DNA of 64,000 bases from Thermoanaerobaculia bacterium (GTDB lineage Bacteria > Acidobacteriota > Thermoanaerobaculia > UBA5066). Positions 1 through 64,000 of this stretch are shown here, piece after piece; position 1 is the first letter of the stretch; each line of letters starts with the position of its first letter. The notes beneath the pieces were generated by a model that saw only the letters and a program-made list of their open reading frames with translations, was not told the DNA's origin and did no database searches. Position numbers and translations under genes: made by a program. The stretch lies in NCBI GenBank assembly GCA_038245905.1, contig JBBRRY010000016.1:15284-79283 (forward strand). The letters run 5' to 3'.

Positions 1-769
1 TCTTCAGAACGAGGAGCTGTCCGTCACCGGCGTCGAATGCCATTGAAAGTGAAGAGAGGATTTCCGGATCAGAAACGGACAGAACATGGCGACCGACCAG
101 GAGAGAAAAGAGAGAAGAAGAGATTTCTTTGAATGGAAGAGAGGGCAACCGCGACGCGGTCGAGTGCGAGCCGGCCTTAGCAGAAATTTCCAGTACTTCC
201 CCCTCTGCGGAGACGTACCGGTAGAGCCCCAGTCTTCTCCATTCCGCGCTCTCCGCCTCGAACGACTGCACGTGGCGAGGCGCGATCACGAGAAGGCGCG
301 CGCCCTCGCCGAACGATTCGAGCAGCTGGTCCCTCACCGTCTCGGGCGTGTGCCGAGTGACGAGCGACCCGTCGTCGGGGCACCGCAGCGTTCCCGCCGA
401 GGCAAACAGGAGGCGCAGCACATCGTGGATCTCGGTCGCGGTCCCGACGGTGGAGCGGGCAGAGCGTCCCGGTGACTTCTGCTCGATCGCGAGCGCGGGC
501 AGGACGTGCTCGATGAGGTCCACGTCCGGGCGCTCGAGACGTTCGAGGTATTGGCGCGCGTACGTCGACATGGATTCGACGAACCGGCGCTGGCCCTCCG
601 CGTAGAGCGTGTCGAAGGCGAGCGAGGATTTCCCGGAGCCGGAAGGGCCCGTGACGACGGTGAGCGCGCCGACGGGAAATGAGCACGTCACGTTCTTCAG
701 GTTGTGCGTGCGCGCGCGCACGACCGTGATCGCGCGCGCGCCCCTCGGGCGCCCGGTCTGCCGCGTCAC
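1..769 (-). CDS. uvrA: Excinuclease ABC subunit A, 5' part (runs off window start)
   Basis: Manual translation (absent from ORF track): ITVVRARTHNLKNV...GPSGSGKSSLAFDTLYAEGQRRFVES.STYARQYL, the UvrA N-terminal signature. Open to position 2; GTG start overlaps the upstream TGA (GTGA). Confidence 0.93.
   Translation of the reverse strand, partial: MTRQTGRPRGARAITVVRARTHNLKNVTCSFPVGALTVVTGPSGSGKSSLAFDTLYAEGQRRFVESMSTYARQYLERLERPDVDLIEHVLPALAIEQKSPGRSARSTVGTATEIHDVLRLLFASAGTLRCPDDGSLVTRHTPETVRDQLLESFGEGARLLVIAPRHVQSFEAESAEWRRLGLYRYVSAEGEVLEISAKAGSHSTASRLPSLPFKEISSSLFSLLVGRHVLSVSDPEILSSLSMAFDAGDGQLLVLK
121..135 (-). repeat. Dispersed CCTTCnAAGAAATC motif, single copy in uvrA
   Basis: Minus strand CATTCAAAGAAATCT within a long purine/pyrimidine tract (about 99-145). 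Confidence 0.6.
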
Positions 770-1353
770 CGCGAGAAAACCGCGAGCTGGTTCATGCCGA
801 AAAGGAACCGACGGTAGAGGACGAGGGCGATGCCCGCGCCTCGGCCCGCGTCCGCGAGCGCCTCGCGCCCGAGCAGCGCCTCGTGCTCGTCGTGCGCGTG
901 GGCCGAGAGAAGCCCCAGCGCCGCGCCGGCCTCGAGCGGCCAGCGTCCCGACGGATGCGGCGTCGTCACGATCAGACGTCCCCCCGGAGACAGGAGAGGC
1001 GCCACACAGGCGAGGACACGAGGCGGGTCCGCGACGTGCTCGAGGACCGCGAGGAAAAGAATTCCTTCGAAGGGCGCCTTCGCCGAGAGCGCGGCCGGAG
1101 CCGCGCCGAGGGCGATGTCCCACTCGTGGAAATCCCCGTCCGGAAAACGCTCCCGCTGGAGCCTCAGAACCTCCGGATCCCGGTCACAGCCGGTGTAAGA
1201 AGGGAGACGCCCCGGAAGATCCGTCAGGCCGCAACCGATGTCGAGGACCCGTGCACCGACCGGGACGTGCGGCAGCGCCGCGGCGAGGCGGGCCGCCCCG
1301 ACGCGCTTCGTGAGCCGGCCATAGAAGGGTGAGGAGGCGGAAGGAGGGCGCAC
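766..1353 (-). CDS. Class I SAM-dependent methyltransferase
   Basis: VLDIGCG motif I, AVLEHV, LSPGGRLIVTTP. Confidence 0.85.
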   Translation of the reverse strand: MRPPSASSPFYGRLTKRVGAARLAAALPHVPVGARVLDIGCGLTDLPGRLPSYTGCDRDPEVLRLQRERFPDGDFHEWDIALGAAPAALSAKAPFEGILFLAVLEHVADPPRVLACVAPLLSPGGRLIVTTPHPSGRWPLEAGAALGLLSAHAHDEHEALLGREALADAGRGAGIALVLYRRFLFGMNQLAVFSR

Positions 1354-1391
1354 GCGGGAGTTTTACACCCTCCACCGTAAGATCGTCCCTC

Positions 1392-1877
1392 ATGAGCGAA
1401 CCGGCGTTCACCCTCCGCGACGCACAGCCGGCCGACGTTCCCGCGATCGTCTCCCTGATCCGCGATCTCGCGGAGTACGAAAAGCAGCCCGAGGACTGCC
1501 ATGCCGACCCTCGCCTCCTCGAAGAGCATCTCTTCGGCGCGACGCGCTTTGCCGAAGTCGTCCTGGCCGAGCGGGCCGGCGAGACCGTGGGGTTCGCGCT
1601 TTTCTTCCACAACTACTCGACCTGGCTCACCCGGCCGGGCCTGTACCTTGAAGACCTTTTCGTCAAGCCCGCCTTCCGGGGGCTCGGAATCGGCGAGGCT
1701 CTTCTCACCCATCTTGCCCGGCTTGCGGTCGGCCGCGGCTGCGGACGCCTGGAGTGGAGCGTCCTCACCTGGAACGAAGCCGCAATCAGTTTCTACAGGC
1801 GGCTCGGAGCCGTTCCAATGGACGGGTGGCAGGTCTACCGTCTCGCCGGAGACGCCCTGAACCGTCTCGGGCGATAA
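1392..1877 (+). CDS. GNAT N-acetyltransferase (diamine/spermidine acetyltransferase-like)
   Basis: IRDLAEYEK, FFHNYSTW, LYLEDLFVKPAFRGLGIG, WNEAAISFY. Start set to ATG 1392. Confidence 0.9.
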   Translation: MSEPAFTLRDAQPADVPAIVSLIRDLAEYEKQPEDCHADPRLLEEHLFGATRFAEVVLAERAGETVGFALFFHNYSTWLTRPGLYLEDLFVKPAFRGLGIGEALLTHLARLAVGRGCGRLEWSVLTWNEAAISFYRRLGAVPMDGWQVYRLAGDALNRLGR

Positions 1878-1904
1878 TCGACCATATTCCGGGGGCAGCA
1901 AGAC

Positions 1905-3674
1905 GTGCAAAAGAGCCGATCGCAGACAGACACACAGCCGATTCGCGTCCGCGAGGGGCGGAAGGGTTCCGGCGTCATGCGGCGCCCTGTGTCGCTGCTC
2001 GTGGATTCGCCGGACCCCACGGCACTCTTCGACCGAGCGGGCCGGATTCTCCTTGCGAACGAAGCCGCCCTCGCGGAAGGCACGCCCGGACCGGGGGCAT
2101 TCGACGGCGCGCCCGAGAGTGCGCCGCCTTTCTGGCTTTCGCCCGCCGGGCGCGACAGCCTGATCGAGGCGACCGCCGTGCCGGGAGGCGCGCGGAACTT
2201 CGAGGTGCGCATTCCGGCCGGACCCGAAACGACCGAGCGCATTTTCTGGATCACGACACGCATCGCCGCCGAATCCGCGTCCGGGGGATTTCTCGCGGCG
2301 GCCCGCGAGGTGACCGGGGCAATCGGCGACCTGTCGCGCGCCGGACCCGGCGAGACCGTGGCCGAGGCCGCCGACGCCCTCACCAGGTTCGCGAACCGCG
2401 AGCAGTTCCACTTCGAGCTCGAGCGCGAAATCGCGCGCGCCGACCTCTTCGGGCGGCCTCTCTCGCTCCTCATCATCGGGCTCGACAATTTCAAGACCCT
2501 GAACGACACACACGGGCTCCTCGCGGGCGACGCATACCTCCGTTCGATGGCCGAGACCCTTCGAGGCACGCTGATGGCCGGAGAGACCGCGGGACGCGTG
2601 GGCGGCGACGAGATCGCGATCCTCCTTCCCGGCGCCTCTGCGGCGGAAGCCGCTCCGCGCGCCGAGATGGTGATCGGGCTCATTCGCCGCCTCGCGCCCA
2701 TCTGGGACAGCAATCCGCTCACGCTGACCGCGAGCGCGGGCGTCGCGGTCTTCCCCGAGCATGCGGGCGGCGCCGCGGACCTCTTCCTAGCCGCCGATCT
2801 CGCGATGCACGGGGCCAAGCGTCGCGGCGGGAGCCGCGTGCGCCTCCACGACCCGTCCGATCGCGAGCGCGACCGCACGGGCCGGCTGCGCGAGCAGTCG
2901 AACCGCATCCGCGCCGCCCTCGCCGAGTCCCGATTCGTGCCCTATTTCCAGCCGGTGGCGGAAGTCGGCACGGGCCGCACGGTGGCCGTCGAGACGCTCG
3001 CCCGGATGCGTGAGCCCGATGGGCGCATTGCCCTCCCCGCCGAATTCCTCGGCGCCGCCGAGCGATTCGGCATCGTGACGGCGATCGATCGCGCCATCAT
3101 CGCGGCGGCCTTCGACGCTCTCGCGGCGGCCCGGAAGCGGATCAGCCCCGAGCTCGAGATGGGCATCAATCTGTCGGGCCTCGACTTCGACGACGACACG
3201 CTCGTCGCAGACATCTCGCGGATGGCTCGCGCCAAGGGCATACGCCCCGAACGCGTCACCTTCGAGATCACGGAAACCGCCGCGCTCCGGGACTTCGACC
3301 GCGTGCGCGATTTCACGCACGCGCTCACCAGCGAAGGCTTCCATTTCGCTCTCGACGACTTCGGCATGGGCTTCTCGTCGTTCCGCTACCTCCGGGAGCT
3401 GCCCGTGTCGTCGCTGAAGCTCGACATCAGTTACGTCCGGGACCTCCCGAAGGAGAAGGCGAATCGCGTCTTCGTGCGGGGAATGGCGGGCATCTGCCGC
3501 GGACTCGGCGTCAAGACGGTGGCCGAGGGCGTCGAGACCGAGGAGGTCATGGAGATCCTTCCGGAACTTGGCGTCGACCGCGCACAGGGCTGGCACGTGG
3601 GCTATCCCTCCCCCGACCTCCCGGTCGTCGAAGCGGGCGCCAGCCTCATCCTCCCGCGGAGACCGCGGCCCTGA
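1905..3674 (+). CDS. GGDEF-EAL c-di-GMP signalling protein with degenerate PAS-like N-terminus
   Basis: RVGGDEI, FQP...ETLAR, FEITET, DDFGMGFSS, LKLD, VAEGVET, QG. Start may be 1977. Confidence 0.9.
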   Translation: MQKSRSQTDTQPIRVREGRKGSGVMRRPVSLLVDSPDPTALFDRAGRILLANEAALAEGTPGPGAFDGAPESAPPFWLSPAGRDSLIEATAVPGGARNFEVRIPAGPETTERIFWITTRIAAESASGGFLAAAREVTGAIGDLSRAGPGETVAEAADALTRFANREQFHFELEREIARADLFGRPLSLLIIGLDNFKTLNDTHGLLAGDAYLRSMAETLRGTLMAGETAGRVGGDEIAILLPGASAAEAAPRAEMVIGLIRRLAPIWDSNPLTLTASAGVAVFPEHAGGAADLFLAADLAMHGAKRRGGSRVRLHDPSDRERDRTGRLREQSNRIRAALAESRFVPYFQPVAEVGTGRTVAVETLARMREPDGRIALPAEFLGAAERFGIVTAIDRAIIAAAFDALAAARKRISPELEMGINLSGLDFDDDTLVADISRMARAKGIRPERVTFEITETAALRDFDRVRDFTHALTSEGFHFALDDFGMGFSSFRYLRELPVSSLKLDISYVRDLPKEKANRVFVRGMAGICRGLGVKTVAEGVETEEVMEILPELGVDRAQGWHVGYPSPDLPVVEAGASLILPRRPRP

Positions 3675-3679
3675 TTCAA

Positions 3680-5395
3680 TTGTCCCGTAGCGGGAAGGGC
3701 CGTGTATCGGGGCTCGCCGTCGACGTCGCGCTCTTCGTCGTGCTCGGTGCACTCGTGGCCAGCGTCGTCGGGCTCGCCCAACGCTGGGAAGCGCCGATTC
3801 GCCAGGCCGTGGAGATCGACCTTTCGCCCTCGGCCCTGCCTCTGTACACCCTTCTGTCGCTGTCGCGCGGTTTCGCGGCGTACCTTCTGTCCCTCGCCTT
3901 CACGCTCGTCTACGGGACGATCGCGGCGCACGGCAAGCGCGCCGAGAAGGTCATGCTTCCGCTTCTCGACATCGGACAGGGGATTCCCGTGCTCGGCTTC
4001 CTCCCGGGGCTCGTCCTCGGGATGGTCGCGCTCTTCCCGCGCACGAACGTCGGCCTCGAGCTCGCCTGCATCATCATGATCTTCACCGGGCAGGTCTGGA
4101 ACATGACGTTCTCCTACATCGGTTCCCTGCGTTCGATACCCGAGGAGCTCCATGAAGTCGCCCGCATCCATCGCTTCTCGTTCTGGAAGCGCTTTCGGAT
4201 CGTGGAGGTGTCCTCCTCGGTGATCGGGCTCGTCTGGAACTCGATGATGTCGATGGCCGGTGGCTGGTTCTTCCTGACCGTCAACGAGGCCTTCACGCTC
4301 GGCGACCGGGACTTCCGGCTGCCCGGCATCGGCTCGTACATGGCGGTCGCCATCGAAAAGGGCGACTCCAGGGCCATGGCGTGGGCCATCTTCGCGATGA
4401 TCGTCATGATCGTGGCATGCGACCAGCTTCTCTGGCGCCCCCTCGTCGCCTGGTCGCAGCGCTTCCGGAACGCGGACGTCGAGGGCGAGGCGGCCCCGGA
4501 ATCGTGGGTCCTGAATCTCGTACGCCGCTCGGCGTTCCTCCGGAGGCTTCGTCTTCGCAGACGGCGCCGCCACGGCGCCGCGGCCCCGTCCCCGGTCTCG
4601 CCACCGGCCCTCGCCGAGACCGGCGCCGACACGCGGAGCGCGCGCGTCCGGACCGGCATCCTCGTCGCGTTCGGCCTTGCGGCGCTCGCCGGCGCGCTCC
4701 TCGGAGCGTGGAAGCTCGTCGGCCTTCTCGCGCGGGTCCCCTCCGGCGAATGGGTGGTCCTTGTCTCGGCCCTCGGTGCGACGTTCCTCCGGACCCTCGC
4801 GGCTCTCGCGCTCGCGACGGCCTGGACGCTCCCGATCGGGATCCTCGTGGGCCGCTCCGCCGTCTGGTCGCGGCGCCTCCAACCCGTCGTCCAGATCGTG
4901 GCCTCGTTCCCGGCTCCCATGCTCTTTCCCATCGTGACCGGCGTTCTTCTCGCTCTCCGCGTGCCGTTCGGCGCCATTGCCGCGGTCCTCATGTTCCTGG
5001 GCGCGCAGTGGTACGTGCTCTTCAACGTCCTCGCGGGCGCGAGCGCCATTCCGCACGATCTCGACGAGGCCGCCGACGTCTACGCGATGAAGGGCACCGC
5101 GCGCTGGCGCAAGCTCTTCGTGCCGGCGGTGTTCCCCTTCCTCGTGACGGGCCTCGTGACGGCCGCAGGAGGAGCGTGGAACGCGTCGATCGTGGCCGAG
5201 ACGCTGACATGGCGCGGAAGAACGCTGGAGACGTTCGGCCTCGGCTCGCTCATCACGAAGGCGACGCGCGACGCCAACTTCCCTCTTCTGACTGCCGGCG
5301 TGCTGACGATGTCCCTCGCTCTCGTGCTCCTGAACCGCCTCGTCTGGCGCCGCCTCTACCGTCTCGCCGAGACGAAGTACAGTCTCAACCGATGA
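3680..5395 (+). CDS. ABC transporter permease, NitT/TauT family, two membrane domains
   Basis: Two BPD_transp_1-like hydrophobic halves; WNMTFS and SMAGGWFFL motifs. Confidence 0.88.
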   Translation: MSRSGKGRVSGLAVDVALFVVLGALVASVVGLAQRWEAPIRQAVEIDLSPSALPLYTLLSLSRGFAAYLLSLAFTLVYGTIAAHGKRAEKVMLPLLDIGQGIPVLGFLPGLVLGMVALFPRTNVGLELACIIMIFTGQVWNMTFSYIGSLRSIPEELHEVARIHRFSFWKRFRIVEVSSSVIGLVWNSMMSMAGGWFFLTVNEAFTLGDRDFRLPGIGSYMAVAIEKGDSRAMAWAIFAMIVMIVACDQLLWRPLVAWSQRFRNADVEGEAAPESWVLNLVRRSAFLRRLRLRRRRRHGAAAPSPVSPPALAETGADTRSARVRTGILVAFGLAALAGALLGAWKLVGLLARVPSGEWVVLVSALGATFLRTLAALALATAWTLPIGILVGRSAVWSRRLQPVVQIVASFPAPMLFPIVTGVLLALRVPFGAIAAVLMFLGAQWYVLFNVLAGASAIPHDLDEAADVYAMKGTARWRKLFVPAVFPFLVTGLVTAAGGAWNASIVAETLTWRGRTLETFGLGSLITKATRDANFPLLTAGVLTMSLALVLLNRLVWRRLYRLAETKYSLNR

Positions 5396-6735
5396 GCGCC
5401 CGCGAGAGCCCCGCCCTCGTCTCCCCGATCGCCGCCGCCCGGGGCGTCGACAAGGTCTACGCCGACGAGGCAGGACGAAATCGCGTCATCCTCAAACACG
5501 TCGATTTCGAGGTGAGGGAGAACGAAGTCGTGGCCGTCCTCGGGCCGTCGGGCTGCGGGAAATCCACGCTGCTCCGCATCCTCATCGGCCTGATCCCGCC
5601 GAGCGCGGGAACCGTCGAGCAGCACGGCAAGCCGCTCGAGGGCATCCACCCCGGCGCCGCGGTCGTGTTCCAGAATTTCGCCCTCTTTCCGTGGCTCTCC
5701 GTCTCGGACAACGTGCGTGTGGGTCTGAACGACCGCCCGCTGCCCGCGGGAGACGCGGAGGCGCGCGTGAAGGCAGTGCTCGCTGCCGTCGGCCTCTCGG
5801 GACACGAGCGCGACTATCCCAAGGAGCTGTCCGGCGGCATGAAGCAGCGCGTCGGGATCGCGCGGGCGCTCGTGGGGCGGCCCGAGCTCCTCTGCATGGA
5901 CGAGCCGTTCTCGGCCCTCGACGTGCTGACGGCGGAACTGCTCCGCACCGAGGTGTACCGCCTCTTCACGGAACGGACGAGCGGGCTCTCTTCGGTTCTC
6001 CTCATCACGCATCTCATCGAGGAAGCCGTCTTTCTCGGGGACCGCATCGTCGTCCTCGGCGCGAACCCCGGCACGGTGCGCCGGGAGATCGTGAACACGG
6101 TTCCGCATCCACGCGAGTACCGCAGTCCCGCCTTCCTTCAGATGGTTGAGCTGATTCACGACGTCGTCACCGGAGTTCATCTCCCCGACTCTCCTTCCGC
6201 CCCGGCGGCCACGGTCCCGGGGCGCCGCCTCGCGGGACCGGTCTCCCCGCTCCCGGCCGTGCGCATCGGCGAGATCCTCGGCCTCCTCGAGATCCTTGCA
6301 GATCAAGGGGGCACGATGAATCTCTTCGACATCGACGCGCTGACGGACTACGACTTCGGCCGCACGATCGCCGTCGCGAAAGCGGCCGAGATGCTCGACT
6401 TCGTGGACACGCCGAAGAACGACGTCGTGCTGACGGAATCCGGCCGCCGGATGGTGAAAGCCTCGACCGCCGAGCGGCCCGCCCTCCTGCGCACCGAAGT
6501 ACTCAAGCTCGGTGTCTTCTGCCTCGTCATCCGCGAGCTCGCGAAGGATCCCGACGTGCCGCTCGCGGGAGATGCCGTGCGCGACCTGCTCGCCGAGCAC
6601 CTGCCGACGGTGGACGCGTCGGAGCTGTTCGGGACCCTGATCAACTGGGGCCGAGCCGGGCAGCTCTTCGACTTCGAATCGGCGTCCGACGCACTCGCGC
6701 TCTATTCGGGCCGCGAGGAAGAGGCCGGGGGCTGA
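5392..6735 (+). CDS. ABC transporter ATP-binding protein, NitT/TauT family, with C-terminal AAA-associated domain
   Basis: GPSGCGKS, LSGGMKQR, DEPFSALD; C-terminal extension ending INWGR. ATGA overlap with the permease stop. Confidence 0.92.
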   Translation: MSARESPALVSPIAAARGVDKVYADEAGRNRVILKHVDFEVRENEVVAVLGPSGCGKSTLLRILIGLIPPSAGTVEQHGKPLEGIHPGAAVVFQNFALFPWLSVSDNVRVGLNDRPLPAGDAEARVKAVLAAVGLSGHERDYPKELSGGMKQRVGIARALVGRPELLCMDEPFSALDVLTAELLRTEVYRLFTERTSGLSSVLLITHLIEEAVFLGDRIVVLGANPGTVRREIVNTVPHPREYRSPAFLQMVELIHDVVTGVHLPDSPSAPAATVPGRRLAGPVSPLPAVRIGEILGLLEILADQGGTMNLFDIDALTDYDFGRTIAVAKAAEMLDFVDTPKNDVVLTESGRRMVKASTAERPALLRTEVLKLGVFCLVIRELAKDPDVPLAGDAVRDLLAEHLPTVDASELFGTLINWGRAGQLFDFESASDALALYSGREEEAGG

Positions 6736-6736
6736 A

Positions 6737-7612
6737 GTGGCTCTGCCGCTGCGCCTCGTGTCCCGGACCGCCGCGGCGCTCTCGGAGAGGCGCGCGCGCC
6801 TCGACGCCCTCCTCGCGCGCATCTCGGGTCCGCCGTCGGGCGAGACGCTTCACGATCTTCGCGTCGCGCTTCGACGAATCGCTGCCCTCGCGCGCTTGAC
6901 CGGCGACGCGCCCCGGAAGGGCTCGGGCCGCGCGCTCCGGATCGCGGCGCGGGACCTTCGACGCGCCCTTTCGACGCGCCGGACGGAGGACGTCGCGCGC
7001 ACTTTGCTCGTCGGCCGTTTCCGGAGGGATCCGCTACGGCGGCCGGTCGCCACGCGCCTCGTCGCGCGGCTCGCGAGAGAGGGCGATCCCGGACCCTCTC
7101 CCGCACACACACGCGCCCTTCTCTCCCGGCTGCGCCGCGCCCTTACGCGTCGAGAGACCTCTCTCGCGCATCTCCACGACCCACTCACCGGGACCGCCGA
7201 CCCCGGCTCCGAGAAATGCCTTGCGAAGGCCGTTCGGCGCCGCCTGCGCAGGGCCGCGAAACACCTTCAAGCCGTCGGAGCGCCCGGCCCCGCAAACCTC
7301 CACCCGGCGCGGATCCTCGCCCGGGACCTCCGCTACGGCCTCGAATTCACGGGCGCCGCGATGCCGGCCCCCACCGCCCTCGTTCCCCTTCTCATGGACT
7401 TTCAGGACACCGCCGGCGCCGCGCACGACCTCTCCGAGCTCATCGCCCTGGTCCGGCGCCTCGCGGGACGCTCGCGGACCGTGGACCGGCGTGCCGCCTT
7501 GCGCCTGCTGCCGCCGATTCTCGCCGCCGAGGAGCGCGCGCTCGCGCGCGCCCAGGCGTCCTCGAAGCGGCTTCTCGCGAGCCTGAAGAACGTGGACTTC
7601 GAATGGCCTTGA
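6737..7612 (+). CDS. CHAD domain protein (polyphosphate-binding family)
   Basis: LHDLRVALRR, LHPARILARDLRYGLE, QDTAGAAHD; Arg-rich helical protein. Confidence 0.82.
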   Translation: MALPLRLVSRTAAALSERRARLDALLARISGPPSGETLHDLRVALRRIAALARLTGDAPRKGSGRALRIAARDLRRALSTRRTEDVARTLLVGRFRRDPLRRPVATRLVARLAREGDPGPSPAHTRALLSRLRRALTRRETSLAHLHDPLTGTADPGSEKCLAKAVRRRLRRAAKHLQAVGAPGPANLHPARILARDLRYGLEFTGAAMPAPTALVPLLMDFQDTAGAAHDLSELIALVRRLAGRSRTVDRRAALRLLPPILAAEERALARAQASSKRLLASLKNVDFEWP

Positions 7613-9432
7613 AGCGAGCCCTCTCTCGCCTCCTCGCCGTTTCGGCTTTCGCGTCCGTATGGCCGGCCTCGGGCGTCGATTCCGCGGACCTTCGGGCCGG
7701 TCGGCGCGTCGTCGTCGTCTCATTCGACGGCGCGAGCGGCCTCGAATTCGGACGGCGACTCACGGCCGGCTTCTTTTCTCCGAACGGCTTTGCGCGCGCG
7801 GCGAAAGAAGGCGAGGCCGCCTCGCGACTGGCCGTGGTCACCCCGTCCCTCACGTCGGTCTCGCACGTCGCGCTCGCGACCGGCGCGCCGCCCGGCAGGA
7901 CCGGAATCGTCGGAAACACTTTTCATCCCGCGGGAGCCGCCCTCCTCGAGCGGCGCAGGGGCTTCGACGTCGATCCCGAGGTCGAAACACTTTGGGAGGC
8001 GGCCGCCCGACAGGGCAAGCGCGTGGCATCTCTCAGCTTCCCGGGCGCCTCTCAACGGACGGCTCGCACGCGCACGGCTCTGGCCCTGAACTACAACGAG
8101 GCGTTCCCGAAGGGCATCTTCTGGAAGGGGCCTCTCGCCTCGACTCCTTTCGCCGCCGTCTCGAAGCTGCCGGCGGGAGTCGCCTCGTTCTCGCCAGCAA
8201 AGTCGTTCGACCTCGACGGGCTTCCCTTTCTCATCCTCGACTCCACGGACGACGGCGTAACGAACTACGACACGCTCGCCGTCCTCTCGGCGGACGGAAC
8301 CGCGCGCGCAGAGGCCCGTGTGGGCGGCTGGTTTCCCATCTCCGAGCGCCGGGACGACGGAGTCGATACGGGGGTCCTCTTCGGCCGCTGGTCGAAGCTC
8401 CTCGCGCTTGCCCCGGATGTGTCCACGGTCTCGCTCTATCTCGGCGATCGCTATCGCACGGTGGCGAACCCCCCGGAGTTCCGGCGCGCGATCGAGGAGA
8501 GGGCCGGCTTCTGGCCGGGCCTGCCCGACATGGCCTTCCTCCGGCGGACCGATCCCGACATTCCGAGCTTTCTCGAGCAGGCGCGACGTCTCACGCGCTT
8601 CTTCGTGGACGCATTCGACGTGGCCGACCGCCGGAGCGACTGGGACCTCCTGCTCGCCTACATCCCGATCCTCGACGAATGCGAGCACGACCTGCTCGTG
8701 ACCGACCCCGCGCAGCCCTTCTATACGAAGGCGCTCGCGGCAAAGACGGCCGCCGCCCTCGACGAGGCCTGGCACGCGGCAGACGAGGCCGCGGCGCGCT
8801 ACCTGAAGTTTCGGGAGAAGGGAGACGTCTTCTTCGTGTCCGACCATGGCATGCGCGCCATGACACGGTCGATCTACCCTGCCGCGATCCTCGCGCGCGC
8901 GGGCCTCCTCAAGCTCGCGCCCGGACCCCACGGCCGTCTCGAAACGGCGCCGGACTCGCCGCTCGACTTCATCGCCGCGAGCGGAGGCACGGGCTTCGTG
9001 GTCGTGAACCGCGCGGGCCTGCCCGGAGGCGTCGTGCCGGAGGGCGAAGCCGAAGCCATCGTCTCGAACGCCGCCGCGGTTCTCCGCGCCACGAAGGATG
9101 AAAAGGGAGCATCCGTCTTCGCCTTCGTGGCCGCGAGGATGGAGGCAGCGGCGCTCGGCCTCGGTCACCCGAACGCGGGCGACCTCGTGCTCATCGCGGC
9201 GGGCCCGCGTTATCTGCGCGGCGACCTTCCGGCGGGCGGAGACCTGGCGGCTCTCGGCCCGCCCGAGGTCCCCGGCCAGCACGGATTCGATGCCGATCCG
9301 GCTCTCGACGGCCTGTACCTTCACGTGGGGGACGGCGTCGGATCCCGGCGCCTCGGTGTCGTGCGCGAGCTGGACGTGGCAGGCCTCGTCGCCGCCCGCC
9401 TCGGCATCGCGCCGCCGGGACAGCTGCCGTGA
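7603..9432 (+). CDS. Secreted alkaline phosphatase-superfamily (nucleotide pyrophosphatase/phosphodiesterase) protein
   Basis: Signal peptide, VVSFDG, SLTSVSH (Thr nucleophile), VSDHG, GQHG. Confidence 0.85.
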   Translation: MALKRALSRLLAVSAFASVWPASGVDSADLRAGRRVVVVSFDGASGLEFGRRLTAGFFSPNGFARAAKEGEAASRLAVVTPSLTSVSHVALATGAPPGRTGIVGNTFHPAGAALLERRRGFDVDPEVETLWEAAARQGKRVASLSFPGASQRTARTRTALALNYNEAFPKGIFWKGPLASTPFAAVSKLPAGVASFSPAKSFDLDGLPFLILDSTDDGVTNYDTLAVLSADGTARAEARVGGWFPISERRDDGVDTGVLFGRWSKLLALAPDVSTVSLYLGDRYRTVANPPEFRRAIEERAGFWPGLPDMAFLRRTDPDIPSFLEQARRLTRFFVDAFDVADRRSDWDLLLAYIPILDECEHDLLVTDPAQPFYTKALAAKTAAALDEAWHAADEAAARYLKFREKGDVFFVSDHGMRAMTRSIYPAAILARAGLLKLAPGPHGRLETAPDSPLDFIAASGGTGFVVVNRAGLPGGVVPEGEAEAIVSNAAAVLRATKDEKGASVFAFVAARMEAAALGLGHPNAGDLVLIAAGPRYLRGDLPAGGDLAALGPPEVPGQHGFDADPALDGLYLHVGDGVGSRRLGVVRELDVAGLVAARLGIAPPGQLP

Positions 9433-10082
9433 TCGCGCCCGCCGTACCTGTCATCCCCGTCGCGTGGGTTGCATCGTCCGCAGACGTTGCGATTCAACCT
9501 CCGTGGACGCTCTCCGGACTGGACGGCGCGCCCGCAAGGTTCGTCGAGACCCGTGTGCGCTTAGCCGCCACGGCGGAGCAGTTCGTCGTCCTCTTCGAGT
9601 CCACAGCCGAACCGCCGCTTACCGTCGAGCGCCGGCGCGGCGAGGACGTCTTCGATGACGAATGCGTCGAGCTCTTCCTTTGCCCGCCCGAGGAGCCATA
9701 CCAGTACCAGGAAGTCGTCGTCAATCCGGCCGGCGCCGTCTACGCGGCACGCGTCGTGAACCCGCACGACAGCCGCCGAACGTGGAACGTCGTCAGGGGA
9801 GAGCCCCCGGCCGGAGTCTTCATCGACGCGCAGGGAGATCCGGCGGCGGGTCCGGCGACGGCGTGGATGCGATGGAGCTGTCGTCTCGCCATTCCGTGGT
9901 CGTCCCTTCCTCCCGGTCTCCCGCCGGCGCCCGGCGAAGAGAGGCGTGGAAACGTCACACGGATCGCGCGCGGGCGTTCGACGGAATTCCTCGTGCTCTC
10001 GCCGACGTTTCGCGCGAATCCGCCGGACTTTCACGTGCCGAGCCGTTTCGCGCGGTTCGTCTTCGGCACGCGACCGGCCTGA
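9429..10082 (+). CDS. CBM9-like/DOMON-like domain protein
   Basis: DECVELFL, YQEVVVNPAG, LAIPWSSL, DFHVPSRF. GTGA overlap with the upstream gene. Confidence 0.7.
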   Translation: MIAPAVPVIPVAWVASSADVAIQPPWTLSGLDGAPARFVETRVRLAATAEQFVVLFESTAEPPLTVERRRGEDVFDDECVELFLCPPEEPYQYQEVVVNPAGAVYAARVVNPHDSRRTWNVVRGEPPAGVFIDAQGDPAAGPATAWMRWSCRLAIPWSSLPPGLPPAPGEERRGNVTRIARGRSTEFLVLSPTFRANPPDFHVPSRFARFVFGTRPA

Positions 10083-10087
10083 TCGCT

Positions 10088-10510
10088 TCAGGCGTCAGTT
10101 GCGGGCGTTTCGTCCAGGGAAATCCCCTGCGCGGTGAGCCAGACGCGAAGCTCCTCCCGAACCCGCCGGGCCCGGAACACGAACCAGGCCTCTTCGTCGT
10201 TCGGGAACGCGAGGAGCACGTCGCGGAAGGCCCCCGGGCCACCGGACTCGAGGGCGAGGAGCGCCTTCTCACGCGCGGCCGCGCTCTCCATCTTCGGCGC
10301 GAAGGCGCGGCAGCGCGTCGTGTCGACCTCCGCGGTGGACTTCGGGATCCTGAGAAATCGACCCGAGCGCTCGTGAAGAAGCGCTTCGCGCAGCTCCGGC
10401 GAGCCATTCAGGTGCGCGTGCACCTCGCCCGATGCGCGATCGAGGAAGTGATTCATGAGCATCGAACGCGCCGCGAACGCGACGGTGAGCCCTTCCCAGT
10501 CGAGTTCCAT
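10088..10510 (-). CDS. UPF0158 family protein
   Basis: FLDRASGEV, GGPGAFRDVL, WFVFR...WL pattern. Confidence 0.7.
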   Translation of the reverse strand: MELDWEGLTVAFAARSMLMNHFLDRASGEVHAHLNGSPELREALLHERSGRFLRIPKSTAEVDTTRCRAFAPKMESAAAREKALLALESGGPGAFRDVLLAFPNDEEAWFVFRARRVREELRVWLTAQGISLDETPATDA

Positions 10511-10535
10511 GAGACAAGTATGGTATCCCCGCCGT

Positions 10536-11660
10536 GTGCAGACCGCGCCCCGAAGCGACGTGACGCGCCGCCTCGCGCGCTGGTATCGCGCACACAAGCG
10601 CGATCTACCATGGCGCCGGACGCGTGACCCGTACGCGATCTGGCTCTCTGAAGTGATGGCGCAGCAGACGACTCTCGAGGTCGTGGTGCCGCGCTGGAAA
10701 CGCTTTCGCCGCCGCTTCCCGAAAGTCGACGCCCTCGCGCGGGCTCCTGAGCGGGCGGTGCTCGCCGAGTGGAGCGGCCTCGGGTATTACGAGCGCGCCC
10801 GAAACCTCCAGCGCGCGGCAAAGGCCGTCGTGGAGGCAGGATCCTTTCCGCGCACGCTCGAGGGCTGGCGCGCACTGCCGGGCGTCGGCGCTTACACGGC
10901 GGCCGCGCTCTCGTCGATCTGCTTCGGCGTCCCCGAGCCGGTCGTGGACGGCAACGTCGTGCGCGTCCTCTGCCGCCTCCACGGCCTCCGGCTCGACCCG
11001 AAGGCGCCCGCGACGCTCGCGAAGGTGCGGTCGCTCGCGCGGCCGCTCGTACCCGCGCGGAATCCAGGCGCCCACAACCAGGCCCTCATGGAGCTAGGCG
11101 CACTCGTGTGCACTCCACGGACCCCACTCTGCGGCGAGTGCCCGCTTCGCCCGCTCTGCCGAGCCGCGGCGCTCGGGACGCCGGAGGCGTTCCCGCGCGC
11201 CGGGAAGCGTCCACCCAAGAAGGCGATCCATCTCGCCGCGGGCCTCGTCCGTAGAGACGGGAGATTTCTTCTCGTTGAAGACCGGGAGATGGTCGACGGC
11301 CAGCTCGTGCCCCCGATGTTTCCGGTTCGCGCTGGGAAACCGTCTGCGAATTCTCTTAGAAGGGGGTGGAAGCGGCTCACGGGTCGCGAGCCTGGCGCGC
11401 TCGAGACCGTGGCGACGATTCGCCATTCGGTGCTCGAAAGGCGCTATCTCGTTTCCCTCTTCACCTTCAAAGAAAATCCCACGTCGCCTTCGCGCTGCCT
11501 GCCACTCGACGCAGGTCGATTCCGTCTCTTCTCTCCGAGCCAGATCTCCCGCCACGCCCACGGCGGCCTCCTGCTCAAGGTGCTCGCGGCGTGGCGGGAG
11601 CACCGTGCCAGGGTCAGACGGGGGCCGGACCGGGGCCCTCCCGGGGCACGCAGACACTGA
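10536..11660 (+). CDS. mutY: A/G-specific adenine glycosylase
   Basis: RDLPWR..DPYAIWLSEVMAQQT, WSGLGYY.RARNL, HhH LPGVGAYTA, VDGNVVRVL, 4Fe-4S CTPRTPLCGECPLRPLC. Start uncertain. Confidence 0.92.
   Translation: MQTAPRSDVTRRLARWYRAHKRDLPWRRTRDPYAIWLSEVMAQQTTLEVVVPRWKRFRRRFPKVDALARAPERAVLAEWSGLGYYERARNLQRAAKAVVEAGSFPRTLEGWRALPGVGAYTAAALSSICFGVPEPVVDGNVVRVLCRLHGLRLDPKAPATLAKVRSLARPLVPARNPGAHNQALMELGALVCTPRTPLCGECPLRPLCRAAALGTPEAFPRAGKRPPKKAIHLAAGLVRRDGRFLLVEDREMVDGQLVPPMFPVRAGKPSANSLRRGWKRLTGREPGALETVATIRHSVLERRYLVSLFTFKENPTSPSRCLPLDAGRFRLFSPSQISRHAHGGLLLKVLAAWREHRARVRRGPDRGPPGARRH
11349..11479. repeat. Inverted motif pair in mutY
   Basis: 11349-11363 (-) CCTTCTAAGAGAATT; 11464-11479 (+) CCTTCAAAGAAAATCC. 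Confidence 0.6.
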
Positions 11661-12270
11661 TCCGCCACGGGTCGCCACGCCCGATCTCGATACCGCACTT
11701 CTCGTCGTACGCATGGGAGAGGCGACGGCGGAGGGCTCGATGGCGCGAGGGCTTCCATAGAGAGAACACGAAGACGCCGTGCCGGGAAAGTAGGGGCGCA
11801 AAGCGGCGGAGCGTCACGAGCGGGTTGTCGAGGTAATAGAGGACCTCGCTGAAGACCGCCGCATCGACAGATCCGGGCAACAAGAAGGAAGGCGGCCCCG
11901 CTTCCACGTCGAGGGCGTGGAATGACTCCCCCGGCGCGCAGTCCTCGCCGGCGCGCCGGATCGCCTCGTTGGAAATGTCGAGCCCCAAGTAGCCACCTCT
12001 CGCGTCGCCCCGCGTCTGGCAGGCGAGCGCGCCATGGCCGCATCCGACATCCAGCACGAATGGCCGCACCGGGGCGAATTGGAAAACAAGCGATGCGATC
12101 CAGGCGTGGCGCTCGGTCTCGGCGACGAGTCCGTCCCATACTCCCGCGCGGTACTGTAGATCCCACGTCGCCGCAGGCCTCGGCTTGCCGCGGCCCAGCA
12201 AGCGCCGCCGGAGGGACCGACGGAGCGACGCCAGCCCCAAGGTCGGGAGGCTGAAACCCACTTTCACAAG
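11614..12270 (-). CDS. Class I SAM-dependent methyltransferase
   Basis: WDLQY..G.W, VLDVGCGHG, YLGLDIS, FSEVLYY. Start uncertain; 3' end overlaps mutY by 47 bp. Confidence 0.78.
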   Translation of the reverse strand, partial: LVKVGFSLPTLGLASLRRSLRRRLLGRGKPRPAATWDLQYRAGVWDGLVAETERHAWIASLVFQFAPVRPFVLDVGCGHGALACQTRGDARGGYLGLDISNEAIRRAGEDCAPGESFHALDVEAGPPSFLLPGSVDAAVFSEVLYYLDNPLVTLRRFAPLLSRHGVFVFSLWKPSRHRALRRRLSHAYDEKCGIEIGRGDPWRISVCVPREGPGPAPV

Positions 12271-12325
12271 AGCCGCATCAGCATATCGCGTGTCGAGGGG
12301 AGCTCTTTCGCTATCCTGAGCGCCG

Positions 12326-14152
12326 ATGGCGCGCCCGGTTCCGATGAGCCCCGAGACGCTGGCGCCGGGCGACGGCGACGGTGGCCGCCTCGTTCCAGCC
12401 GGCATCGTCCTCGCGCTCGCCCTCCCGTTCGTCGTCTTCTCGCCGGCCTCCAGCGACGCGCTTCGCGAGTCGAAGATCCTCGTTCAGGCCCTCGGCGCGT
12501 CGCTCGCCCTCCTCGGCCTCGCACGCGCCACGCGCCTTCCCGCGCCCGGCCGTGGCCTGGCCGCTCGCGTCGTCCTCTTCGGCCTGGGCGCGACTCTCAC
12601 TCTCGCGCTTCTGTCGGCCATCGCGAACGCAAACGTGGTGGATCCGCTCACGGCAGCCGCCGTACTCTCTCCGCTCGCGCTCCTCTTCCTCGGAGCGTCG
12701 GCGGCCGGGGCCGAGGTCGCGCCTGCCGCCCTCACGACGCTGATGACGGCCGGAGCGATGACGGGCGCGCTCGCCGCCCTTCAGCGGTGGGCGGGACTCT
12801 TCCGGATGCCGCTCGACGTTCCCGAGCCCCGATTCCTGGCGGCGGGCCTGATCGGAAACGCCGGGGATGTCGGAATGGCGCTCGTCTTGCCCGCTCTCCT
12901 TCTCTTTGCGTCGGGCGCGACGTCCGGGACGACCCGAACCCGGGCTCTCTCCGTTCTCGGCCTCCTCTTCGCCCTTCTCGGTCTCCTCGCGACCGAGGCC
13001 GTCGGGCCGACTCTCGTCTTCGGCGCAGGCGCCATTTTCTATGTCGTGCTCGACTTTCCGAGGCGACGATTCGCGCTCCTCGTGCTCCTGGCGGCGGCAT
13101 TGCTCGCGGGGGCGACCGGCGCCGGACGGCGCGCCCTCGTGAAGCTCAAGCAACTGCGCACCGGTGAAGTCGCCACGGCGACCACCCAGCGCGACATCGG
13201 CCTCTTCGCGGCCCTGGAGATGGTTCGCGCGCAACCGATTCTCGGCGCGGGACCGGGGGCGTTCTCGAACCGCTTCGTGCCCGCGCGCCTCGCAGCCGAG
13301 GAGCGGACCGGCCGGCGTCTCGTGCATCGGAGCGGCTCGGCTCACTTCGACAATGCCCACAGCGAGCCCGTCACATTCGCCGCCGAAGTTGGCGTGCCCG
13401 CCGCATGTGCGGCGTGCGTGGCTGTTCTTGCGCTCTTTTCGGGTCTCTTCTCCCGCCGGGAGGAAGCACCGGCCTCTTATCCTCCGGCAGACGCGCTTCT
13501 CGCGTCGCTTCTCGGCGTCGCGTTCCTCGCCCTCGGCGACTTTCCGTTGCGGATCGCGGTTGCCTCCGGGCCCGCCGCGTTCCTGGCGGGTCTCGCGTTT
13601 CGGCGCATCGCTTCCGGACGGGAAGCGCCTTCCAACCGCTTGACTCGCTCAGTTGTTGGGGCATGGGCGCTGCTTCTCGTCGCCCTCGCGGGCGTGCGTT
13701 CATTCACCACCTTCGAGCAGGCCGCGGGCGAGAGCTTCCTCCGCAACGCTGCCTCGGCGCCCGAGGAGGCCGGGCCGGAACGCGCCGAGCTCCTCTCCGC
13801 AGCCGACTCGCGGCTGGGGCTCGTCGTGGCGCTTCGTCCCCGGGCCGCGACGGCCCTCCTCGCGTCGGGCTCGGTGCAGTCTCTCAAGGGCGAGCGCGAA
13901 CGGGCCTACGCCCTCTATGCGCGATCCGCGGGTCTCGAGGAACGTGCCGAGGGCGACCTCAATCTCGGCAGGGCGGCCGCGGCTCTCGGGCGTCTGGAAG
14001 AAGCGCGGACCCTCTTTGCACGAACGGTGTGGATCCAGCCCCGGCTCCTCGATGCGCTACCGCCTGAAGAGCGGGAACGCGCCGCCGCCGCCGTCAAGAA
14101 GGCCGAGGAAGGTCTGGGGCACGGGGGAAAGATCCCTCCTCTGCCGCGATGA
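12326..14152 (+). CDS. O-antigen ligase-like (Wzy_C) membrane protein with C-terminal TPR-like region
   Basis: Many TM helices, GLIGN, PILGAGPGAF, NAHSEP...AEVG motif, helical C-terminus. Confidence 0.8.
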   Translation: MARPVPMSPETLAPGDGDGGRLVPAGIVLALALPFVVFSPASSDALRESKILVQALGASLALLGLARATRLPAPGRGLAARVVLFGLGATLTLALLSAIANANVVDPLTAAAVLSPLALLFLGASAAGAEVAPAALTTLMTAGAMTGALAALQRWAGLFRMPLDVPEPRFLAAGLIGNAGDVGMALVLPALLLFASGATSGTTRTRALSVLGLLFALLGLLATEAVGPTLVFGAGAIFYVVLDFPRRRFALLVLLAAALLAGATGAGRRALVKLKQLRTGEVATATTQRDIGLFAALEMVRAQPILGAGPGAFSNRFVPARLAAEERTGRRLVHRSGSAHFDNAHSEPVTFAAEVGVPAACAACVAVLALFSGLFSRREEAPASYPPADALLASLLGVAFLALGDFPLRIAVASGPAAFLAGLAFRRIASGREAPSNRLTRSVVGAWALLLVALAGVRSFTTFEQAAGESFLRNAASAPEEAGPERAELLSAADSRLGLVVALRPRAATALLASGSVQSLKGERERAYALYARSAGLEERAEGDLNLGRAAAALGRLEEARTLFARTVWIQPRLLDALPPEERERAAAAVKKAEEGLGHGGKIPPLPR

Positions 14153-14178
14153 GCGAGCCTCGAGACCCGGTCGAATCT

Positions 14179-14571
14179 CTATTCCGTCGTCTTGCCGTCG
14201 AAGTGCTCGTTGTCCGCTTCCGCGTCCTTGCGGGTGTGGTGGACGACGCCGTCTCGATGGTTCGGCGGCGCATAGAGCGTATAGAGCTTCAATGGGACAT
14301 TGCCGGTGTTGACGATGTTGTGATTGCTTCCCGCCGGCACAAGCACCGAAAACCCCGCGCTGATCGGGGTATGAACCCCATCGAGAACCGCCTCACCCGT
14401 TCCCTCCTCCACGCGAAAGAACTGGTCGAGCTTGTGGACTTCCATCCCGATCTCTTCCTTGGACTTCAGAGCCATGATGACGAGCTGGCAGCTCTTCGCC
14501 GTGTAAAGCACCCGGCGAAACTCCTCATTCTTGACGGCGATGCTCTCGATGTTCTGGACGAAGCCTTTCAT
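14179..14571 (-). CDS. Cupin domain protein
   Basis: FRRVLYT, EIGMEVH, DQFFRVEEG, VPAGSNHNIVN, LYTLYAPPNH; SD GAGGGAG upstream. Confidence 0.9.
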   Translation of the reverse strand: MKGFVQNIESIAVKNEEFRRVLYTAKSCQLVIMALKSKEEIGMEVHKLDQFFRVEEGTGEAVLDGVHTPISAGFSVLVPAGSNHNIVNTGNVPLKLYTLYAPPNHRDGVVHHTRKDAEADNEHFDGKTTE

Positions 14572-15071
14572 GACGAAAACTCCCTCGTTCGATGATGGCC
14601 CTCTAGCTGATCGTGGACGTCGAACGTAGAGATCGGGATGTACGCAAATCCAGAGACCCGACGGTGATCGTTCTCGTCTGCACATGCGAGGGACGAAGTC
14701 TCGGCGCGACGTAATACGCCCGTCCCTTCCTGAAGCATGACCTTGGAGGGCCGAAAGACGTAATGCTGGACGAGGGCCACTCCGCCTACGCCGAGCGACA
14801 GGAGGAGGGCTAATCCGACGGCGCCCAGCAGCAGCAGCCGCACGAACCCTGCGAGAGAAAGAGTAAGAAGTTCCTCCTCCAGCTCCGGCCGCCCGAGGGC
14901 AGGCTGCGTGGACCCGGGGGATGGCAGGCTCCACGCACTTGCGGCTGGAAGGGGACCGCCGCAATGCCGGCCCAGATCGTGAAAGGGGCTCATGGGATCT
15001 CCCGCGCGCTCACTCCATCAAACGTTCTCGCCATGACGGGGTCAGCGCAAGAGTCGGGCCACGATTCCGGA

Positions 15072-15087
15072 TGGCACGTGTCGTGCT
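15072..15087 (+). promoter_or_regulatory. Sigma-54 -24/-12 promoter
   Basis: TGGCACGTGTCGTGCT (GG-N10-GC), 27 bp before the ATG at 15115. Confidence 0.65.
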
Positions 15088-15114
15088 CCCCAGCACCATG
15101 GAAAGGGGACATCC

Positions 15115-15195
15115 ATGGAAACCATCCTGATCATCCTCGTCGTGGTTCTTCTGCTCGGAGGCGGCGGCTTCTACTGGCGCGGCAGACGAGGGTAG
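15115..15195 (+). CDS. 26-aa membrane microprotein (DUF3309-like)
   Basis: METILIILVVVLLLGGGGFYWRGRRG*, with SD GAAAGGGG, promoter and downstream hairpin. Not in the ORF track. Confidence 0.75.
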   Translation: METILIILVVVLLLGGGGFYWRGRRG

Positions 15196-15253
15196 CCGCG
15201 TGCAAGGCGGACGGACAAGTGCCGCCCGCCTTTCGCAGGCACGCTTTGCAGGA

Positions 15254-15286
15254 GAAGAAGGGGCGCCTTACAGCCGCCCCTTCTTC
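15254..15286. terminator. Hairpin / probable terminator
   Basis: GAAGAAGGGGCG-9 nt-CGCCCCTTCTTC, perfect 12-bp stem. Confidence 0.55.
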
Positions 15287-15432
15287 CCCCCGTCGAACGA
15301 CCGGCGCGGACTCGCCGATGTCGGCCTGGGCTCTCTTCACCTACGCCGCGCGGCGCTCTGTTGCGAGGAACGTTGCGTTCCCCTTGCAAAAACGCATCCG
15401 GGCATAGGGCCGTCCGAAAGAAGGAGGTCTCC

Positions 15433-15526
15433 GTGACGAGAGCCTCCAATCTGGAAAGGCCGTCTCACGTTCGGGCTCGTGGGAATTCCTGTTGAGCTCG
15501 TTTCGGCGGTGAACGCGAAGGATCGC
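15433..15526 (+). pseudogene. ku: Ku (NHEJ) N-terminal remnant
   Basis: SD AAGGAGG plus GTG, then, shifted +1, IWKGRLTFGLVGIPVELVSAV, matching the Ku N-terminus (IWKG.ISFGLV.IPV.L.SA). Similarity ends after about 30 codons. Confidence 0.7.
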
Positions 15527-15560
15527 GGCAGGAGCCCGGAGAGGCTCTGCTCGCTAATCA

Positions 15561-15596
15561 AGATTACAACCTGCAGCTGGACGAGATTACAACCTG
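15561..15596. repeat. 13-bp direct repeat AGATTACAACCTG x2
   Basis: Copies at 15561-15573 and 15584-15596. Confidence 0.85.
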
Positions 15597-15615
15597 TAGA
15601 AGGAAGGAGATTCAA

Positions 15616-15738
15616 ATGGATGGTGCCGGCCGCGGATGCCTTGCTTCACTGATCTCGTGGAAGCTCGGCGGAGGGTTGATCTCGACGATCGTCATCTTCG
15701 TCATCGCGTATGCGCTGTTGGGGCACGTGCACTGTTGA
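15616..15738 (+). CDS. 40-aa membrane microprotein
   Basis: MDGAGRGCLASLISWKLGGGLISTIVIFVIAYALLGHVHC*, with strong SD AAGGAG. Not in the ORF track. Confidence 0.65.
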   Translation: MDGAGRGCLASLISWKLGGGLISTIVIFVIAYALLGHVHC

Positions 15739-15824
15739 GGCCCTCTCTAAACGTCGGCTCTCGACGCTGGTGCCCTGGCGACGAGCCAACTATGAGGTCC
15801 TGATCGGAGGCCCGATTCAGAGCA

Positions 15825-15840
15825 TGGCACACGCGTTGCG
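15825..15840 (+). promoter_or_regulatory. Sigma-54 -24/-12 promoter
   Basis: TGGCACACGCGTTGCG, near-consensus TGGCAC-N5-TTGC. Confidence 0.75.
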
Positions 15841-15862
15841 ATGGCTGGCTCGGGAGGCAGTT

Positions 15863-16198
15863 ATGGAAAGTGTTCTCAACCCCTCGGCTCAGGATGCAGT
15901 ACGGAGGGTCGCTAATGATGCGCGAAAAATCGGCACCGAGTTCAAGAGCGATTTCGATCGCGCCGTCGGCAAGAGTAAGGACTCCGTTGCGGGTCTCGGT
16001 GAAAGTCTGCGCGGCGCGGCGGAAGCCGTGGCGGCGTCCGGACGCGAACTCGGCGAGGAGTACCTGAAACGTGGCCAGAGGCAGGTCTCGCGAACTTCGG
16101 AGCGCGTATCCGCATATGCCGACGACAACACCGCCGCGGTGACGATTGGCGCTTTCGGCGCCGGCCTCCTCGTCGGATATCTCGTAAGCCGTCGTTAG
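15863..16198 (+). CDS. ElaB/YqjD (DUF883)-like tail-anchored protein
   Basis: Helical N-terminus and C-terminal YADDN...AFGAGLLVGYLVSRR; SD GGAGG. Confidence 0.75.
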   Translation: MESVLNPSAQDAVRRVANDARKIGTEFKSDFDRAVGKSKDSVAGLGESLRGAAEAVAASGRELGEEYLKRGQRQVSRTSERVSAYADDNTAAVTIGAFGAGLLVGYLVSRR

Positions 16199-16216
16199 AC
16201 CAGGAAGGAGTCACAA

Positions 16217-16714
16217 ATGAAAACAACAGTAGACGAAACTGAGCCAATCGTAGAAAAACATGCGAACCGGGATCCCATCACCGGCCAGCCAGGGTCCCAT
16301 CCTGTAGGCACGGGCATCGGTTCAGCAAGCGCGGCGGCTGCCGGAGCCGCCGTTGGCGCAGCGGTCGGCGGACCGGTCGGCGCCGTCGTCGGCGCCGTCG
16401 CCGGAGCGGTTGCTGGCGGCGCGGCCGGCCACGCCGCGGGAGAGAAGCTGGATCCGACGGTCGAGACCGCATATTGGCGGAAGAACTACGGGACGCGTCC
16501 CTATTACCGGGAAGACCGCAAGTTCGAGGACCTCGAACCGGCTTATCGATATGGATGGGAGCAGGCGAGCTCCGCACAGGCCGGAAAGCGTTTCGACGAC
16601 GTCGAGCGCGAGCTCGAGCGTACGTGGCCGATTGCTCGCGGAAGAAGCACCGCCGAGTGGAGAGACGTCCGTGACGCCACGCGCGACTCCTGGATTCGGG
16701 TGCGCGGAAGCTGA
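16217..16714 (+). CDS. Glycine-zipper general stress-type protein
   Basis: NRDPITG.PGSHPVGTG, Gly/Ala zipper, YWR..Y..RPY, PAYRYGW; SD AAGGAG. Confidence 0.8.
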   Translation: MKTTVDETEPIVEKHANRDPITGQPGSHPVGTGIGSASAAAAGAAVGAAVGGPVGAVVGAVAGAVAGGAAGHAAGEKLDPTVETAYWRKNYGTRPYYREDRKFEDLEPAYRYGWEQASSAQAGKRFDDVERELERTWPIARGRSTAEWRDVRDATRDSWIRVRGS

Positions 16715-16724
16715 ATGATCGTGA

Positions 16725-16748
16725 GAAGGGGGCCGCCCGGCCCCCTTC
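16725..16748. terminator. Hairpin terminator between convergent genes
   Basis: GAAGGGGGCC-GCCC-GGCCCCCTTC. Confidence 0.65.
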
Positions 16749-16832
16749 GTTCTCCTGACCGGCAGACGTCGCGAACGACGGCACATCTCACCGTCGCCCG
16801 CCCGTACCCCGGTGACCGATGGAGGCGACGCC

Positions 16833-17306
16833 TCATCCGCCGAGCTTCCGTGCCGAACGGCGGCCGGCTTCCTCGATCGAATGGGACTTCGTCAGGGATT
16901 CTTCCTTTCGGGTCAGGTCCGAAAGCTGCCTGTAATGCTTATGGAGGAGTTCGAGCTCGGCTTCCGTCAACCCTTCGGCGTCGATGAGCCTGTTGCTCGC
17001 CCCCTCGAGCGCCGCCACGAGCTCGTTGAGCTTGAGGTGCAGGGCGAGTGAATCCTTGTTCTGGCTCCGCTGAATGAGGAAAACCATGAGGAACGTGACA
17101 ATCGTCGTCCCGGTGTTGATGACGAGCTGCCATGTGTCCGAGAAGCGGAAGATCGGGCCCAGGGCCGCCCAGACCACGATCACGAGGGCGGCGATCGCGA
17201 ACGCCGGGGAGGATCCCGCCGCGGCGGTCGCGTGCCGCGAGACCCTCTCGAGGACGTTTGGAACCCGGCGCGCGTCGAGAGTCTTCTGGCCTTTGCGTGC
17301 GCTCAA
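16833..17306 (-). CDS. Low-affinity iron permease (Fet4-like) family protein
   Basis: FSDTWQLVINTGTTIVTFLMVFLIQRSQNKD...LKLNELV. TTG start overlaps the upstream TGA. Confidence 0.88.
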   Translation of the reverse strand: MSARKGQKTLDARRVPNVLERVSRHATAAAGSSPAFAIAALVIVVWAALGPIFRFSDTWQLVINTGTTIVTFLMVFLIQRSQNKDSLALHLKLNELVAALEGASNRLIDAEGLTEAELELLHKHYRQLSDLTRKEESLTKSHSIEEAGRRSARKLGG

Positions 17307-19024
17307 TTGCGGCCTTTCGTTTCCTGTCGCGTCGGGTCCGTCGTATTCTTCATGGAGATCCCCTTTCTCTCTGCTTCGCGGAAAGGGGGCGGCGGCTTTC
17401 CCTTCGTCTTCTTTCCGCCGAGCTCGCGATCGAAGCCGGGCAGGATCGAACGGAAGAAGGCGTTCTCGACTAGCTTCAGCGCGATCTGCCATCCGCTCGT
17501 GCGGGGACCGTCGATGCGGCCGGAGACGTTCGCGACCGTCGCCACCTCTTTCCGCTCGTGGTTCTTGAGGAGTCCCGCGACGCCGCCAACGAGCATCTCG
17601 TAGGCCTGGCGGAACAACGTCTTGTCCCGGTCCTGCCGCCGGTCATAGACCTTCATTCCCTTGAACAGCGGCTTGACGTAGCCCTCGAGATTGCCGTCCC
17701 GGGCTTTCAGCTCGGTATAGAACGAGAACTCTCCCGCGACAACGTCGAACTTACCGTACGCCCGGAGGAGATCGTTCATGCGCGTCATGTCCGTGGCCTC
17801 GATCCGGAGATTCAGGTCGAAGTCGGGGCTGGCAGCACCCTCCCGAAACGAGCCGGTGAGCCGGGTGTCTCCGCTTCCGAGAAACCGCCCGCGCAGGTCG
17901 AAATGGGCCCTCGTTCCGGAGGCGTGATTTCCGAGGTCCGAGATCGAGCCGTCGAGCTTGGAAAGGTAGGCGCGATACGCCGGATCCTTCGTGCGATTCA
18001 CGAATCCGATCTCGCTCCCCGCGATCACCGCCTTGTCGAGCACGAGCGTCCATTCCGGATTCGACGGAGGCCGCTTCTTCCCCTTCGCGACCGCCTTAGC
18101 GCTCGGGCGCTCGGACGGCGCAACCGGTTCCGCGGAAGCCTTCTTCGCCAGGACATAGTCCAGTCTGACGCCCGAGAGCGTGAGCGCCGAGAGCCGTGCG
18201 TTGCGCACGGACGGGGACGTTTCCATCTCGCCGCCGGCGGCGAGAACCCCGCCCTTGAGGACGAACGCCGTGTGCGTGAGGACGGGAAGGGAGAGCGCGT
18301 CGAGAGGAACCGCGTCGAGGCGGAAGAGGGCGTGAAAGCCGGGGTACGGCTCGGCCAGAAAGTCGGCGTGCCCGTCGAGAACGCCGCGGCCCGATCCGAA
18401 GAGCGTCGCCTCGGCGTGGATGGGCGACGGATAGACCTGGGGCTTCGACTGGACGTTTCGGATGTCGCTCGCGTGAATCCGGAGCGCGGTCATGCGGATG
18501 GGGTGCGCCGGGTCCGCATCGACGTAGGTGATCGTCCCGTCCTCGACGCGAAAGACATCGATCTTGAGCGGCGTGACCTCCTGCAAGGCCTCCTGCCAGC
18601 CACGCTCGTTCACGGGTACGCCGTCCTTCACCTCCTGCCGCAGCTGCACGAGGTTGACGTCGACCCGAGGCCGCTCCAGGAGGACGTCACCGACGAGATG
18701 GCCCGAGAACAGGGCGCGCCAATGAACACTCGTCATCAGGCGGTCGACGAGAAGCACCGGGGGCTCCGGGTGAGCCTTCTGCCTTACGACGAGCCCCTCG
18801 AGGGTCATCGAAAGGGAGAAGAGCCGGAAATGCAGCTTCGGCAAGCGCACCTCGTATCCCTCCAGCCTCTCGTTCATGCGGCGCTCGATACTGCGCCGCA
18901 AGGGCTCGTCGACGAAAAAGGACGCGACGACGATCAGCAAAGTCAGGGCAAGCCAGATCCCGGAGACCCACGTCGCGAGGACGGCGGCGCGCCTTTTCTT
19001 CGAGCCCGTCACGCCTGGCGTCAA
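17303..19024 (-). CDS. DUF748 (AsmA-like) domain protein
   Basis: N-terminal TM anchor, NDLLRAYGKFDVVAGEF, GYVKPLF, LVENAF. Confidence 0.78.
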   Translation of the reverse strand: MTPGVTGSKKRRAAVLATWVSGIWLALTLLIVVASFFVDEPLRRSIERRMNERLEGYEVRLPKLHFRLFSLSMTLEGLVVRQKAHPEPPVLLVDRLMTSVHWRALFSGHLVGDVLLERPRVDVNLVQLRQEVKDGVPVNERGWQEALQEVTPLKIDVFRVEDGTITYVDADPAHPIRMTALRIHASDIRNVQSKPQVYPSPIHAEATLFGSGRGVLDGHADFLAEPYPGFHALFRLDAVPLDALSLPVLTHTAFVLKGGVLAAGGEMETSPSVRNARLSALTLSGVRLDYVLAKKASAEPVAPSERPSAKAVAKGKKRPPSNPEWTLVLDKAVIAGSEIGFVNRTKDPAYRAYLSKLDGSISDLGNHASGTRAHFDLRGRFLGSGDTRLTGSFREGAASPDFDLNLRIEATDMTRMNDLLRAYGKFDVVAGEFSFYTELKARDGNLEGYVKPLFKGMKVYDRRQDRDKTLFRQAYEMLVGGVAGLLKNHERKEVATVANVSGRIDGPRTSGWQIALKLVENAFFRSILPGFDRELGGKKTKGKPPPPFREAERKGISMKNTTDPTRQETKGRN

Positions 19025-19458
19025 GCCGCTGCCGCGGGCTTCTCGCCCTTCATGACGGCGTCGACAGCCGCCTCCTGCCCTTCCGCGTTCTCGCTCGTCG
19101 CGGCCCTAAGGGACGCGTGGTCCTCGACGGCATCGGGATGGAGGTAGTCGTCGAGCCAGTGCTTCTCGACGACGGGATACGCCGCGACGAGAGGCAGGGC
19201 GAGGATCGCCCCGACGACGCCGTCCAGCATGCCTCCCACCACGATCGCGAGGAGGACCGTGAGCGTGGAAATGCGGAGGCGGTTTCCGTAGAGCTTGGGC
19301 GTCAAAAGATACGCCTCGAAGAGGTGATAGACGAGGTAGAGGCCCAAAACGATCAGCGCTGTGGACGAGCTGACCGTGAGCAAGACCAGCGCCGCCGCCG
19401 CCATGGCGATGAAGATGCCGGCGACGGGCACGGCGTCGCAGACCCCCGCGACGCTCAA
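19021..19458 (-). pseudogene. AI-2E family transporter, C-terminal fragment only
   Basis: CDAVPVAG, FEAYLLTPKLYG, GVVGAILALPLVA. Only about 145 aa; the N-terminal part is missing. Confidence 0.7.
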
Positions 19459-19459
19459 A

Positions 19460-20062
19460 TCAGGCCTTCTTCTCTCCGTTGAGCGACTTCAGCAGATCCG
19501 ACATGTCGTCGGCGTGCTCTTCTTCTTCGCCCAGGATCCACTCGAAAAGCCGGCGCGTCGTGGAGTCGTCCTTGCCCACGTAGTCGATCATTTCCTTGTA
19601 CGACTCGATCGCGATCCGCTCGGCCACGAGATCCTCGCGGATCATGTCAACGAGCGTCTCTCCCTCTTGATATTCCGTGTGACTCTTCGAGAGGAGCCCG
19701 GCCGGATTGAGGTCGGGCTCGCCCCCGAGCTGCCGGATCCGCTCGCAGATGCGGTCCGCGTGGACCTGCTCCTCGTTCGCGTGCTCGAGGAACTCCTGCT
19801 TGACGGGCTCGGCGTGAATGCCCTCCGCCATGAAGTAATGCCGCTTGTACCGAAGGACGCACACGATTTCGGTCGCGAGGGCGACGTTGAGCAGGCGCGT
19901 CACCTTCTGGGCGTCGGCGCGATAGCTCGGCGTGACGGCCCCTTCCTCGATCTCCTTGCGCGCGCGCTTGCGCAGCTCCTTGACGTCGCTCAGGAAGGGA
20001 TGACGAGACGACGCATCTTTCTTTTTCCCTGAACCGCCAGCATGAGTCTTCATCGCGCTCAC
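19460..20062 (-). CDS. Ferritin-like/bacterioferritin-family protein
   Basis: LATEIVCVLRYKRH, EHANEEQVHAD, EDLVAERIAI, EEEEHADD di-iron motifs. Start may be 20053. Confidence 0.88.
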   Translation of the reverse strand: MSAMKTHAGGSGKKKDASSRHPFLSDVKELRKRARKEIEEGAVTPSYRADAQKVTRLLNVALATEIVCVLRYKRHYFMAEGIHAEPVKQEFLEHANEEQVHADRICERIRQLGGEPDLNPAGLLSKSHTEYQEGETLVDMIREDLVAERIAIESYKEMIDYVGKDDSTTRRLFEWILGEEEEHADDMSDLLKSLNGEKKA

Positions 20063-20373
20063 GATTCCCGCGTCACGAGGTGTCCTACGAGAAGCCCGAC
20101 CCCGAAAGCGGCTATGGCTACGAGAGCGGTGTTGTCGTCCGCGTATGTCGTGACGCGCTCAGCGGCCTTTCCGGCCTTCTTGCGCGCGGACTCCACGTAG
20201 TCGCGGGCGCGATCGGCGACACCCTGTGCGTCGACTCCGAGTCCCTCGGCCGCCTCTTTGCCGCGCGAGACGACGTCGTCGAAATTCTTTTTCACTTCGC
20301 TCCCGAGCTTCTGGGCTTCGCGAGCGGTCTTCCTTGCCTGTTCCTCGACGGCGGGGCTGTACATGTTTTCCAT
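20059..20373 (-). CDS. ElaB/YqjD (DUF883)-like protein, paralog of 15863
   Basis: AERVTTYADDNTALVAIAAFGVGLLVGHLV, closely similar to the 15863 product. Confidence 0.78.
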   Translation of the reverse strand: MENMYSPAVEEQARKTAREAQKLGSEVKKNFDDVVSRGKEAAEGLGVDAQGVADRARDYVESARKKAGKAAERVTTYADDNTALVAIAAFGVGLLVGHLVTRES

Positions 20374-20397
20374 TTCCGGGCCTCCGGTTCCTTGACG

Positions 20398-20413
20398 TGC
20401 AACGCACGTGCCA
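20398..20413 (-). promoter_or_regulatory. Sigma-54 -24/-12 promoter
   Basis: Minus strand TGGCACGTGCGTTGCA, perfect TGGCAC-N5-TTGCA, 24 bp upstream of the 20373 start. Confidence 0.8.
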
Positions 20414-20428
20414 AAAGAGTCACCTCAA

Positions 20429-21925
20429 TCACCTCGTCGGATCCGGCTCCCCGACGTCGCGAGGCTGATCCGTCCTCAGCCCTCCGGGACGGCCCTCCTT
20501 CTCGAACCAGGCCATGGCCCCGAGGATGTGGAACGCGGCCCCGCTCGACCCGAGGCCGACCCCGACGGACAGGCGGCCCTTCCGGATCAGAAGCGCCCCC
20601 CAAGTGCGTCGACGCGTTTCGCGGTAGTCACCTTCGAGGAGAAACGTGCCCGCCTCCAGGCTCGCCTTCGAGATCGTCAGGCGGCCCGGGGTGCGCACGA
20701 CGTGGCCCTCCGCTCCGAAGTCGCGCAGGTCGAGGAACCCAGCCAGCCATTTCGGCGGGCCCGTCGGAAGGAAAGCCACGAGTGGACGGCCATCCCGGAG
20801 GCGAGCGGCGACTCGCGCGTCCAGTGCACCGTCGGCGAGCCTGAGACGCGCTTCCGGAGTCGTGAACGTTCCCTCCCAGGCCTCTCCCGCCGCGCCATCC
20901 AGCGAAAGATGCGAAAGCGCGAGGCTTGTCCCGCCGAGTGCGACCGTTCCTGCGTGGAAGTCGATCGGCCGCGCCCTCAGAGCAGCGCGCGCGGAGCCGC
21001 GGAAGACCCGCTTCCCGGCCTTCACGAGGAGCCCCCGCGCGTCGGCGTCGACACGCGCGCCCCCGCGCCCGCCGTCAAGCACGACGCCGATCCTCACGGA
21101 CCCGATCCCGCCTGCGACCCGGGCTCCGTCGCCGTCGGAGGAAAGGAAGTCGAGGCCCTGGAGAGTGCCGTGAAGGTCGGTCATCCCGGACATGATCTTC
21201 CACACCTCGTTGCCGGGATAATCCTGCGTCTCGAAACGCGGCAGCGCGGCGCGGATGGCGCCCAGGGTTCCGCGAGAGACCTCGCCTTCACCGAATTGGA
21301 GGGTCCCGCCGGTGACCGAGAGCTCGGCAGGAAAGACCTCGGCATGGCGGCCCGGGAGTAGATCGAGCCCTCCTCCGAGGCGCGCCGCTCCTGTCCAATG
21401 CCAGGAGTCGATCCAGATCTCCCTGACAAGGCGCACGTCGAGCTCGTCCATCACGATCCGCCATGGGTTTCCCGCGACCGCGGGCGCCGGCGGATCGCGA
21501 AGCGGCGGATCGGCGAACCCCACGATGGCGGGATAGCGCGCGAGCCGGGCGGGCGTCGCCTCGAGACGCTCGAGTCGCTCGCGGAGCCGGAACGAGAGGA
21601 CCCCCGCGCGCACCGAACTCGCCCGGAAACGGCGCCTCAAGAGATCAGAGAGGCACACGCGAACCGTCACGCCTTCGAGCCGGGCCTCCCACTCGATGTT
21701 CGAATCCCGGCTTCGAAGGAGAAGCATGTCGAATCGGAGGCTCCCGGGCAGGAGCGATCGCGCGCCGGTGTATGTGACGAAGAGCGCCTCCGGGTCCGAG
21801 TTGATCTGCCCGGAAAGCCAGTCCGACCGCAGCGCGAGATTGGTCGCTCCGACGACGAGAACAAGGCACACGCAAGCGGCCACGGCGAGCCCAAGCACGA
21901 CCTGTCGCGGGCCCGGGCGCGTCAT
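20429..21925 (-). CDS. Hypothetical membrane-anchored beta-rich protein
   Basis: 498-aa ORF with N-terminal TM helix and host-like codon usage. Confidence 0.65.
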   Translation of the reverse strand: MTRPGPRQVVLGLAVAACVCLVLVVGATNLALRSDWLSGQINSDPEALFVTYTGARSLLPGSLRFDMLLLRSRDSNIEWEARLEGVTVRVCLSDLLRRRFRASSVRAGVLSFRLRERLERLEATPARLARYPAIVGFADPPLRDPPAPAVAGNPWRIVMDELDVRLVREIWIDSWHWTGAARLGGGLDLLPGRHAEVFPAELSVTGGTLQFGEGEVSRGTLGAIRAALPRFETQDYPGNEVWKIMSGMTDLHGTLQGLDFLSSDGDGARVAGGIGSVRIGVVLDGGRGGARVDADARGLLVKAGKRVFRGSARAALRARPIDFHAGTVALGGTSLALSHLSLDGAAGEAWEGTFTTPEARLRLADGALDARVAARLRDGRPLVAFLPTGPPKWLAGFLDLRDFGAEGHVVRTPGRLTISKASLEAGTFLLEGDYRETRRRTWGALLIRKGRLSVGVGLGSSGAAFHILGAMAWFEKEGRPGGLRTDQPRDVGEPDPTR

Positions 21926-21977
21926 TGGCGCCGCCGAACCTCAGCGTACGGGGTTGACGGTGAGAGTCCTTGCCACG

Positions 21978-22595
21978 TCACGCGTGAATGGTCGCCGGGA
22001 CCGGGGTTGCGGCCATCTCGAAACGGCGAGCCGCGACTTCCCAGTCCGATGCGGCGAGGAACGCGTCGATATACTCTCCGCGCTTCGTGCCGTAGTCGGC
22101 CATGTAGGCGTGCTCGAAGGCGTCCATCAGGAGAAGCACCGGACATCCCGCGAGGTGGCCACGATCGTGTTCGTCGACCCAGACGTTGAAGAGGCGGCTG
22201 GCTTCCACGTCCCAGACGAGCGCGGCCCAACCGATCCCCCGCAGGCTTCCAGTCGCCCGGAACTCCTTCTCCCAGGCCTCGTGCGAACCGAAGTCCCGCG
22301 CCACCTGCGCCCCGAGACCGGTAGTCTTTTCCAGATTCGCCCTTTTCTTTGTCAGATTTCCAAAGTAGACCTCGTGAAGGCGCATGCCATTCCATTCCCA
22401 GCCGAAGCGGCGCTTGAGCTCGGACCAGGCCGGTGTGGGCGGCTTCACGGGGGACGCGGCCCCCAGCTCGTCATGGAGAGCGTTCGCGTTCTTGACGTAG
22501 CCGCCATAGAGCTCGAAATGCTGCTTCAGGAGCGAATCACTGAAGCCGGGAGTCCCGAGCAGCCGGGTGAAGTCCTTTGCCGAGTAGAGAGCCAT
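21978..22595 (-). CDS. Fe/Mn superoxide dismutase family protein (ChrC-like)
   Basis: QHFELYGGYVKNAN, NGMRLHEVYF, GIGWAAL, MDAFEHAY; SD AGGAGG. Confidence 0.9.
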   Translation of the reverse strand: MALYSAKDFTRLLGTPGFSDSLLKQHFELYGGYVKNANALHDELGAASPVKPPTPAWSELKRRFGWEWNGMRLHEVYFGNLTKKRANLEKTTGLGAQVARDFGSHEAWEKEFRATGSLRGIGWAALVWDVEASRLFNVWVDEHDRGHLAGCPVLLLMDAFEHAYMADYGTKRGEYIDAFLAASDWEVAARRFEMAATPVPATIHA

Positions 22596-22618
22596 CGTCG
22601 TCCTCCTGAGGGCTGCAC

Positions 22619-22634
22619 AGCATGAAATGGGCCA
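22619..22634 (-). promoter_or_regulatory. Possible sigma-54 promoter for the SOD gene
   Basis: Minus strand TGGCCCATTTCATGCT (GG-N10-GC); weaker match. Confidence 0.45.
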
Positions 22635-22655
22635 GTGCACGCGTCCTGGCGGTTG

Positions 22656-22671
22656 CGGCATGGCTGTTGCT
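22656..22671 (+). promoter_or_regulatory. Sigma-54 -24/-12 promoter
   Basis: CGGCATGGCTGTTGCT (GG-N10-GC), 23 bp before ATG 22695. Confidence 0.6.
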
Positions 22672-22694
22672 CAAGGCTGGCCAGGAGGAAGATC

Positions 22695-22844
22695 ATGCTT
22701 TGGACCATCTTCGTGATCCTGCTCGTACTCTGGCTTCTTGGAATGGTGACGTCCTACACGATGGGAGGGTTCATTCACGTCCTCCTCGTGATCGCGATCG
22801 TCGTCGTCCTCATCCAGGTCATTTCGGGCCGCAGAGTCGTGTGA
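22695..22844 (+). CDS. lmo0937-family small membrane protein
   Basis: MLWTIFVILLVLWLLG..SYTMGGFIHVLLVIAIVVVLIQVISGRR; SD AGGAGG. Confidence 0.9.
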   Translation: MLWTIFVILLVLWLLGMVTSYTMGGFIHVLLVIAIVVVLIQVISGRRVV

Positions 22845-22850
22845 TCGGAC

Positions 22851-22906
22851 GGACGAAGGGACACCTCCGGCCGCCCCGCAGGACGGCACGGGGTGTCCCT
22901 TCGTCC
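22851..22906. terminator. Inverted repeat between convergent genes
   Basis: GGACGAAGGGACACC-26 nt-GGTGTCCCTTCGTCC, perfect 15-bp arms. Confidence 0.65.
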
Positions 22907-22965
22907 ATCAGCCGGCCGCGCCCTCTCGGCCGCGCGGCCGGCTCTGCCCCCTCGTGGAGCGGTTC

Positions 22966-23421
22966 TCAGCCTTCGTTCTTGACCGTCACGCGGCGGGCCT
23001 TGTCGTCGCCCGTCTGCTCGGTGAGGCGCACGCGAGACCCGACGGCGACAGTCGCGTCGATCGCGACGACCGTGTCTTTCGCGTCGAGGGCGACCATGTG
23101 CGTCTTCTTTTCCGCGGTCATGACCTCGATCTTCTTGCCGGGCTCGTAGAGCGTGACGGTGCCCACGAACGTTTCGACCTTGCCCGTGACGGTGCCGGCA
23201 CCGGTGTCGGTCTTCGTCTCCGACTTCGCCTCGAGCGTATTGCCGGCCTGCTTCGACTCCGTGGTCGTCTTCACTTCGCCCTGTGCGGTCTGCGTCGTCG
23301 ATTCGGTCTTGCGTTCGACCGTGCCCGGCTCCGTCTTCGAGCACGCGAAGGCCGAGGCCAGAAACGCCCCGGCCAGGGCACTCACGAGAAAAGAATACCT
23401 GCGATTTTGCATGATGTTCAT
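22966..23421 (-). CDS. Lipoprotein, Thr/Lys-rich
   Basis: Signal peptide with lipobox-like AFAC followed by SKTE; SD GGAGG. Confidence 0.75.
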   Translation of the reverse strand: MNIMQNRRYSFLVSALAGAFLASAFACSKTEPGTVERKTESTTQTAQGEVKTTTESKQAGNTLEAKSETKTDTGAGTVTGKVETFVGTVTLYEPGKKIEVMTAEKKTHMVALDAKDTVVAIDATVAVGSRVRLTEQTGDDKARRVTVKNEG

Positions 23422-23438
23422 GCCTCCCCCCGGACAGG

Positions 23439-23454
23439 AGCAGGGGCCGTGCCA
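23439..23454 (-). promoter_or_regulatory. Sigma-54 -24/-12 promoter
   Basis: Minus strand TGGCACGGCCCCTGCT (GG-N10-GC). Confidence 0.65.
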
Positions 23455-23473
23455 GCAACTCTTTCGGGCGGCT

Positions 23474-24472
23474 TCAGGCGGCCACGGGCGCGTTCGCGGC
23501 GGTCGGTCTCTGCCCACGCTCGGTGCGGATCGTCCGGCTGAAGAGAGAGAGCCGGCGGTCGAAGATGAACTGCAGGACGAGGCGCGTCCACGAACGGTGG
23601 AAGTGCAAGGCTTCGTAGACCTCCGGGACCGACCGGCGAACCGCCGGAAGCCTGTTCCACGGCACGGACGGAAAATCATGGTGCTCGTTGTGATAGCCCA
23701 CGTTGAGCGCCGGGACGTTGAGCGGCCCGTAGTAGCTCGTGGTTTCCTGTCCGTCGAAAACGAGGAAGTGCTCCTGAATCCAGCGCGCCCCGAGAGGGTG
23801 GAGGCCCACCGAAAAAAAGAACGAAACCGCGAGATAAAGGAGCGCCTTGGGCCCCAGAACCGCCCAGACGGCGACGTCGTACGCGAGCTGCACTCCAATG
23901 TTCACGAACACCCACGGGGAGAAAAGCGAAATCTCGCGGAGGCGCGGAGGCCGCGTGACCTGAAAAATCGGGAAGAACAGGAGCCACAGAGCCTTGCGAA
24001 TGGCCGAGTGGCCGACGAGACGCGCCTCCCACCGGCTCGGAATGTCGGCATCCAGCTCGTAAACGCCCTGATAGGCGTGGTGCTTCAGGTGGTACGTCTG
24101 GAAGGAGATCGCGCTCGGCAGGACGTGCGGAAGGTTGGCGGCGATCGCGGCGATTTTGTTCCAGCTCGCTCTTCGGAACAAGAGGTTGTGGGCGCACTCG
24201 TGGATGAGGACCCAAAGGGCGTGATCCAGAAACGCTCCGATCGCGAAGGCCGCGGCGAGGCCGGCCCAGAACGGAGCACGCCCGAGGGCGGCGGCAAGCG
24301 CGGTCTGCGCCAGGACGATTCCGATCACGAGGAGGACGCTCCATGGGTTTCGGCCCGCGAGCCCGCGAATCTCCGCGTGGTTTCTGAGGATCTCTCTCGC
24401 GCGGAGCGCGTGCGGCTCACGCTGGTCGGAGAAGAGAAAGTCCTCGGGACTCGTATTCAGGGTGCTTTTCAC
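23474..24472 (-). CDS. Membrane desaturase, sphingolipid delta-4 desaturase (DES/DEGS)-like
   Basis: His boxes HECAH, HLKHH, HNEHH; EPH..R.REIL..H.EI..L.G N-terminus; ET.SYYGPLN...NVGYHNEHHDFP. Confidence 0.85.
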   Translation of the reverse strand: MKSTLNTSPEDFLFSDQREPHALRAREILRNHAEIRGLAGRNPWSVLLVIGIVLAQTALAAALGRAPFWAGLAAAFAIGAFLDHALWVLIHECAHNLLFRRASWNKIAAIAANLPHVLPSAISFQTYHLKHHAYQGVYELDADIPSRWEARLVGHSAIRKALWLLFFPIFQVTRPPRLREISLFSPWVFVNIGVQLAYDVAVWAVLGPKALLYLAVSFFFSVGLHPLGARWIQEHFLVFDGQETTSYYGPLNVPALNVGYHNEHHDFPSVPWNRLPAVRRSVPEVYEALHFHRSWTRLVLQFIFDRRLSLFSRTIRTERGQRPTAANAPVAA

Positions 24473-24560
24473 CAGAATCTCCCCACCAGTATCCACGATC
24501 CTCCCGCTGATTGAAAACGATTTCCGAGTCCCGAGTGCCGCGGGCTCGGGAACAGCTCCG

Positions 24561-25880
24561 TCAGGTGCCACTTCCCTTCAGGACCGTGACGACCGTCCGA
24601 AGTAGGATGAAAACGTCCAGGAGCGGCGTCCAATGGAAGAGGTAGCCAAGGTCGTAGCGGAGTTTGACGTCCGGCTTCGTCGCATAGAGCCCCATCACCT
24701 GTGCGAGACCCGTCAGACCCGGCTTGAGGACGTGCCGGAGACGGTAGGCGGGGATCTCCTTCTCGTAGAGCGCGACGAACTCGGGCCGCTCGGGCCGCGG
24801 TCCGATGAGGCTCATCGACCCACCGAGGACGTGGAGAAGCTGCGGCAGCTCGTCGAGCCGCGTCCTCCTGAGGAGGGCTCCGGCCGGCGTCACGCGCTCG
24901 TCGTCCCGGCCCGAGAGTGTGGGACCCGTTTCGGCCTCGGCGTCGGCCCGCATCGTGCGGACCTTCCACAGCAGAAACTCCCGCCCCCACCGGCCGACCC
25001 TGCGCTGGCGGATCCACGGCGCTCCCGGGCTACCGAGCGCGACGGCAAGCGTCACCAGGACGAGAATCGGGGCAGCGGCGAAGAGCAGAGCCGACCCGAA
25101 AACGATGTCGAGAGCGCGTCTCCATGCGAAGGCGAAGAAGCTCGCACCCTGCGTCGCCACGGGCGTGAGGGGCAGGTCAGCAAGGCTCTTCGTCACCGCC
25201 CGCGAGGACACGATGTCCGCGAGACCGGGAAGCACCCAGAGGTCAAAGTCGTTTTCGAGGCTGCGCTCGAGAAGGGCCACGAGCTTCGGCCGGTCTTCCG
25301 GCCGCTCGGACGCAAAGATGACATCTCGCGCACCTTTCAGCTCCTCCAGCGATACATCCTCGCTCCAGCCCGCGAGCATGTGCCCGGTGATTTGCCCCGC
25401 CCTCAAGGCGTCGGCCGCGCGACGCGCGTCGAGGCCCGAGCCGAGCACCAGAACAGCGCGCGTGCCGATCGGCGCGAGGACGTCGGCCAACGACCGCCAA
25501 CGCCCAAGCGCGAAGGACAGGAGCGGCACCCAGACGAGGAGCACCGTGCGCGGCACTGCCTGGCCCGCAAAAAAGTACGCGGCGACAATCAGGCCGCCCG
25601 CGACGAGCGCCGACACGAGGAGGCCGCCCCGTTCTCTCACCGATGCGAACGGCTCGTCGTAGGTACCTGCCAGCCACAGCGCGGCCAGCGTCGCAAAAGC
25701 CACGAGGGCGAGCCACGGAATCTCGAGCGAGAGGTTAGAAGCCGGCAGCCTTCCGACCGTGCCCGGCAGCGCAAGGAGCCGGCGCGCGGTGACGACGAGA
25801 GCGAAAAGGCCGGAGGCCACACAGGCGTCGCCCACCGCGAGGAGAAGGCCGCGGCCTTTCCGCCGGCCCCGCGGCCTCAC
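24561..25880 (-). CDS. Undecaprenyl-phosphate sugar phosphotransferase (WcaJ/WbaP-like)
   Basis: RALDI, KVRTM, DERVT, LDELPQL, GPRPERP, KPGLTGLAQV. Confidence 0.92.
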   Translation of the reverse strand: MRPRGRRKGRGLLLAVGDACVASGLFALVVTARRLLALPGTVGRLPASNLSLEIPWLALVAFATLAALWLAGTYDEPFASVRERGGLLVSALVAGGLIVAAYFFAGQAVPRTVLLVWVPLLSFALGRWRSLADVLAPIGTRAVLVLGSGLDARRAADALRAGQITGHMLAGWSEDVSLEELKGARDVIFASERPEDRPKLVALLERSLENDFDLWVLPGLADIVSSRAVTKSLADLPLTPVATQGASFFAFAWRRALDIVFGSALLFAAAPILVLVTLAVALGSPGAPWIRQRRVGRWGREFLLWKVRTMRADAEAETGPTLSGRDDERVTPAGALLRRTRLDELPQLLHVLGGSMSLIGPRPERPEFVALYEKEIPAYRLRHVLKPGLTGLAQVMGLYATKPDVKLRYDLGYLFHWTPLLDVFILLRTVVTVLKGSGT

Positions 25881-27028
25881 GGACTCCCCCGCGCCGCCCG
25901 GTATGCCGCGACGAAGCCGGCGACGGAAGCCCGGCGATCCGCATGCGCCTCGACGAACGCGCGGCCCGCCGCACCGTCCCGTGCCGCCCGCTCGGGGTCG
26001 CCAAGATAGTCCGCGATCGCGCGGGCGAACTCTTCGTCCGTGTCCGCCGTCGCGGCGGGTGGAAGAACGCCGGACGACGCGGCGCGCAGGACGGCACCGG
26101 GCGACGCCACGACGGCCGCGCCCGCCTCGAAGGCCTCGAAGAGCTTGTTGGGTGTGCCCGTCCCGAGGTCCACGGGCGCCACGACGACGCGTGCCGTCCG
26201 GAGGAAGGCGGCCATATCCGGTACGGGACTCACGACCTCGACGCCGCCCTGTCCCCCCGCCTCACGGATCTCGCGAGGAGCGTCGGCCCCGCCGAGGAGG
26301 AGACGGGCGTCCGGCACCGCGCGCTTCACGCGCGGCCAGATGTCCTCGAGAAGTCGTCGCGCGGCCAAGCGATTCGGACGGTACATGAGACGCCCGGTGA
26401 AGGCCACGACGGGCCCGCGCCGGGACGGGCCGGCCGGAAGCAGTACGACGCCGTTCGCCACCGCCCGGGTCCCGGGCGGGAGCCGCGCGGCGTCGGCCGG
26501 CGTCGTCCCGAGAAGGACGGCCGCGCCCCGGGCCGCGCGCTCCTCGGCGCGCACGAGGCGCGGCGCGTCGAGGGCCCAGTAGGCACGTCGCCAAAGCGCG
26601 GGATCGTGCCGGGCCGCCTGTCGCGCGGCCGCAGCAAGCGCGTCCACAAAGTCGACGACGAGCGGCGCGTCCGGCAGCGCTCCCGAGACGTGCGCAAGGA
26701 GGCGCGGAAGAAGCAGCGCGACCACGAGGTCGGCGCCTCCCGCCTCTTTCAGCGCTGAGCGGAAATCTCCCGCGAAGAGCGCCGACTGGAGAGGGTCTCC
26801 GGAGAGAAGCGCCCGCACCATGACGAGCGGGACGCGCGCGGGAGAGAGAGCAACCGGCACGACGCGCGCGGCGAGCGGCACGTCCGGTTTCTCCCGCGGC
26901 CCGGCACCTCCGACGATCGTCGTCTCGAACCCGGCTTCGTTGAGCGCCTGGAGGTGGATCTCCGCCCTGAGCCGATCGCCCGTGAAGCCGGTCCCGGGCA
27001 GGCGGGGAACGAGCAGGATCGCTTTCAT
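25877..27028 (-). CDS. Glycosyltransferase family 4
   Basis: FTGRLMYRPN, GTGTPNKLFEAF. ATGA coupling. Confidence 0.85.
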   Translation of the reverse strand: MKAILLVPRLPGTGFTGDRLRAEIHLQALNEAGFETTIVGGAGPREKPDVPLAARVVPVALSPARVPLVMVRALLSGDPLQSALFAGDFRSALKEAGGADLVVALLLPRLLAHVSGALPDAPLVVDFVDALAAAARQAARHDPALWRRAYWALDAPRLVRAEERAARGAAVLLGTTPADAARLPPGTRAVANGVVLLPAGPSRRGPVVAFTGRLMYRPNRLAARRLLEDIWPRVKRAVPDARLLLGGADAPREIREAGGQGGVEVVSPVPDMAAFLRTARVVVAPVDLGTGTPNKLFEAFEAGAAVVASPGAVLRAASSGVLPPAATADTDEEFARAIADYLGDPERAARDGAAGRAFVEAHADRRASVAGFVAAYRAARGSP

Positions 27029-28284
27029 GCAGGAGGGCGCGCCCGGTGCCAGCGGGAAGGCGCGAGCAGCGCGCGAGCGGCGGCGCGTGTCCACATCGAA
27101 AAAGACGCCGCGAAATCGGCGAAAGCCACGGGAGGAACTTCCGGTGGATAGCCGAGGCGCCGCCGGAGCGCGGCGATCGAAAGCCACTCGAGGACGAGGG
27201 CGAGTTTTGCTTCGAGTGAAAGAAGGATAAGGAAGGCCAGAAGTGCAACGGGCCGTCCATTCAAAGACAAAACCAGCATGAGCACATCCGAGGCGCCCGC
27301 AAGAATCGCGAGGGTTCCGAGCAAAAGGACCCTCGGACGAAGCCAGAGATCGGCCGCCAGAACGAACGCGCCCTTCGGGCTCTTCGCCGCGATCCGGAGG
27401 AGATCGCCGAGGCCCGTGAAAAGGAGCTTCATGTGCCCACCCAGCCATCGCGCGCGCGAGCCCGACATCGCGCGCGAGCCCGGGACTGGTTCGTCGAACG
27501 CGACGGGCGCCGCGAGAGCGCGGACGCGCACTCCCGACGCCAGGAGCCGGAGGGTCGCTTCGGAGTCCTCGACGGTCGTCGCGGTAGCCACGGCCGGCCC
27601 GGCGTGAAACGCCCGCGGCGAGAAACCCATGGCCTTACCGCGCAGCCGGACGGGCAGGCCTTCGGCATCCCGCGCAAGGTCGTCCTCCAGGGCCTGGGCG
27701 AGAGAGAGCGCCTCGACGCGCGGCGCGCCCGAGGCGGGGACTCCCGCGGGCCGGACCGGAAGCTGGAACGCCTCTGTCCCGACGGGCACGGCGAGATCGC
27801 GGAAAAATCGTTCCGGCAGCCTCATGTCGGCGTCGAACACAAGGATGAAGTCGTAGGCATCCAGCCGGTCGCCCATGCTCGCGGCGAGAAACGCAAGCGC
27901 ATGTCCTTTCGCAGGACCGGGAAGATTCTTCGAAAGGTAAGAGATTCCGTCGCGCGCAAGACGGGCCTGCGCCTCGGGGTCCGGACCGTCCAGGAGGACC
28001 AGAATGTCGACGGCAAAGGAGCTTGCGCTCGCCTCTGCGCCGCCCGCGATCTTCACCTTCGAAGAAATCTCTTTCTCCGACTCTCTCGTCACGTCCGCGG
28101 CGATGTCGCCGACGCGCGCGCCCTCGGCGCGAGCCGGCACGAGCACGAGCAGGCGTGCCGGACGCATGCCCCGCTCCGGCGCGCCGCGCCCTCGCACGAG
28201 GCGCCGCAGCCTCAGGGCCGCGTCGAGCGCGGGCAGCGCTGCCGCGAGGGCCAGCAGGCCGCAGAGGACCGTCGCCTTATCCAC
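27025..28284 (-). CDS. Glycosyltransferase family 2 (membrane)
   Basis: VLVPARAE, KGHAL, VFDAD, TVED, RARW, flanking TM helices. Confidence 0.82.
   Translation of the reverse strand: MDKATVLCGLLALAAALPALDAALRLRRLVRGRGAPERGMRPARLLVLVPARAEGARVGDIAADVTRESEKEISSKVKIAGGAEASASSFAVDILVLLDGPDPEAQARLARDGISYLSKNLPGPAKGHALAFLAASMGDRLDAYDFILVFDADMRLPERFFRDLAVPVGTEAFQLPVRPAGVPASGAPRVEALSLAQALEDDLARDAEGLPVRLRGKAMGFSPRAFHAGPAVATATTVEDSEATLRLLASGVRVRALAAPVAFDEPVPGSRAMSGSRARWLGGHMKLLFTGLGDLLRIAAKSPKGAFVLAADLWLRPRVLLLGTLAILAGASDVLMLVLSLNGRPVALLAFLILLSLEAKLALVLEWLSIAALRRRLGYPPEVPPVAFADFAASFSMWTRAAARALLAPSRWHRARPPA
27923..28070. repeat. Inverted motif pair in the GT2 gene
   Basis: 27923-27937 (-) CCTTTCGAAGAATCT; 28056-28070 (+) CCTTCGAAGAAATCT. 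Confidence 0.65.
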
Positions 28285-28309
28285 GCGGCCTGCATCGTAG
28301 CGCCGAACG

Positions 28310-30568
28310 TCAGCGGGTCGTGCGCGACTGTGCGTCCACCACGCCGAATGCGGCCATGTTCACGATGTCGACCACCTCGACTCCGCGCTGGAGGACATGA
28401 ACGGGCTTGCCCATTCCCATGAGGATCGGCCCGATCGCATCCGCCTTGGCGAGACGCCACACGAGCTTGTAGGCGGCGTTCGCGCTCTGGAGCTCCGGAA
28501 AGACGAGGACGTTCGCCGGGCCCGTGAGGCCCGCCCACGGGTACTCCTCCTTCAGGAACTCGGGAAGAACCGCCGTATCGGCCTGCATCTCGCCGTCACA
28601 TTCGAGCGCCGGCCGGCGCTTCTTCACGATTTTCACGGCCTCCCGGACTTTGTCCGTCGAAGGGTGCTTCGTCGAGCCGAAGTTCGAGAACGAGATCATC
28701 GCGACGCGCGGCTGGACACCGAAGAGCTTCGCCGTGTCGGCCGACAAAAGCGCGATCTCCGCCAGATCCTCCGCGCTGGGCTCGATGTTGACTGTCGTGT
28801 CGGCGAAGAAGAACGTCCGGTCCTGCAGGATCAGGACGTAGAGGCCCGAAACCTTCTTGACGCCGTCCTTGACGCCGATCGTCTGGAGGGCCGGCTTGAT
28901 CGTCTCCGGGTAATAGGTCGTGAGGCCGGAGAGCGAGACGTCCGCGTCGCCCTGGTCGACCATCATGCCGGCGAAGTAGTTCCGGATTCGCATGTAGGTC
29001 TGGGCGTCCTCGAGGGTGACGCCGTGGCGCTTCCTCTTCTCGACGAAGGCCTTCGCGTACTTCTGGAAGTTCGGGTGCGTTTCCGGGTCGATCACCTCGA
29101 TCGGCGCCTTGACATCGAGCGCCTTCAGGGCCGCCTCGGCCTTCCTCCCGCGCGAGAGGAGGATCGGGATCGCGATCTTCTCCTCGGCGAGGATCTTGGC
29201 GGCGCGTTGGACCTTCGGGTGATCCCCTTCGGCGAGGACGACGCGCTTGGGGTCGCTTTTCGCCTTGCCGTGGATGACCTGCATGAAGGACCGCGAACGT
29301 GACAGCATGCCCTCGAGCCTCTGGCGGTAGGCGTCCATGTCCTTGATGGGCCGCTTGGCCACTCCCGTCGCCGCGGCCGCCTCGGCTACCGCCGGTGCGA
29401 CGTGCAAGAGCACGCGCCAGTCGAAAGGCTTCGGAATCAGGTACTCGCGTCCGAACTTGAAGCCGTCGACGCCATAGGCGCGGGCTACGGAATCGGGCAC
29501 GTCCTCCTTGGCGAGATTCGCGAGCGCCTTCGACGCGGCGAGCTTCATCGCCTCGTTGATCTGCGTCGCGCGGCAATCGAGTGCGCCGCGGAAGATGAAC
29601 GGGAAGCCCAGCACGTTGTTGACCTGATTGGGGTAGTCGGACCGGCCCGTCGCCATGATGACGTCGGGACGCGCGGCCTTCGCCTCCTCCGGGCTGATCT
29701 CCGGCACCGGGTTCGCCATGGCGAAGATGATCGGGTCCTTCGCCATCTTCTTGATCATCTCTCCGTTGATGAGCTTCGCTGCCGAGACGCCGATGAAAGC
29801 GTCTGCGCCCTCGAGCGCCTCGGCAACCGTGCGCTTTTTCGTGTCGCGCGCGAAGCGCTCCTTGTATTGATTCATGTTCTCGGTCCGGCCCTTCCAGATC
29901 ACGCCGGTCCGGTCGACCATGAGGATATTCTCGAGCTTCACGCCATACGTGATGTAAAGGTTCGCGCACGCGTTCGCGGCGGCGCCCGCGCCGGCGAAGA
30001 CGACTTTCACGTCTTCGATCTTCTTCTTCGCGATCTCGAGGGCGTTCAGGAACGCCGCGGCCGAAATGATCGCGGTCCCGTGCTGGTCGTCGTGAAAGAC
30101 CGGGATGCCCATGCGCTTCTTGAGCTGCCCCTCGATGTAGAAGCACTCGGGCGCCTTGATGTCCTCGAGATTGATGCCTCCGAACGTGGGCTCGAGGCGT
30201 GCGACGCACTCGATGAACTTGTCGGGGTCCTTCTCGTCCACTTCGATGTCGAACACGTCGACGTCGGCGAACCTCTTGAACAGCACGCCCTTCCCTTCCA
30301 TGACGGGCTTGCCGGCGAGAGGACCGATGTCTCCGAGACCGAGCACGGCCGTGCCGTTGGAGATGACGGCGACGAGATTTCCCTTGCCCGTGTACTCGTA
30401 GGCAAGGTCGGGGTCCCGCGCGATTTCGAGGCACGGCTCGGCGACGCCGGGCGTGTATGCGAGGGAGAGGTCGCGGGCGGTGGCGCAAGGCTTGGAAGGA
30501 ATGACCTCCAGCTTTCCCTTGCGGCCGGTGGAGTGATAGTCGAGGGCGTCCTGCTTGGAAAGGCTCAC
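28310..30568 (-). CDS. maeB: NADP-dependent malic enzyme with C-terminal PTA-like domain
   Basis: [49 protein letters not shown]. Confidence 0.95.
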
Positions 30569-30637
30569 GCGTGTTCCTTTCGTCGATCCGCCGACGATTC
30601 TAGAACTCTCCTTCCGGGCCCGCATGATGCGGACGCA

Positions 30638-31468
30638 CTAAGTCCGGCGAAAACGGTCGACGAGGGCCGGAAGAACGATCCTCAGCCGGAAATCGGGGAA
30701 GGCCTGCGTCAAGGCAGAATAAACCTCGTCCTCACCCGCGGATTTCGACGCTTCCGCGACGATTTCCTGCGCCCGGTGGAAGTAGCGAAGCTGGTCCTCC
30801 ACGGAATCGCAGCCTCCCGCGAGGCCGTGGCCCGGGACGAGCGTCGTGAACGGGATTCCGCGGAGCCCCTCGAGCGCCGAACGCCACCCGGCGACGTTCG
30901 CGTCCTCGAAATTCGGGTGATAGCCCGTCGAGACGAGGTCTCCCGACACGAGAACAGAGAGGGCCGGGACATAAATGCAAAGGTCGCCGGGCGTGTGGGC
31001 GTGGCCGGGGTGAAAGACGTCGAACCTGAGTCCGCCGGCCTCGAACGCGAAGCGGTCCGTCACGAGGCGCGTCGGGGCGTATGGCACGGCGCCCTCGAAG
31101 AGCGCCGCCAGCGCGGGGTCCCGTCGCCGCTCGTCGATGAGGCCCGCATGCTCGAGCGCCATGCGCCGGCCTGCGGTCTCGTGAGCGATCACCTCTGCAC
31201 CGTGCGCCGCGAACCACGAGGCTCCGAGGGCGTGATCCGTGTGGTGGTGAGTGAGGATGACGTGCGTGACGGGAGCGTTCGAGCGATCCGCGATCCGCGC
31301 CCCGAGGTCCGCCGCCTGGCGTGGCGCGATGAATGGGTCCACGACGACGACGGCGCCCTTTCCGAAAAAGACGGTCGCGTTGGAGCCGTAGCTGTCCGCC
31401 AGCGTCTCGCCGCCGAGCGTGAAGACGGAAACCTGCGCGGACAGCCGGGTCTCAGCGAGAGGGCCCAC
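30638..31468 (-). CDS. MBL-fold metallo-hydrolase
   Basis: THHHTDH, AHTPGD, SGDL, VPGHG. Confidence 0.88.
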   Translation of the reverse strand: MGPLAETRLSAQVSVFTLGGETLADSYGSNATVFFGKGAVVVVDPFIAPRQAADLGARIADRSNAPVTHVILTHHHTDHALGASWFAAHGAEVIAHETAGRRMALEHAGLIDERRRDPALAALFEGAVPYAPTRLVTDRFAFEAGGLRFDVFHPGHAHTPGDLCIYVPALSVLVSGDLVSTGYHPNFEDANVAGWRSALEGLRGIPFTTLVPGHGLAGGCDSVEDQLRYFHRAQEIVAEASKSAGEDEVYSALTQAFPDFRLRIVLPALVDRFRRT

Positions 31469-31553
31469 GCTGCGATCCTAAAGCGAAACGGGGCGCGCCC
31501 GCCTCCCGAAGGAGACTGGCGCGCCCCGGAAATGGCGCGGAGAAAAGTCGGGC

Positions 31554-32351
31554 TCAGGCGGCCCGAACGAAGAGGATCTTCACCGCCGCGGCAGCGAGAG
31601 CGAGGCCGAGCGCGATCAGCGCCCACGTCGACAGTGCCGGGACTGGACTCGAGCCGAGCGGGCTGGGGGCCGCGAGGTAGGCAATGAGGTTGTTCGAGAA
31701 CGCCTGCGAAGCCGCGTCGGCACTCGGATCCAGGAAGTTCACGTCGAAGACGAGAATCAAGGCACCCGCGGCCGCGCCGGAGAGCGTCCCGGGAGACCAC
31801 ACGAGCGACGCTCCGAAGTTCGAGCCGTCCTTCGTCACGTACGCGCCGGTCCCTGTCGTCGGGGAGGCGGCGGCGGCGAGGAACGTGACGGTCGCGACCG
31901 CATTCGGGCCCGTGAAGGGGGATTGAACGGTCTGCGCCTGGCTCACCGGGTTCACTGCCGTGATCGCACCGCCGCCGGCCGTCGAGACGAGGCTGATGAT
32001 CGAGTTGTTGCGGGTCGGGAAACCGGTGTTTTCGCCCATCACGAAGAGCGACCCGCCGCCGGCCATGAACGTGACGTAGGCCGAGATGTCGCTCCCGGTG
32101 AGCGGCGTCGTGTTGTTGAACCGGATGTCCCAGATCTGCTTGTACGTCGCGAGGCTGCCCCCGGGAACACCCACGCTCGGGGTCACGGTATACGTGGCCG
32201 CGGCGAGCTTACCCGTCAGGTTCCCGAGAACGTTGGCCTCGAGGCCGGCCGTGCCGTCGTGAACGATCAGCGCGTTGGCGGCCAGGCCGACACCTGGCGC
32301 AGAGAGAAGGAGGGCGACCAACGCCCGGGTGAGCATGGACCGTATACTCAT
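31554..32351 (-). CDS. Secreted protein with IPTL-CTERM-like sorting signal
   Basis: Signal peptide; C-terminal VPALSTWALIALGLALAAAA. Confidence 0.75.
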   Translation of the reverse strand: MSIRSMLTRALVALLLSAPGVGLAANALIVHDGTAGLEANVLGNLTGKLAAATYTVTPSVGVPGGSLATYKQIWDIRFNNTTPLTGSDISAYVTFMAGGGSLFVMGENTGFPTRNNSIISLVSTAGGGAITAVNPVSQAQTVQSPFTGPNAVATVTFLAAAASPTTGTGAYVTKDGSNFGASLVWSPGTLSGAAAGALILVFDVNFLDPSADAASQAFSNNLIAYLAAPSPLGSSPVPALSTWALIALGLALAAAAVKILFVRAA

Positions 32352-32418
32352 CTTGGTTCCTTTCGGTCTCCCCGTCCGGAGAGCCCGTCGAGCGGATTCA
32401 GAAATTTCGAGAATCCTA

Positions 32419-34200
32419 TCACGCTGGAAGGAGCGTTTTCGCTCCTGCCGCGAGCGAACTTTTCACGATTTCGACGACCCGGTCCGGGGCGATTTCGGTC
32501 GCCTTCCGTTCGCGGCGCGTCGAAACCTCGACGACGCCCTTCGCGAGGCCCTTGCCGCCCACGACGACCCTGAGCGGGAAGCCGATGAGGTCGATGTCCT
32601 TGAACTTCACGCCGGGACGCTCGTCCCGGTCGTCATAGAAGACGTCGACGCCCGCGGCCTTGAGCCCCTCGTAGAGCTTGTCCGCCGCCTCGAGAACGTG
32701 CGCGTCACGCTGCAGCACGGCGACGACGCACGCGAAGGGCGCGAGCGGCACCGGCCAGACGATTCCGACGTCGTCGTGGTTCTGCTCGATGGCGGCCGCC
32801 ACCGTGCGGCCGAGGCCGAGCCCGTAGCAGCCCATCGCGAGCGGCACCATCTTCTGACTCTGGTCGGCAACCTCGCACTTCATGGACTGGGAATACTTCG
32901 TCCCGAGCTTGAAGATGTGCCCGACCTCGATGCCTCGCTTGATGTGGAGCGTGCCGGCGCCGGAAGGCGAAGGATCTCCTTCGCGGGCGGTCGCGATTTC
33001 GACGACGCCTTTGAAGGTGGGCAGCGACATCACGTCGCGCTTGATGGAGACCTGGGCGTGATGGGTTCCATCCTGGTTGGCTCCGCACCAGATATTCCGC
33101 CCGTTCTCCAGCGATCGGTCGACGAAGAGAAGAATGGGATTTTCTTTGAAGGGAAGAAGATCGAGCGGTCCGACGAATCCGGGCACCGTCCCTGATACCT
33201 TTCTAAGAATCTCCTCCGAAGTCAGCTTGACGTGAACCGCACCGAGCGCCTTGGGGAGCTTGACCTCGTTGATCTCGAGATCGCCACGGATCAGGACCGC
33301 GGCGAGTCTGGTGTTGCCGTCCGCTCCCACAGCCTCATAGATCATCGTCTTGACGATGCGCGAGGAAGTCGTCCCGAGGTGCTTCGCCTGGTCCACGCAC
33401 GTCGTCAGGCCCGGCGTCGGTGCACTGGCCTTCTGGAGCGTTCTGTCCTCCTCCCCCGCCCAAGGCTCGGGAAGGGGGGCCGTCGTCGCCTTCTCCACGT
33501 TCGCGCCATAGTCGCCCGCGTCGGAGAAGACGAGCGCGTCCTCTCCGGTCTCCGCCACGACCATGAACTCCTGCGACGCGGACCCGCCGATCGCGCCCGA
33601 GTCGGCGTCGACGAGCGCGTACTCCAGGTTACAGCGCTCGAAGATACGCCGGTACGCCGCGTCCATCTTCTTGTAGTGAAGGTCCAGTCCCTTCTGGTCG
33701 ACGTCGAACGAGTACGCGTCCTTCATGAGGAATTCGCGGCCGCGCAGGAGGCCGAAGCGGGGGCGGATCTCGTCGCGGAACTTCGTCCGGATCTGGTAGA
33801 GGTTGAACGGCAGCTGCCGCCACGACGTGACCGAGCGCCGCACCATGTCGGTGACGGCTTCCTCGGCGGTCGGGGCGAGCGCGAACTCGCTCCCCTTGCG
33901 GTCCTCGAGATGGAAGAGGATGCCATCGGCGACGTATCGGTCCCAGCGGCCCGACTCGACCCACAGCTCTTTCGGCTGAAGGATGGGGAGGTCGACTTCC
34001 ATCGCGCCCGTCGCGTCCATCTCCTCACGCACGATCTCGATCATCTTCCGGAGCGAGCGGAAGCCGAACGGCGTGAACGAATAAATGCCCGCGGCGAGCT
34101 TCTGGATCATCCCCGCCCGGTAGAGAAGCTGATGCGAGACGACCTCGGCGTCGCCGGGCACCTCGCGGAGGGTCACGAGAAACGACTGAGACCAGCGCAT
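32419..34200 (-). CDS. proS: Proline--tRNA ligase
   Basis: SHQLL.RAG, KFRDEIRPRFGLLRGREF.MKDAYSF, INS editing domain, GIEVGHIFKLGTKYS. Confidence 0.97.
   Translation of the reverse strand: MRWSQSFLVTLREVPGDAEVVSHQLLYRAGMIQKLAAGIYSFTPFGFRSLRKMIEIVREEMDATGAMEVDLPILQPKELWVESGRWDRYVADGILFHLEDRKGSEFALAPTAEEAVTDMVRRSVTSWRQLPFNLYQIRTKFRDEIRPRFGLLRGREFLMKDAYSFDVDQKGLDLHYKKMDAAYRRIFERCNLEYALVDADSGAIGGSASQEFMVVAETGEDALVFSDAGDYGANVEKATTAPLPEPWAGEEDRTLQKASAPTPGLTTCVDQAKHLGTTSSRIVKTMIYEAVGADGNTRLAAVLIRGDLEINEVKLPKALGAVHVKLTSEEILRKVSGTVPGFVGPLDLLPFKENPILLFVDRSLENGRNIWCGANQDGTHHAQVSIKRDVMSLPTFKGVVEIATAREGDPSPSGAGTLHIKRGIEVGHIFKLGTKYSQSMKCEVADQSQKMVPLAMGCYGLGLGRTVAAAIEQNHDDVGIVWPVPLAPFACVVAVLQRDAHVLEAADKLYEGLKAAGVDVFYDDRDERPGVKFKDIDLIGFPLRVVVGGKGLAKGVVEVSTRRERKATEIAPDRVVEIVKSSLAAGAKTLLPA
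33137..33212. repeat. Inverted motif pair in proS
   Basis: 33137-33152 (-) CCTTCAAAGAAAATCC, identical to the mutY copy; 33198-33212 (+) CCTTTCTAAGAATCT. Confidence 0.65.
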
Positions 34201-34273
34201 TGAGCCGGCGAGGATAACAGGGGGGCCTTCAGGCAACTCCGGATTCGATCCCTGCCGGCACCTCCCGGGTGGA

Positions 34274-35039
34274 CTACTTTTCTCCGCTCACGCACAGGCA
34301 CGAGGACGCGACCTCGACGTCGGCCCGTGCCCAGGCCTTCCGGAAACGCGCGTTGGCGGTGCCCGCCTCCTTCGTCCTTCCCTGCGCGCGAAGCGCGCGC
34401 GCGAGTCCCTGCAGGGACCATCCGTTCTCCGGGTAGCGGACGAGATCCGCGCGGTACACCGCCTCCGCCTGCTTCGGCTCTTTCGCCGCGAGGAGGACGG
34501 CGCCGAGCGCGTGGCGAGAGGGCACCGTCATGTCCGGCGGCTCGTCGTACTTGAGCGCGTCCTCACGCGTCACGGCCTCCCGCAGCCTTGAAATCGCCGT
34601 CTCCAGGTCTCCCTTTTGATACGCGATCTCGCCATCGAGGTAGGGCGCGCAGACGCCGAGCACGTCCGCGGCGGCGTTCGTGCCAAACAGGAAGTCCTTC
34701 GGAACCCTGATCTGCCCGAGGGCCGCGAAAGCGACTCCGCGGAGAAACAGGCGATACGCCCGCGAGACGGGGAGGTACTTCGGGGGCTCCGGCCATGGCA
34801 AGACCGGGATCGCGGCGCACCGCTTCACGAAATGCCTTCTCGGCTTCCTCGTGGTTGAACGCGAAGGACCAGATCAGGCCCTGATCGAACGCCTGCTGCG
34901 CCTCGGGACTCTTCGTCGAGACCGCGCGATGGTGAACCCCGAGATCGAAGGGCTTCCAGGGGCCGGCCTCGGGATCGACTGCAGAGAGAGGCCGCGAAAG
35001 GAGGGCAAGGCCGAGGATGAGCATGGTCGAGCGACGCAT
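34274..35039 (-). pseudogene. Secreted TPR protein with internal deletion and frameshift
   Basis: N-terminus (signal peptide, AQQAFDQGL...FNHEEA...DPGLAMA) in one frame joins near 34790 to the C-terminus (YDEPP...PENGWSL.GL...WARADV...SSC) in another frame. Confidence 0.75.
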
Positions 35040-35086
35040 GGAAACCTCCATTTCGGGGAACCGAAAAATAATAGACTGCCGGGGCG

Positions 35087-36409
35087 ATGGACGTGGCCCC
35101 TTTTTTCCAGTCGGCCGAAAAGAGCGATGCGGGTCTTTCGGCGCTCGCCCGCGGTGTCGTCGGCTCGGAGATTCTCCGTATCGCCGGCGAGATCCGCGCG
35201 ATGCAGGCAAAAGGCCGGCCCGTGTGCAACCTGACGATCGGCGATTTCGATCCGAAGCACTTCCCGATTCCGCAGCGTCTCCTCGACGGCACACGCGCGG
35301 CTCTCGAGACCGGGCAGACGAATTACCCGCCGGCGGAGGGCATCCTGCCGCTTCGTGAAGCCGTCGTGCGCTTGTACGAGCGGGATCTCGGACTGACGTA
35401 TCCCGTCGACTCCGTCGTCATCGCGGCCGGAGCCCGTCCGCTTCTCTACGGAGCGTACCGGACGCTCGTGGATCCAGGCGACACGACGATTTATCCCGTC
35501 CCGACCTGGAACAACAACCACTATGCCTATCTGTCGGGCGCGCACGGGATCGCCGTGCCCGTGACGAAAGAATCGAACTTTTTCCCGACGCCTGACCAGC
35601 TGCATCCCCACCTCTCCTCGGCGCGGCTCCTCATCCTCAACTCGCCGCTCAACCCAACCGGTACCGTCATCTCCCGAAGCGCCCTCACCGCGATCACGGA
35701 AATGGTCGTGGAGGAGAACCGGCGGCGCGAGAAGGTGGGCGGCAAGCCGCTCTACTTTGTATACGACCAGGTCTACTGGACTCTCACGTTCGGCGGGGCC
35801 GAGCACCACACGCCTGTCGAGGTCGTGAGGGAGAGCGCCCCGTACGTGATCTTTCTCGACGCGATCTCGAAGGCTTTTTGCGCGACCGGGATGCGCGTCG
35901 GCTGGGGTGTCATGCCACCCGCCATTCGCAAGCGCATGTCCGACATCCTCGGGCACATCGGCGCCTGGGCGCCGAAGGCGGAGCAGGTGGGTGTCGCGGC
36001 CCTCCTCGACGACCCTGAGGCTGTCGGCGCGCATCGCGAGTCCGTGCGTCGGAAGCTCGCCGAGCGGCTCGAGGCCCTCTACGCCGGCGTCATGGCGATG
36101 AAGAAGGACGGCTTTCCGGTCGACGCGATCGAGCCGCAGGGGGCTATTTACCTCTCGGCGCGGTTCGACCTCTTCGGACGGACCGTGAAGGGCGCCCTCG
36201 TTCGGACGAACGAGGACGTCCGGCGCCTTCTCCTCGAGGAGGCGGGGCTAGGCGTCGTGCCTTTCGGGGCCTTCGGCTTCGCGGGCGACACCGGCTGGTT
36301 CCGCCTGTCGGTGGGCGCGGTTTCGATGGGCGACATCGCCAATGTCTTTCCGCGGCTGCGGGCCCTTCTCGCTCAGGCTCCGGCGGTCCGGGCGTCCGCC
36401 GTGCGCTGA
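35087..36409 (+). CDS. Class I/II PLP-dependent aminotransferase (aspartate aminotransferase-like)
   Basis: NSPLNPTG, DQVY, ISKAFCATGMRVGW. Confidence 0.92.
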   Translation: MDVAPFFQSAEKSDAGLSALARGVVGSEILRIAGEIRAMQAKGRPVCNLTIGDFDPKHFPIPQRLLDGTRAALETGQTNYPPAEGILPLREAVVRLYERDLGLTYPVDSVVIAAGARPLLYGAYRTLVDPGDTTIYPVPTWNNNHYAYLSGAHGIAVPVTKESNFFPTPDQLHPHLSSARLLILNSPLNPTGTVISRSALTAITEMVVEENRRREKVGGKPLYFVYDQVYWTLTFGGAEHHTPVEVVRESAPYVIFLDAISKAFCATGMRVGWGVMPPAIRKRMSDILGHIGAWAPKAEQVGVAALLDDPEAVGAHRESVRRKLAERLEALYAGVMAMKKDGFPVDAIEPQGAIYLSARFDLFGRTVKGALVRTNEDVRRLLLEEAGLGVVPFGAFGFAGDTGWFRLSVGAVSMGDIANVFPRLRALLAQAPAVRASAVR

Positions 36410-36432
36410 CTGGCGGCGCTACACTCCCTTCT

Positions 36433-37104
36433 GTGAAGCAGGACAAGAGGTCGGAGAAGAGCCGGACGGCGATTCTCGAAGCGTCGCTTGAGCTGTTCTC
36501 GAGCCAGGGCTATCGCGGCACGAGCATCCGCGAGATCGCAGAAGCGGCCGGCGTCTCGACGGGAAACGTCTACCACCATTTCCCCGACAAGGAGACGATC
36601 TTCCAGACCGTCCTCGGCCAGTACTGGAAGGCGATCCAGAGCCCGGATCTCCCCTTCAACAAGGCGCTCGCCTCGGGCACGTTTCCCGACAACCTCGAAG
36701 AGCTCGCCGCCGCTGCGCGCGAGAGCGTGAGGCTCTGGCGGCGCCACATCGCCCTCATCTACGTCGACGTCGTCGAACTCTCCGGCAACCACATCCGGAA
36801 CTTCTACTCGGAGATGGCCTCGCGCTTCGAGAAGTTCATCGTGACGCACGGCGATGTGGTCTCGGGCGAGATCCGCCCCGGTGTCCCGGTCACGACCGCG
36901 GTCATCCTCGCGAGCCGCGTCTTCCTTCAGTACTACGCGGTCGAGATCCTTTTCGGCGTCCCGGAGCAGTTCGGCAAGAACAGCGACGTCGTCGTGGGCG
37001 AGATCGCGGAGATCCTCCGGTACGGGATGCTGAAGGAGCACGGACTCGCGGCGGCGGCAGCGACGCTGCCGTCGCTCGCCAGGGCCCGGCGCCAGGCCTC
37101 TTAG
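36433..37104 (+). CDS. TetR/AcrR family regulator
   Basis: GYRGTSIREIAEAAGVSTGNVYHHFPDKE HTH. Confidence 0.93.
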   Translation: MKQDKRSEKSRTAILEASLELFSSQGYRGTSIREIAEAAGVSTGNVYHHFPDKETIFQTVLGQYWKAIQSPDLPFNKALASGTFPDNLEELAAAARESVRLWRRHIALIYVDVVELSGNHIRNFYSEMASRFEKFIVTHGDVVSGEIRPGVPVTTAVILASRVFLQYYAVEILFGVPEQFGKNSDVVVGEIAEILRYGMLKEHGLAAAAATLPSLARARRQAS

Positions 37105-37970
37105 GCTCCCCGCTCGCCGCCCAGGAAGCGCCTCAGCAGCGGCCAGTAGACCTCGGGCTTCTCGAGGTAGACGACGTGGCCTGCGCCCGCGATCTCCTCG
37201 TATCGAGCGTGCGGGATCACGGACAGGATCTTCCGCTGCTGCGCCGGTGGAATCGTGCGGTCCTCGGCGCCTGCGAGAACGAGGACGGGGCACGGGATCG
37301 CGGCGAAGCTTGCCGCCTTCTCCTCGAGCGCCGCGAAGAACGGGTCCTGCGCCTCCGTGAGACGCACGAGCGCTTCGATGCGGCCGACGTAACGGTCGTG
37401 GAAGCCCTTGCGCATCGTTTCGAGCTTCTCGCCCACGCGCGCGACGAACTCCTCGCCGAAGATCTTCTCGTAGAGGTACCGCGTGTAGAGGTCGAAGAGC
37501 GGCTGGCCGCCCGCGTAGAAGCGCAGCGAGAGGTCCTGGTACATCGAGAAGAGCGTCTCTTTCGTCAGGAGGATTCCCGAGAGCGCCAGCGTGCGGACGC
37601 GCGCCGGGTGGCGCCGGGCGAACTCGGCCGCGACGAACCCTCCATACGAGACGCCGACCGCGTGCACGTTCGCGATCCCGGCCGCATCGAGGATCCCAGC
37701 AAGCGCGTCGCCGAAGACGGAGATCGGAGCGTCCGGCAGCGCCGCGTCGTCCGAAGCGCCCTGTCCCAGGTAGTCGTATAGGAGGACGTCGTGGTCCCCC
37801 GTCAGCTCGGGGAGAAACGAGATCCAGCTCTTCGTGGACATCGCGAGGCCGTTGAAGAGACAGACGGTCTCCCGCGCCCCCGTGCCCCAAAGCTCCCAGT
37901 AGTAGCCATGGCCCGCGTGGACCAGCCAGCCCTCCCGGAGCGGCGCAGAGGCGGGCGGGGTTGCGTTCAT
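37101..37970 (-). CDS. Alpha/beta hydrolase
   Basis: FNGLAM, GVSYGG nucleophile elbow, AGHVVYLE. Confidence 0.88.
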   Translation of the reverse strand: MNATPPASAPLREGWLVHAGHGYYWELWGTGARETVCLFNGLAMSTKSWISFLPELTGDHDVLLYDYLGQGASDDAALPDAPISVFGDALAGILDAAGIANVHAVGVSYGGFVAAEFARRHPARVRTLALSGILLTKETLFSMYQDLSLRFYAGGQPLFDLYTRYLYEKIFGEEFVARVGEKLETMRKGFHDRYVGRIEALVRLTEAQDPFFAALEEKAASFAAIPCPVLVLAGAEDRTIPPAQQRKILSVIPHARYEEIAGAGHVVYLEKPEVYWPLLRRFLGGERGA

Positions 37971-38770
37971 GCGGCCCCCGCGGCGCGGCGCACGCGCTCG
38001 AGGAAGCGCTCGGCGAGGAGGACGAACTCGTCTTCCCTCTCGACGATCAGCGCGTGACCCGCGCCCTGCACGACGACGAGACTCGCGCCGGGAATCGCGA
38101 CCGCGACGGCCTCGGTCCGCTCGAGAGGCATTGCGGCGTCCCGGCCCGCGGCGACGACGAGAACCGGGCAGGCGATCTTCGGGAGAACGGGCCTGAGGTC
38201 GACCTTCGTGAGCGCCCCAAGGAGGCCCTCGAGGCCCGTAAACCAGGCCTCCGGCAGGAGACCAACCTGGGCACGCCGGGCCGCGATCTCCTCGGCGTGC
38301 GCGGTCTGCCACTCGGGTGTGTAGGCGAGATGCACGATCGCGTCGTAAACGGCCGTTCGGTCGCCGCCCTTCGAGACGGCGCGGACGGCGTGTGCGAGCC
38401 GCATGCCAGCCTCGCCGAGCCCCTCGTGCGCCACGTCCGTGACGGTCACCGCGAGAACGGACCCGACGAGCTCCGGATGGCGTGCCGCGAGGAGGAGTCC
38501 GACGTAGGCGCCGTAAGACGCCGCGACAACGTCGACTCGCGCTTCTCCCAGCGAGTCGAGGAGAGCCGCGACGTCGTCCGCGTGCTCTTCCATGGAGGCG
38601 CGCGGCGGCCCCGGCGAGAGAAGCTGGCCTCTGAAGTCGCAGCGGATGACGTGGTGCCGCGCCGCGAGACGCCGCGCGACCGGCTCCCACGCGGAGAGCG
38701 ACATCATCCCGCCGTTGAGGAGTAACAGCGGCGGACCCTCGCCGTCGACGCGGTGGGTCAGCATGCTCAT
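37967..38770 (-). CDS. Alpha/beta hydrolase
   Basis: LNGGMM, DFRGQ, AASYGA, AGHAL. Confidence 0.88.
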   Translation of the reverse strand: MSMLTHRVDGEGPPLLLLNGGMMSLSAWEPVARRLAARHHVIRCDFRGQLLSPGPPRASMEEHADDVAALLDSLGEARVDVVAASYGAYVGLLLAARHPELVGSVLAVTVTDVAHEGLGEAGMRLAHAVRAVSKGGDRTAVYDAIVHLAYTPEWQTAHAEEIAARRAQVGLLPEAWFTGLEGLLGALTKVDLRPVLPKIACPVLVVAAGRDAAMPLERTEAVAVAIPGASLVVVQGAGHALIVEREDEFVLLAERFLERVRRAAGAA

Positions 38771-40347
38771 CAGGAAGAAGAAGATTTCTTTGAAAGGTAA
38801 AGAGAGCGGAGGTCGCCCTTCACCACTTTGCCGTATGCGGTGCGCGGCAGGGCGTCGACGAAGAGGAATTCGCGCGGAACCTTATACTTCGCGAGGCGCC
38901 GCTCGACGAACGCCGCCAGTTCGGCCTTCTCTTCCTCTTCCCCTCTTACCTTCAAAGAAATCTTCTCTTCTCTTGCTCTCTCTCTTCGAACGACGAACGC
39001 CACCCCGACCTCGCCCCACTTCGCGTCCGGGACGCCGACGACCGCGACGTCCTTCACGCCCGGGTGCTGGAAGAGCACGCCTTCGATCTCTGCCGGATAC
39101 ACGTTGACACCGCCCGAGATGAGCATGTCTTTCTTGCGGCCGGCGATCGTGAAGAAGCCGTCGGCGTCCTTCTTCGCGAGATCGCCCGTGTGGAACCAGC
39201 CGTCCTCGTCGAGCGCGGCGGCCGTCGCGTCGGCGTTGCGGTAGTAGCCCGCACAGACGTGCGGCCCGCGCAGCAGCAGCTCGCCGATTTCGCCCACCGG
39301 CACCTCGCCTCCGTCCTCGCCGACGAGGCGCGCCCGGGTGAACATCATCGGTCGCCCGATCGATCCGGCCTTCCGGACGGAGTCCTCGAGGCTCATCGCG
39401 AAGCAGTTCACGCCGACCTCCGTGAGGCCGTAGCCCTGCTTGAAGTTCGCGCCGCGTTTGTGCCACGTCTCGATGATGTCCAGGGGAAGCGGCGCGCCCC
39501 CGCTGACGAAGTAGCGGACGCTCGAGAAATCCGCGGACGAGAACGCCGGGTGCTCCTGCAGCATCCGAAAGATCGTCGGGACGCCGAGGACGACCGTACA
39601 GCGCTCTCTTGCGATCGCGGCGAAGATCTCCTCAGGGTCGAACCCGGCGAAGAGGACGATCGTCCCGCCCACCGCGAGGATCGGCGTGAGGAACGCCCCG
39701 AGGCCGCCGGCGTGGTAGAGCGGCGTATAGATGGGCGACACGTCGTCCTCGCGCAGCTGCCACGAGACGACCGTGTTCACCGCGTTCCACGCGACCATCC
39801 GGTGCGGCACCATCACACCCTTCGGCTTGCCCGTGGTGCCGGAGGTGTAGAGGAGGCAGTAGAGATCCTCCGGATCGGGAGAAGAGAAGATTTCCTTGAA
39901 GGTGGTGCGAGCGGCCGGCGCGCCCCCGGGCACCGCACGATGCGGCGCCAGAGCGTCGAGAGGCACGGCCCTCACCCCTGGACACCTTCTAAGAAGATCT
40001 TCAACGGTCTCGTCGAACGTCGCCCCGAAAATCAGCGCCCGCGGCTCGGCGTCCGAAACCACACTCTCCAGCTCCCCCGCCGTCTGCCGCGTGTTGAGCG
40101 GGACAAAAACGACACCGCTCTTGCCGCAAGCAAAGAAGACGTCCAGGAACTCGACGCAGTTGCCCGCGAGGAGAGCCAGGCGGTCGCCCTTCTTGAGGCC
40201 GAGGCCTTCCGTGAGGGTACGCGCGGCCGCCTGCGCCCGGGCGTCCAGCTCGGCGTACGTGAACCTGCGCCCGGTCGAGATTTCGACGAGTGCTGTCTTC
40301 TCCGGCGAGAGCCGCGCGCGCTCGCCGAGTATGTCGCCCCTGATCAT
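38770..40347 (-). CDS. Acyl-CoA synthetase (AMP-forming, FadD/MenE-like)
   Basis: YTSGTTGKPKG, QGYGLTE, FHTGDL, ISGGVNVYPAEIE, LPRTAYGKV. Confidence 0.93.
   Translation of the reverse strand: MIRGDILGERARLSPEKTALVEISTGRRFTYAELDARAQAAARTLTEGLGLKKGDRLALLAGNCVEFLDVFFACGKSGVVFVPLNTRQTAGELESVVSDAEPRALIFGATFDETVEDLLRRCPGVRAVPLDALAPHRAVPGGAPAARTTFKEIFSSPDPEDLYCLLYTSGTTGKPKGVMVPHRMVAWNAVNTVVSWQLREDDVSPIYTPLYHAGGLGAFLTPILAVGGTIVLFAGFDPEEIFAAIARERCTVVLGVPTIFRMLQEHPAFSSADFSSVRYFVSGGAPLPLDIIETWHKRGANFKQGYGLTEVGVNCFAMSLEDSVRKAGSIGRPMMFTRARLVGEDGGEVPVGEIGELLLRGPHVCAGYYRNADATAAALDEDGWFHTGDLAKKDADGFFTIAGRKKDMLISGGVNVYPAEIEGVLFQHPGVKDVAVVGVPDAKWGEVGVAFVVRRERAREEKISLKVRGEEEEKAELAAFVERRLAKYKVPREFLFVDALPRTAYGKVVKGDLRSLYLSKKSSSS
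38782..38963. repeat. Inverted motif pair at the 3' end of the acyl-CoA synthetase gene
   Basis: 38782-38797 (-) CCTTTCAAAGAAATCT; 38949-38963 (+) CCTTCAAAGAAATCT. Confidence 0.7.
39888..40000. repeat. Inverted motif pair inside the acyl-CoA synthetase gene
   Basis: 39888-39902 (-) CCTTCAAGGAAATCT; 39985-40000 (+) CCTTCTAAGAAGATCT. Confidence 0.65.
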
Positions 40348-41315
40348 GGCCGGATGACCGCCGCAGGGGCCGGCGCGACAACCGGCGGCGACGAAACCGT
40401 CGGAGCCGGAAGTGGGTCGACAAGGACCTTCATGAGCGCCTCGGCGAAGCGGTCGGCGCACTCGACCTGCGGGGCATGGCCGCAGCGCTCGATCGTCGTG
40501 AGCCGTGCAGCGGGAAGTTGCGCGGCGAGGCGGCGGGCGTAGTCGACGGAAACCATTCTGTCCGACGCACCCCAGAGGAGATCCGCGGGAACGTCGAAGC
40601 CGCCGAGCTTTCCGTCAAGGAGGTAGGCGATCAGGTTCTTCGGCTCCACCGCGAGACGGGCGATCGGACCAGTCGCCGCGACACGGATGATGTCGTCGAC
40701 GACGAAGTCGGGGATCATCGGGGCCGACGGATCGCGCAGCGCGGCAAGCGTCCGGTCCGCCTCGGCGCGCGTCTTCGGCTGGAGCGTGAGGTCAGGCCGG
40801 TCGCCGAGGAGCGGGCCGCCGTTCACGAGGACGAGGTGCTGGACCCTCTCGGGATGCTCCTTCGCCCACACCGTCGCGACCCACGCGCCGAGCGAGTTTC
40901 CGACGAGCGTGACCTTGCCCTGCGGGAGCTCCTTCATGGCGCCGTCGAAGCCCGCGAGGAGCGTCGCGAACGGAATCGGTCCGGCGGCCGGCGCGCTGTC
41001 TCCGTGCCCCGCGAGGTCCGGGATGACGACGAGGAAGCTTTTCGCGACTCGCGGCGCGACTTTCGCCCAGCCGCCGGCCTGGTCGCCGGCACCATGGACG
41101 AGGACCACGGGCGCGCCGCGGCCTCCGGAGAACACGCGCTGCGGCCCCACGGCCGATGTCTGAAAATGCTTCTCGAAGCCGGAAAAGGAGAGCCGGCGGC
41201 GGCCGAGCCACGCGAGCGTGGCGAGGGGCCTCTTCCAGAAGATCGCCCCCGCCGCCACTCCGAGAAGGAGGAGAGCGGCGGCGAGGACGAGGACGATCTT
41301 CACCGGGCGCCGCAC
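40344..41315 (-). CDS. Exported/membrane-anchored alpha/beta hydrolase
   Basis: N-terminal hydrophobic segment, VHGAGD, GNSLG, CGHAPQ. Confidence 0.85.
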   Translation of the reverse strand: MRRPVKIVLVLAAALLLLGVAAGAIFWKRPLATLAWLGRRRLSFSGFEKHFQTSAVGPQRVFSGGRGAPVVLVHGAGDQAGGWAKVAPRVAKSFLVVIPDLAGHGDSAPAAGPIPFATLLAGFDGAMKELPQGKVTLVGNSLGAWVATVWAKEHPERVQHLVLVNGGPLLGDRPDLTLQPKTRAEADRTLAALRDPSAPMIPDFVVDDIIRVAATGPIARLAVEPKNLIAYLLDGKLGGFDVPADLLWGASDRMVSVDYARRLAAQLPAARLTTIERCGHAPQVECADRFAEALMKVLVDPLPAPTVSSPPVVAPAPAAVIRP

Positions 41316-41328
41316 GGTGCCCCGGAGC

Positions 41329-42324
41329 CTAGACCATCCGGAAGGCGGCGCCCGCCATGTTGTAGCCGACGCCGGACGCCACGAAGACGACGAGGTCACC
41401 GGTCTTGATCTTGCCGAGGGCGCGAGCGTCGTCGAGCGCCATTGCGACGCTCGCCGAGCCGGTATAGCCCCATTTCTCCATGACCATGTGGGTCTTTTCC
41501 ATGGGAAGCCCGAGGTCCTGCATGACGAGCTCGATCGTCGGCTTGCGCACCTGCGTCAGGAGGAGCATGTCGATGTCGGAGACCGCGAAGCCCCCGTCGG
41601 CCGCCATCTGCCGCACGAGCTTCGGCCATCCTTCGTTGTTGAGCTCGGGCGGATAGCGTTCGATCATCTTCACGGTCGTGCGGCCGGCCTTGAAGGACTC
41701 GTCGGTCACCGGCTCGGCCGTTCCGCCCGAGTGGATCGCCCAGTGCCCGTAATAGGACCCGTCCGCGCGGAAGCCCGAGGCGACGAAGCCGGGCTTCTCC
41801 GACGGCTCGAGCACCGCGGCGCCTGCGCCGTCCCCGAAGAAGAAGATCATCGGGTCGTTCGGGTCCGTGAGCTTGTGCATCATGTAGGCGCCGACCGCGA
41901 CGACCGTCTTGAGGGACTTGTTCGTCGCGATGAGGCCTGCGGCCGTCGCAAGGCACGTCGGGAAGGACGCGCACGCGCAGCCGATGTCGAACGTCCCGGC
42001 GTTCTTCGCGCCGAGCTTGTGCTGGACGACGACGGACGTCGCAGGGGTCACGAAGTCCGGCGAGTCCGTGCCGAGGAGGATGAGGTCCACGTCCTCCGGC
42101 TTCTTCCCGGCAGCGTCGAGAGCCTTCCGCGCCGCGCGGACAGCGAGGTCCGACGTCGCCCAGTCGGGCGGCGCGTACCAGCGGGTCCTGATCCCGCTGC
42201 CCGCCTCCATCTTGTCGACGAACTCGGGAGCGGTCGCCTTGAAGCGCTCGCGGAGCGCGTCGTTCGACACCTCGATCTCCGGCACGTACGAGCCGGTGGA
42301 GACGATCCGGGCCGAGCGGCTCAT
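41329..42324 (-). CDS. KAS III (FabH)-like protein with atypical catalytic residues
   Basis: SGIRTR, DIGCACAS, FGDGAGA; TQVR and GYTGSAS where FabH has HQAN and GNTSAAS. Confidence 0.88.
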   Translation of the reverse strand: MSRSARIVSTGSYVPEIEVSNDALRERFKATAPEFVDKMEAGSGIRTRWYAPPDWATSDLAVRAARKALDAAGKKPEDVDLILLGTDSPDFVTPATSVVVQHKLGAKNAGTFDIGCACASFPTCLATAAGLIATNKSLKTVVAVGAYMMHKLTDPNDPMIFFFGDGAGAAVLEPSEKPGFVASGFRADGSYYGHWAIHSGGTAEPVTDESFKAGRTTVKMIERYPPELNNEGWPKLVRQMAADGGFAVSDIDMLLLTQVRKPTIELVMQDLGLPMEKTHMVMEKWGYTGSASVAMALDDARALGKIKTGDLVVFVASGVGYNMAGAAFRMV

Positions 42325-43085
42325 GTCCCGAGCACCAGCCCGCCGTCGACCGAGAGCGTTGCCCCGTGGACGAACGAGGCCGCGTCGGAAGCGAGCCAGA
42401 AATACGCCTCGGCGATGTCCTCGGGCTTCCCCATCCGCCCGACGGGCGTCTTCGCGACCATCCCCGCGATCACCTTCTCGGGTATCGCCTTGATGATCTC
42501 CGTCGCGACGAAGCCCGGCGCGACCGCGTTGACGCGGATGCCGAACTTCCCGAGCTCACGGGCCCACGTCTGGGTGAACGAGATGACGCCGGCTTTCGTG
42601 GCCGCGTAGTTCGTCTGGCCGAAGTTGCCATAGAGACCGACGACGGAGGACGCGTTCAGGACGACGCCGCTCCCCTGCTTGATCATCTGCGGGGCGGCGG
42701 CTCGCGTGCAGTTGAAGACGCCCCTGAGGTTGACGGCGATCACCTTGTCGAAGTCGGCGTCCGGCATCGTCGAGACGACGGCACCGTCCTTCCACTTGAC
42801 GAGCTGGGAGTCGCGGACGATCCCGGCGTTGTTGACGAGAACGTCGACGCGGCCGAAGCGGGCGACGACCTCTTGGACGGCCTTCTCCACCGCCGCGGAG
42901 TCCGTGACGTCCACCTTTCGTCCCTCGGCGTCGAGCGCGCCCGCCGCCTTGAGCTCCGGGGCGAGCGCGGCGGCTCCCGCCTCGTCCACGTCCCAGGCGG
43001 ACACGGTGCAGCCGCCCCGAGCGAAGCGAAGGGCCGTGGCGCGGCCGATGCCGGCCGCACCTCCCGTCACGATGGCGACGCGCAT
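42321..43085 (-). CDS. SDR, 3-oxoacyl-ACP / acetoacetyl-CoA reductase (FabG/PhaB-like)
   Basis: TGGAAGIG, NNAGI, GNFGQTNYAATK. Confidence 0.9.
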   Translation of the reverse strand: MRVAIVTGGAAGIGRATALRFARGGCTVSAWDVDEAGAAALAPELKAAGALDAEGRKVDVTDSAAVEKAVQEVVARFGRVDVLVNNAGIVRDSQLVKWKDGAVVSTMPDADFDKVIAVNLRGVFNCTRAAAPQMIKQGSGVVLNASSVVGLYGNFGQTNYAATKAGVISFTQTWARELGKFGIRVNAVAPGFVATEIIKAIPEKVIAGMVAKTPVGRMGKPEDIAEAYFWLASDAASFVHGATLSVDGGLVLGT

Positions 43086-43087
43086 CG

Positions 43088-45874
43088 TCAGAACGTGACC
43101 TTGACGCCCATCTGGAATTCGCGCGACGGGAGCGTCGCCGAGTAGTTGCCGTAGTTCGAGTTCGCCTTGTACAGGGCCGCCGGGTTCGCGATCGTCGGGC
43201 CCGCGGTGAACTCGGCGTTGTCGATCGACGTGACGTCGTAGTTGACCGTGTTGAAGAGGTTGAACGCCTCGGCGAGGATCTCGAACCCGAAGCCCGAGAA
43301 GTTGAACGCCTTCGAGACGCGGAGGTTCAAGCTGCTGTAGCGGGGGCCGTCCTGGCCGAAGCGATCGACGCCGTCGAGACGGTCGCCCGTCTTGCCGTCA
43401 CCGTTGTAGTCGTAGCCGCGGCGCTGGGTCCAGGGTTGTCCGCTGCCGTACTCGAAGACGGGCGCGACCGAGATCTGCCACGGGAGCCGGGCGACGCCCG
43501 AGACGACGATCCGCATGCGCTCAGTCGAGCGGGCGCGGCCGTATTCGGCGTCCATGTTCGCCGGGTCGCTCGGATAGCCCGTCGGGAACTCGGGGCTGAA
43601 GTCGTCGTTGATGTTGTGCTTGCTCGCGAACGTCACGGAAGCGGAGACGACATGTCCGCCCCGGATGTTGCCGTTCAGCGCGAAGACGACCGCCTTGTAC
43701 TCCGAGCGGCCGTCGTTCGTGTACTCGTTGACCTGGTCGTACGCCGTGATCGGACGCGTATGCGTGGCGTTGCCGCTCCAGTTCACGTCGCGGATCGCGA
43801 TCTCATTGCGCCCCTTCATGTAGACGCCCTCGACGTCGAGAAACAGTCCCGTCGACCCGAGCTTCGAGGTGAGGCCGAGTGTCGCCTGGGTGGACTGCGG
43901 GGCCTTGAGCTCCGGCGCGAGGAGTCCGATCGCGGGCTTGGACCTGATCCCGGTGTTTTGCGGGTTGTTCGGATCGAGCGTAAATTGCGGGAAACCGAGG
44001 AGTGCTCCGTTCGCGTTCGTGTACGTGATGCGGCCCGTGATGCCGTTCTGCTGGAGCTCCGAGAAGAGCGGCACCATCAGATAGCGGCCCGTGAAAAGAC
44101 CGACGCCGCCGCGCGCGACAAACGCGCCCTTACCGTTGATGTCGTATGAGAAGCCAAGGCGTGGCTGGATGTTCGTCGAGTCGACCTTGCGGCCGTCGAT
44201 CCCGAGAACCGGCTGCTTGAAGTCGGGGTCGTTGCCGTTCGTGTCGAGGTCGTACCGGACGCCGAGGCTGATCGAGAGGTTGGTGATGGGGCGCCAGTCG
44301 TCCTGGACGAAGGCCCCGATCCGGTTCGTGTTCGCCGTCACGTCCGCCGAGCCGACGCCGTAGAGGTAGGCGTAGAGGAAAGCCTTCGTGTCCGTGAGGT
44401 AGTAGAAAAGCCCGGGCGAATACACGTCGATCACCGAACGGTCCACGACGCGCTGGAAGGCCGCGCCGATCTTGACGTCGTGCGTGCCCGCCTTTCCGCC
44501 GAAGTGGAGGTTCAGCGTGTCGCGAAGCTCCCACTGATTCCCATCGCCGAGGAGGTCGCCGTAGAGGCTCCCTCCCGTCTGAAGCGTGGTCCCGCCCGTG
44601 TACCACTCGGTGGGCGCCGTCGAGTTCGGCGGCTCGTCGTACTTGCGCTTTCCATACTGCGCACGGAGCTCGTTGACCGTGTTCGAGCCGAAAACCGCCG
44701 TGTCCCCGACCGTGACGTTCAGGTTGTCGCGATTGAGCTCCTGGCCGTTCGTGACGTCCGCGACGCCGCCGACCCGGAAGTTGTTCTCACGGTAGCGGTC
44801 GTACTCGACCTTCGCCGTGAGCTGATTCGACTCCGTGAAGGACTGGTCGAGTCCGCCGTAAACGAGCGTCTGATGGAACGGGTGCTTGACGTCCGCCGCG
44901 AGCGGCTTGAAGGCGCCCTGCGGCCGGAAGAGGATTGGAGTCGTGGAGTTGATCTGCTCGAAGGACGCGAAGAAGTGCGTCCTGTCCTTGACGATCGGGC
45001 CGCCCACGGTGAAGCCAAACTGGTCGCGCTCGTAGCTGATGGTCGTGTCCTGCTCGAGAGCGCCCTTGGCGCGCAGCGCATCGCCGCGGTAGAAGCCGAA
45101 GAGCGAGCCCGCAAACGTGTTCGTGCCGGACTTCGTCAGGATCGAAAGCGCGCCGCCCGACGAGCCGCCGATTTCGGCGTCGAAGCGGTTGTTGATGACG
45201 CGGAACTCCGAGATCGCGTCCTGCGAGAACTTCGTCTTCGCGAGGCCAAGCGCCGGGTCCGTGAAGTCGACACCGTCCACGAGAATCGTCGACTGGCTCG
45301 CGTTCCCGCCGCCCCCGATTACCGGACCGCCCGAGACGAACCGGAAGGCGCCGCGCTCGCGCTCGACGCCGGGCGCTACGAATGCGAGCCTCTGGAAGTC
45401 GCGGTCCGGCGTGGGGAGGTCCTGGATCTGCTGCGGCGTGATGTTCGTCGAGGAATCTGTCTTGTAGACGTCCACGAGCGGGGCCGACGCGACAACGCTG
45501 ATGCTCTCGCTCCGCTTGCCCTGAAGCGTCGCATTCACGCGCGCGCTCTGACCGACGAGGAGGACGACGCCCTTCTGCTCGACGGTCTCGAAGCCCTGGA
45601 GCTTCACCGAAACGTCGTACGTGCCGGGCGGAAGCGCCGCAAACGATGCGAGGCCTCCCGCGCCGGTGACTCCCGTGCGGGAGAAGCCCGTCGACGGGCG
45701 CTTCAAGTCGACGGTCACGCCGGGAAGCGGCCCGCCGTTCCCGTCCAGGGCCACGACGTCGAGCGACGCCGTCGCCGTCTGTGCGACGGCAGGGAGCGAC
45801 GCGAGCGTTAGAACCATTACGGCGGCGAGCGCGAGCCACCCGTGCGCCATCGCGAACCTCATGCGATTCACCAT
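43088..45874 (-). CDS. TonB-dependent receptor (Oar-like, carboxypeptidase-regulatory N-terminal domain)
   Basis: Signal peptide, LPGVTV, TKSGTN, FVQDDWR, PRLGFSYD, C-terminal Phe; SD AGGAGG. Confidence 0.92.
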   Translation of the reverse strand: MVNRMRFAMAHGWLALAAVMVLTLASLPAVAQTATASLDVVALDGNGGPLPGVTVDLKRPSTGFSRTGVTGAGGLASFAALPPGTYDVSVKLQGFETVEQKGVVLLVGQSARVNATLQGKRSESISVVASAPLVDVYKTDSSTNITPQQIQDLPTPDRDFQRLAFVAPGVERERGAFRFVSGGPVIGGGGNASQSTILVDGVDFTDPALGLAKTKFSQDAISEFRVINNRFDAEIGGSSGGALSILTKSGTNTFAGSLFGFYRGDALRAKGALEQDTTISYERDQFGFTVGGPIVKDRTHFFASFEQINSTTPILFRPQGAFKPLAADVKHPFHQTLVYGGLDQSFTESNQLTAKVEYDRYRENNFRVGGVADVTNGQELNRDNLNVTVGDTAVFGSNTVNELRAQYGKRKYDEPPNSTAPTEWYTGGTTLQTGGSLYGDLLGDGNQWELRDTLNLHFGGKAGTHDVKIGAAFQRVVDRSVIDVYSPGLFYYLTDTKAFLYAYLYGVGSADVTANTNRIGAFVQDDWRPITNLSISLGVRYDLDTNGNDPDFKQPVLGIDGRKVDSTNIQPRLGFSYDINGKGAFVARGGVGLFTGRYLMVPLFSELQQNGITGRITYTNANGALLGFPQFTLDPNNPQNTGIRSKPAIGLLAPELKAPQSTQATLGLTSKLGSTGLFLDVEGVYMKGRNEIAIRDVNWSGNATHTRPITAYDQVNEYTNDGRSEYKAVVFALNGNIRGGHVVSASVTFASKHNINDDFSPEFPTGYPSDPANMDAEYGRARSTERMRIVVSGVARLPWQISVAPVFEYGSGQPWTQRRGYDYNGDGKTGDRLDGVDRFGQDGPRYSSLNLRVSKAFNFSGFGFEILAEAFNLFNTVNYDVTSIDNAEFTAGPTIANPAALYKANSNYGNYSATLPSREFQMGVKVTF

Positions 45875-45906
45875 CTCATCCTCCTGATGCCGCGCGGGCG
45901 GCCAAA

Positions 45907-45922
45907 TCCCGAACACTCGGTA
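45907..45922 (-). promoter_or_regulatory. Putative TetR operator (pseudopalindrome)
   Basis: Minus strand TACCGAGTGTTCGGGA (CCGA-N4-TCGG) at the predicted transcription start. Confidence 0.5.
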
Positions 45923-45929
45923 TGTTTTG

Positions 45930-45959
45930 ACGATACGAGCGAAGAAAGCGGGCTGTCAA
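45930..45959 (-). promoter_or_regulatory. Sigma-70 promoter of the receptor operon
   Basis: Minus strand TTGACA-18 nt-TATCGT. Confidence 0.65.
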
Positions 45960-46008
45960 GCCGAAACTACCCGGTCGCCTCCGAATGACAGCCCTCAGGG
46001 GAAGGCCT

Positions 46009-47871
46009 CTAGCGGCGCTCCCGGGCCCGCAACCGTCCCCGGTTTGCCAGCTTCTCGGTGAGCTGCAGGTTCCGCCGGATCTGCTCGAGCATCTTGGCCT
46101 CGAGGCCGCGACCCGCCGACACGCGCGTGTCACGCCTTTTGGCGCGGCCGAAGGCCTGGCGCGCGGCGCGCGCGTCCCCCAGCGCGAGGTACGCGAGGCC
46201 GAGGTGCGTGAGTCCCGTGGGCGTCTCGCCCAGGTCCGTGGCGCGGCGCAGGCACTCGACCGCACGATCGTATTCGCGGCGCTTGTAGTGGACCCAACCC
46301 TTGGCGGCGAGAGGAAACTGGCGCATCTCCTTCGGCGAGAGCTTGAGCGAGAGATCGGCGAGCTCGAGGGCCGCGTCGAGGTCCTCCCCCATCTCCGCGA
46401 GAGTCGACGCCCTCTGAAAATAGGCGATCGAGCGCGCGTAGTTGGACTTCACGACGCCGAGCATCTCCTCGGCGACGCGGCTGCCTTCGCGAAATTTCCC
46501 CTCTGCCTTCAGGGCCTCGAGGAGCGTCGTGTACGCCGCCGCCGCGACCATCTCGCCCGGCGCGCGGGAGAGGACCCGGCGTGTCGTGGCGACCGCTTCC
46601 GACGTCCGGCCGACGGCCGAGCACAGGAGCGCGTACGCGATGAGAAGCGTCGGGTTCTCCGGGTCGAGCTTCAGCGCGCGCCGATACAGCGCCATCGCCT
46701 TCTGCGGATCGCGCGGCGCGGCCGTCTCCGCTTTCCGCGCGAGCACGGCCGCCTCGCCGACGACCTTCGGGAGCGCACGCGCGCCCGAGGGCGCGAGCAG
46801 CTTCGACGCCTCCTGGTATTCGATACGGTTGGGGTTCAGCTCGAGCGCCGCCTGGAACCGCTCGGCCGCCTTCTGCGTCCATCCGCGGTCGAGATAGCAG
46901 ATGCCGAGCTGATAGAGGGCGTCCTCGTCGTCGGGATCGAGGCGCGCGGCCTTTTGAAAAGCCTCCGTGGCTTCCGTGAGGCGGCCGCGCTCGTACGCGA
47001 TCGTGCCGAGGAGCGAGTACGCCTGCGCGTTCTCGTCGATCGCGACGGCCTTCTTGAGGAACGTCTCCGCCCTGGCGAGCTGCCCCTTGAGCGCAAAGAG
47101 CGCGCCGAGCGTGAAATAGGGCAGAAACGCGTCCGGCTTGACCGCGACCGCTTCCTTGAGAACCTCGAGCGCGTGGTCGGTGCGGCCGGCTTCGTTCTCG
47201 AGGACACCCGTGTACACGAGCGCGTCGAAGTGCTTCGGCTCCTTCGCGAGAACCGCCCGCAGCATCGAGGCGGCGCGATCCGTCTCGCCCTCGTTGAAAT
47301 ACGTCTCGCCGAGGAAGAACGCGAGATCGGCGTTCCCCCTGTCGAGCCGGTAGGCCTCCTCGAGCACCTTGACCGCCTTGTCCGGGTCGAGCGCGTAGAA
47401 CGCGAACTCCGCATCGGAGAGGAGTCCCTTGAAGCGCTCCCGCCGCTCTCCCGAAAAGCCGCCGAGCATCCTCTCCTTGCGCTCGAGGAAACGTTCGCGC
47501 TTCTCCATCGCGGTCATGTGATGGTCGACGCGCGTCTCCCAGAGGTCGAGCAGCTCTTCCTCGACGAGAAGCCCCTTTCGCTCGAGCAGGTCCTTGAGGG
47601 CAAGCAGCCCCGTCTGGGCGACGAAGCCGTTCTTCTCCTGCCGATTCAGGGCTTCGAGCAGCATCTTGAGGGTCTCGGCGCTTCGCTTGACGATCTCCTC
47701 GAGGACGCTGACGCGCTCGAGAAGGTGCTCGTCCATCGAGACGCCCTCTTCCTGCTGCGTGCCCTCTTCGTACGCTTCAGAGGCTCCCGAGACGACGAGA
47801 AGCTTGCTCTGGCACTTGATGCAGTATTCACGCTCGAGCTCGTTCGAGGCCCCGCAGACCTGGCAGATCAC
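46009..47871 (-). CDS. TPR protein with N-terminal zinc ribbon and coiled coil
   Basis: CQVC..CIKC followed by many TPR-like repeats. GTGA coupling to hbd. Confidence 0.85.
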
Positions 47872-48752
47872 GAGAGCCTCTCGCCTCCCGGGCCGTCATA
47901 GCGGTAGAAACCGCGCCCCGTCTTCCGGCCGTGCCAGCCCGCGTCGACCATCTGAACGAGGAGGGGGCAGGGGCGGTACTTGTCGTCACCGAGGCCCCCG
48001 TGAAGGACCCGCAGGATCGCGAGGCACGTGTCGAGGCCGATGAAGTCGGCGAGCGTCAGCGGTCCCATCGGATGGTTCATGCCGAGCTTCATGATCCCGT
48101 CCACAGCGTCCGGCGTCGCGACGCCCTCGTGGACCGCGAAGAACGCCTCGTTCAGCATCGGGAGGAGGATCCGGTTCGAGATGAAGCCGGGGAAGTCGCG
48201 GCACGTGAGAGCGGTCTTTCCCATCTCGCGGGCGAGAGCGAGGATGGTGTCCGTCGTCTCGTCCGACGTCGCGATGCCGCGAATCACCTCGACGAGCGCC
48301 ATGACGGGCACGGGGTTCATGAAGTGCATCCCGATGAAACGGTCGGGTCTCTTCGTGCCCGCCGCGAGCCGCGTGATCGAAATCGACGACGTATTCGTGG
48401 CGAGAATCGTCGCGGGCGGGACGAGCGCGTCGAGACGCGCGAACAGGTCCTTCTTGACGGCTTCATTCTCGAGGATGGCCTCGACGACGAGGCCGGCGTC
48501 GGCCAGCCGTCCGAGATCGGCCGTCGCGGTGACGCGCGCGAGCGCCGCGTCGCGATCGTCAGGACCGACCTTGCCTTTCTCGACCTGACGCGCAAGGTTC
48601 TTCTCGATCGTCTTCAGGCCCTTTCCCGCGAGGTCGGGGGTCACGTCGACGAGCACGACTCTCTTCCCGGCGAGCGCCGCGACGTGCGCGATGCCCGCTC
48701 CCATCTGTCCGGCGCCCACGACGCCAATCGTTGCCGGTGTCATCGAGTCCAC
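47868..48752 (-). CDS. hbd: 3-hydroxybutyryl-CoA dehydrogenase
   Basis: [43 protein letters not shown]. Confidence 0.92.
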
Positions 48753-48794
48753 TTCTCCTTCGCGTGCGACGCGCGGCCGCTCGGCCCGAGCCTA

Positions 48795-49727
48795 TCAGGA
48801 GGCGGCGAGCACGAGGCGCGGCTCGCGAGAGACAGCGGCGTCGAGCGCCACTCCGATCCCGGCGAGAGACGAGAGTCCCCAGAGGAGCGGGCCGAGGACC
48901 GGAAGGAGAGACAGCAGCCCGAGGAGAAGAACGCCGGCCGCGAGCGCCGTCGGATCGCCGAACAGGAGGCTTCCGCGCGGAGCGCCCCTCGTGATCCGCC
49001 GCCCGAGCGCGACGAAAACGACCGTGAGGCCGAAGATCTTGGCGGCCACGAGCGCTGCGAGAAGAATGGCGCCCACGGCGAGCGCGGGCCGGGCCGGGAG
49101 GATGGACAGCGCGAAGGCCACGGAAAAGAACGCGGTCAGGATCGCGGTCGCGCCGAGCGCAGCCAGGAACGCGAGGCGGCTCGGAACATCGTCCGCGGCC
49201 CGGAGGAGCCGGCGGGGCGCGAGAAAGAGGAGACCGAAGGAGACCACGAGCCAGGCGAAGAGGAGGAAGAGCCTAAGCGAAAGGACCAGAGTCGAGGACT
49301 TGCCACGTGTCAGCGGCGAGGTTTCGAGCTCAGACAGGACCGCCGCCTCGAGCGCCGAGATCGTGCGGACACGTCCGCGCACCTGCGGGTGGCCGTCGGA
49401 ATTTTCTTCGAAGGTGAGGGAACCGCCAACCGCCAGCACGTCCCCGTCGATGACGGCGCCACGGAGGATCGTCGCGTCCGCGCCAAGGAGAACGAGATCG
49501 CGGCGAATGCGGCCCGACACAGTCGCGTGGGCTGCTCCGACGAGAACCGCGCTCCCTCCCAATTCTCCTTCCAAGAAAATCCTCTTCCCGAGAACCACGA
49601 GATCCCCGGAACGGGTCGTTCCCTTCGGAATGAGAATGGAGGCCTCTTCCGCGCGCGCAGATTGGGCGACCATCAGAAGCAGAATGAATATCGCCCGATT
49701 ACCCCGCGTGCGAATCCAGCGGTTCAT
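48795..49727 (-). CDS. Membrane protein with bactofilin-like (polymer-forming) beta-helix repeats
   Basis: Repeats GDLVVLG / RDLVLLG / GDVLAVGG, then about 5 TM helices. Confidence 0.7.
   Translation of the reverse strand: MNRWIRTRGNRAIFILLLMVAQSARAEEASILIPKGTTRSGDLVVLGKRIFLEGELGGSAVLVGAAHATVSGRIRRDLVLLGADATILRGAVIDGDVLAVGGSLTFEENSDGHPQVRGRVRTISALEAAVLSELETSPLTRGKSSTLVLSLRLFLLFAWLVVSFGLLFLAPRRLLRAADDVPSRLAFLAALGATAILTAFFSVAFALSILPARPALAVGAILLAALVAAKIFGLTVVFVALGRRITRGAPRGSLLFGDPTALAAGVLLLGLLSLLPVLGPLLWGLSSLAGIGVALDAAVSREPRLVLAAS
49399..49582. repeat. Inverted motif pair in the bactofilin-like gene
   Basis: 49399-49414 (-) CCTTCGAAGAAAATTC; 49567-49582 (+) CCTTCCAAGAAAATCC. Confidence 0.65.
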
Positions 49728-49740
49728 CGGGGAGCCCGCG

Positions 49741-50277
49741 TCAGCCGCGGGGCGTGCCCGCGACGGCGCGCGCGAGACGCGACGGACGCCGGGACAGCCG
49801 CCGTGCCAGGATGGCAAACGTGGCGCCCGAGGCGAGAAGGGCGCCCGCAAGAGCCGCGCGGGCGCCCGGCGTGCCGGACAGCACTGCCCCGAGGGCGTCG
49901 GCGAGGGTGGGGATCGCAGCGAGCAGCGCAGGCAGCCCGGCCGTCGTGCCAGCCGCCATGACCCGCGCCCACATCTCGAGAGCCGTCTGGGGTCCGAGCG
50001 ACCAGAGAGGGGCGAGAAAGACGACCAAGCTGGCCGTCAGGAGTCCTCCGGCCGCCAGCGCAGGCGCCCTCCAGGCTCGAGCGCGACGGACCTCCCAGGG
50101 GGCAAAGGGGCGATGGGCCATTACCCGGGCGGTCAAGTCGGCCTCCCAGCCAGGTGCAGGAGAAGCCATAACACATTCATCCAGAATGGTTTCCAGGCGA
50201 CGATCCAGCTCCAGCTCCTCCATCGAAGTCGGATTAACGTCCGGGACGTCAGGGACGTGGGTGGCGCTATCGTTCAT
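49741..50277 (-). CDS. Putative anti-sigma membrane protein
   Basis: Directly downstream of the ECF sigma gene; PAPGWEADLTARVM followed by TM helices. Confidence 0.6.
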   Translation of the reverse strand: MNDSATHVPDVPDVNPTSMEELELDRRLETILDECVMASPAPGWEADLTARVMAHRPFAPWEVRRARAWRAPALAAGGLLTASLVVFLAPLWSLGPQTALEMWARVMAAGTTAGLPALLAAIPTLADALGAVLSGTPGARAALAGALLASGATFAILARRLSRRPSRLARAVAGTPRG

Positions 50278-50287
50278 CCTGACCCCT

Positions 50288-50878
50288 CTATACGATGTCT
50301 CTGGGCAAAAGATCTCGTAGTGCCTGCCGCGCCCGGAACAGCTTGTTCTTGACGGTACCGAGGGGCATCCCCTTGAGTTCCGCGATTTCCTCATAGGGCA
50401 TCTCGCCGTAGTGGCGGAGACTGATGAGCTCGCGGTAATCGTCGGGAAGCCGGTCGATCGCCTCTGCGAGTGCCGTGCGAAGGCGTTGGCGCGTCAGCTC
50501 TTCGTGGGGGTTCGCGCGGGTTTCGGGAGGATCCACCGAACGCGCTTCTCCATCCTCGCCGGGCGGCCGCTCGAGCGGCAGTGTGCGCACGCGCCGCCGC
50601 CTCAGATGGTCGATCGCGGCGTTTCCGGCGATTCGAAAGAGCCAGGTCGAAAACTTGTAGTGCGGGTCGTACGAGTCAAGGGCGCAATACACTTTAATAA
50701 AGACTTCCTGGGTGACGTCACGGGCATCTTCGACGTCGTACGTATACCTCTCCACATAGCGCGAGAGGCGCGTCCGGTAGCGGTCCACGAGGACGGCGAA
50801 TGCGTCCGTGTCATGCGTCAACGCGAGCCGGACGAGCTCTGCGTCGTCGCGTTCTTGCGCGGATTTCACAGGCGGCAT
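50288..50878 (-). CDS. ECF RNA polymerase sigma factor
   Basis: DVTQEVFIK, FSTWLFRIA.N, YEEIAE...GTVKNKLFRAR. Confidence 0.93.
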   Translation of the reverse strand: MPPVKSAQERDDAELVRLALTHDTDAFAVLVDRYRTRLSRYVERYTYDVEDARDVTQEVFIKVYCALDSYDPHYKFSTWLFRIAGNAAIDHLRRRRVRTLPLERPPGEDGEARSVDPPETRANPHEELTRQRLRTALAEAIDRLPDDYRELISLRHYGEMPYEEIAELKGMPLGTVKNKLFRARQALRDLLPRDIV

Positions 50879-50918
50879 CGTGCCACAGGGCGCCTCTTTC
50901 CTCGCGGGAGGAGACGCT

Positions 50919-53711
50919 TCAGCGCGTGATCCTGCGACGCACCGACGAGAGTCCGGATCGAACGGCGGATCCCGCCTCCCCGTCGGGCGACGCCAGAATT
51001 GCGACGGCGTGGTCCTCGTCCGCGTTCAGGAGGAGCCTCAGGATCGACCCGCCCGTGACCCCCGGAACGTCGATCACGCGGACGACCGCCTCGAGGTCGC
51101 GGAACTCCGGCGCGAGATCGGCGAGCACGCTCGGCGATTCGCGGAGAAACGACTCGCGGAAGCGGATCTCCGGGTCGTCCGGGAAGAGAGGAAGGTAGCG
51201 AATCGACGCCTCCACGAGGTCCTGGAAGAAATGCGTCCCGAAGGAGAGGTCGGGGACGTACCCCCCCTGCCGGCGCGCGACCTCGATGAGAGCCGCGGCG
51301 TTGTTGATGTCGGAATACGTGACGGGGACTCCGAGCTTCAGGTCGCCGCGGCTTCCCCACCGGCCCGGACCCATGAGGACGAACCGGCGCTTCGGGAGCA
51401 CCTTGTTCATGCGCCCCACGGCCTGGCCCACGCGCCGGAGCGAGGCTGCATCGGGCAGAGCCGCGTATCCCTCCGGGTCGACGTAGACAACGTACGTCAG
51501 ATCGGGCACGCGGCCGTTCGAGACGAACCGCTTCGCCTCGAAAATCACGCGTTCGCCCGAGAGGTCCGACGGGATCGGGGCGGCCGCCGACTCCTCGGCG
51601 AAGCTCTGCGGCCGGCACTGGAGAAGGTAGAGGTCCCTGCCGTCCGAAGCGAACTCGATGTCGACCGGGCCGTGCGTCTTCTCGCGCAGAACCCGGAGGA
51701 GCGCGCGCACCCGAGAGAGGAAGGACGTGGATTCGAAGAGCGGCTCGAACGTCGCGACGAACTTCCCCTTCTTCGAGGTCCAGTCCAGGAGGTACGGCCG
51801 GTGGACGCCGCTCTCGTCGGCGACCGACAAAACCTGCTCGATGCCCGGAATCTCCGCGCCGCACTCCTCGAGGAGGAGGTCGAGCTCGACCGTTCCGAAC
51901 GATCCGGACTCCATGTCGATGACGTCGACCTTCCGGGGCGCGTAGCGCACGACGTCTGCGGGCGTCACGTTCACGCGGAGGCCCGGCTGCCCCGGCGCCA
52001 CGAGGATCGGATAGTCGTCCGAGAGGCGGTCCACGGCTCGCGTCCCGAGGCCCGGCACGAGGCGCACGAGCCCGTCCTCCCGTGCGATCCGCGCGGACCA
52101 GCGGAACTCGTTGTTCGAGAACGCGACGCCCGCGAACGTGGGGAGGAAGTACTTCCCGACGCGGTTCCCGACGACCTCCTGCAGGAGGATGCCCATCTCC
52201 TCGTGAACGTCGAGAAGACCGCGCTCGGCGCGGTACTCGAGAGGGTCCGGGCCGAACACGGAGGCGTAGACCTCGGCGATCGCGTCCAGGAGGGCCGCGA
52301 GGCGGTCGGCCTTCGGACCCTGGTTCGCGAGGAAGAGACTCTTGTACTTGCCCGAGAACGACGCCCCGACGCGGTCCTCGAGGAGGCTCGAGCTACGCAC
52401 GATGAGCGGCCGGTCGCCGAAGTCGTCGAGCGCGAGCGAGAGGCCCTTGACGATCTCGGGCGAGAAGTGGGAGTTCTTGAAGACCTGGATCACGTGCGGG
52501 TACTCGCGCCGCACCTGGTCGATCTCGAGGTACTTGCGGTCGTAGAGGTCCTCGAGCTGGTTGAACTCGATGAAGTCGAGGATCCCGTCCGATGTGAGGT
52601 GCCACGTCTTCGGGATCTTCACGTCGCCGAGCGCGTCCGCGAATTCCGCCGACTTCTTCACGATCTGGGACGCGAGGAGGAGGCCGGAGGCCTTTCCACC
52701 GAGTCGGCCGTAGCTCTTCGGGGGCGAGATCACGCGGCGCACGAGGTCGAAGAAATCGGCCGTGTCGATGAAGTCCTTCGCGACGTCCACGAACCCGAGG
52801 TCGTCCGTCAGGAAGCGGCGCGCGAGCGAGACGCGCAGCTCGACCTGGACCGTGCGCGAGAGCTTTCGGTCGTCGAGGTGCGAGTCGTGAAACCGGGCGA
52901 GCGCCTGGGCGAGCTCGGCGGTGGACGTGCCCGGATTCTCGGCGGCGCGCAGGAGGAAGTCGGCCTTGTCGTCGCGGATCCATTTCTGAATGCACGAGCG
53001 GATCTCGGCCGACGTGAGATGACACGAGGCGAGGCGGAACGCCTCGTCCGCGACGCCGAGCAGCGACTCGGCGATGCGGCGCGGCGCGGGCCGGTTCTCG
53101 TCCGACTCGAGCGGCTCGCGCCCGCCCGCGAAGTGCGGGAGGAGGTTCTGCGCGGCCGCGACGCCGTTCCAGCAGAGGTAGTTGATCATCCGCCGCGAGA
53201 TCCTCACGAGGGAGCGGGGGTCCGTCTGGCGGAGGAAGTCGACGATGATCCGCCACTCGCCGGCCGGCTCGTTCGCCCGCGCGGCTTCCGGGCGGCCTTG
53301 GAGGGCGTCGAGGAGCCGGCGCTCGAGGAGGAGCTGCCCCAGCCGCTCTGCGACGGTGTCGAGGAGTTTGCGCTCCTCCTTGAGGAACGGACCTTCGTCG
53401 GCCTCCGGGCGCTCGTCGCGGTAGAAGACCTCGAGCCAGCCTGAGGACTCTCCCTGCACGCGAATCTCCGCGCTCTGGCGCCACGGCGTCACGTCGGCGC
53501 CGGCCGGCCCGTACGCCGTGCCGTCCACGAGGACGCGCGCGAAGCACGTCTCGGGAAACTGCCACCCGGCGGGGAGGATCTGGACGACGCGCCGGAAGAT
53601 CTCGTCCAGCGAGGACTGCAGCGACTTGCAGGCCTCGTTGACACGGTAGATCGTGCTGAGCTCCTTGGCCCGCTCCTGGAGCGCTTCGAGAAGATGATCG
53701 CCCGGCGTCAT
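50919..53711 (-). CDS. PEP/pyruvate-binding (PPDK_N ATP-grasp) domain protein with N-terminal sensor-like domain
   Basis: LGGKASGL, PLIVRSSSLLED, FSGKY.S.F, GLGTRAV, GPGRWGS, SFGTHFFQDLVE. Confidence 0.88.
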   Translation of the reverse strand: MTPGDHLLEALQERAKELSTIYRVNEACKSLQSSLDEIFRRVVQILPAGWQFPETCFARVLVDGTAYGPAGADVTPWRQSAEIRVQGESSGWLEVFYRDERPEADEGPFLKEERKLLDTVAERLGQLLLERRLLDALQGRPEAARANEPAGEWRIIVDFLRQTDPRSLVRISRRMINYLCWNGVAAAQNLLPHFAGGREPLESDENRPAPRRIAESLLGVADEAFRLASCHLTSAEIRSCIQKWIRDDKADFLLRAAENPGTSTAELAQALARFHDSHLDDRKLSRTVQVELRVSLARRFLTDDLGFVDVAKDFIDTADFFDLVRRVISPPKSYGRLGGKASGLLLASQIVKKSAEFADALGDVKIPKTWHLTSDGILDFIEFNQLEDLYDRKYLEIDQVRREYPHVIQVFKNSHFSPEIVKGLSLALDDFGDRPLIVRSSSLLEDRVGASFSGKYKSLFLANQGPKADRLAALLDAIAEVYASVFGPDPLEYRAERGLLDVHEEMGILLQEVVGNRVGKYFLPTFAGVAFSNNEFRWSARIAREDGLVRLVPGLGTRAVDRLSDDYPILVAPGQPGLRVNVTPADVVRYAPRKVDVIDMESGSFGTVELDLLLEECGAEIPGIEQVLSVADESGVHRPYLLDWTSKKGKFVATFEPLFESTSFLSRVRALLRVLREKTHGPVDIEFASDGRDLYLLQCRPQSFAEESAAAPIPSDLSGERVIFEAKRFVSNGRVPDLTYVVYVDPEGYAALPDAASLRRVGQAVGRMNKVLPKRRFVLMGPGRWGSRGDLKLGVPVTYSDINNAAALIEVARRQGGYVPDLSFGTHFFQDLVEASIRYLPLFPDDPEIRFRESFLRESPSVLADLAPEFRDLEAVVRVIDVPGVTGGSILRLLLNADEDHAVAILASPDGEAGSAVRSGLSSVRRRITR

Positions 53712-53741
53712 GACTATGTCCGGCAGTTTACCGGGACGGCC

Positions 53742-53780
53742 CGCCGGAGACCGCGCCCGGACGGGGCGCGGTCTCCGGCG
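53742..53780. terminator. Strong hairpin between gdh and the PPDK_N gene
   Basis: CGCCGGAGACCGCGCCC-GGACG-GGGCGCGGTCTCCGGCG, perfect 17-bp stem with no U-tract. Confidence 0.6.
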
Positions 53781-53804
53781 AGTCCGCTACGGGAAGGAAG
53801 TCGA

Positions 53805-55088
53805 TCAGACCCAGCCGCGGTCCCGCGAGGCCTTCGCGACGCGGCTTACCGCGATCACATAGGCCGCGTCCCGCATATAGAGCTTGCGGGAGGCCGCGAG
53901 GTCCGCGACGTCGTGGAACGCTTTCGTCATCTTGGCGTCCAGCTTCGTCAGGACCTCTTCCTGGGTCCAGAAGAAGTTCATGTTGCTCTGCACCTGCTCG
54001 AAGTAGCTGCAGGTGACGCCGCCGGCGTTCGCGAGGAAGTCCGGAATCACGAAGATGCCGCGCTCCTTGAGGATCGCGTCGGCCTCGGGCGTCGTCGGGC
54101 CGTTCGCGCCTTCGAGGAGGACCTTCACGTTCTTACCGACCCGCTTCACGGTCTCGCCCGTGACCTGGTTCTCGAGCGCCGCGGGGATCAGGATGTCGAC
54201 GTCCTCGGCGATCCAGTCGCCGCCCGGTTTGACCTCGTAGCCCAGGGCCTTCGCCTTGGCCTTGTCGATGCCGCCGAACGGATCCGTGATCGTCATGAGC
54301 TGCGCGCCGTCCACGCCCGACTCGCGCCGGAACGTATACGAGGTCTGGTCGGCCTGGTCCCATGAGGAGACCGCGACGACCGTGCCGCCCATCTTCGTGT
54401 AAAGCTGGATCGCGTACTGCGACACGTTCCCGAAGCCCTGCACGGAGGCCTTCGTCTTCGCGACGTCGATTCCCATCTTCTTGAGGGCCTCGCGGAGCGT
54501 GTAGATGGCGCCGTAGCCCGTGGCCTCGGTGCGGCCGAGGGAGCCGCCCAGCCCGACCGGCTTGCCCGTGATGAAGCCGGGGCCGCGGTGGCCGTGGATC
54601 GTCTCCCACTCGTCCATCATCCAGACCATGTGCTGCGGGGTCGTCATGACGTCCGGCGCCGGCACGTCGATCGCGGGCCCGACGTTCTTCGCGACCTGGC
54701 GCACCCACCCGCGGCAGATGGCTTCCTGCTCGCGCGCGGAGAGGTTGTGCGGGTCGCAGATCACGCCGCCCTTGGCGCCGCCGAGGGGGATGTCGACGAC
54801 CGCGCACTTCCACGTCATCCACATGGAGAGGGCGCGGACCGTGTCGATGGTCTCCTGCGGGTGGAAGCGGATCCCGCCCTTGCTCGGACCGCGCGCGTCG
54901 TTGTGCTGCACGCGGAAGCCGCGGAACACCTTGACCTTCCCGTCGTCCATGCGGACCGGGATCGCGAAGTGATACTCGCGCAGCGGCCACCGGAGGAGGT
55001 CGCGGGTCGGGACGTCGAGCGCGAGGATGTCGGCGCTCTTGTCGAACTGGGACTGGGCCATCTCGAAAGCGTTGAACGAGCCTTTCAT
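53805..55088 (-). CDS. gdhA: Glu/Leu/Phe/Val dehydrogenase (glutamate dehydrogenase)
   Basis: GPSKGGIRF, MTWKCA, GGAKGG, QGFGNV, EGANGP, ANAGGV. Confidence 0.9.
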   Translation of the reverse strand: MKGSFNAFEMAQSQFDKSADILALDVPTRDLLRWPLREYHFAIPVRMDDGKVKVFRGFRVQHNDARGPSKGGIRFHPQETIDTVRALSMWMTWKCAVVDIPLGGAKGGVICDPHNLSAREQEAICRGWVRQVAKNVGPAIDVPAPDVMTTPQHMVWMMDEWETIHGHRGPGFITGKPVGLGGSLGRTEATGYGAIYTLREALKKMGIDVAKTKASVQGFGNVSQYAIQLYTKMGGTVVAVSSWDQADQTSYTFRRESGVDGAQLMTITDPFGGIDKAKAKALGYEVKPGGDWIAEDVDILIPAALENQVTGETVKRVGKNVKVLLEGANGPTTPEADAILKERGIFVIPDFLANAGGVTCSYFEQVQSNMNFFWTQEEVLTKLDAKMTKAFHDVADLAASRKLYMRDAAYVIAVSRVAKASRDRGWV

Positions 55089-55322
55089 TTGGTTCTCCCC
55101 TGTTTTCCTTTTCCTTCTGCGTATTTTGTGGAACCGGCGGCCGCCCCAGGGAGGGACGTCGCAGAGGTGAAACGCATTCAAATGAAGTGTAGGGAACCAC
55201 CTGTGGGACCGGCCATGAGGCGGGTGAATCAGGTGCCGCCGCGTTCGACCTCACCGCGTTCCGGGTCTATATTCTGCAATGCGTTCCGGCCATTCTCCGG
55301 CCGGACAGGAGGACGACTTCCC

Positions 55323-56630
55323 ATGCCCCTGAACCCCGAATCAACGTCGGGTGTCCTCGCGCGCAAGGGCCCCAAAGGCGGGGGCGCATCGATCAACCCG
55401 TTCGAGGAGATGACCCAGCGGTTCGACCGCGCCGCCGAGCTCCTGGGGCTCGACGTCGGCCTCCGCAAGGTGCTCCGGGAGCCCATGAAGGAAGTGAAGG
55501 TCGGCATCCCGGTCGTCATGGACGACGGGAAGATCGAGGTCTTCGTGGGATATCGCGTGCACCACAACGTGGTCCGCGGCCCCGCCAAGGGCGGAATCCG
55601 CTTCGACCCGGGCGTGACGCTCGACGAGGTCCGCGCCCTCGCGGCGTGGATGACGTGGAAGTGCGCCGTCATGAACATCCCGTTCGGCGGCGGCAAGGGC
55701 GGCGTGATCTGCGACCCGCGCAAGCTCTCGCGCGGCGAGCTCGAGAGGATCACGCGGCGCTACACCGCCGAGATGATGGACGTCTTCGGACCCGAGCGCG
55801 ACGTCCCGGCGCCCGACGTCGGCACCGACTCTCAGACGATGGCGTGGCTCATGGACACATACTCCATGCACGTCGGCCACACCGTTACGTCCGTTGTCAC
55901 GGGCAAGCCGATCTCTCTCGGCGGCTCGCGCGGCCGCGTCGAGGCTACGGGCCGCGGCGTGATGATCGCGGGCCGCGAAGCCTGCCGCGCGCACGGGATC
56001 CCGCTCTCGGGCTCGCGCGTCGTCGTCCAGGGCTTCGGGAACGTCGGCTCGATCTCCGCGAAGATGTTTCATGAGCAGGGCGCGACGATCGTCGCGGTCT
56101 CCGACATCAACGGTGCGATCGAGAACAAGAAGGGCCTCGACGTCCCGGCGCTCCTCGCGTGGGTCGAGCAGAGGAAGACCGTCGTCGGGTTCTCCGGCGG
56201 CGTCCCGATCGACCCGGCCGATCTCCTCACGACCGACTGCGACATCCTCGTCCCGGCCGCTCTCGAGAACCAGATCACGGCCGAGAACGCGAACGACATC
56301 AAGGCGAAGATCATCGTCGAAGGCGCGAACGGTCCGACGACTCACGACGCGGACGACATCTTCCAGAAGAAGGGCATCATCGTCGTGCCGGACATCTTCG
56401 CGAACGGCGGCGGCGTGACGGTCTCCTACTTCGAGTGGGTGCAGGACCGCATGGGCTTCTTCTGGCGCGAGAAGGAAGTCAACGAGCGCCTCGAGGAGAT
56501 GATGGTCCAGTCCTTCGCGGATATTCGCGAAATGGCGGCCAAACACAAGGTCACGTACCGCATCGGAGCGTACATGGTCGCGATCCAGAGGGTCGCGCAC
56601 GACCTGCAGATGAGGGGCCTCTACGCTTAA
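55323..56630 (+). CDS. gdhA: Glu/Leu/Phe/Val dehydrogenase (glutamate dehydrogenase), second paralog
   Basis: GPAKGGIRF, GGGKGG, QGFGNVG, EGANGP, VSYFEWVQ. Confidence 0.9.
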   Translation: MPLNPESTSGVLARKGPKGGGASINPFEEMTQRFDRAAELLGLDVGLRKVLREPMKEVKVGIPVVMDDGKIEVFVGYRVHHNVVRGPAKGGIRFDPGVTLDEVRALAAWMTWKCAVMNIPFGGGKGGVICDPRKLSRGELERITRRYTAEMMDVFGPERDVPAPDVGTDSQTMAWLMDTYSMHVGHTVTSVVTGKPISLGGSRGRVEATGRGVMIAGREACRAHGIPLSGSRVVVQGFGNVGSISAKMFHEQGATIVAVSDINGAIENKKGLDVPALLAWVEQRKTVVGFSGGVPIDPADLLTTDCDILVPAALENQITAENANDIKAKIIVEGANGPTTHDADDIFQKKGIIVVPDIFANGGGVTVSYFEWVQDRMGFFWREKEVNERLEEMMVQSFADIREMAAKHKVTYRIGAYMVAIQRVAHDLQMRGLYA

Positions 56631-56639
56631 GATCCGCAT

Positions 56640-57371
56640 GTGATCCGGTTCGAACGGGCCGTCAAGCGCTACGGCGACAAGACGGCCCTTTCGGACTTCT
56701 CGCTCGAGATTCCCGCTGGCGCGCTCTTTGCTCTCGTCGGCCCGAACGGCGCCGGCAAGACGACCGCGATCGGCCTCCTCACCGGCCTCCTCTCCGCGAC
56801 GTCCGGCCGGACCTTCCTCGCGGGGATCGACGTCGCGCGCGACCCCGTGGCTGCGAAGGCGAGACTCGGGTTCGTGCCGGACCGTCCCTATCTCTGGCCG
56901 AAGTGGACACCGCGCGAGACCCTGCGATTCGTGGGAGCCGTCTTCGGCCGGCGCGGGCCGGGTCTGGAGGACCGGATCGACGCGGAGCTAGCCGCCTTCG
57001 ACTTGACGGAGTTTTCGGGCCAGCGCAACGAGACTCTCTCCCACGGCACGAGGCAGCGCGTGGCCCTCGCGCAGGCCTTCCTGCACGACCCGGGGGTTCT
57101 CGTCCTCGACGAGCCGATGGTCGGCCTCGATCCGCTCGCTCAGCGCGGCCTGACGGAACGCCTGAAGGACCATGCGGCCGCGGGCGCAGCGGTCCTCCTC
57201 ACGACCCATCAGCTCGCGCTCGCCGAGGAAGTCGCGACCGAAGTCGGCCTCCTCGTCGACGGGCGGCTCGTCGCTCGCGGGAACCCGAAGCGCCTCGTGA
57301 CGGCCGCCGGCATGACGGGCACGCTGTCGGAGATCTTCTTCAACCTCGCGCGCGGAACGCCGCGCCCGTGA
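56640..57371 (+). CDS. ABC transporter ATP-binding protein
   Basis: GPNGAGKTT, LSHGTRQR, DEPMVGLDP. Confidence 0.92.
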   Translation: MIRFERAVKRYGDKTALSDFSLEIPAGALFALVGPNGAGKTTAIGLLTGLLSATSGRTFLAGIDVARDPVAAKARLGFVPDRPYLWPKWTPRETLRFVGAVFGRRGPGLEDRIDAELAAFDLTEFSGQRNETLSHGTRQRVALAQAFLHDPGVLVLDEPMVGLDPLAQRGLTERLKDHAAAGAAVLLTTHQLALAEEVATEVGLLVDGRLVARGNPKRLVTAAGMTGTLSEIFFNLARGTPRP

Positions 57372-59020
57372 ACCGGACGTTCCGCGCGAACACGCTTCGC
57401 GCCTCCGGAAGGGCCCTCCTCGCGGGCGACGCCCGCGGGCGCCTCGTCGCGATGGCGGGGCTCTTCGCGCTTCTCATGTTTGCCGGCCTCGAGATGGCCG
57501 GCCTCGAAGGCGCCCTCCGGGCGTCCAAGGCCGCGCTCCGGGAACTGCCCGAGATCCGGCCCGCGTTCCTCCTCGAACGGCTCCTCGGAGGCGCCTTCGC
57601 GGCCGCCCTCGTTCTCGGATTTCTCGGCTCCCTCACGACGGCAATCGGTACGCTCTTCCTCTCCGAGGAGCTCGCCTCGCTCTCGACGCTCCCGTTCCCC
57701 CATCGCCGCCTCGTGCTCCGGCAAGCGATTCTCACCCTCGCCCTCGCCTCCGCGCCCACGCTCCTTCTCGCGGCGCCTGCGCTCCTCGTCGCGGCCGAAG
57801 CGAGCGTGCATCCCCTTCTCGCGTTCTTTTCCTGCCTGCTCCCTCTCGCGGGCGTCATGCTCCTCGCGGGGGCGGCGGGAATCGCGGCCGCGATTCTCTT
57901 CGTACGCGTCGTGCCCCCACGGCGCGCCCGCCTGCTCGCGGCCTTTCTCACCGCGACCGGCCTCGCGGTCGCCCTTCTCGGCTTTCGCGCCGCCCGGCCG
58001 GAGCGCCTCCTCGATCCCCTCGAAGCGCTTTCCGTCGTGACCCGGCTGGGAACCGCACCTCTCTCCCCACCCGGCCTCAGCCCCGCGGCGTGGGCCGCCC
58101 GCGCCGCCACCCGCGGACTCTTCGGAGACGCTGGAGGACTCCTGCCAGGCGCCGCGCTCTTCCTCTCCGGGCTCGTCGCGTTCCTCCTCGTGCCTCGAGC
58201 GCTCTCGCGCCTGCACCTGCACGTATTGCGCGAGGCGGGGTCCGGAGTCGCGCGAGCGGCGGGCGACGAGCGTCAGAGCCCCGAAGCCCGCTCGCTCGCA
58301 GCCGTGCTCCTCCGCGCGGAAGTTGCGACGCTCCTCCGCGACGCCTCGACGCCCGCGCAGCTCGGATCGCTGGCCGCCGTTTTCCTCCTCGACTTGATGA
58401 ACGTGCGGTTCCTGCCGGGTGGGGATTCCTCCGCGCGCGACCTCGTGGCCGGACTCCAGACGGGACTGTCGTTGTTTCTCGTCTCGGCCCTCTCGCTGCG
58501 CTTCGCGTACCCTTCCGTCTCGTCCGACGGCCGCGCCGCGCTGATTCTCAGGGCCCTTCCGCTGGATCCGCGGCGGCAGCTCCTCGCGCGTTGGGTCGTC
58601 CGTGCCGTTCCCGCCGCCCTGATCGCTCTGGTTCTCACCGGAGCGAGCCTCCTCGCCCTCCGGCCCGTGGGCACGACGTCCGCCGTCGCGCTCCTCGCCG
58701 CTCTCGCGGGTGGTCTCGCGATTCCCGCTCTCCACGTCGGACTCGGAGGGGTCTTCCCGCGCTACGACGCCCCCAATGCCGTAGCGGCCGCCCTGTCGGC
58801 CGGCGGCGTTTTCGCGCTCGTCTTCTCGACGGGCCTCGCGCTGCTTTCGACGATCGTCGTCTCCGGCGAGCTGAGAATCCTCCTGGGATCCCTTCTGCGA
58901 CAGAACCTGCCGCAGGGTCCGCTCCTTTTGCTGTTTTTCTGCGCCGCCGCCGCCGCGGCGGCCGTTCCGATGGTTCTGGCTGGCCAATCCCTCGAAAGGA
59001 GCGACCTGTCCATCGGGTGA
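57368..59020 (+). CDS. ABC-2-type permease
   Basis: Multi-TM protein coupled by GTGA overlap to the ATPase; RFAYPSVS.DG motif. Confidence 0.78.
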   Translation: MNRTFRANTLRASGRALLAGDARGRLVAMAGLFALLMFAGLEMAGLEGALRASKAALRELPEIRPAFLLERLLGGAFAAALVLGFLGSLTTAIGTLFLSEELASLSTLPFPHRRLVLRQAILTLALASAPTLLLAAPALLVAAEASVHPLLAFFSCLLPLAGVMLLAGAAGIAAAILFVRVVPPRRARLLAAFLTATGLAVALLGFRAARPERLLDPLEALSVVTRLGTAPLSPPGLSPAAWAARAATRGLFGDAGGLLPGAALFLSGLVAFLLVPRALSRLHLHVLREAGSGVARAAGDERQSPEARSLAAVLLRAEVATLLRDASTPAQLGSLAAVFLLDLMNVRFLPGGDSSARDLVAGLQTGLSLFLVSALSLRFAYPSVSSDGRAALILRALPLDPRRQLLARWVVRAVPAALIALVLTGASLLALRPVGTTSAVALLAALAGGLAIPALHVGLGGVFPRYDAPNAVAAALSAGGVFALVFSTGLALLSTIVVSGELRILLGSLLRQNLPQGPLLLLFFCAAAAAAAVPMVLAGQSLERSDLSIG

Positions 59021-59062
59021 CCTCTCAGAAGATTTTCTTAGAGGGGTGAACGAGCGAGGCGC

Positions 59063-59974
59063 TCAGTCGACTGGGTTCAGCGGCAGCTCTCCGCGGGCGA
59101 AACGCGCGATCTCTTCGCACGCGAGACGCGCCATCGAGAGGCGCGTCTCGTATGTCGCGGAGCCCAGGTGCGGAAGAAGGACGACGCCGGGCAGGGAAAG
59201 CAAGCCGGGGTGAATTGCCGGTTCGTGCTGGTACACGTCGAGACCCGCGCCCAGAAGATGCTTCGAACGAAGGGTCGCGACGAGGGCCTCTTCATCGACG
59301 ATGGGCCCGCGCGAGGTGTTGACGAGGATCGCGCCCTCTTTCATTCGCAGAAATTCTCTCTCTCCGAATCTCCCTCGCGTCTCATCCGTCAACGGAGCGT
59401 GAATGGACAACACATTCACTCTCAAAAGAAATTCTCTGAATTCCTCTTCAGACCCGTCGCGATCGAAGGAGACCACGTGCATGCCGAACGCCTCGCCCCG
59501 GCGTGCGACGGCGCGGCCGATGCGGCCCATGCCGTAGATACCGAGCGTCTTGCCCGCGAGGGAGACGCCGAGGAGCTCCTTCGGCTTCCACCCCTCCCAC
59601 GCCCCCGAACGCGCGAGCGCCTCGCCCTCGCGCAGCCGCCGCGCCACCGCGAGGATCAGGGCCCAGGCGAGGTCCGCCGTCGCCTCCGTAAGGACGTCGG
59701 GAGTGTTCGTCACGAGGACCCCGCGGGCGCGGCACGCGGCGAGGTCGACGTGGTCGACACCAACCGAGTGGCTCGCGACGATTCGCACGCGCGGCGCCGC
59801 CGCGAGCACGGCCTCCGTGACGCGTTCAGCGGGCGTCGGCAGGAGCGCCTCGGCCTCCGCGAGGAGCGGCCATTCGAAGGCCGGCAAGCCGCCGGTGCCG
59901 GTCCAGACCTCGTGGTCGGAAAGAAGCTCGGTCGTGGAGGGCTCGACGAGGGGCTGTCCGACGAAGACCTTCAC
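59063..59974 (-). CDS. D-2-hydroxyacid dehydrogenase (glyoxylate reductase-like)
   Basis: TNTPDVLT, GMGRIG, NTSRG, LDVY, LPHLGSAT. Confidence 0.9.
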   Translation of the reverse strand: MKVFVGQPLVEPSTTELLSDHEVWTGTGGLPAFEWPLLAEAEALLPTPAERVTEAVLAAAPRVRIVASHSVGVDHVDLAACRARGVLVTNTPDVLTEATADLAWALILAVARRLREGEALARSGAWEGWKPKELLGVSLAGKTLGIYGMGRIGRAVARRGEAFGMHVVSFDRDGSEEEFREFLLRVNVLSIHAPLTDETRGRFGEREFLRMKEGAILVNTSRGPIVDEEALVATLRSKHLLGAGLDVYQHEPAIHPGLLSLPGVVLLPHLGSATYETRLSMARLACEEIARFARGELPLNPVD

Positions 59975-60144
59975 GGCGCCTTGAACGGCCGCACGAGAAG
60001 CCAGCCCGCGAAAAAGACGCCGCCTCCCGCGAAGAACATCCGCTCCTCGTACCTGAGGTCGTCACGCAGGAGGCCCACCGCGAGCCCCAACCCCACGAGG
60101 ACGATGCCGACGAGCTGCAATCCCCGCCCCATCACGAACCTCAC
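59971..60144 (-). CDS. Small two-TM membrane protein
   Basis: GRGLQLVGIVLVGLGL...FFAGWLL; GTGA overlaps at both ends. Confidence 0.7.
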   Translation of the reverse strand: MRFVMGRGLQLVGIVLVGLGLAVGLLRDDLRYEERMFFAGGGVFFAGWLLVRPFKAP

Positions 60145-62231
60145 TCCAGCGCCCCTGGCGGCCGCGCGGCGCGCGCGCTCTCCCGCACACGCACGGACAC
60201 GAGCCGGTGGTCTTGCTCGGTGCGGTCGAGGATCTCCATCCCTCCGAGCACGCGCCCAAAGACCGTGTATCCGCCGTCGAGATGCCGCTGCGGCGAGAGC
60301 GCGACGAACCACTGCGATCCTCCCGTGTCGGGCCCTGAGAGCGCCATCCCGACCGCGCCCCTCTCGTACCGGACGGCGTTGATCTCGTCGCGGATCGCGT
60401 AGCCCGGGCCGCCGCTCCCGTCTCCGCGGGGGTCGCCGGTCTGAACGACGAAGTCGGGCACGACACGATGGATCACGAGCCCGTCGAAGAAGCGCCTCGC
60501 GGCCAACGTCCTAAAACTCTCGACCGTCATCGGGGCCTCCTCGGCGAGGAGCTCCATCCGGATCGTCCCCAGCGACGTCACGATCTCCGCCTCGAACGCC
60601 GATTCGTTCGCCGCGCGCGCGAGGCGATCGTAGTCCTCGCGCGAAAGCCGCGTCGCCGCCGGGATCGGCCGGAACGAATCGGCGGCTCCTCCGTACTTCG
60701 CGACGAGAAGCCGCCTCGCCTTCTCCCGCGTGACCGCATTGGCGTCGTTCACGTGCCCCGCGACGAGGGCGCGTCCGGCCTCGCCGCGCGCCGCCGCGGC
60801 GTCGAGAGCACCGACCGTGAAGTCCGGCTCGCCCGCCGCGAACGCCTTTTCGAAGGCGGACGACCAGACTCGCTTCAGTTCCTCGCTGCCCTTCTCGAGA
60901 AGCGGCGCGGCCGCGTCGAGAGCCGTGTCGCGGACCGAGGGGTCGCGGTCGATCAGGCCTGCCAGCAGCCATGACGAACGGTTCACAGTATTTTTCTTCG
61001 AAAGAGATGAGAGGGCCGCGGCACGGACACGGGGAGCCCGGTCGGCGAGCACCTCGGTCGCCAGCGCACCAGGGGGTCCGTCACCTTCGAAGAACTCCAA
61101 GGCTTCGGCCGCGCCGAGCCGCTGTTCGAGCGTCGCGCCCGCGAGGGCCGCGTCGAGCCGCGCCGCCGCAGCTTTCGGCGCTCGCGCCACGTCGAGGCGC
61201 GTCAGGCTCACGAGGGCCGTCTGCCCCCTCCATCCCTTTCGAAGCAGGTTCTCTTCGAGTACCGCACGCGCCGCGGGCGAATCGGGCAGGACCCCGAGCA
61301 AACGCAGGGCGGCGATCGCCACACCGGGAAGAGAGTCATTTGCTCGGAGAAGAGAGACGGCTCGGGCGCTCGGGGCGAGCGCCTCGTCTCCCGCAAAGGC
61401 GCTTTTCTTAGAAAGTGAATGCAGAGCGGTCAGAGCTTGCACGGCGACCGATACGTCGGTGCTCGCCGCGAGCCTAACGAGGTCCGGAGCGCTTTCTCCA
61501 TCCTCGAGGATTCCGAGGCCGCGTGCCGCCCAGGAAACGACGACCGGTTCGTCATCCCCCCTTCCAAGCACCGCGCGAAGCGCGGACGCCGCCTCCGGCT
61601 GAGGCTTCCGCGCCAATGAATAGACGACCGCGCGCCTCAGCTCCGGAGCAGGATTCTCCTCTCCGAAAACCGAAAGCAGGGCCGCCACCGTCCGCGCCTC
61701 CGGCTTGCGGAACATCGCGAGCGCGCTCGCGGCGCGCGTCGACCCGGCGGCCTCTCGCCTTCCGAGCCCAGCGAGGAGCGCGTCCGTCGCGTCCTTCCCG
61801 CCGATCTTCCCGAGCGCCTCGGCCGCATTCGCCGCCGTTTCCGGATCGGAATCGCCGAGAGCGGCGAAGAGGAATCGAACGAGACGTGCGTCACCGCAGA
61901 CCCCCGCGCCGAACGCCGCCGCGCGCCGAACGCCCGCATCCGGATCCCGGAGAAGGACCGATAGTGTGATCGCGGCGGCGGGATCCCGGAGCCGCCCGAC
62001 GGCAAGCGCCGTCTTCGCGCGCAGCCACGGATCGGGCGAGGCCGCCGCGCGCCCGGCAAGGAGCGGGTCGTACGCGCGGCGATCCTCCATCCGGAGAAGT
62101 GCGGCGAATCCACCGAGGCGTTCGCGATAGGTACCCCTCGGCGGGCCCTTCTCCGCGCCGAAGGAAAAACAGCCGGCGAGGGCGAGAGCGGCGAGGCAGA
62201 TCGCGAACGCGTGACGGTTGCGGCGCGACAT
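60141..62231 (-). CDS. Lipoprotein with HEAT repeats and C-terminal cyclophilin-type PPIase
   Basis: LAGC lipobox, HEAT-like repeats, HRVVPDFVVQTGDP, GSQWF, YTVFGRV. Confidence 0.88.
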   Translation of the reverse strand: MSRRNRHAFAICLAALALAGCFSFGAEKGPPRGTYRERLGGFAALLRMEDRRAYDPLLAGRAAASPDPWLRAKTALAVGRLRDPAAAITLSVLLRDPDAGVRRAAAFGAGVCGDARLVRFLFAALGDSDPETAANAAEALGKIGGKDATDALLAGLGRREAAGSTRAASALAMFRKPEARTVAALLSVFGEENPAPELRRAVVYSLARKPQPEAASALRAVLGRGDDEPVVVSWAARGLGILEDGESAPDLVRLAASTDVSVAVQALTALHSLSKKSAFAGDEALAPSARAVSLLRANDSLPGVAIAALRLLGVLPDSPAARAVLEENLLRKGWRGQTALVSLTRLDVARAPKAAAARLDAALAGATLEQRLGAAEALEFFEGDGPPGALATEVLADRAPRVRAAALSSLSKKNTVNRSSWLLAGLIDRDPSVRDTALDAAAPLLEKGSEELKRVWSSAFEKAFAAGEPDFTVGALDAAAARGEAGRALVAGHVNDANAVTREKARRLLVAKYGGAADSFRPIPAATRLSREDYDRLARAANESAFEAEIVTSLGTIRMELLAEEAPMTVESFRTLAARRFFDGLVIHRVVPDFVVQTGDPRGDGSGGPGYAIRDEINAVRYERGAVGMALSGPDTGGSQWFVALSPQRHLDGGYTVFGRVLGGMEILDRTEQDHRLVSVRVRESARAARPPGALE

Positions 62232-62248
62232 CGGACGTTCGCCGGAGC

Positions 62249-63007
62249 TCAGAGCCCGACGACGAGCCGGTCGCCGAGTACGGCCGGCAGGCCCGCGCGC
62301 TGGATCTTCCGGCGCGCGGCGCCCACGTCGTACGGCACTCGGTCGAAGTGGACGACCCGGGCGCTCGCGTCGTAAATGGCATACGCGGCGCGCGGATTCC
62401 GATCCCGCGGCTGACCCACCGATCCGGGGTTCACAAGGTAACGTTTCCCAGGCTCGAGTCTCAGCTTGTAGCGCGCCTCACGCACGGCCTCGACGCGAAT
62501 TCCCCCGGGCTCGAGCGTGAAAATCGACGGGATGTGGCTGTGGCCGAAGAAGCAGAGGTCGATGCCTTCAGCGAACCGGTGGAGCTGAATGAAGTTCAGC
62601 GAAGCGTCGAAGTCCGAGAAGATGTATGCGTCCTCGTCGAGGGGCGAGCCGTGGCACGCGACGAAAAGTCCGTCCACGACCTCTGGCCCGAGCGGAAGCT
62701 TCTTCAGGAAGTCCATGTTCTGCTTGGAGAGCCGGTCGATAGTCCAGCGCGCCGCCTCGAGCGCCGGCGGATTGAACAGAGACCCCTCGTCGATGCCCGA
62801 AACGACCTTGTCGTGATTTCCTCGCACCGAGATCGTCGTCTTCCGAAGGGTCCGGAAGCGGTCCAGCACCTTGTTCGGGTCGGCTGCGTAGCCCACGAAG
62901 TCGCCCAAGCAGACCACACGGTCGAAGGTCTTGCGCTTCACGCGGCGCAGCACGGCGGTGAGGGCCTCGTCGTTCGCGTGCAAGTCGGACAGGATGAGGT
63001 AACGCAC
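62249..63007 (-). CDS. Metallophosphoesterase (calcineurin-like)
   Basis: SDLHAN, LGDFVGY, GNHD, HGSP, GHSH, NPGSVGQPRD. Confidence 0.92.
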   Translation of the reverse strand: MRYLILSDLHANDEALTAVLRRVKRKTFDRVVCLGDFVGYAADPNKVLDRFRTLRKTTISVRGNHDKVVSGIDEGSLFNPPALEAARWTIDRLSKQNMDFLKKLPLGPEVVDGLFVACHGSPLDEDAYIFSDFDASLNFIQLHRFAEGIDLCFFGHSHIPSIFTLEPGGIRVEAVREARYKLRLEPGKRYLVNPGSVGQPRDRNPRAAYAIYDASARVVHFDRVPYDVGAARRKIQRAGLPAVLGDRLVVGL

Positions 63008-63008
63008 G

Positions 63009-63599
63009 TCAGCGCCCCCCGGCGATGCGCGGGTGGAGCAGGAGGGCCAGCCTGCCGGCAACGTCGCCGGGAGTCGATTCGTGATCCACGTCCAGGGTCC
63101 GGTCCGCCATTTTATAGAACGCGCGACGCGCTTCCCAGAGCAATCGCGCCGATTCTAGCGAACCGAAGAGGGGGCGATCCGCGGCCTTGTCGGCCAGGCG
63201 CGCGGAAAGGACGTCGAATGGCGGGTCCAGAAAGACCGAAACGCCATGCTCCTTCACGAACCGGACGTTCTCGGGGAACGTGAAGGTGCCCCCCCCGAGG
63301 GCGATCACCGCGTCCGCGAGCGTCGCCGTGCCGCGCAGCAGCTCGGCCTCCCTTTCGCGGAAGTAGGCCTCTCCGTGCGTCTCGAACGTCTCGCGAATCG
63401 TCTTTCCGGACATCGACTCGAAGGCCAGGTCGAGGTCTACGAACGGCACTCCCCAGCGCCTCGCCAGGAGGCGTCCGCTCGTCGTCTTGCCGCTCCCCAT
63501 GAACCCAACCAGGTAGACGCGGCCCGGCGTCCCGGCTGCGGCGCCCTCGGCCCGATCCGTCAGCGGGGCGGGGCGTTCTTCAGCCAACGCTCGAGCCAC
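63009..63599 (-). CDS. aroK: Shikimate kinase
   Basis: [27 protein letters not shown]. Start uncertain. Confidence 0.9.
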
Positions 63600-64000
63600 T
63601 TCGTGGAGACGCGGCCCCGGCGCACGTCCGGGTCGTCGAGAAGCCGGAGGTGGAGAGGGATCGTGGTCTTGACGCCCTCCACGATGAAAAGCTCCAGTGC
63701 GCGCCGGCCACGACTGAGGGCCTCCTCACGGTCACGGCCGTGCACGATGAGCTTCGCGATGAGCGAGTCGTAGTACTGAGGAATCTTCCAGCCGGAATAG
63801 GCCGCCGTGTCCACACGCACTCCGGGCCCTCCCGGCAGGTGAAGTGTCGTGATCGTCCCGGGAGAAGGCGCGAACGTGACCGGATCCTCCGCGTTGATCC
63901 GGAACTCGATCGCGTGCCCCTGCGGCCGCCAACCCAGCCCGTCGCCGGGCGGCGTCGGCCCGAACGAAAGCGGCTCCCCGGCCGCGACGCGGATCTGCTC
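63560..64000 (-). CDS. accC: Biotin carboxylase, 3' part (runs off window end)
   Basis: [43 protein letters not shown]. Confidence 0.92.

Follow-up and report, generated by a model that had tools for sequence, protein, structure and literature searches.

In the 64,000-nucleotide stretch of DNA analysed here (the window), and throughout the 3.8-Mb genome G000, we found a short repeated motif, hereafter called an arm, which is a DNA-level signal, mostly built in place by point substitution and conserved at orthologous places. The arms are obligately paired in one polarity, though about one quarter of the strong arms are partnerless, and they are blind to transcription. As the best explanation, we tentatively propose that they serve as a lineage-specific DNA recognition signal with two arms, which selection or drive would maintain and a putative factor would read.

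The arm motif in the window and genome-wide

An earlier note on this DNA had described a recurrent motif of about 15 bp in the GC-rich window, and this description held. The loose core TTCNNNGAAA had 24 copies, a number not attained by any of 100 dinucleotide shuffles (6.05 ± 3.0). A 26-bp arm matrix was built genome-wide, and all 19 positions given in the note matched it on the strand stated there. Seventeen scored 20 bits or more; the other two were 59419(+), with 18.7 bits, and 1058(-), the lowest, with 11.9 bits. Scanning of the window at a threshold of at least 12 bits yielded 21 arms, adding 27212(-), 59348(+) and 61090(+) to those already noted (Table 1). The extended arm consensus was cCCTCTTcACCTTC[T/A/G]AAGAAAtCTTCTCTTC, with one G-poor strand that is almost G-free across 40-55 nt. 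An arm measures about 26-40 bp and is made up of the core CTTC-N-AAGAAA together with a pyrimidine-rich head and a tail rich in CT. Low-complexity CT tails of this length are uncommon in sites read by proteins.

Regarding the host genes previously proposed, Pfam supported ProS, the AMP-binding ligase, the MutY-like protein and the GT2, but not the bactofilin-like protein, as ORF 48795-50036 had no Pfam match; the UvrA assignment is our own reading of the translated sequence. The arm at 59030 is flanked by two convergent genes; a HEAT-repeat/cyclophilin gene contains those at 60990-61402. An accessory island at 14-24 kb had been reported to lack copies and there is indeed an arm-free stretch of 15.7 kb, but it carries little weight given a mean locus spacing of 7.5 kb. 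The part of the window between 16.8 and 24.5 kb is mostly syntenic in relatives.

Table 1. Arms and arm pairs in the window (positions on the forward strand; spacing measured between arm centres).
Feature	Position and strand	Score (bits)	Spacing (bp)
Single arm, uvrA N-terminal part	119..144 (-)	34.0	
Weak arm-like match, doubtful member	1050..1080 (-)	11.9	
Pair in MutY-like HhH-GPD glycosylase gene 10536-11660(+)	11347-11372 (-), 11455-11480 (+)		113
Single arm in GT2 gene 27025-28284(-)	27202..27227 (-)	23.1	
Pair in GT2 gene 27025-28284(-)	27920-27945 (-), 28047-28072 (+)		132
Pair in proS 32419-34200(-), editing domain	33136-33161 (-), 33190-33215 (+)		59
Pair at C-terminus of AMP-binding ligase 38770-40347(-)	38780-38805 (-), 38940-38965 (+)		165
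Pair in N-terminal half of AMP-binding ligase 38770-40347(-)	39886-39911 (-), 39976-40001 (+)		95
Pair in ORF 48795-50036(-), no Pfam family	49398-49423 (-), 49558-49583 (+)		165
Arm between convergent genes 57368-59020(+) and 59063-59974(-)	59029..59054 (-)		
Two arms in 2-hydroxyacid dehydrogenase gene, possible distant partners of 59029-59054	59333-59358 (+), 59410-59435 (+)	26.9, 18.7	
Pair in HEAT-repeat/cyclophilin gene 60141-62231(-)	60988-61013 (-), 61075-61100 (+)		92
Two more arms in HEAT-repeat/cyclophilin gene, mutual polarity not of the paired type	61227-61252 (+), 61399-61424 (-)	20.1, 24.8	

In the whole genome (G000) the matrix identified 609 arms, 428 of which (70%) were inside called genes. 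When codons were shuffled synonymously in five replicates, coding matches of at least 18 bits fell from 411 to 56-71, and those of at least 24 bits from 278 to 12-18. The genome-wide, DNA-level nature suggested for the motif was thus upheld by a protein-preserving null, which the coding matches exceeded 6-18 times. The use of different frames and both strands, first seen in the window, was also found genome-wide, with all six frames represented. Intergenic arms had T as the free base N in 100 of 181 cases. In the two frames where this base would complete a TAA or TAG stop codon, only 5 of 106 and 6 of 63 arms had it, so that in-frame stops are avoided. A reversed-genome control returned 178 matches of at least 18 bits, since the arms are nearly mirror-symmetric.

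With respect to the host gene, 222 arms were sense and 206 antisense, and unpaired arms showed no strand bias to genes either (36 vs 28). Tails faced 17 gene starts and 18 gene ends, and arm density per kb of intergenic spacer was 0.75 for tandem, 0.64 for convergent and 0.49 for divergent genes. Overall, intergenic DNA had 4-6 times the arm density of genes. Loci occurred about once per 7.5-10.7 kb and were mildly clustered, with a coefficient of variation (CV) of the gaps of 1.25 vs 1.12 ± 0.07 for random placement, and arm density differed 27-fold between contigs (chi-square 170, 37 df).

Pairing, origin and conservation of the arms

Among neighbours within 400 bp genome-wide, the minus-plus arrangement was found 186 times, compared to 15 plus-minus, 22 plus-plus and 30 minus-minus, so that paired arms are inverted with their tails pointing outward. 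All six minus-then-plus pairs claimed for the window were recovered, with the spacings listed in Table 1, and a seventh was found at 60998(-)/61090(+). Of 416 arms with at least 24 bits, 318 (76%) had a partner of at least 12 bits on the expected side and 13 on the wrong side. Pair spacing ranged from 28 to 313 bp without helical periodicity, and centre spacings modulo 3 (76, 56 and 54 pairs) showed a weak excess. Between 320 bp and 10 kb no minus-plus excess was seen in G000, and the genes lying between the few distant minus-plus pairs that we read were ordinary (NUDIX, glutamine synthetase, ComEA-like). As many as 125 of the 186 pairs are wholly within genes. Partner arms were no more alike than random arms, either overall (24.62 vs 24.50 ± 0.25 of 58 positions) or when compared column by column, and their N bases tended to be equal, not complementary. 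Each arm is thus matched to the consensus alone, which favours a reading of the sequence over base pairing between arms.

The DNA between paired copies had been described as ordinary coding sequence. Inner residues of the paired arms did align with outgroup proteins, and only the inner part of the ligase pair matched AMP-binding genes of unrelated bacteria, which establishes this DNA as native. The inner segments had a single orientation in all the genomes aligned; the population-level data on orientation consisted of metagenome contigs, which drop rare variants.

The proposal that the motif had rewritten housekeeping codons was borne out by alignment of ProS and MutY orthologues, which revealed stepwise substitutions that were then kept across species. 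At MutY arm 1, the Leu-Arg-Arg codons pass from CTC CGG CGG (g9) through CTT CGA AGG (G072) to CTT AGA AGG (g1), with CTA CGG GCC (Leu-Arg-Ala, g12) as a variant of the first stage and CTT CGA AAA (G165) as a variant of the second. At MutY arm 2 and ProS arm 2, the other two arms with good outgroups, a comparable substitution series left the length of MutY unaltered and that of ProS equal to within one codon. ProS arm 1 has the same length as in other genera. These substitutions are partly synonymous, lead towards rare AT-rich codons and affect poorly conserved residues. The proS pair is orthologous, with slight decay, in 17 fully aligned ProS sequences of the genus; the rare AT-ending codon ATT was present in 18 of 18 aligned genus genomes, and CTT and AGA in most of them. 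The pair is absent from 11 outgroup loci and four other genera of the family, and G165 has one of its arms.

Other loci have a different history. The UvrA arm sits in an insertion of about 48 bp, within a variable linker, that was found in G000 only, being absent from G015, G165, G072, G157 and G065. The left arm of the GT2 pair was present in four out of four aligned genomes, and the right arm in G000 and G004 but deleted in G013 and G015; the single GT2 arm recurs at the same place in three relatives, in weaker form (11.6-16.1 bits). The pair in the N-terminal half of the ligase has an orthologous spacing of 59-95 bp in relatives. A ligase arm accounts for about 12-20 residues that paralogues lack, and G011 carries it as a tandem duplicate. 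In four relatives with about 71-88% DNA identity, 25 of 26 arms fell on a G000 arm. The 13-bp core was 86.6% identical (653/754), compared to 79.8% (15243/19097) for the flanks, and the tails were poorly conserved.

The core was found in 112-263 copies in every searched genome of one genus, which comprises GC-rich sediment and soil bacteria, and in 5-51 copies in a sister genus, and it did not rise above background in another 21 genomes of this family. In the sister genus the favoured core differs: N is G in 28 of the 51 copies of G165 vs 28 of the 156 of G000. By our reading of a few sister-genus arms, their tails are less CT-rich.

Comparison with known elements and alternative readings

Several classes of repeats share features with the arms. 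HIP1, Chi, KOPS and matS are over-represented single words of 8-13 bp on coding sequence, some of them replication-skewed; the arms are likewise overlaid on coding sequence but measure 26-40 bp and come in inverted pairs. REPs are extragenic, each unit being a hairpin, with a doublet spacer that is part of the element and an accompanying RAYT (Y1 transposase) gene. As in REP, BIME and REPIN, short genome-wide repeats form inverted doublets of similar overall size, but here most arms are in genes and the spacer is native. Moreover, a profile search with Y1_Tnp (PF01797) gave no match in G000, which is 96.4% complete, while six of the 14 control genomes were positive, so that a RAYT-associated REPIN was rejected. 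RPEs originate by insertion of a whole element of 100-150 bp, and their repeats are read through as protein in essential genes, as the arms are and as in-frame MITEs would be. It is nonetheless quite improbable that the arms derive from a miniature mobile element of MITE, REPIN or RPE type that long ago inserted in frame into genes and has since decayed. Such an origin would explain the indels at the UvrA, GT2 and ligase arms and the pair size of about 90-370 bp, which is within the MITE range. However, most arms examined, including both MutY arms and ProS arm 2, took the place of ancestral codons at equal length or with a difference of at most one codon, ProS arm 1 did not change in length, the inner DNA is ancestral gene sequence, target-site duplications were lacking (partner N bases tending to be equal rather than complementary) and turnover between species was very low. 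No larger or autonomous element with the same ends was found in G000. These data agree with the earlier view that the pairs are not MITE ends.

Two readings take the pair as a nucleic acid structure or a recombination substrate of a known type. Intragenic invertons have inverted repeats around short intragenic segments, and the arms could in principle be recombinase sites between which the inner DNA flips. This seems barely credible, as one consensus recurs at hundreds of loci, the inner segments are conserved native coding sequence fixed in orientation in every aligned genome, and the centre spacings have only a weak modulo 3 excess. An RNA-level element would take advantage of the fixed polarity, which on both strands yields a 5' purine arm, the spacer and a 3' pyrimidine arm with its U/C tail. 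The two arms could close a long hairpin with a U-rich stretch behind it, which might act as a bidirectional terminator or processing site where translation does not cover it. The intergenic enrichment and the GC-rich hairpins noticed by eye within a few of 25 printed intergenic pairs are consistent with this. Against it, partner arms show no compensatory variation, unpaired arms have no strand bias, convergent ends exceed divergent starts in arm density with no further preference, most pairs are located mid-gene in essential genes, spacers of up to 300 nt make poor terminator loops and no Rfam 15 family matched the window at the gathering score, which leaves an RNA element very unlikely. Intrinsic terminator hairpins (TRIT-like) were discarded for the lack of partner covariation, the intragenic location of most pairs and the absence of any preference for gene ends.

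Structural non-B DNA with no dedicated reader is improbable as well. According to this explanation, the polypurine/polypyrimidine arms, with near mirror symmetry around AAGAAA and a long dyad, would adopt a triplex or cruciform affecting supercoiling, replication or recombination. The nearly G-free strand, the mirror symmetry behind the reversed-genome matches and the dyad arrangement are in line with it. Yet the core is kept in sequence and not merely in composition, no covariation maintains a cruciform stem, and the tails are poorly conserved and less CT-rich in the few sister-genus arms read.

An uptake-type self-recognition signal is a rather doubtful but less remote alternative. If competence machinery favoured arm DNA, transformation and recombination would spread arm-improving mutations, in the way put forward for USS/DUS, and the paired layout would reflect a quirk of the receptor. 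According to PMC2817400, USS/DUS originate through mutation combined with recombination, are found in either orientation, are under-represented inside genes and commonly appear as dyad pairs in intergenic DNA. The arms resemble them in being a short lineage-specific motif in hundreds of copies, born by stepwise point mutation and not insertion, equally frequent in both orientations, tolerated in genes at poorly conserved residues with stop avoidance, denser between genes, different between related lineages and frequent as dyad pairs. Unlike USS/DUS, however, arms are near-obligately paired in one polarity around a native spacer of 30-300 bp, inside genes too, whereas the dyad pairs described in that source are between genes and are predicted terminators. 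Arms are also longer, with low-complexity tails, and their loci are about 10 times sparser than the USS/DUS counts given there and unevenly placed, with mild clustering and a wide range among contigs, while USS/DUS are reported there to be more even than random. The 76% pairing and the gap CV set the arms apart from the single-copy, evenly spaced unit of USS/DUS. ComEC, DprA and PilM are present, but competence genes (PilM) occur in arm-less genera too, so competence machinery does not discriminate between carriers and non-carriers. To our knowledge, natural transformation in this phylum has not been studied.

A proposed two-armed recognition signal

Under the two-armed recognition signal that we favour, each locus would be a composite site in duplex DNA, formed by two inverted arms with 30-300 bp of unrelated native DNA in between. 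A sequence-specific factor of the lineage, probably a protein, would bind both arms together as a dimer or tetramer, and the DNA between the clamped arms might be looped or wrapped. The complex could serve chromosome architecture or insulation, recombination control, or the marking of DNA as self. The loose spacing, varying between orthologous pairs (59-95 bp), argues against a rigid complex, and two-armed sites that number in the hundreds and are mainly intragenic are not known to us for any architectural protein of bacteria. The stepwise origin, the core difference of the sister genus and the equal orientations would fit a self-propagating uptake-type signal equally well. A bolder version, possible though doubtful, is a new kind of bacterial chromatin or genome-marking, in which a lineage factor would clamp two outward arms and about 100 bp at some 350 places per chromosome, for instance as a bidirectional boundary or anchor, under a pressure strong enough to have recoded essential genes through the history of two genera.

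If a factor does read these sites, they would constitute a natural second, non-protein code over hundreds of genes, held by selection or drive, and they would represent either an uptake signal with two arms or a novel class of bacterial chromosome-organising site. The successive stages of codon recruitment are directly visible in the series of related genera. The arms introduce rare AT-rich codons and low-complexity peptides into conserved enzymes, and they provide a clear DNA marker of the lineage in metagenomes.

Motif copies in coding DNA

The loose core TTCNNNGAAA occurred 24 times in the window, where G+C content lies between 61 and 71%, against 6.05 ± 3.0 times in dinucleotide shuffles, none of which (0 of 100) reached 24. 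Placed in motif orientation, the 19 sites listed in the earlier note shared a sequence close to cCCTCTTcACCTTC-N-AAGAAAtCTTCTCTTC, N being a free base, with one strand nearly devoid of G. Matches to an iterated 26-bp matrix are hereafter called arms, each comprising a head, a core and a CT-rich tail. All 19 listed sites scored at least 11.9 bits with this matrix (17 of them at least 20 bits), and 21 arms of at least 12 bits were found in the window. In the complete assembly (G000; 3,797,265 bp in 113 contigs, 67.8% G+C, with the window at C16:15284-79283), the 12-mer CCTTCAAAGAAA was present in 44 copies, compared with about 0.04 expected by an estimate from base composition, and CTTCNAAGAAA in 156 copies, N being T in 77, A in 46, G in 28 and C in 5. 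At a threshold of 18 bits, 609 non-overlapping arms were obtained. The reversed genome gave 178 matches at the same threshold, a count inflated because the arm is nearly mirror-symmetric, and this control was therefore dropped as a null. The near-closed relative G011 contained 238 motif places.

Genes were called in G000 with a crude codon-usage scorer of our own (3,153 genes, 92% coding). Called genes contained 428 of the 609 arms (222 sense, 206 antisense), spread evenly along gene length, and 181 lay between genes, the density being 0.12 per kb in genes versus 0.49-0.75 per kb in spacers. Synonymous codons were then permuted within each gene, so that neither the protein nor its codon usage changed. 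With a cut-off of 18 bits, 411 matches were observed versus 56-71 in the five shuffles, and with one of 24 bits 278 versus 12-18; as the observed counts far exceed those of the synonymous shuffles, the signal lies in the DNA and not in the proteins, as had been proposed earlier from copies read in different frames and on both strands. Genome-wide, all six frames were used. Among the intergenic arms N was T in 100 of 181, and in the two frames where T gives TAA or TAG it was T in just 5 of 106 and 6 of 63. It follows that the arms are translated and that the DNA signal prefers T. The genes of the window that carry arms are listed in the table; one of them had been called bactofilin-like, a label that found no support.

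Arm-bearing genes of the window and a ComEA-like gene of the same genome (G000)
Feature	Location	Strand	Remark
proS editing domain	window		arm-bearing
AMP-binding ligase	window		arm-bearing, twice
MutY-like glycosylase	window		arm-bearing
GT2	window		arm-bearing
uvrA	window, arm at 129		arm-bearing
HEAT/cyclophilin gene	window		arm-bearing
2-hydroxyacid dehydrogenase gene	window		arm-bearing
ORF without any Pfam family	window		arm-bearing
ComEA-like protein, two HHH_3 domains, Ser/Lys-rich linker	G000:C12:35120-35794 (L153:1121-1795)	minus	secreted/periplasmic

Polarity, spacing and genomic distribution of the arms

Neighbouring arms of G000 lying within 400 bp of each other were minus-then-plus in 186 cases and plus-then-minus in 15, which extends to the whole genome the single polarity described earlier for the pairs of the window. 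Same-strand neighbours (22 plus-plus, 30 minus-minus) were commoner than the wrong-polarity class. The minus-plus pairs had centre spacings of 28-313 bp, the bulk of them 70-150 bp, and no surplus of this polarity was seen past 320 bp. For 318 of the 416 arms reaching 24 bits, a partner scoring 12 bits or better stood on the expected side; for 13 it stood on the wrong one. Read on either strand, a pair consists of a purine-rich tail, an arm, native DNA, a second arm and a pyrimidine-rich tail. Wholly genic pairs numbered 125 and wholly intergenic pairs 37, the other 24 lying across a gene border. No helical phasing of the spacings was seen, all periods from 2.5 to 20 bp staying below threshold, and partner arms resembled each other no more than random arms did. 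A strong pair was noted 87 bp ahead of recA, within the divergent spacer (G000:C4:88808-90661). Two paralogues, which we take to be Ser/Thr protein kinases, each contain, at one and the same position of the kinase domain, a pair with a spacing of 93 bp (C24:27688-27781 and C25:29583-29676 of G000), and a tandem array of these kinase-like genes in the sister-genus genome G165 (C1:953-975 kb; L127-L134) has a pair in each copy.

The 609 arms make up 356 loci, with a mean within-contig gap of 7.5 kb and a gap CV of 1.25 versus 1.12 ± 0.07 under random placement. In contigs of 30 kb or longer, density varied 27-fold, the extremes being 0.13 and 3.55 arms per 10 kb (chi-square 170, 37 df). The G+C content of these contigs varied little (0.666-0.685; Spearman -0.32, p = 0.048), as did their tetranucleotide usage, and density showed no relation to tetranucleotide distance. 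The arm-poorest contig, C18, is core DNA syntenic in five relatives, and the regional pattern is possibly a chromosomal domain effect. The density contrast sets contigs C18, C20, C3 and C10 against C14, C24, C4 and C1. Within the window, G+C content is lowest at positions 14200-16800 (61.5%), a stretch for which five relatives show hardly any DNA match; the rest of a supposed island there (16.8-24.5 kb) is syntenic in genomes G015 and G004.

Conservation, taxonomic range and origin

Over positions 27-47 kb of the window, 25 of the 26 arms of at least 18 bits found in four relatives (approximately 71-88% DNA identity) fell on a G000 arm, and of the nine G000 arms, 6 to 8 scored 15 bits or more in place in each aligning relative. 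In these relatives together with the ProS loci, identity was 86.6% (653/754) in the 13-bp core versus 79.8% (15,243/19,097) in the coding flanks, a comparison given without a p-value because its rows are related genomes; the remaining arm positions were 79.2% identical. In ProS, the ATT was kept in all 18 aligned genomes of the genus, and the CTT and AGA in most, with adjoining third positions varying.

For this core, the scans confine the element to the genus of the window (g1) and its sister genus (g10), apart from an unrelated repeat in genome G176. With N free, the 12-mer was found in 106-351 copies in 19 of 19 g1 genomes and in 0-5 copies in the two sister families, sampled with 12 genomes, a result that rests on 10 of these since G019 and G024 are unpublished. 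Within the family, CTTCNAAGAAA reached 112-263 copies in 12 of 12 g1 genomes and 5-51 in all eight g10 genomes (controls 0-5), with 0-8 copies in 21 genomes of the eight further genera g9, g11, g12, g13 and g92-95. The 10-mer TTCTAAGAAA was also scanned in 251 genomes of the class, including the unpublished G192 (one copy): it was enriched in all 13 g1 genomes (63-225 copies), weakly in G165 (25 copies) and strongly in G176, of another family (132 copies), with small excesses of 8-14 in G108, G184 and G157 and nearly all others at about control level. G165 has the same heads, cores and minus-plus pairs as g1, mostly spaced 70-176 bp apart; its N base is mostly G, and its tails are less CT-rich in our reading of a few arms. 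We rejected G176 as the source of the element, as its copies are part of another repeat, an intergenic mosaic with only an 11-base core in common with the arms. The unit of that repeat is fixed, about 30 bp long, includes the core and is set between long GC-rich palindromes (loci L092-L103); many contigs of G176 end where these arrays interrupt the assembly.

In ProS, both arms occupied identical codons, with slight decay, in the 17 genus sequences that could be aligned in full (the eighteenth, from G006, is broken). The stretch of arm 1 is of equal length in two outgroup families, and that of arm 2 is 3-5 codons shorter in the outgroups; in three genera of the same family (g9, g11 and g12) and genome G072 the corresponding sites are GC-rich and differ by at most one codon in length, and all that G165 shows of the two arms is the head and core of arm 2. 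At arm 1 of MutY a graded series was seen: Leu-Arg-Arg as CTC CGG CGG in g9, Leu-Arg-Ala as CTA CGG GCC in g12, Leu-Arg-Arg as CTT CGA AGG in G072, Leu-Arg-Lys as CTT CGA AAA in G165 and Leu-Arg-Arg as CTT AGA AGG in g1. Arm 2 likewise approaches the consensus by degrees at constant length. In the ligase, outgroup homologues have similar peptides at the N-terminal arm sites, the C-terminal arm comes with about 12-20 added residues, and the arm-encoded peptide at the C-terminus of the G011 protein (L068) is duplicated in tandem. The arm in uvrA is an insertion of about 48 bp present in G000 only, and the right GT2 arm was lost by deletion in two relatives. Taken together, these gene comparisons indicate that arms arose mainly by substitutions, some of them synonymous, that run counter to the GC bias of the genome, with indels at the tails. 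In three relatives (L031, L032 and L033) the ligase coding sequence was seen to contain an additional GC-rich palindrome, about 30 bp long, beside the tail of the N-terminal pair; G000 (window 39850-39890) is without it.

Readings of the paired arms

The reading that we rank first, although tentatively, is cooperative binding by a putative lineage-specific factor. The data fit sequence-specific recognition of duplex DNA at two arms that have to sit near each other with a fixed mutual orientation, the arms having been built under directional pressure of long duration and being preserved by purifying pressure. An uptake-type drive comes second and seems to us rather unlikely. Nearly all the population-genetic hallmarks of USS and DUS set out in PMC2817400 are matched by the arms, yet such a drive would leave unexplained the obligate long-spaced pairing, the low density and the uneven spread, and ComEC, DprA and PilM, although present, do not discriminate.

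That the arms might act as RNA hairpins is very improbable, since they are blind to transcription: unpaired arms in genes were 36 sense versus 28 antisense, unpaired intergenic arms pointed their tails toward 17 gene starts and 18 gene ends, and tandem, convergent and divergent spacers carried arms alike. No Rfam family matched within the window. The 3' end of the 16S rRNA, a possible counterpart of the arm sequence, is missing from the G000 assembly. A non-B DNA structure is given as little credence. Special inner DNA was rejected in its own right, as fold energy and G+C of the inner segments were only marginally off those of controls taken nearby (fold energy -0.378 versus -0.365 kcal/nt for coding pairs, p = 0.046; intergenic pairs, p = 0.10). 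An old mobile element also appears most doubtful. The earlier note had argued that the arms are not MITE ends, and this was borne out: inside the ligase pair the DNA matches AMP-binding genes of unrelated bacteria, the arms themselves matching nothing, and no target-site duplication signal was found at the arms. A RAYT-driven repeat was rejected, PF01797 (Y1 transposase) being absent from G000, as was an autonomous element bounded by arms, given the lack of minus-plus excess at longer range; five translated genes between distant arm pairs, including NUDIX-like, ComEA-like and glutamine synthetase-like ones, did not read as transposases. An inverton is no more probable. Among the 15 joints listed of 347 in contigs of four metagenome runs (window 27000-46999), none changed strand at a pair, and inversion or excision between arms seems improbable at the level of contigs, where rare variants are invisible. 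A 136-bp skip (38861-38998) occurred in two runs, but its sides measured just 24-25 nt and its ends lay off the arms.

As to the putative factor itself, an autoregulated reader was sought among the genes whose starts face intergenic pairs; these 32 genes, recA included, looked ordinary, and no obvious regulator was apparent by eye. Among the papers listed on the class and its repeats, on the 9-mer and on DNA uptake sequences in Acidobacteria, none described the element. A weak lead is the two-HHH_3 ComEA-like protein as a candidate two-armed receptor. Its gene in G000 holds two arms, one internal and the other at the start. We found the two-domain form in 10 of 12 genomes of g1 and in 5 of 8 of g10; its match to the motif is imperfect because it also occurs in three arm-less genera (genomes G262, G264 and G267) and was not found in G009 and G017, both of g1. 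Other genera have a single-domain ComEA only, the two-domain form being confined to a subset of the family to which both arm-bearing genera belong.
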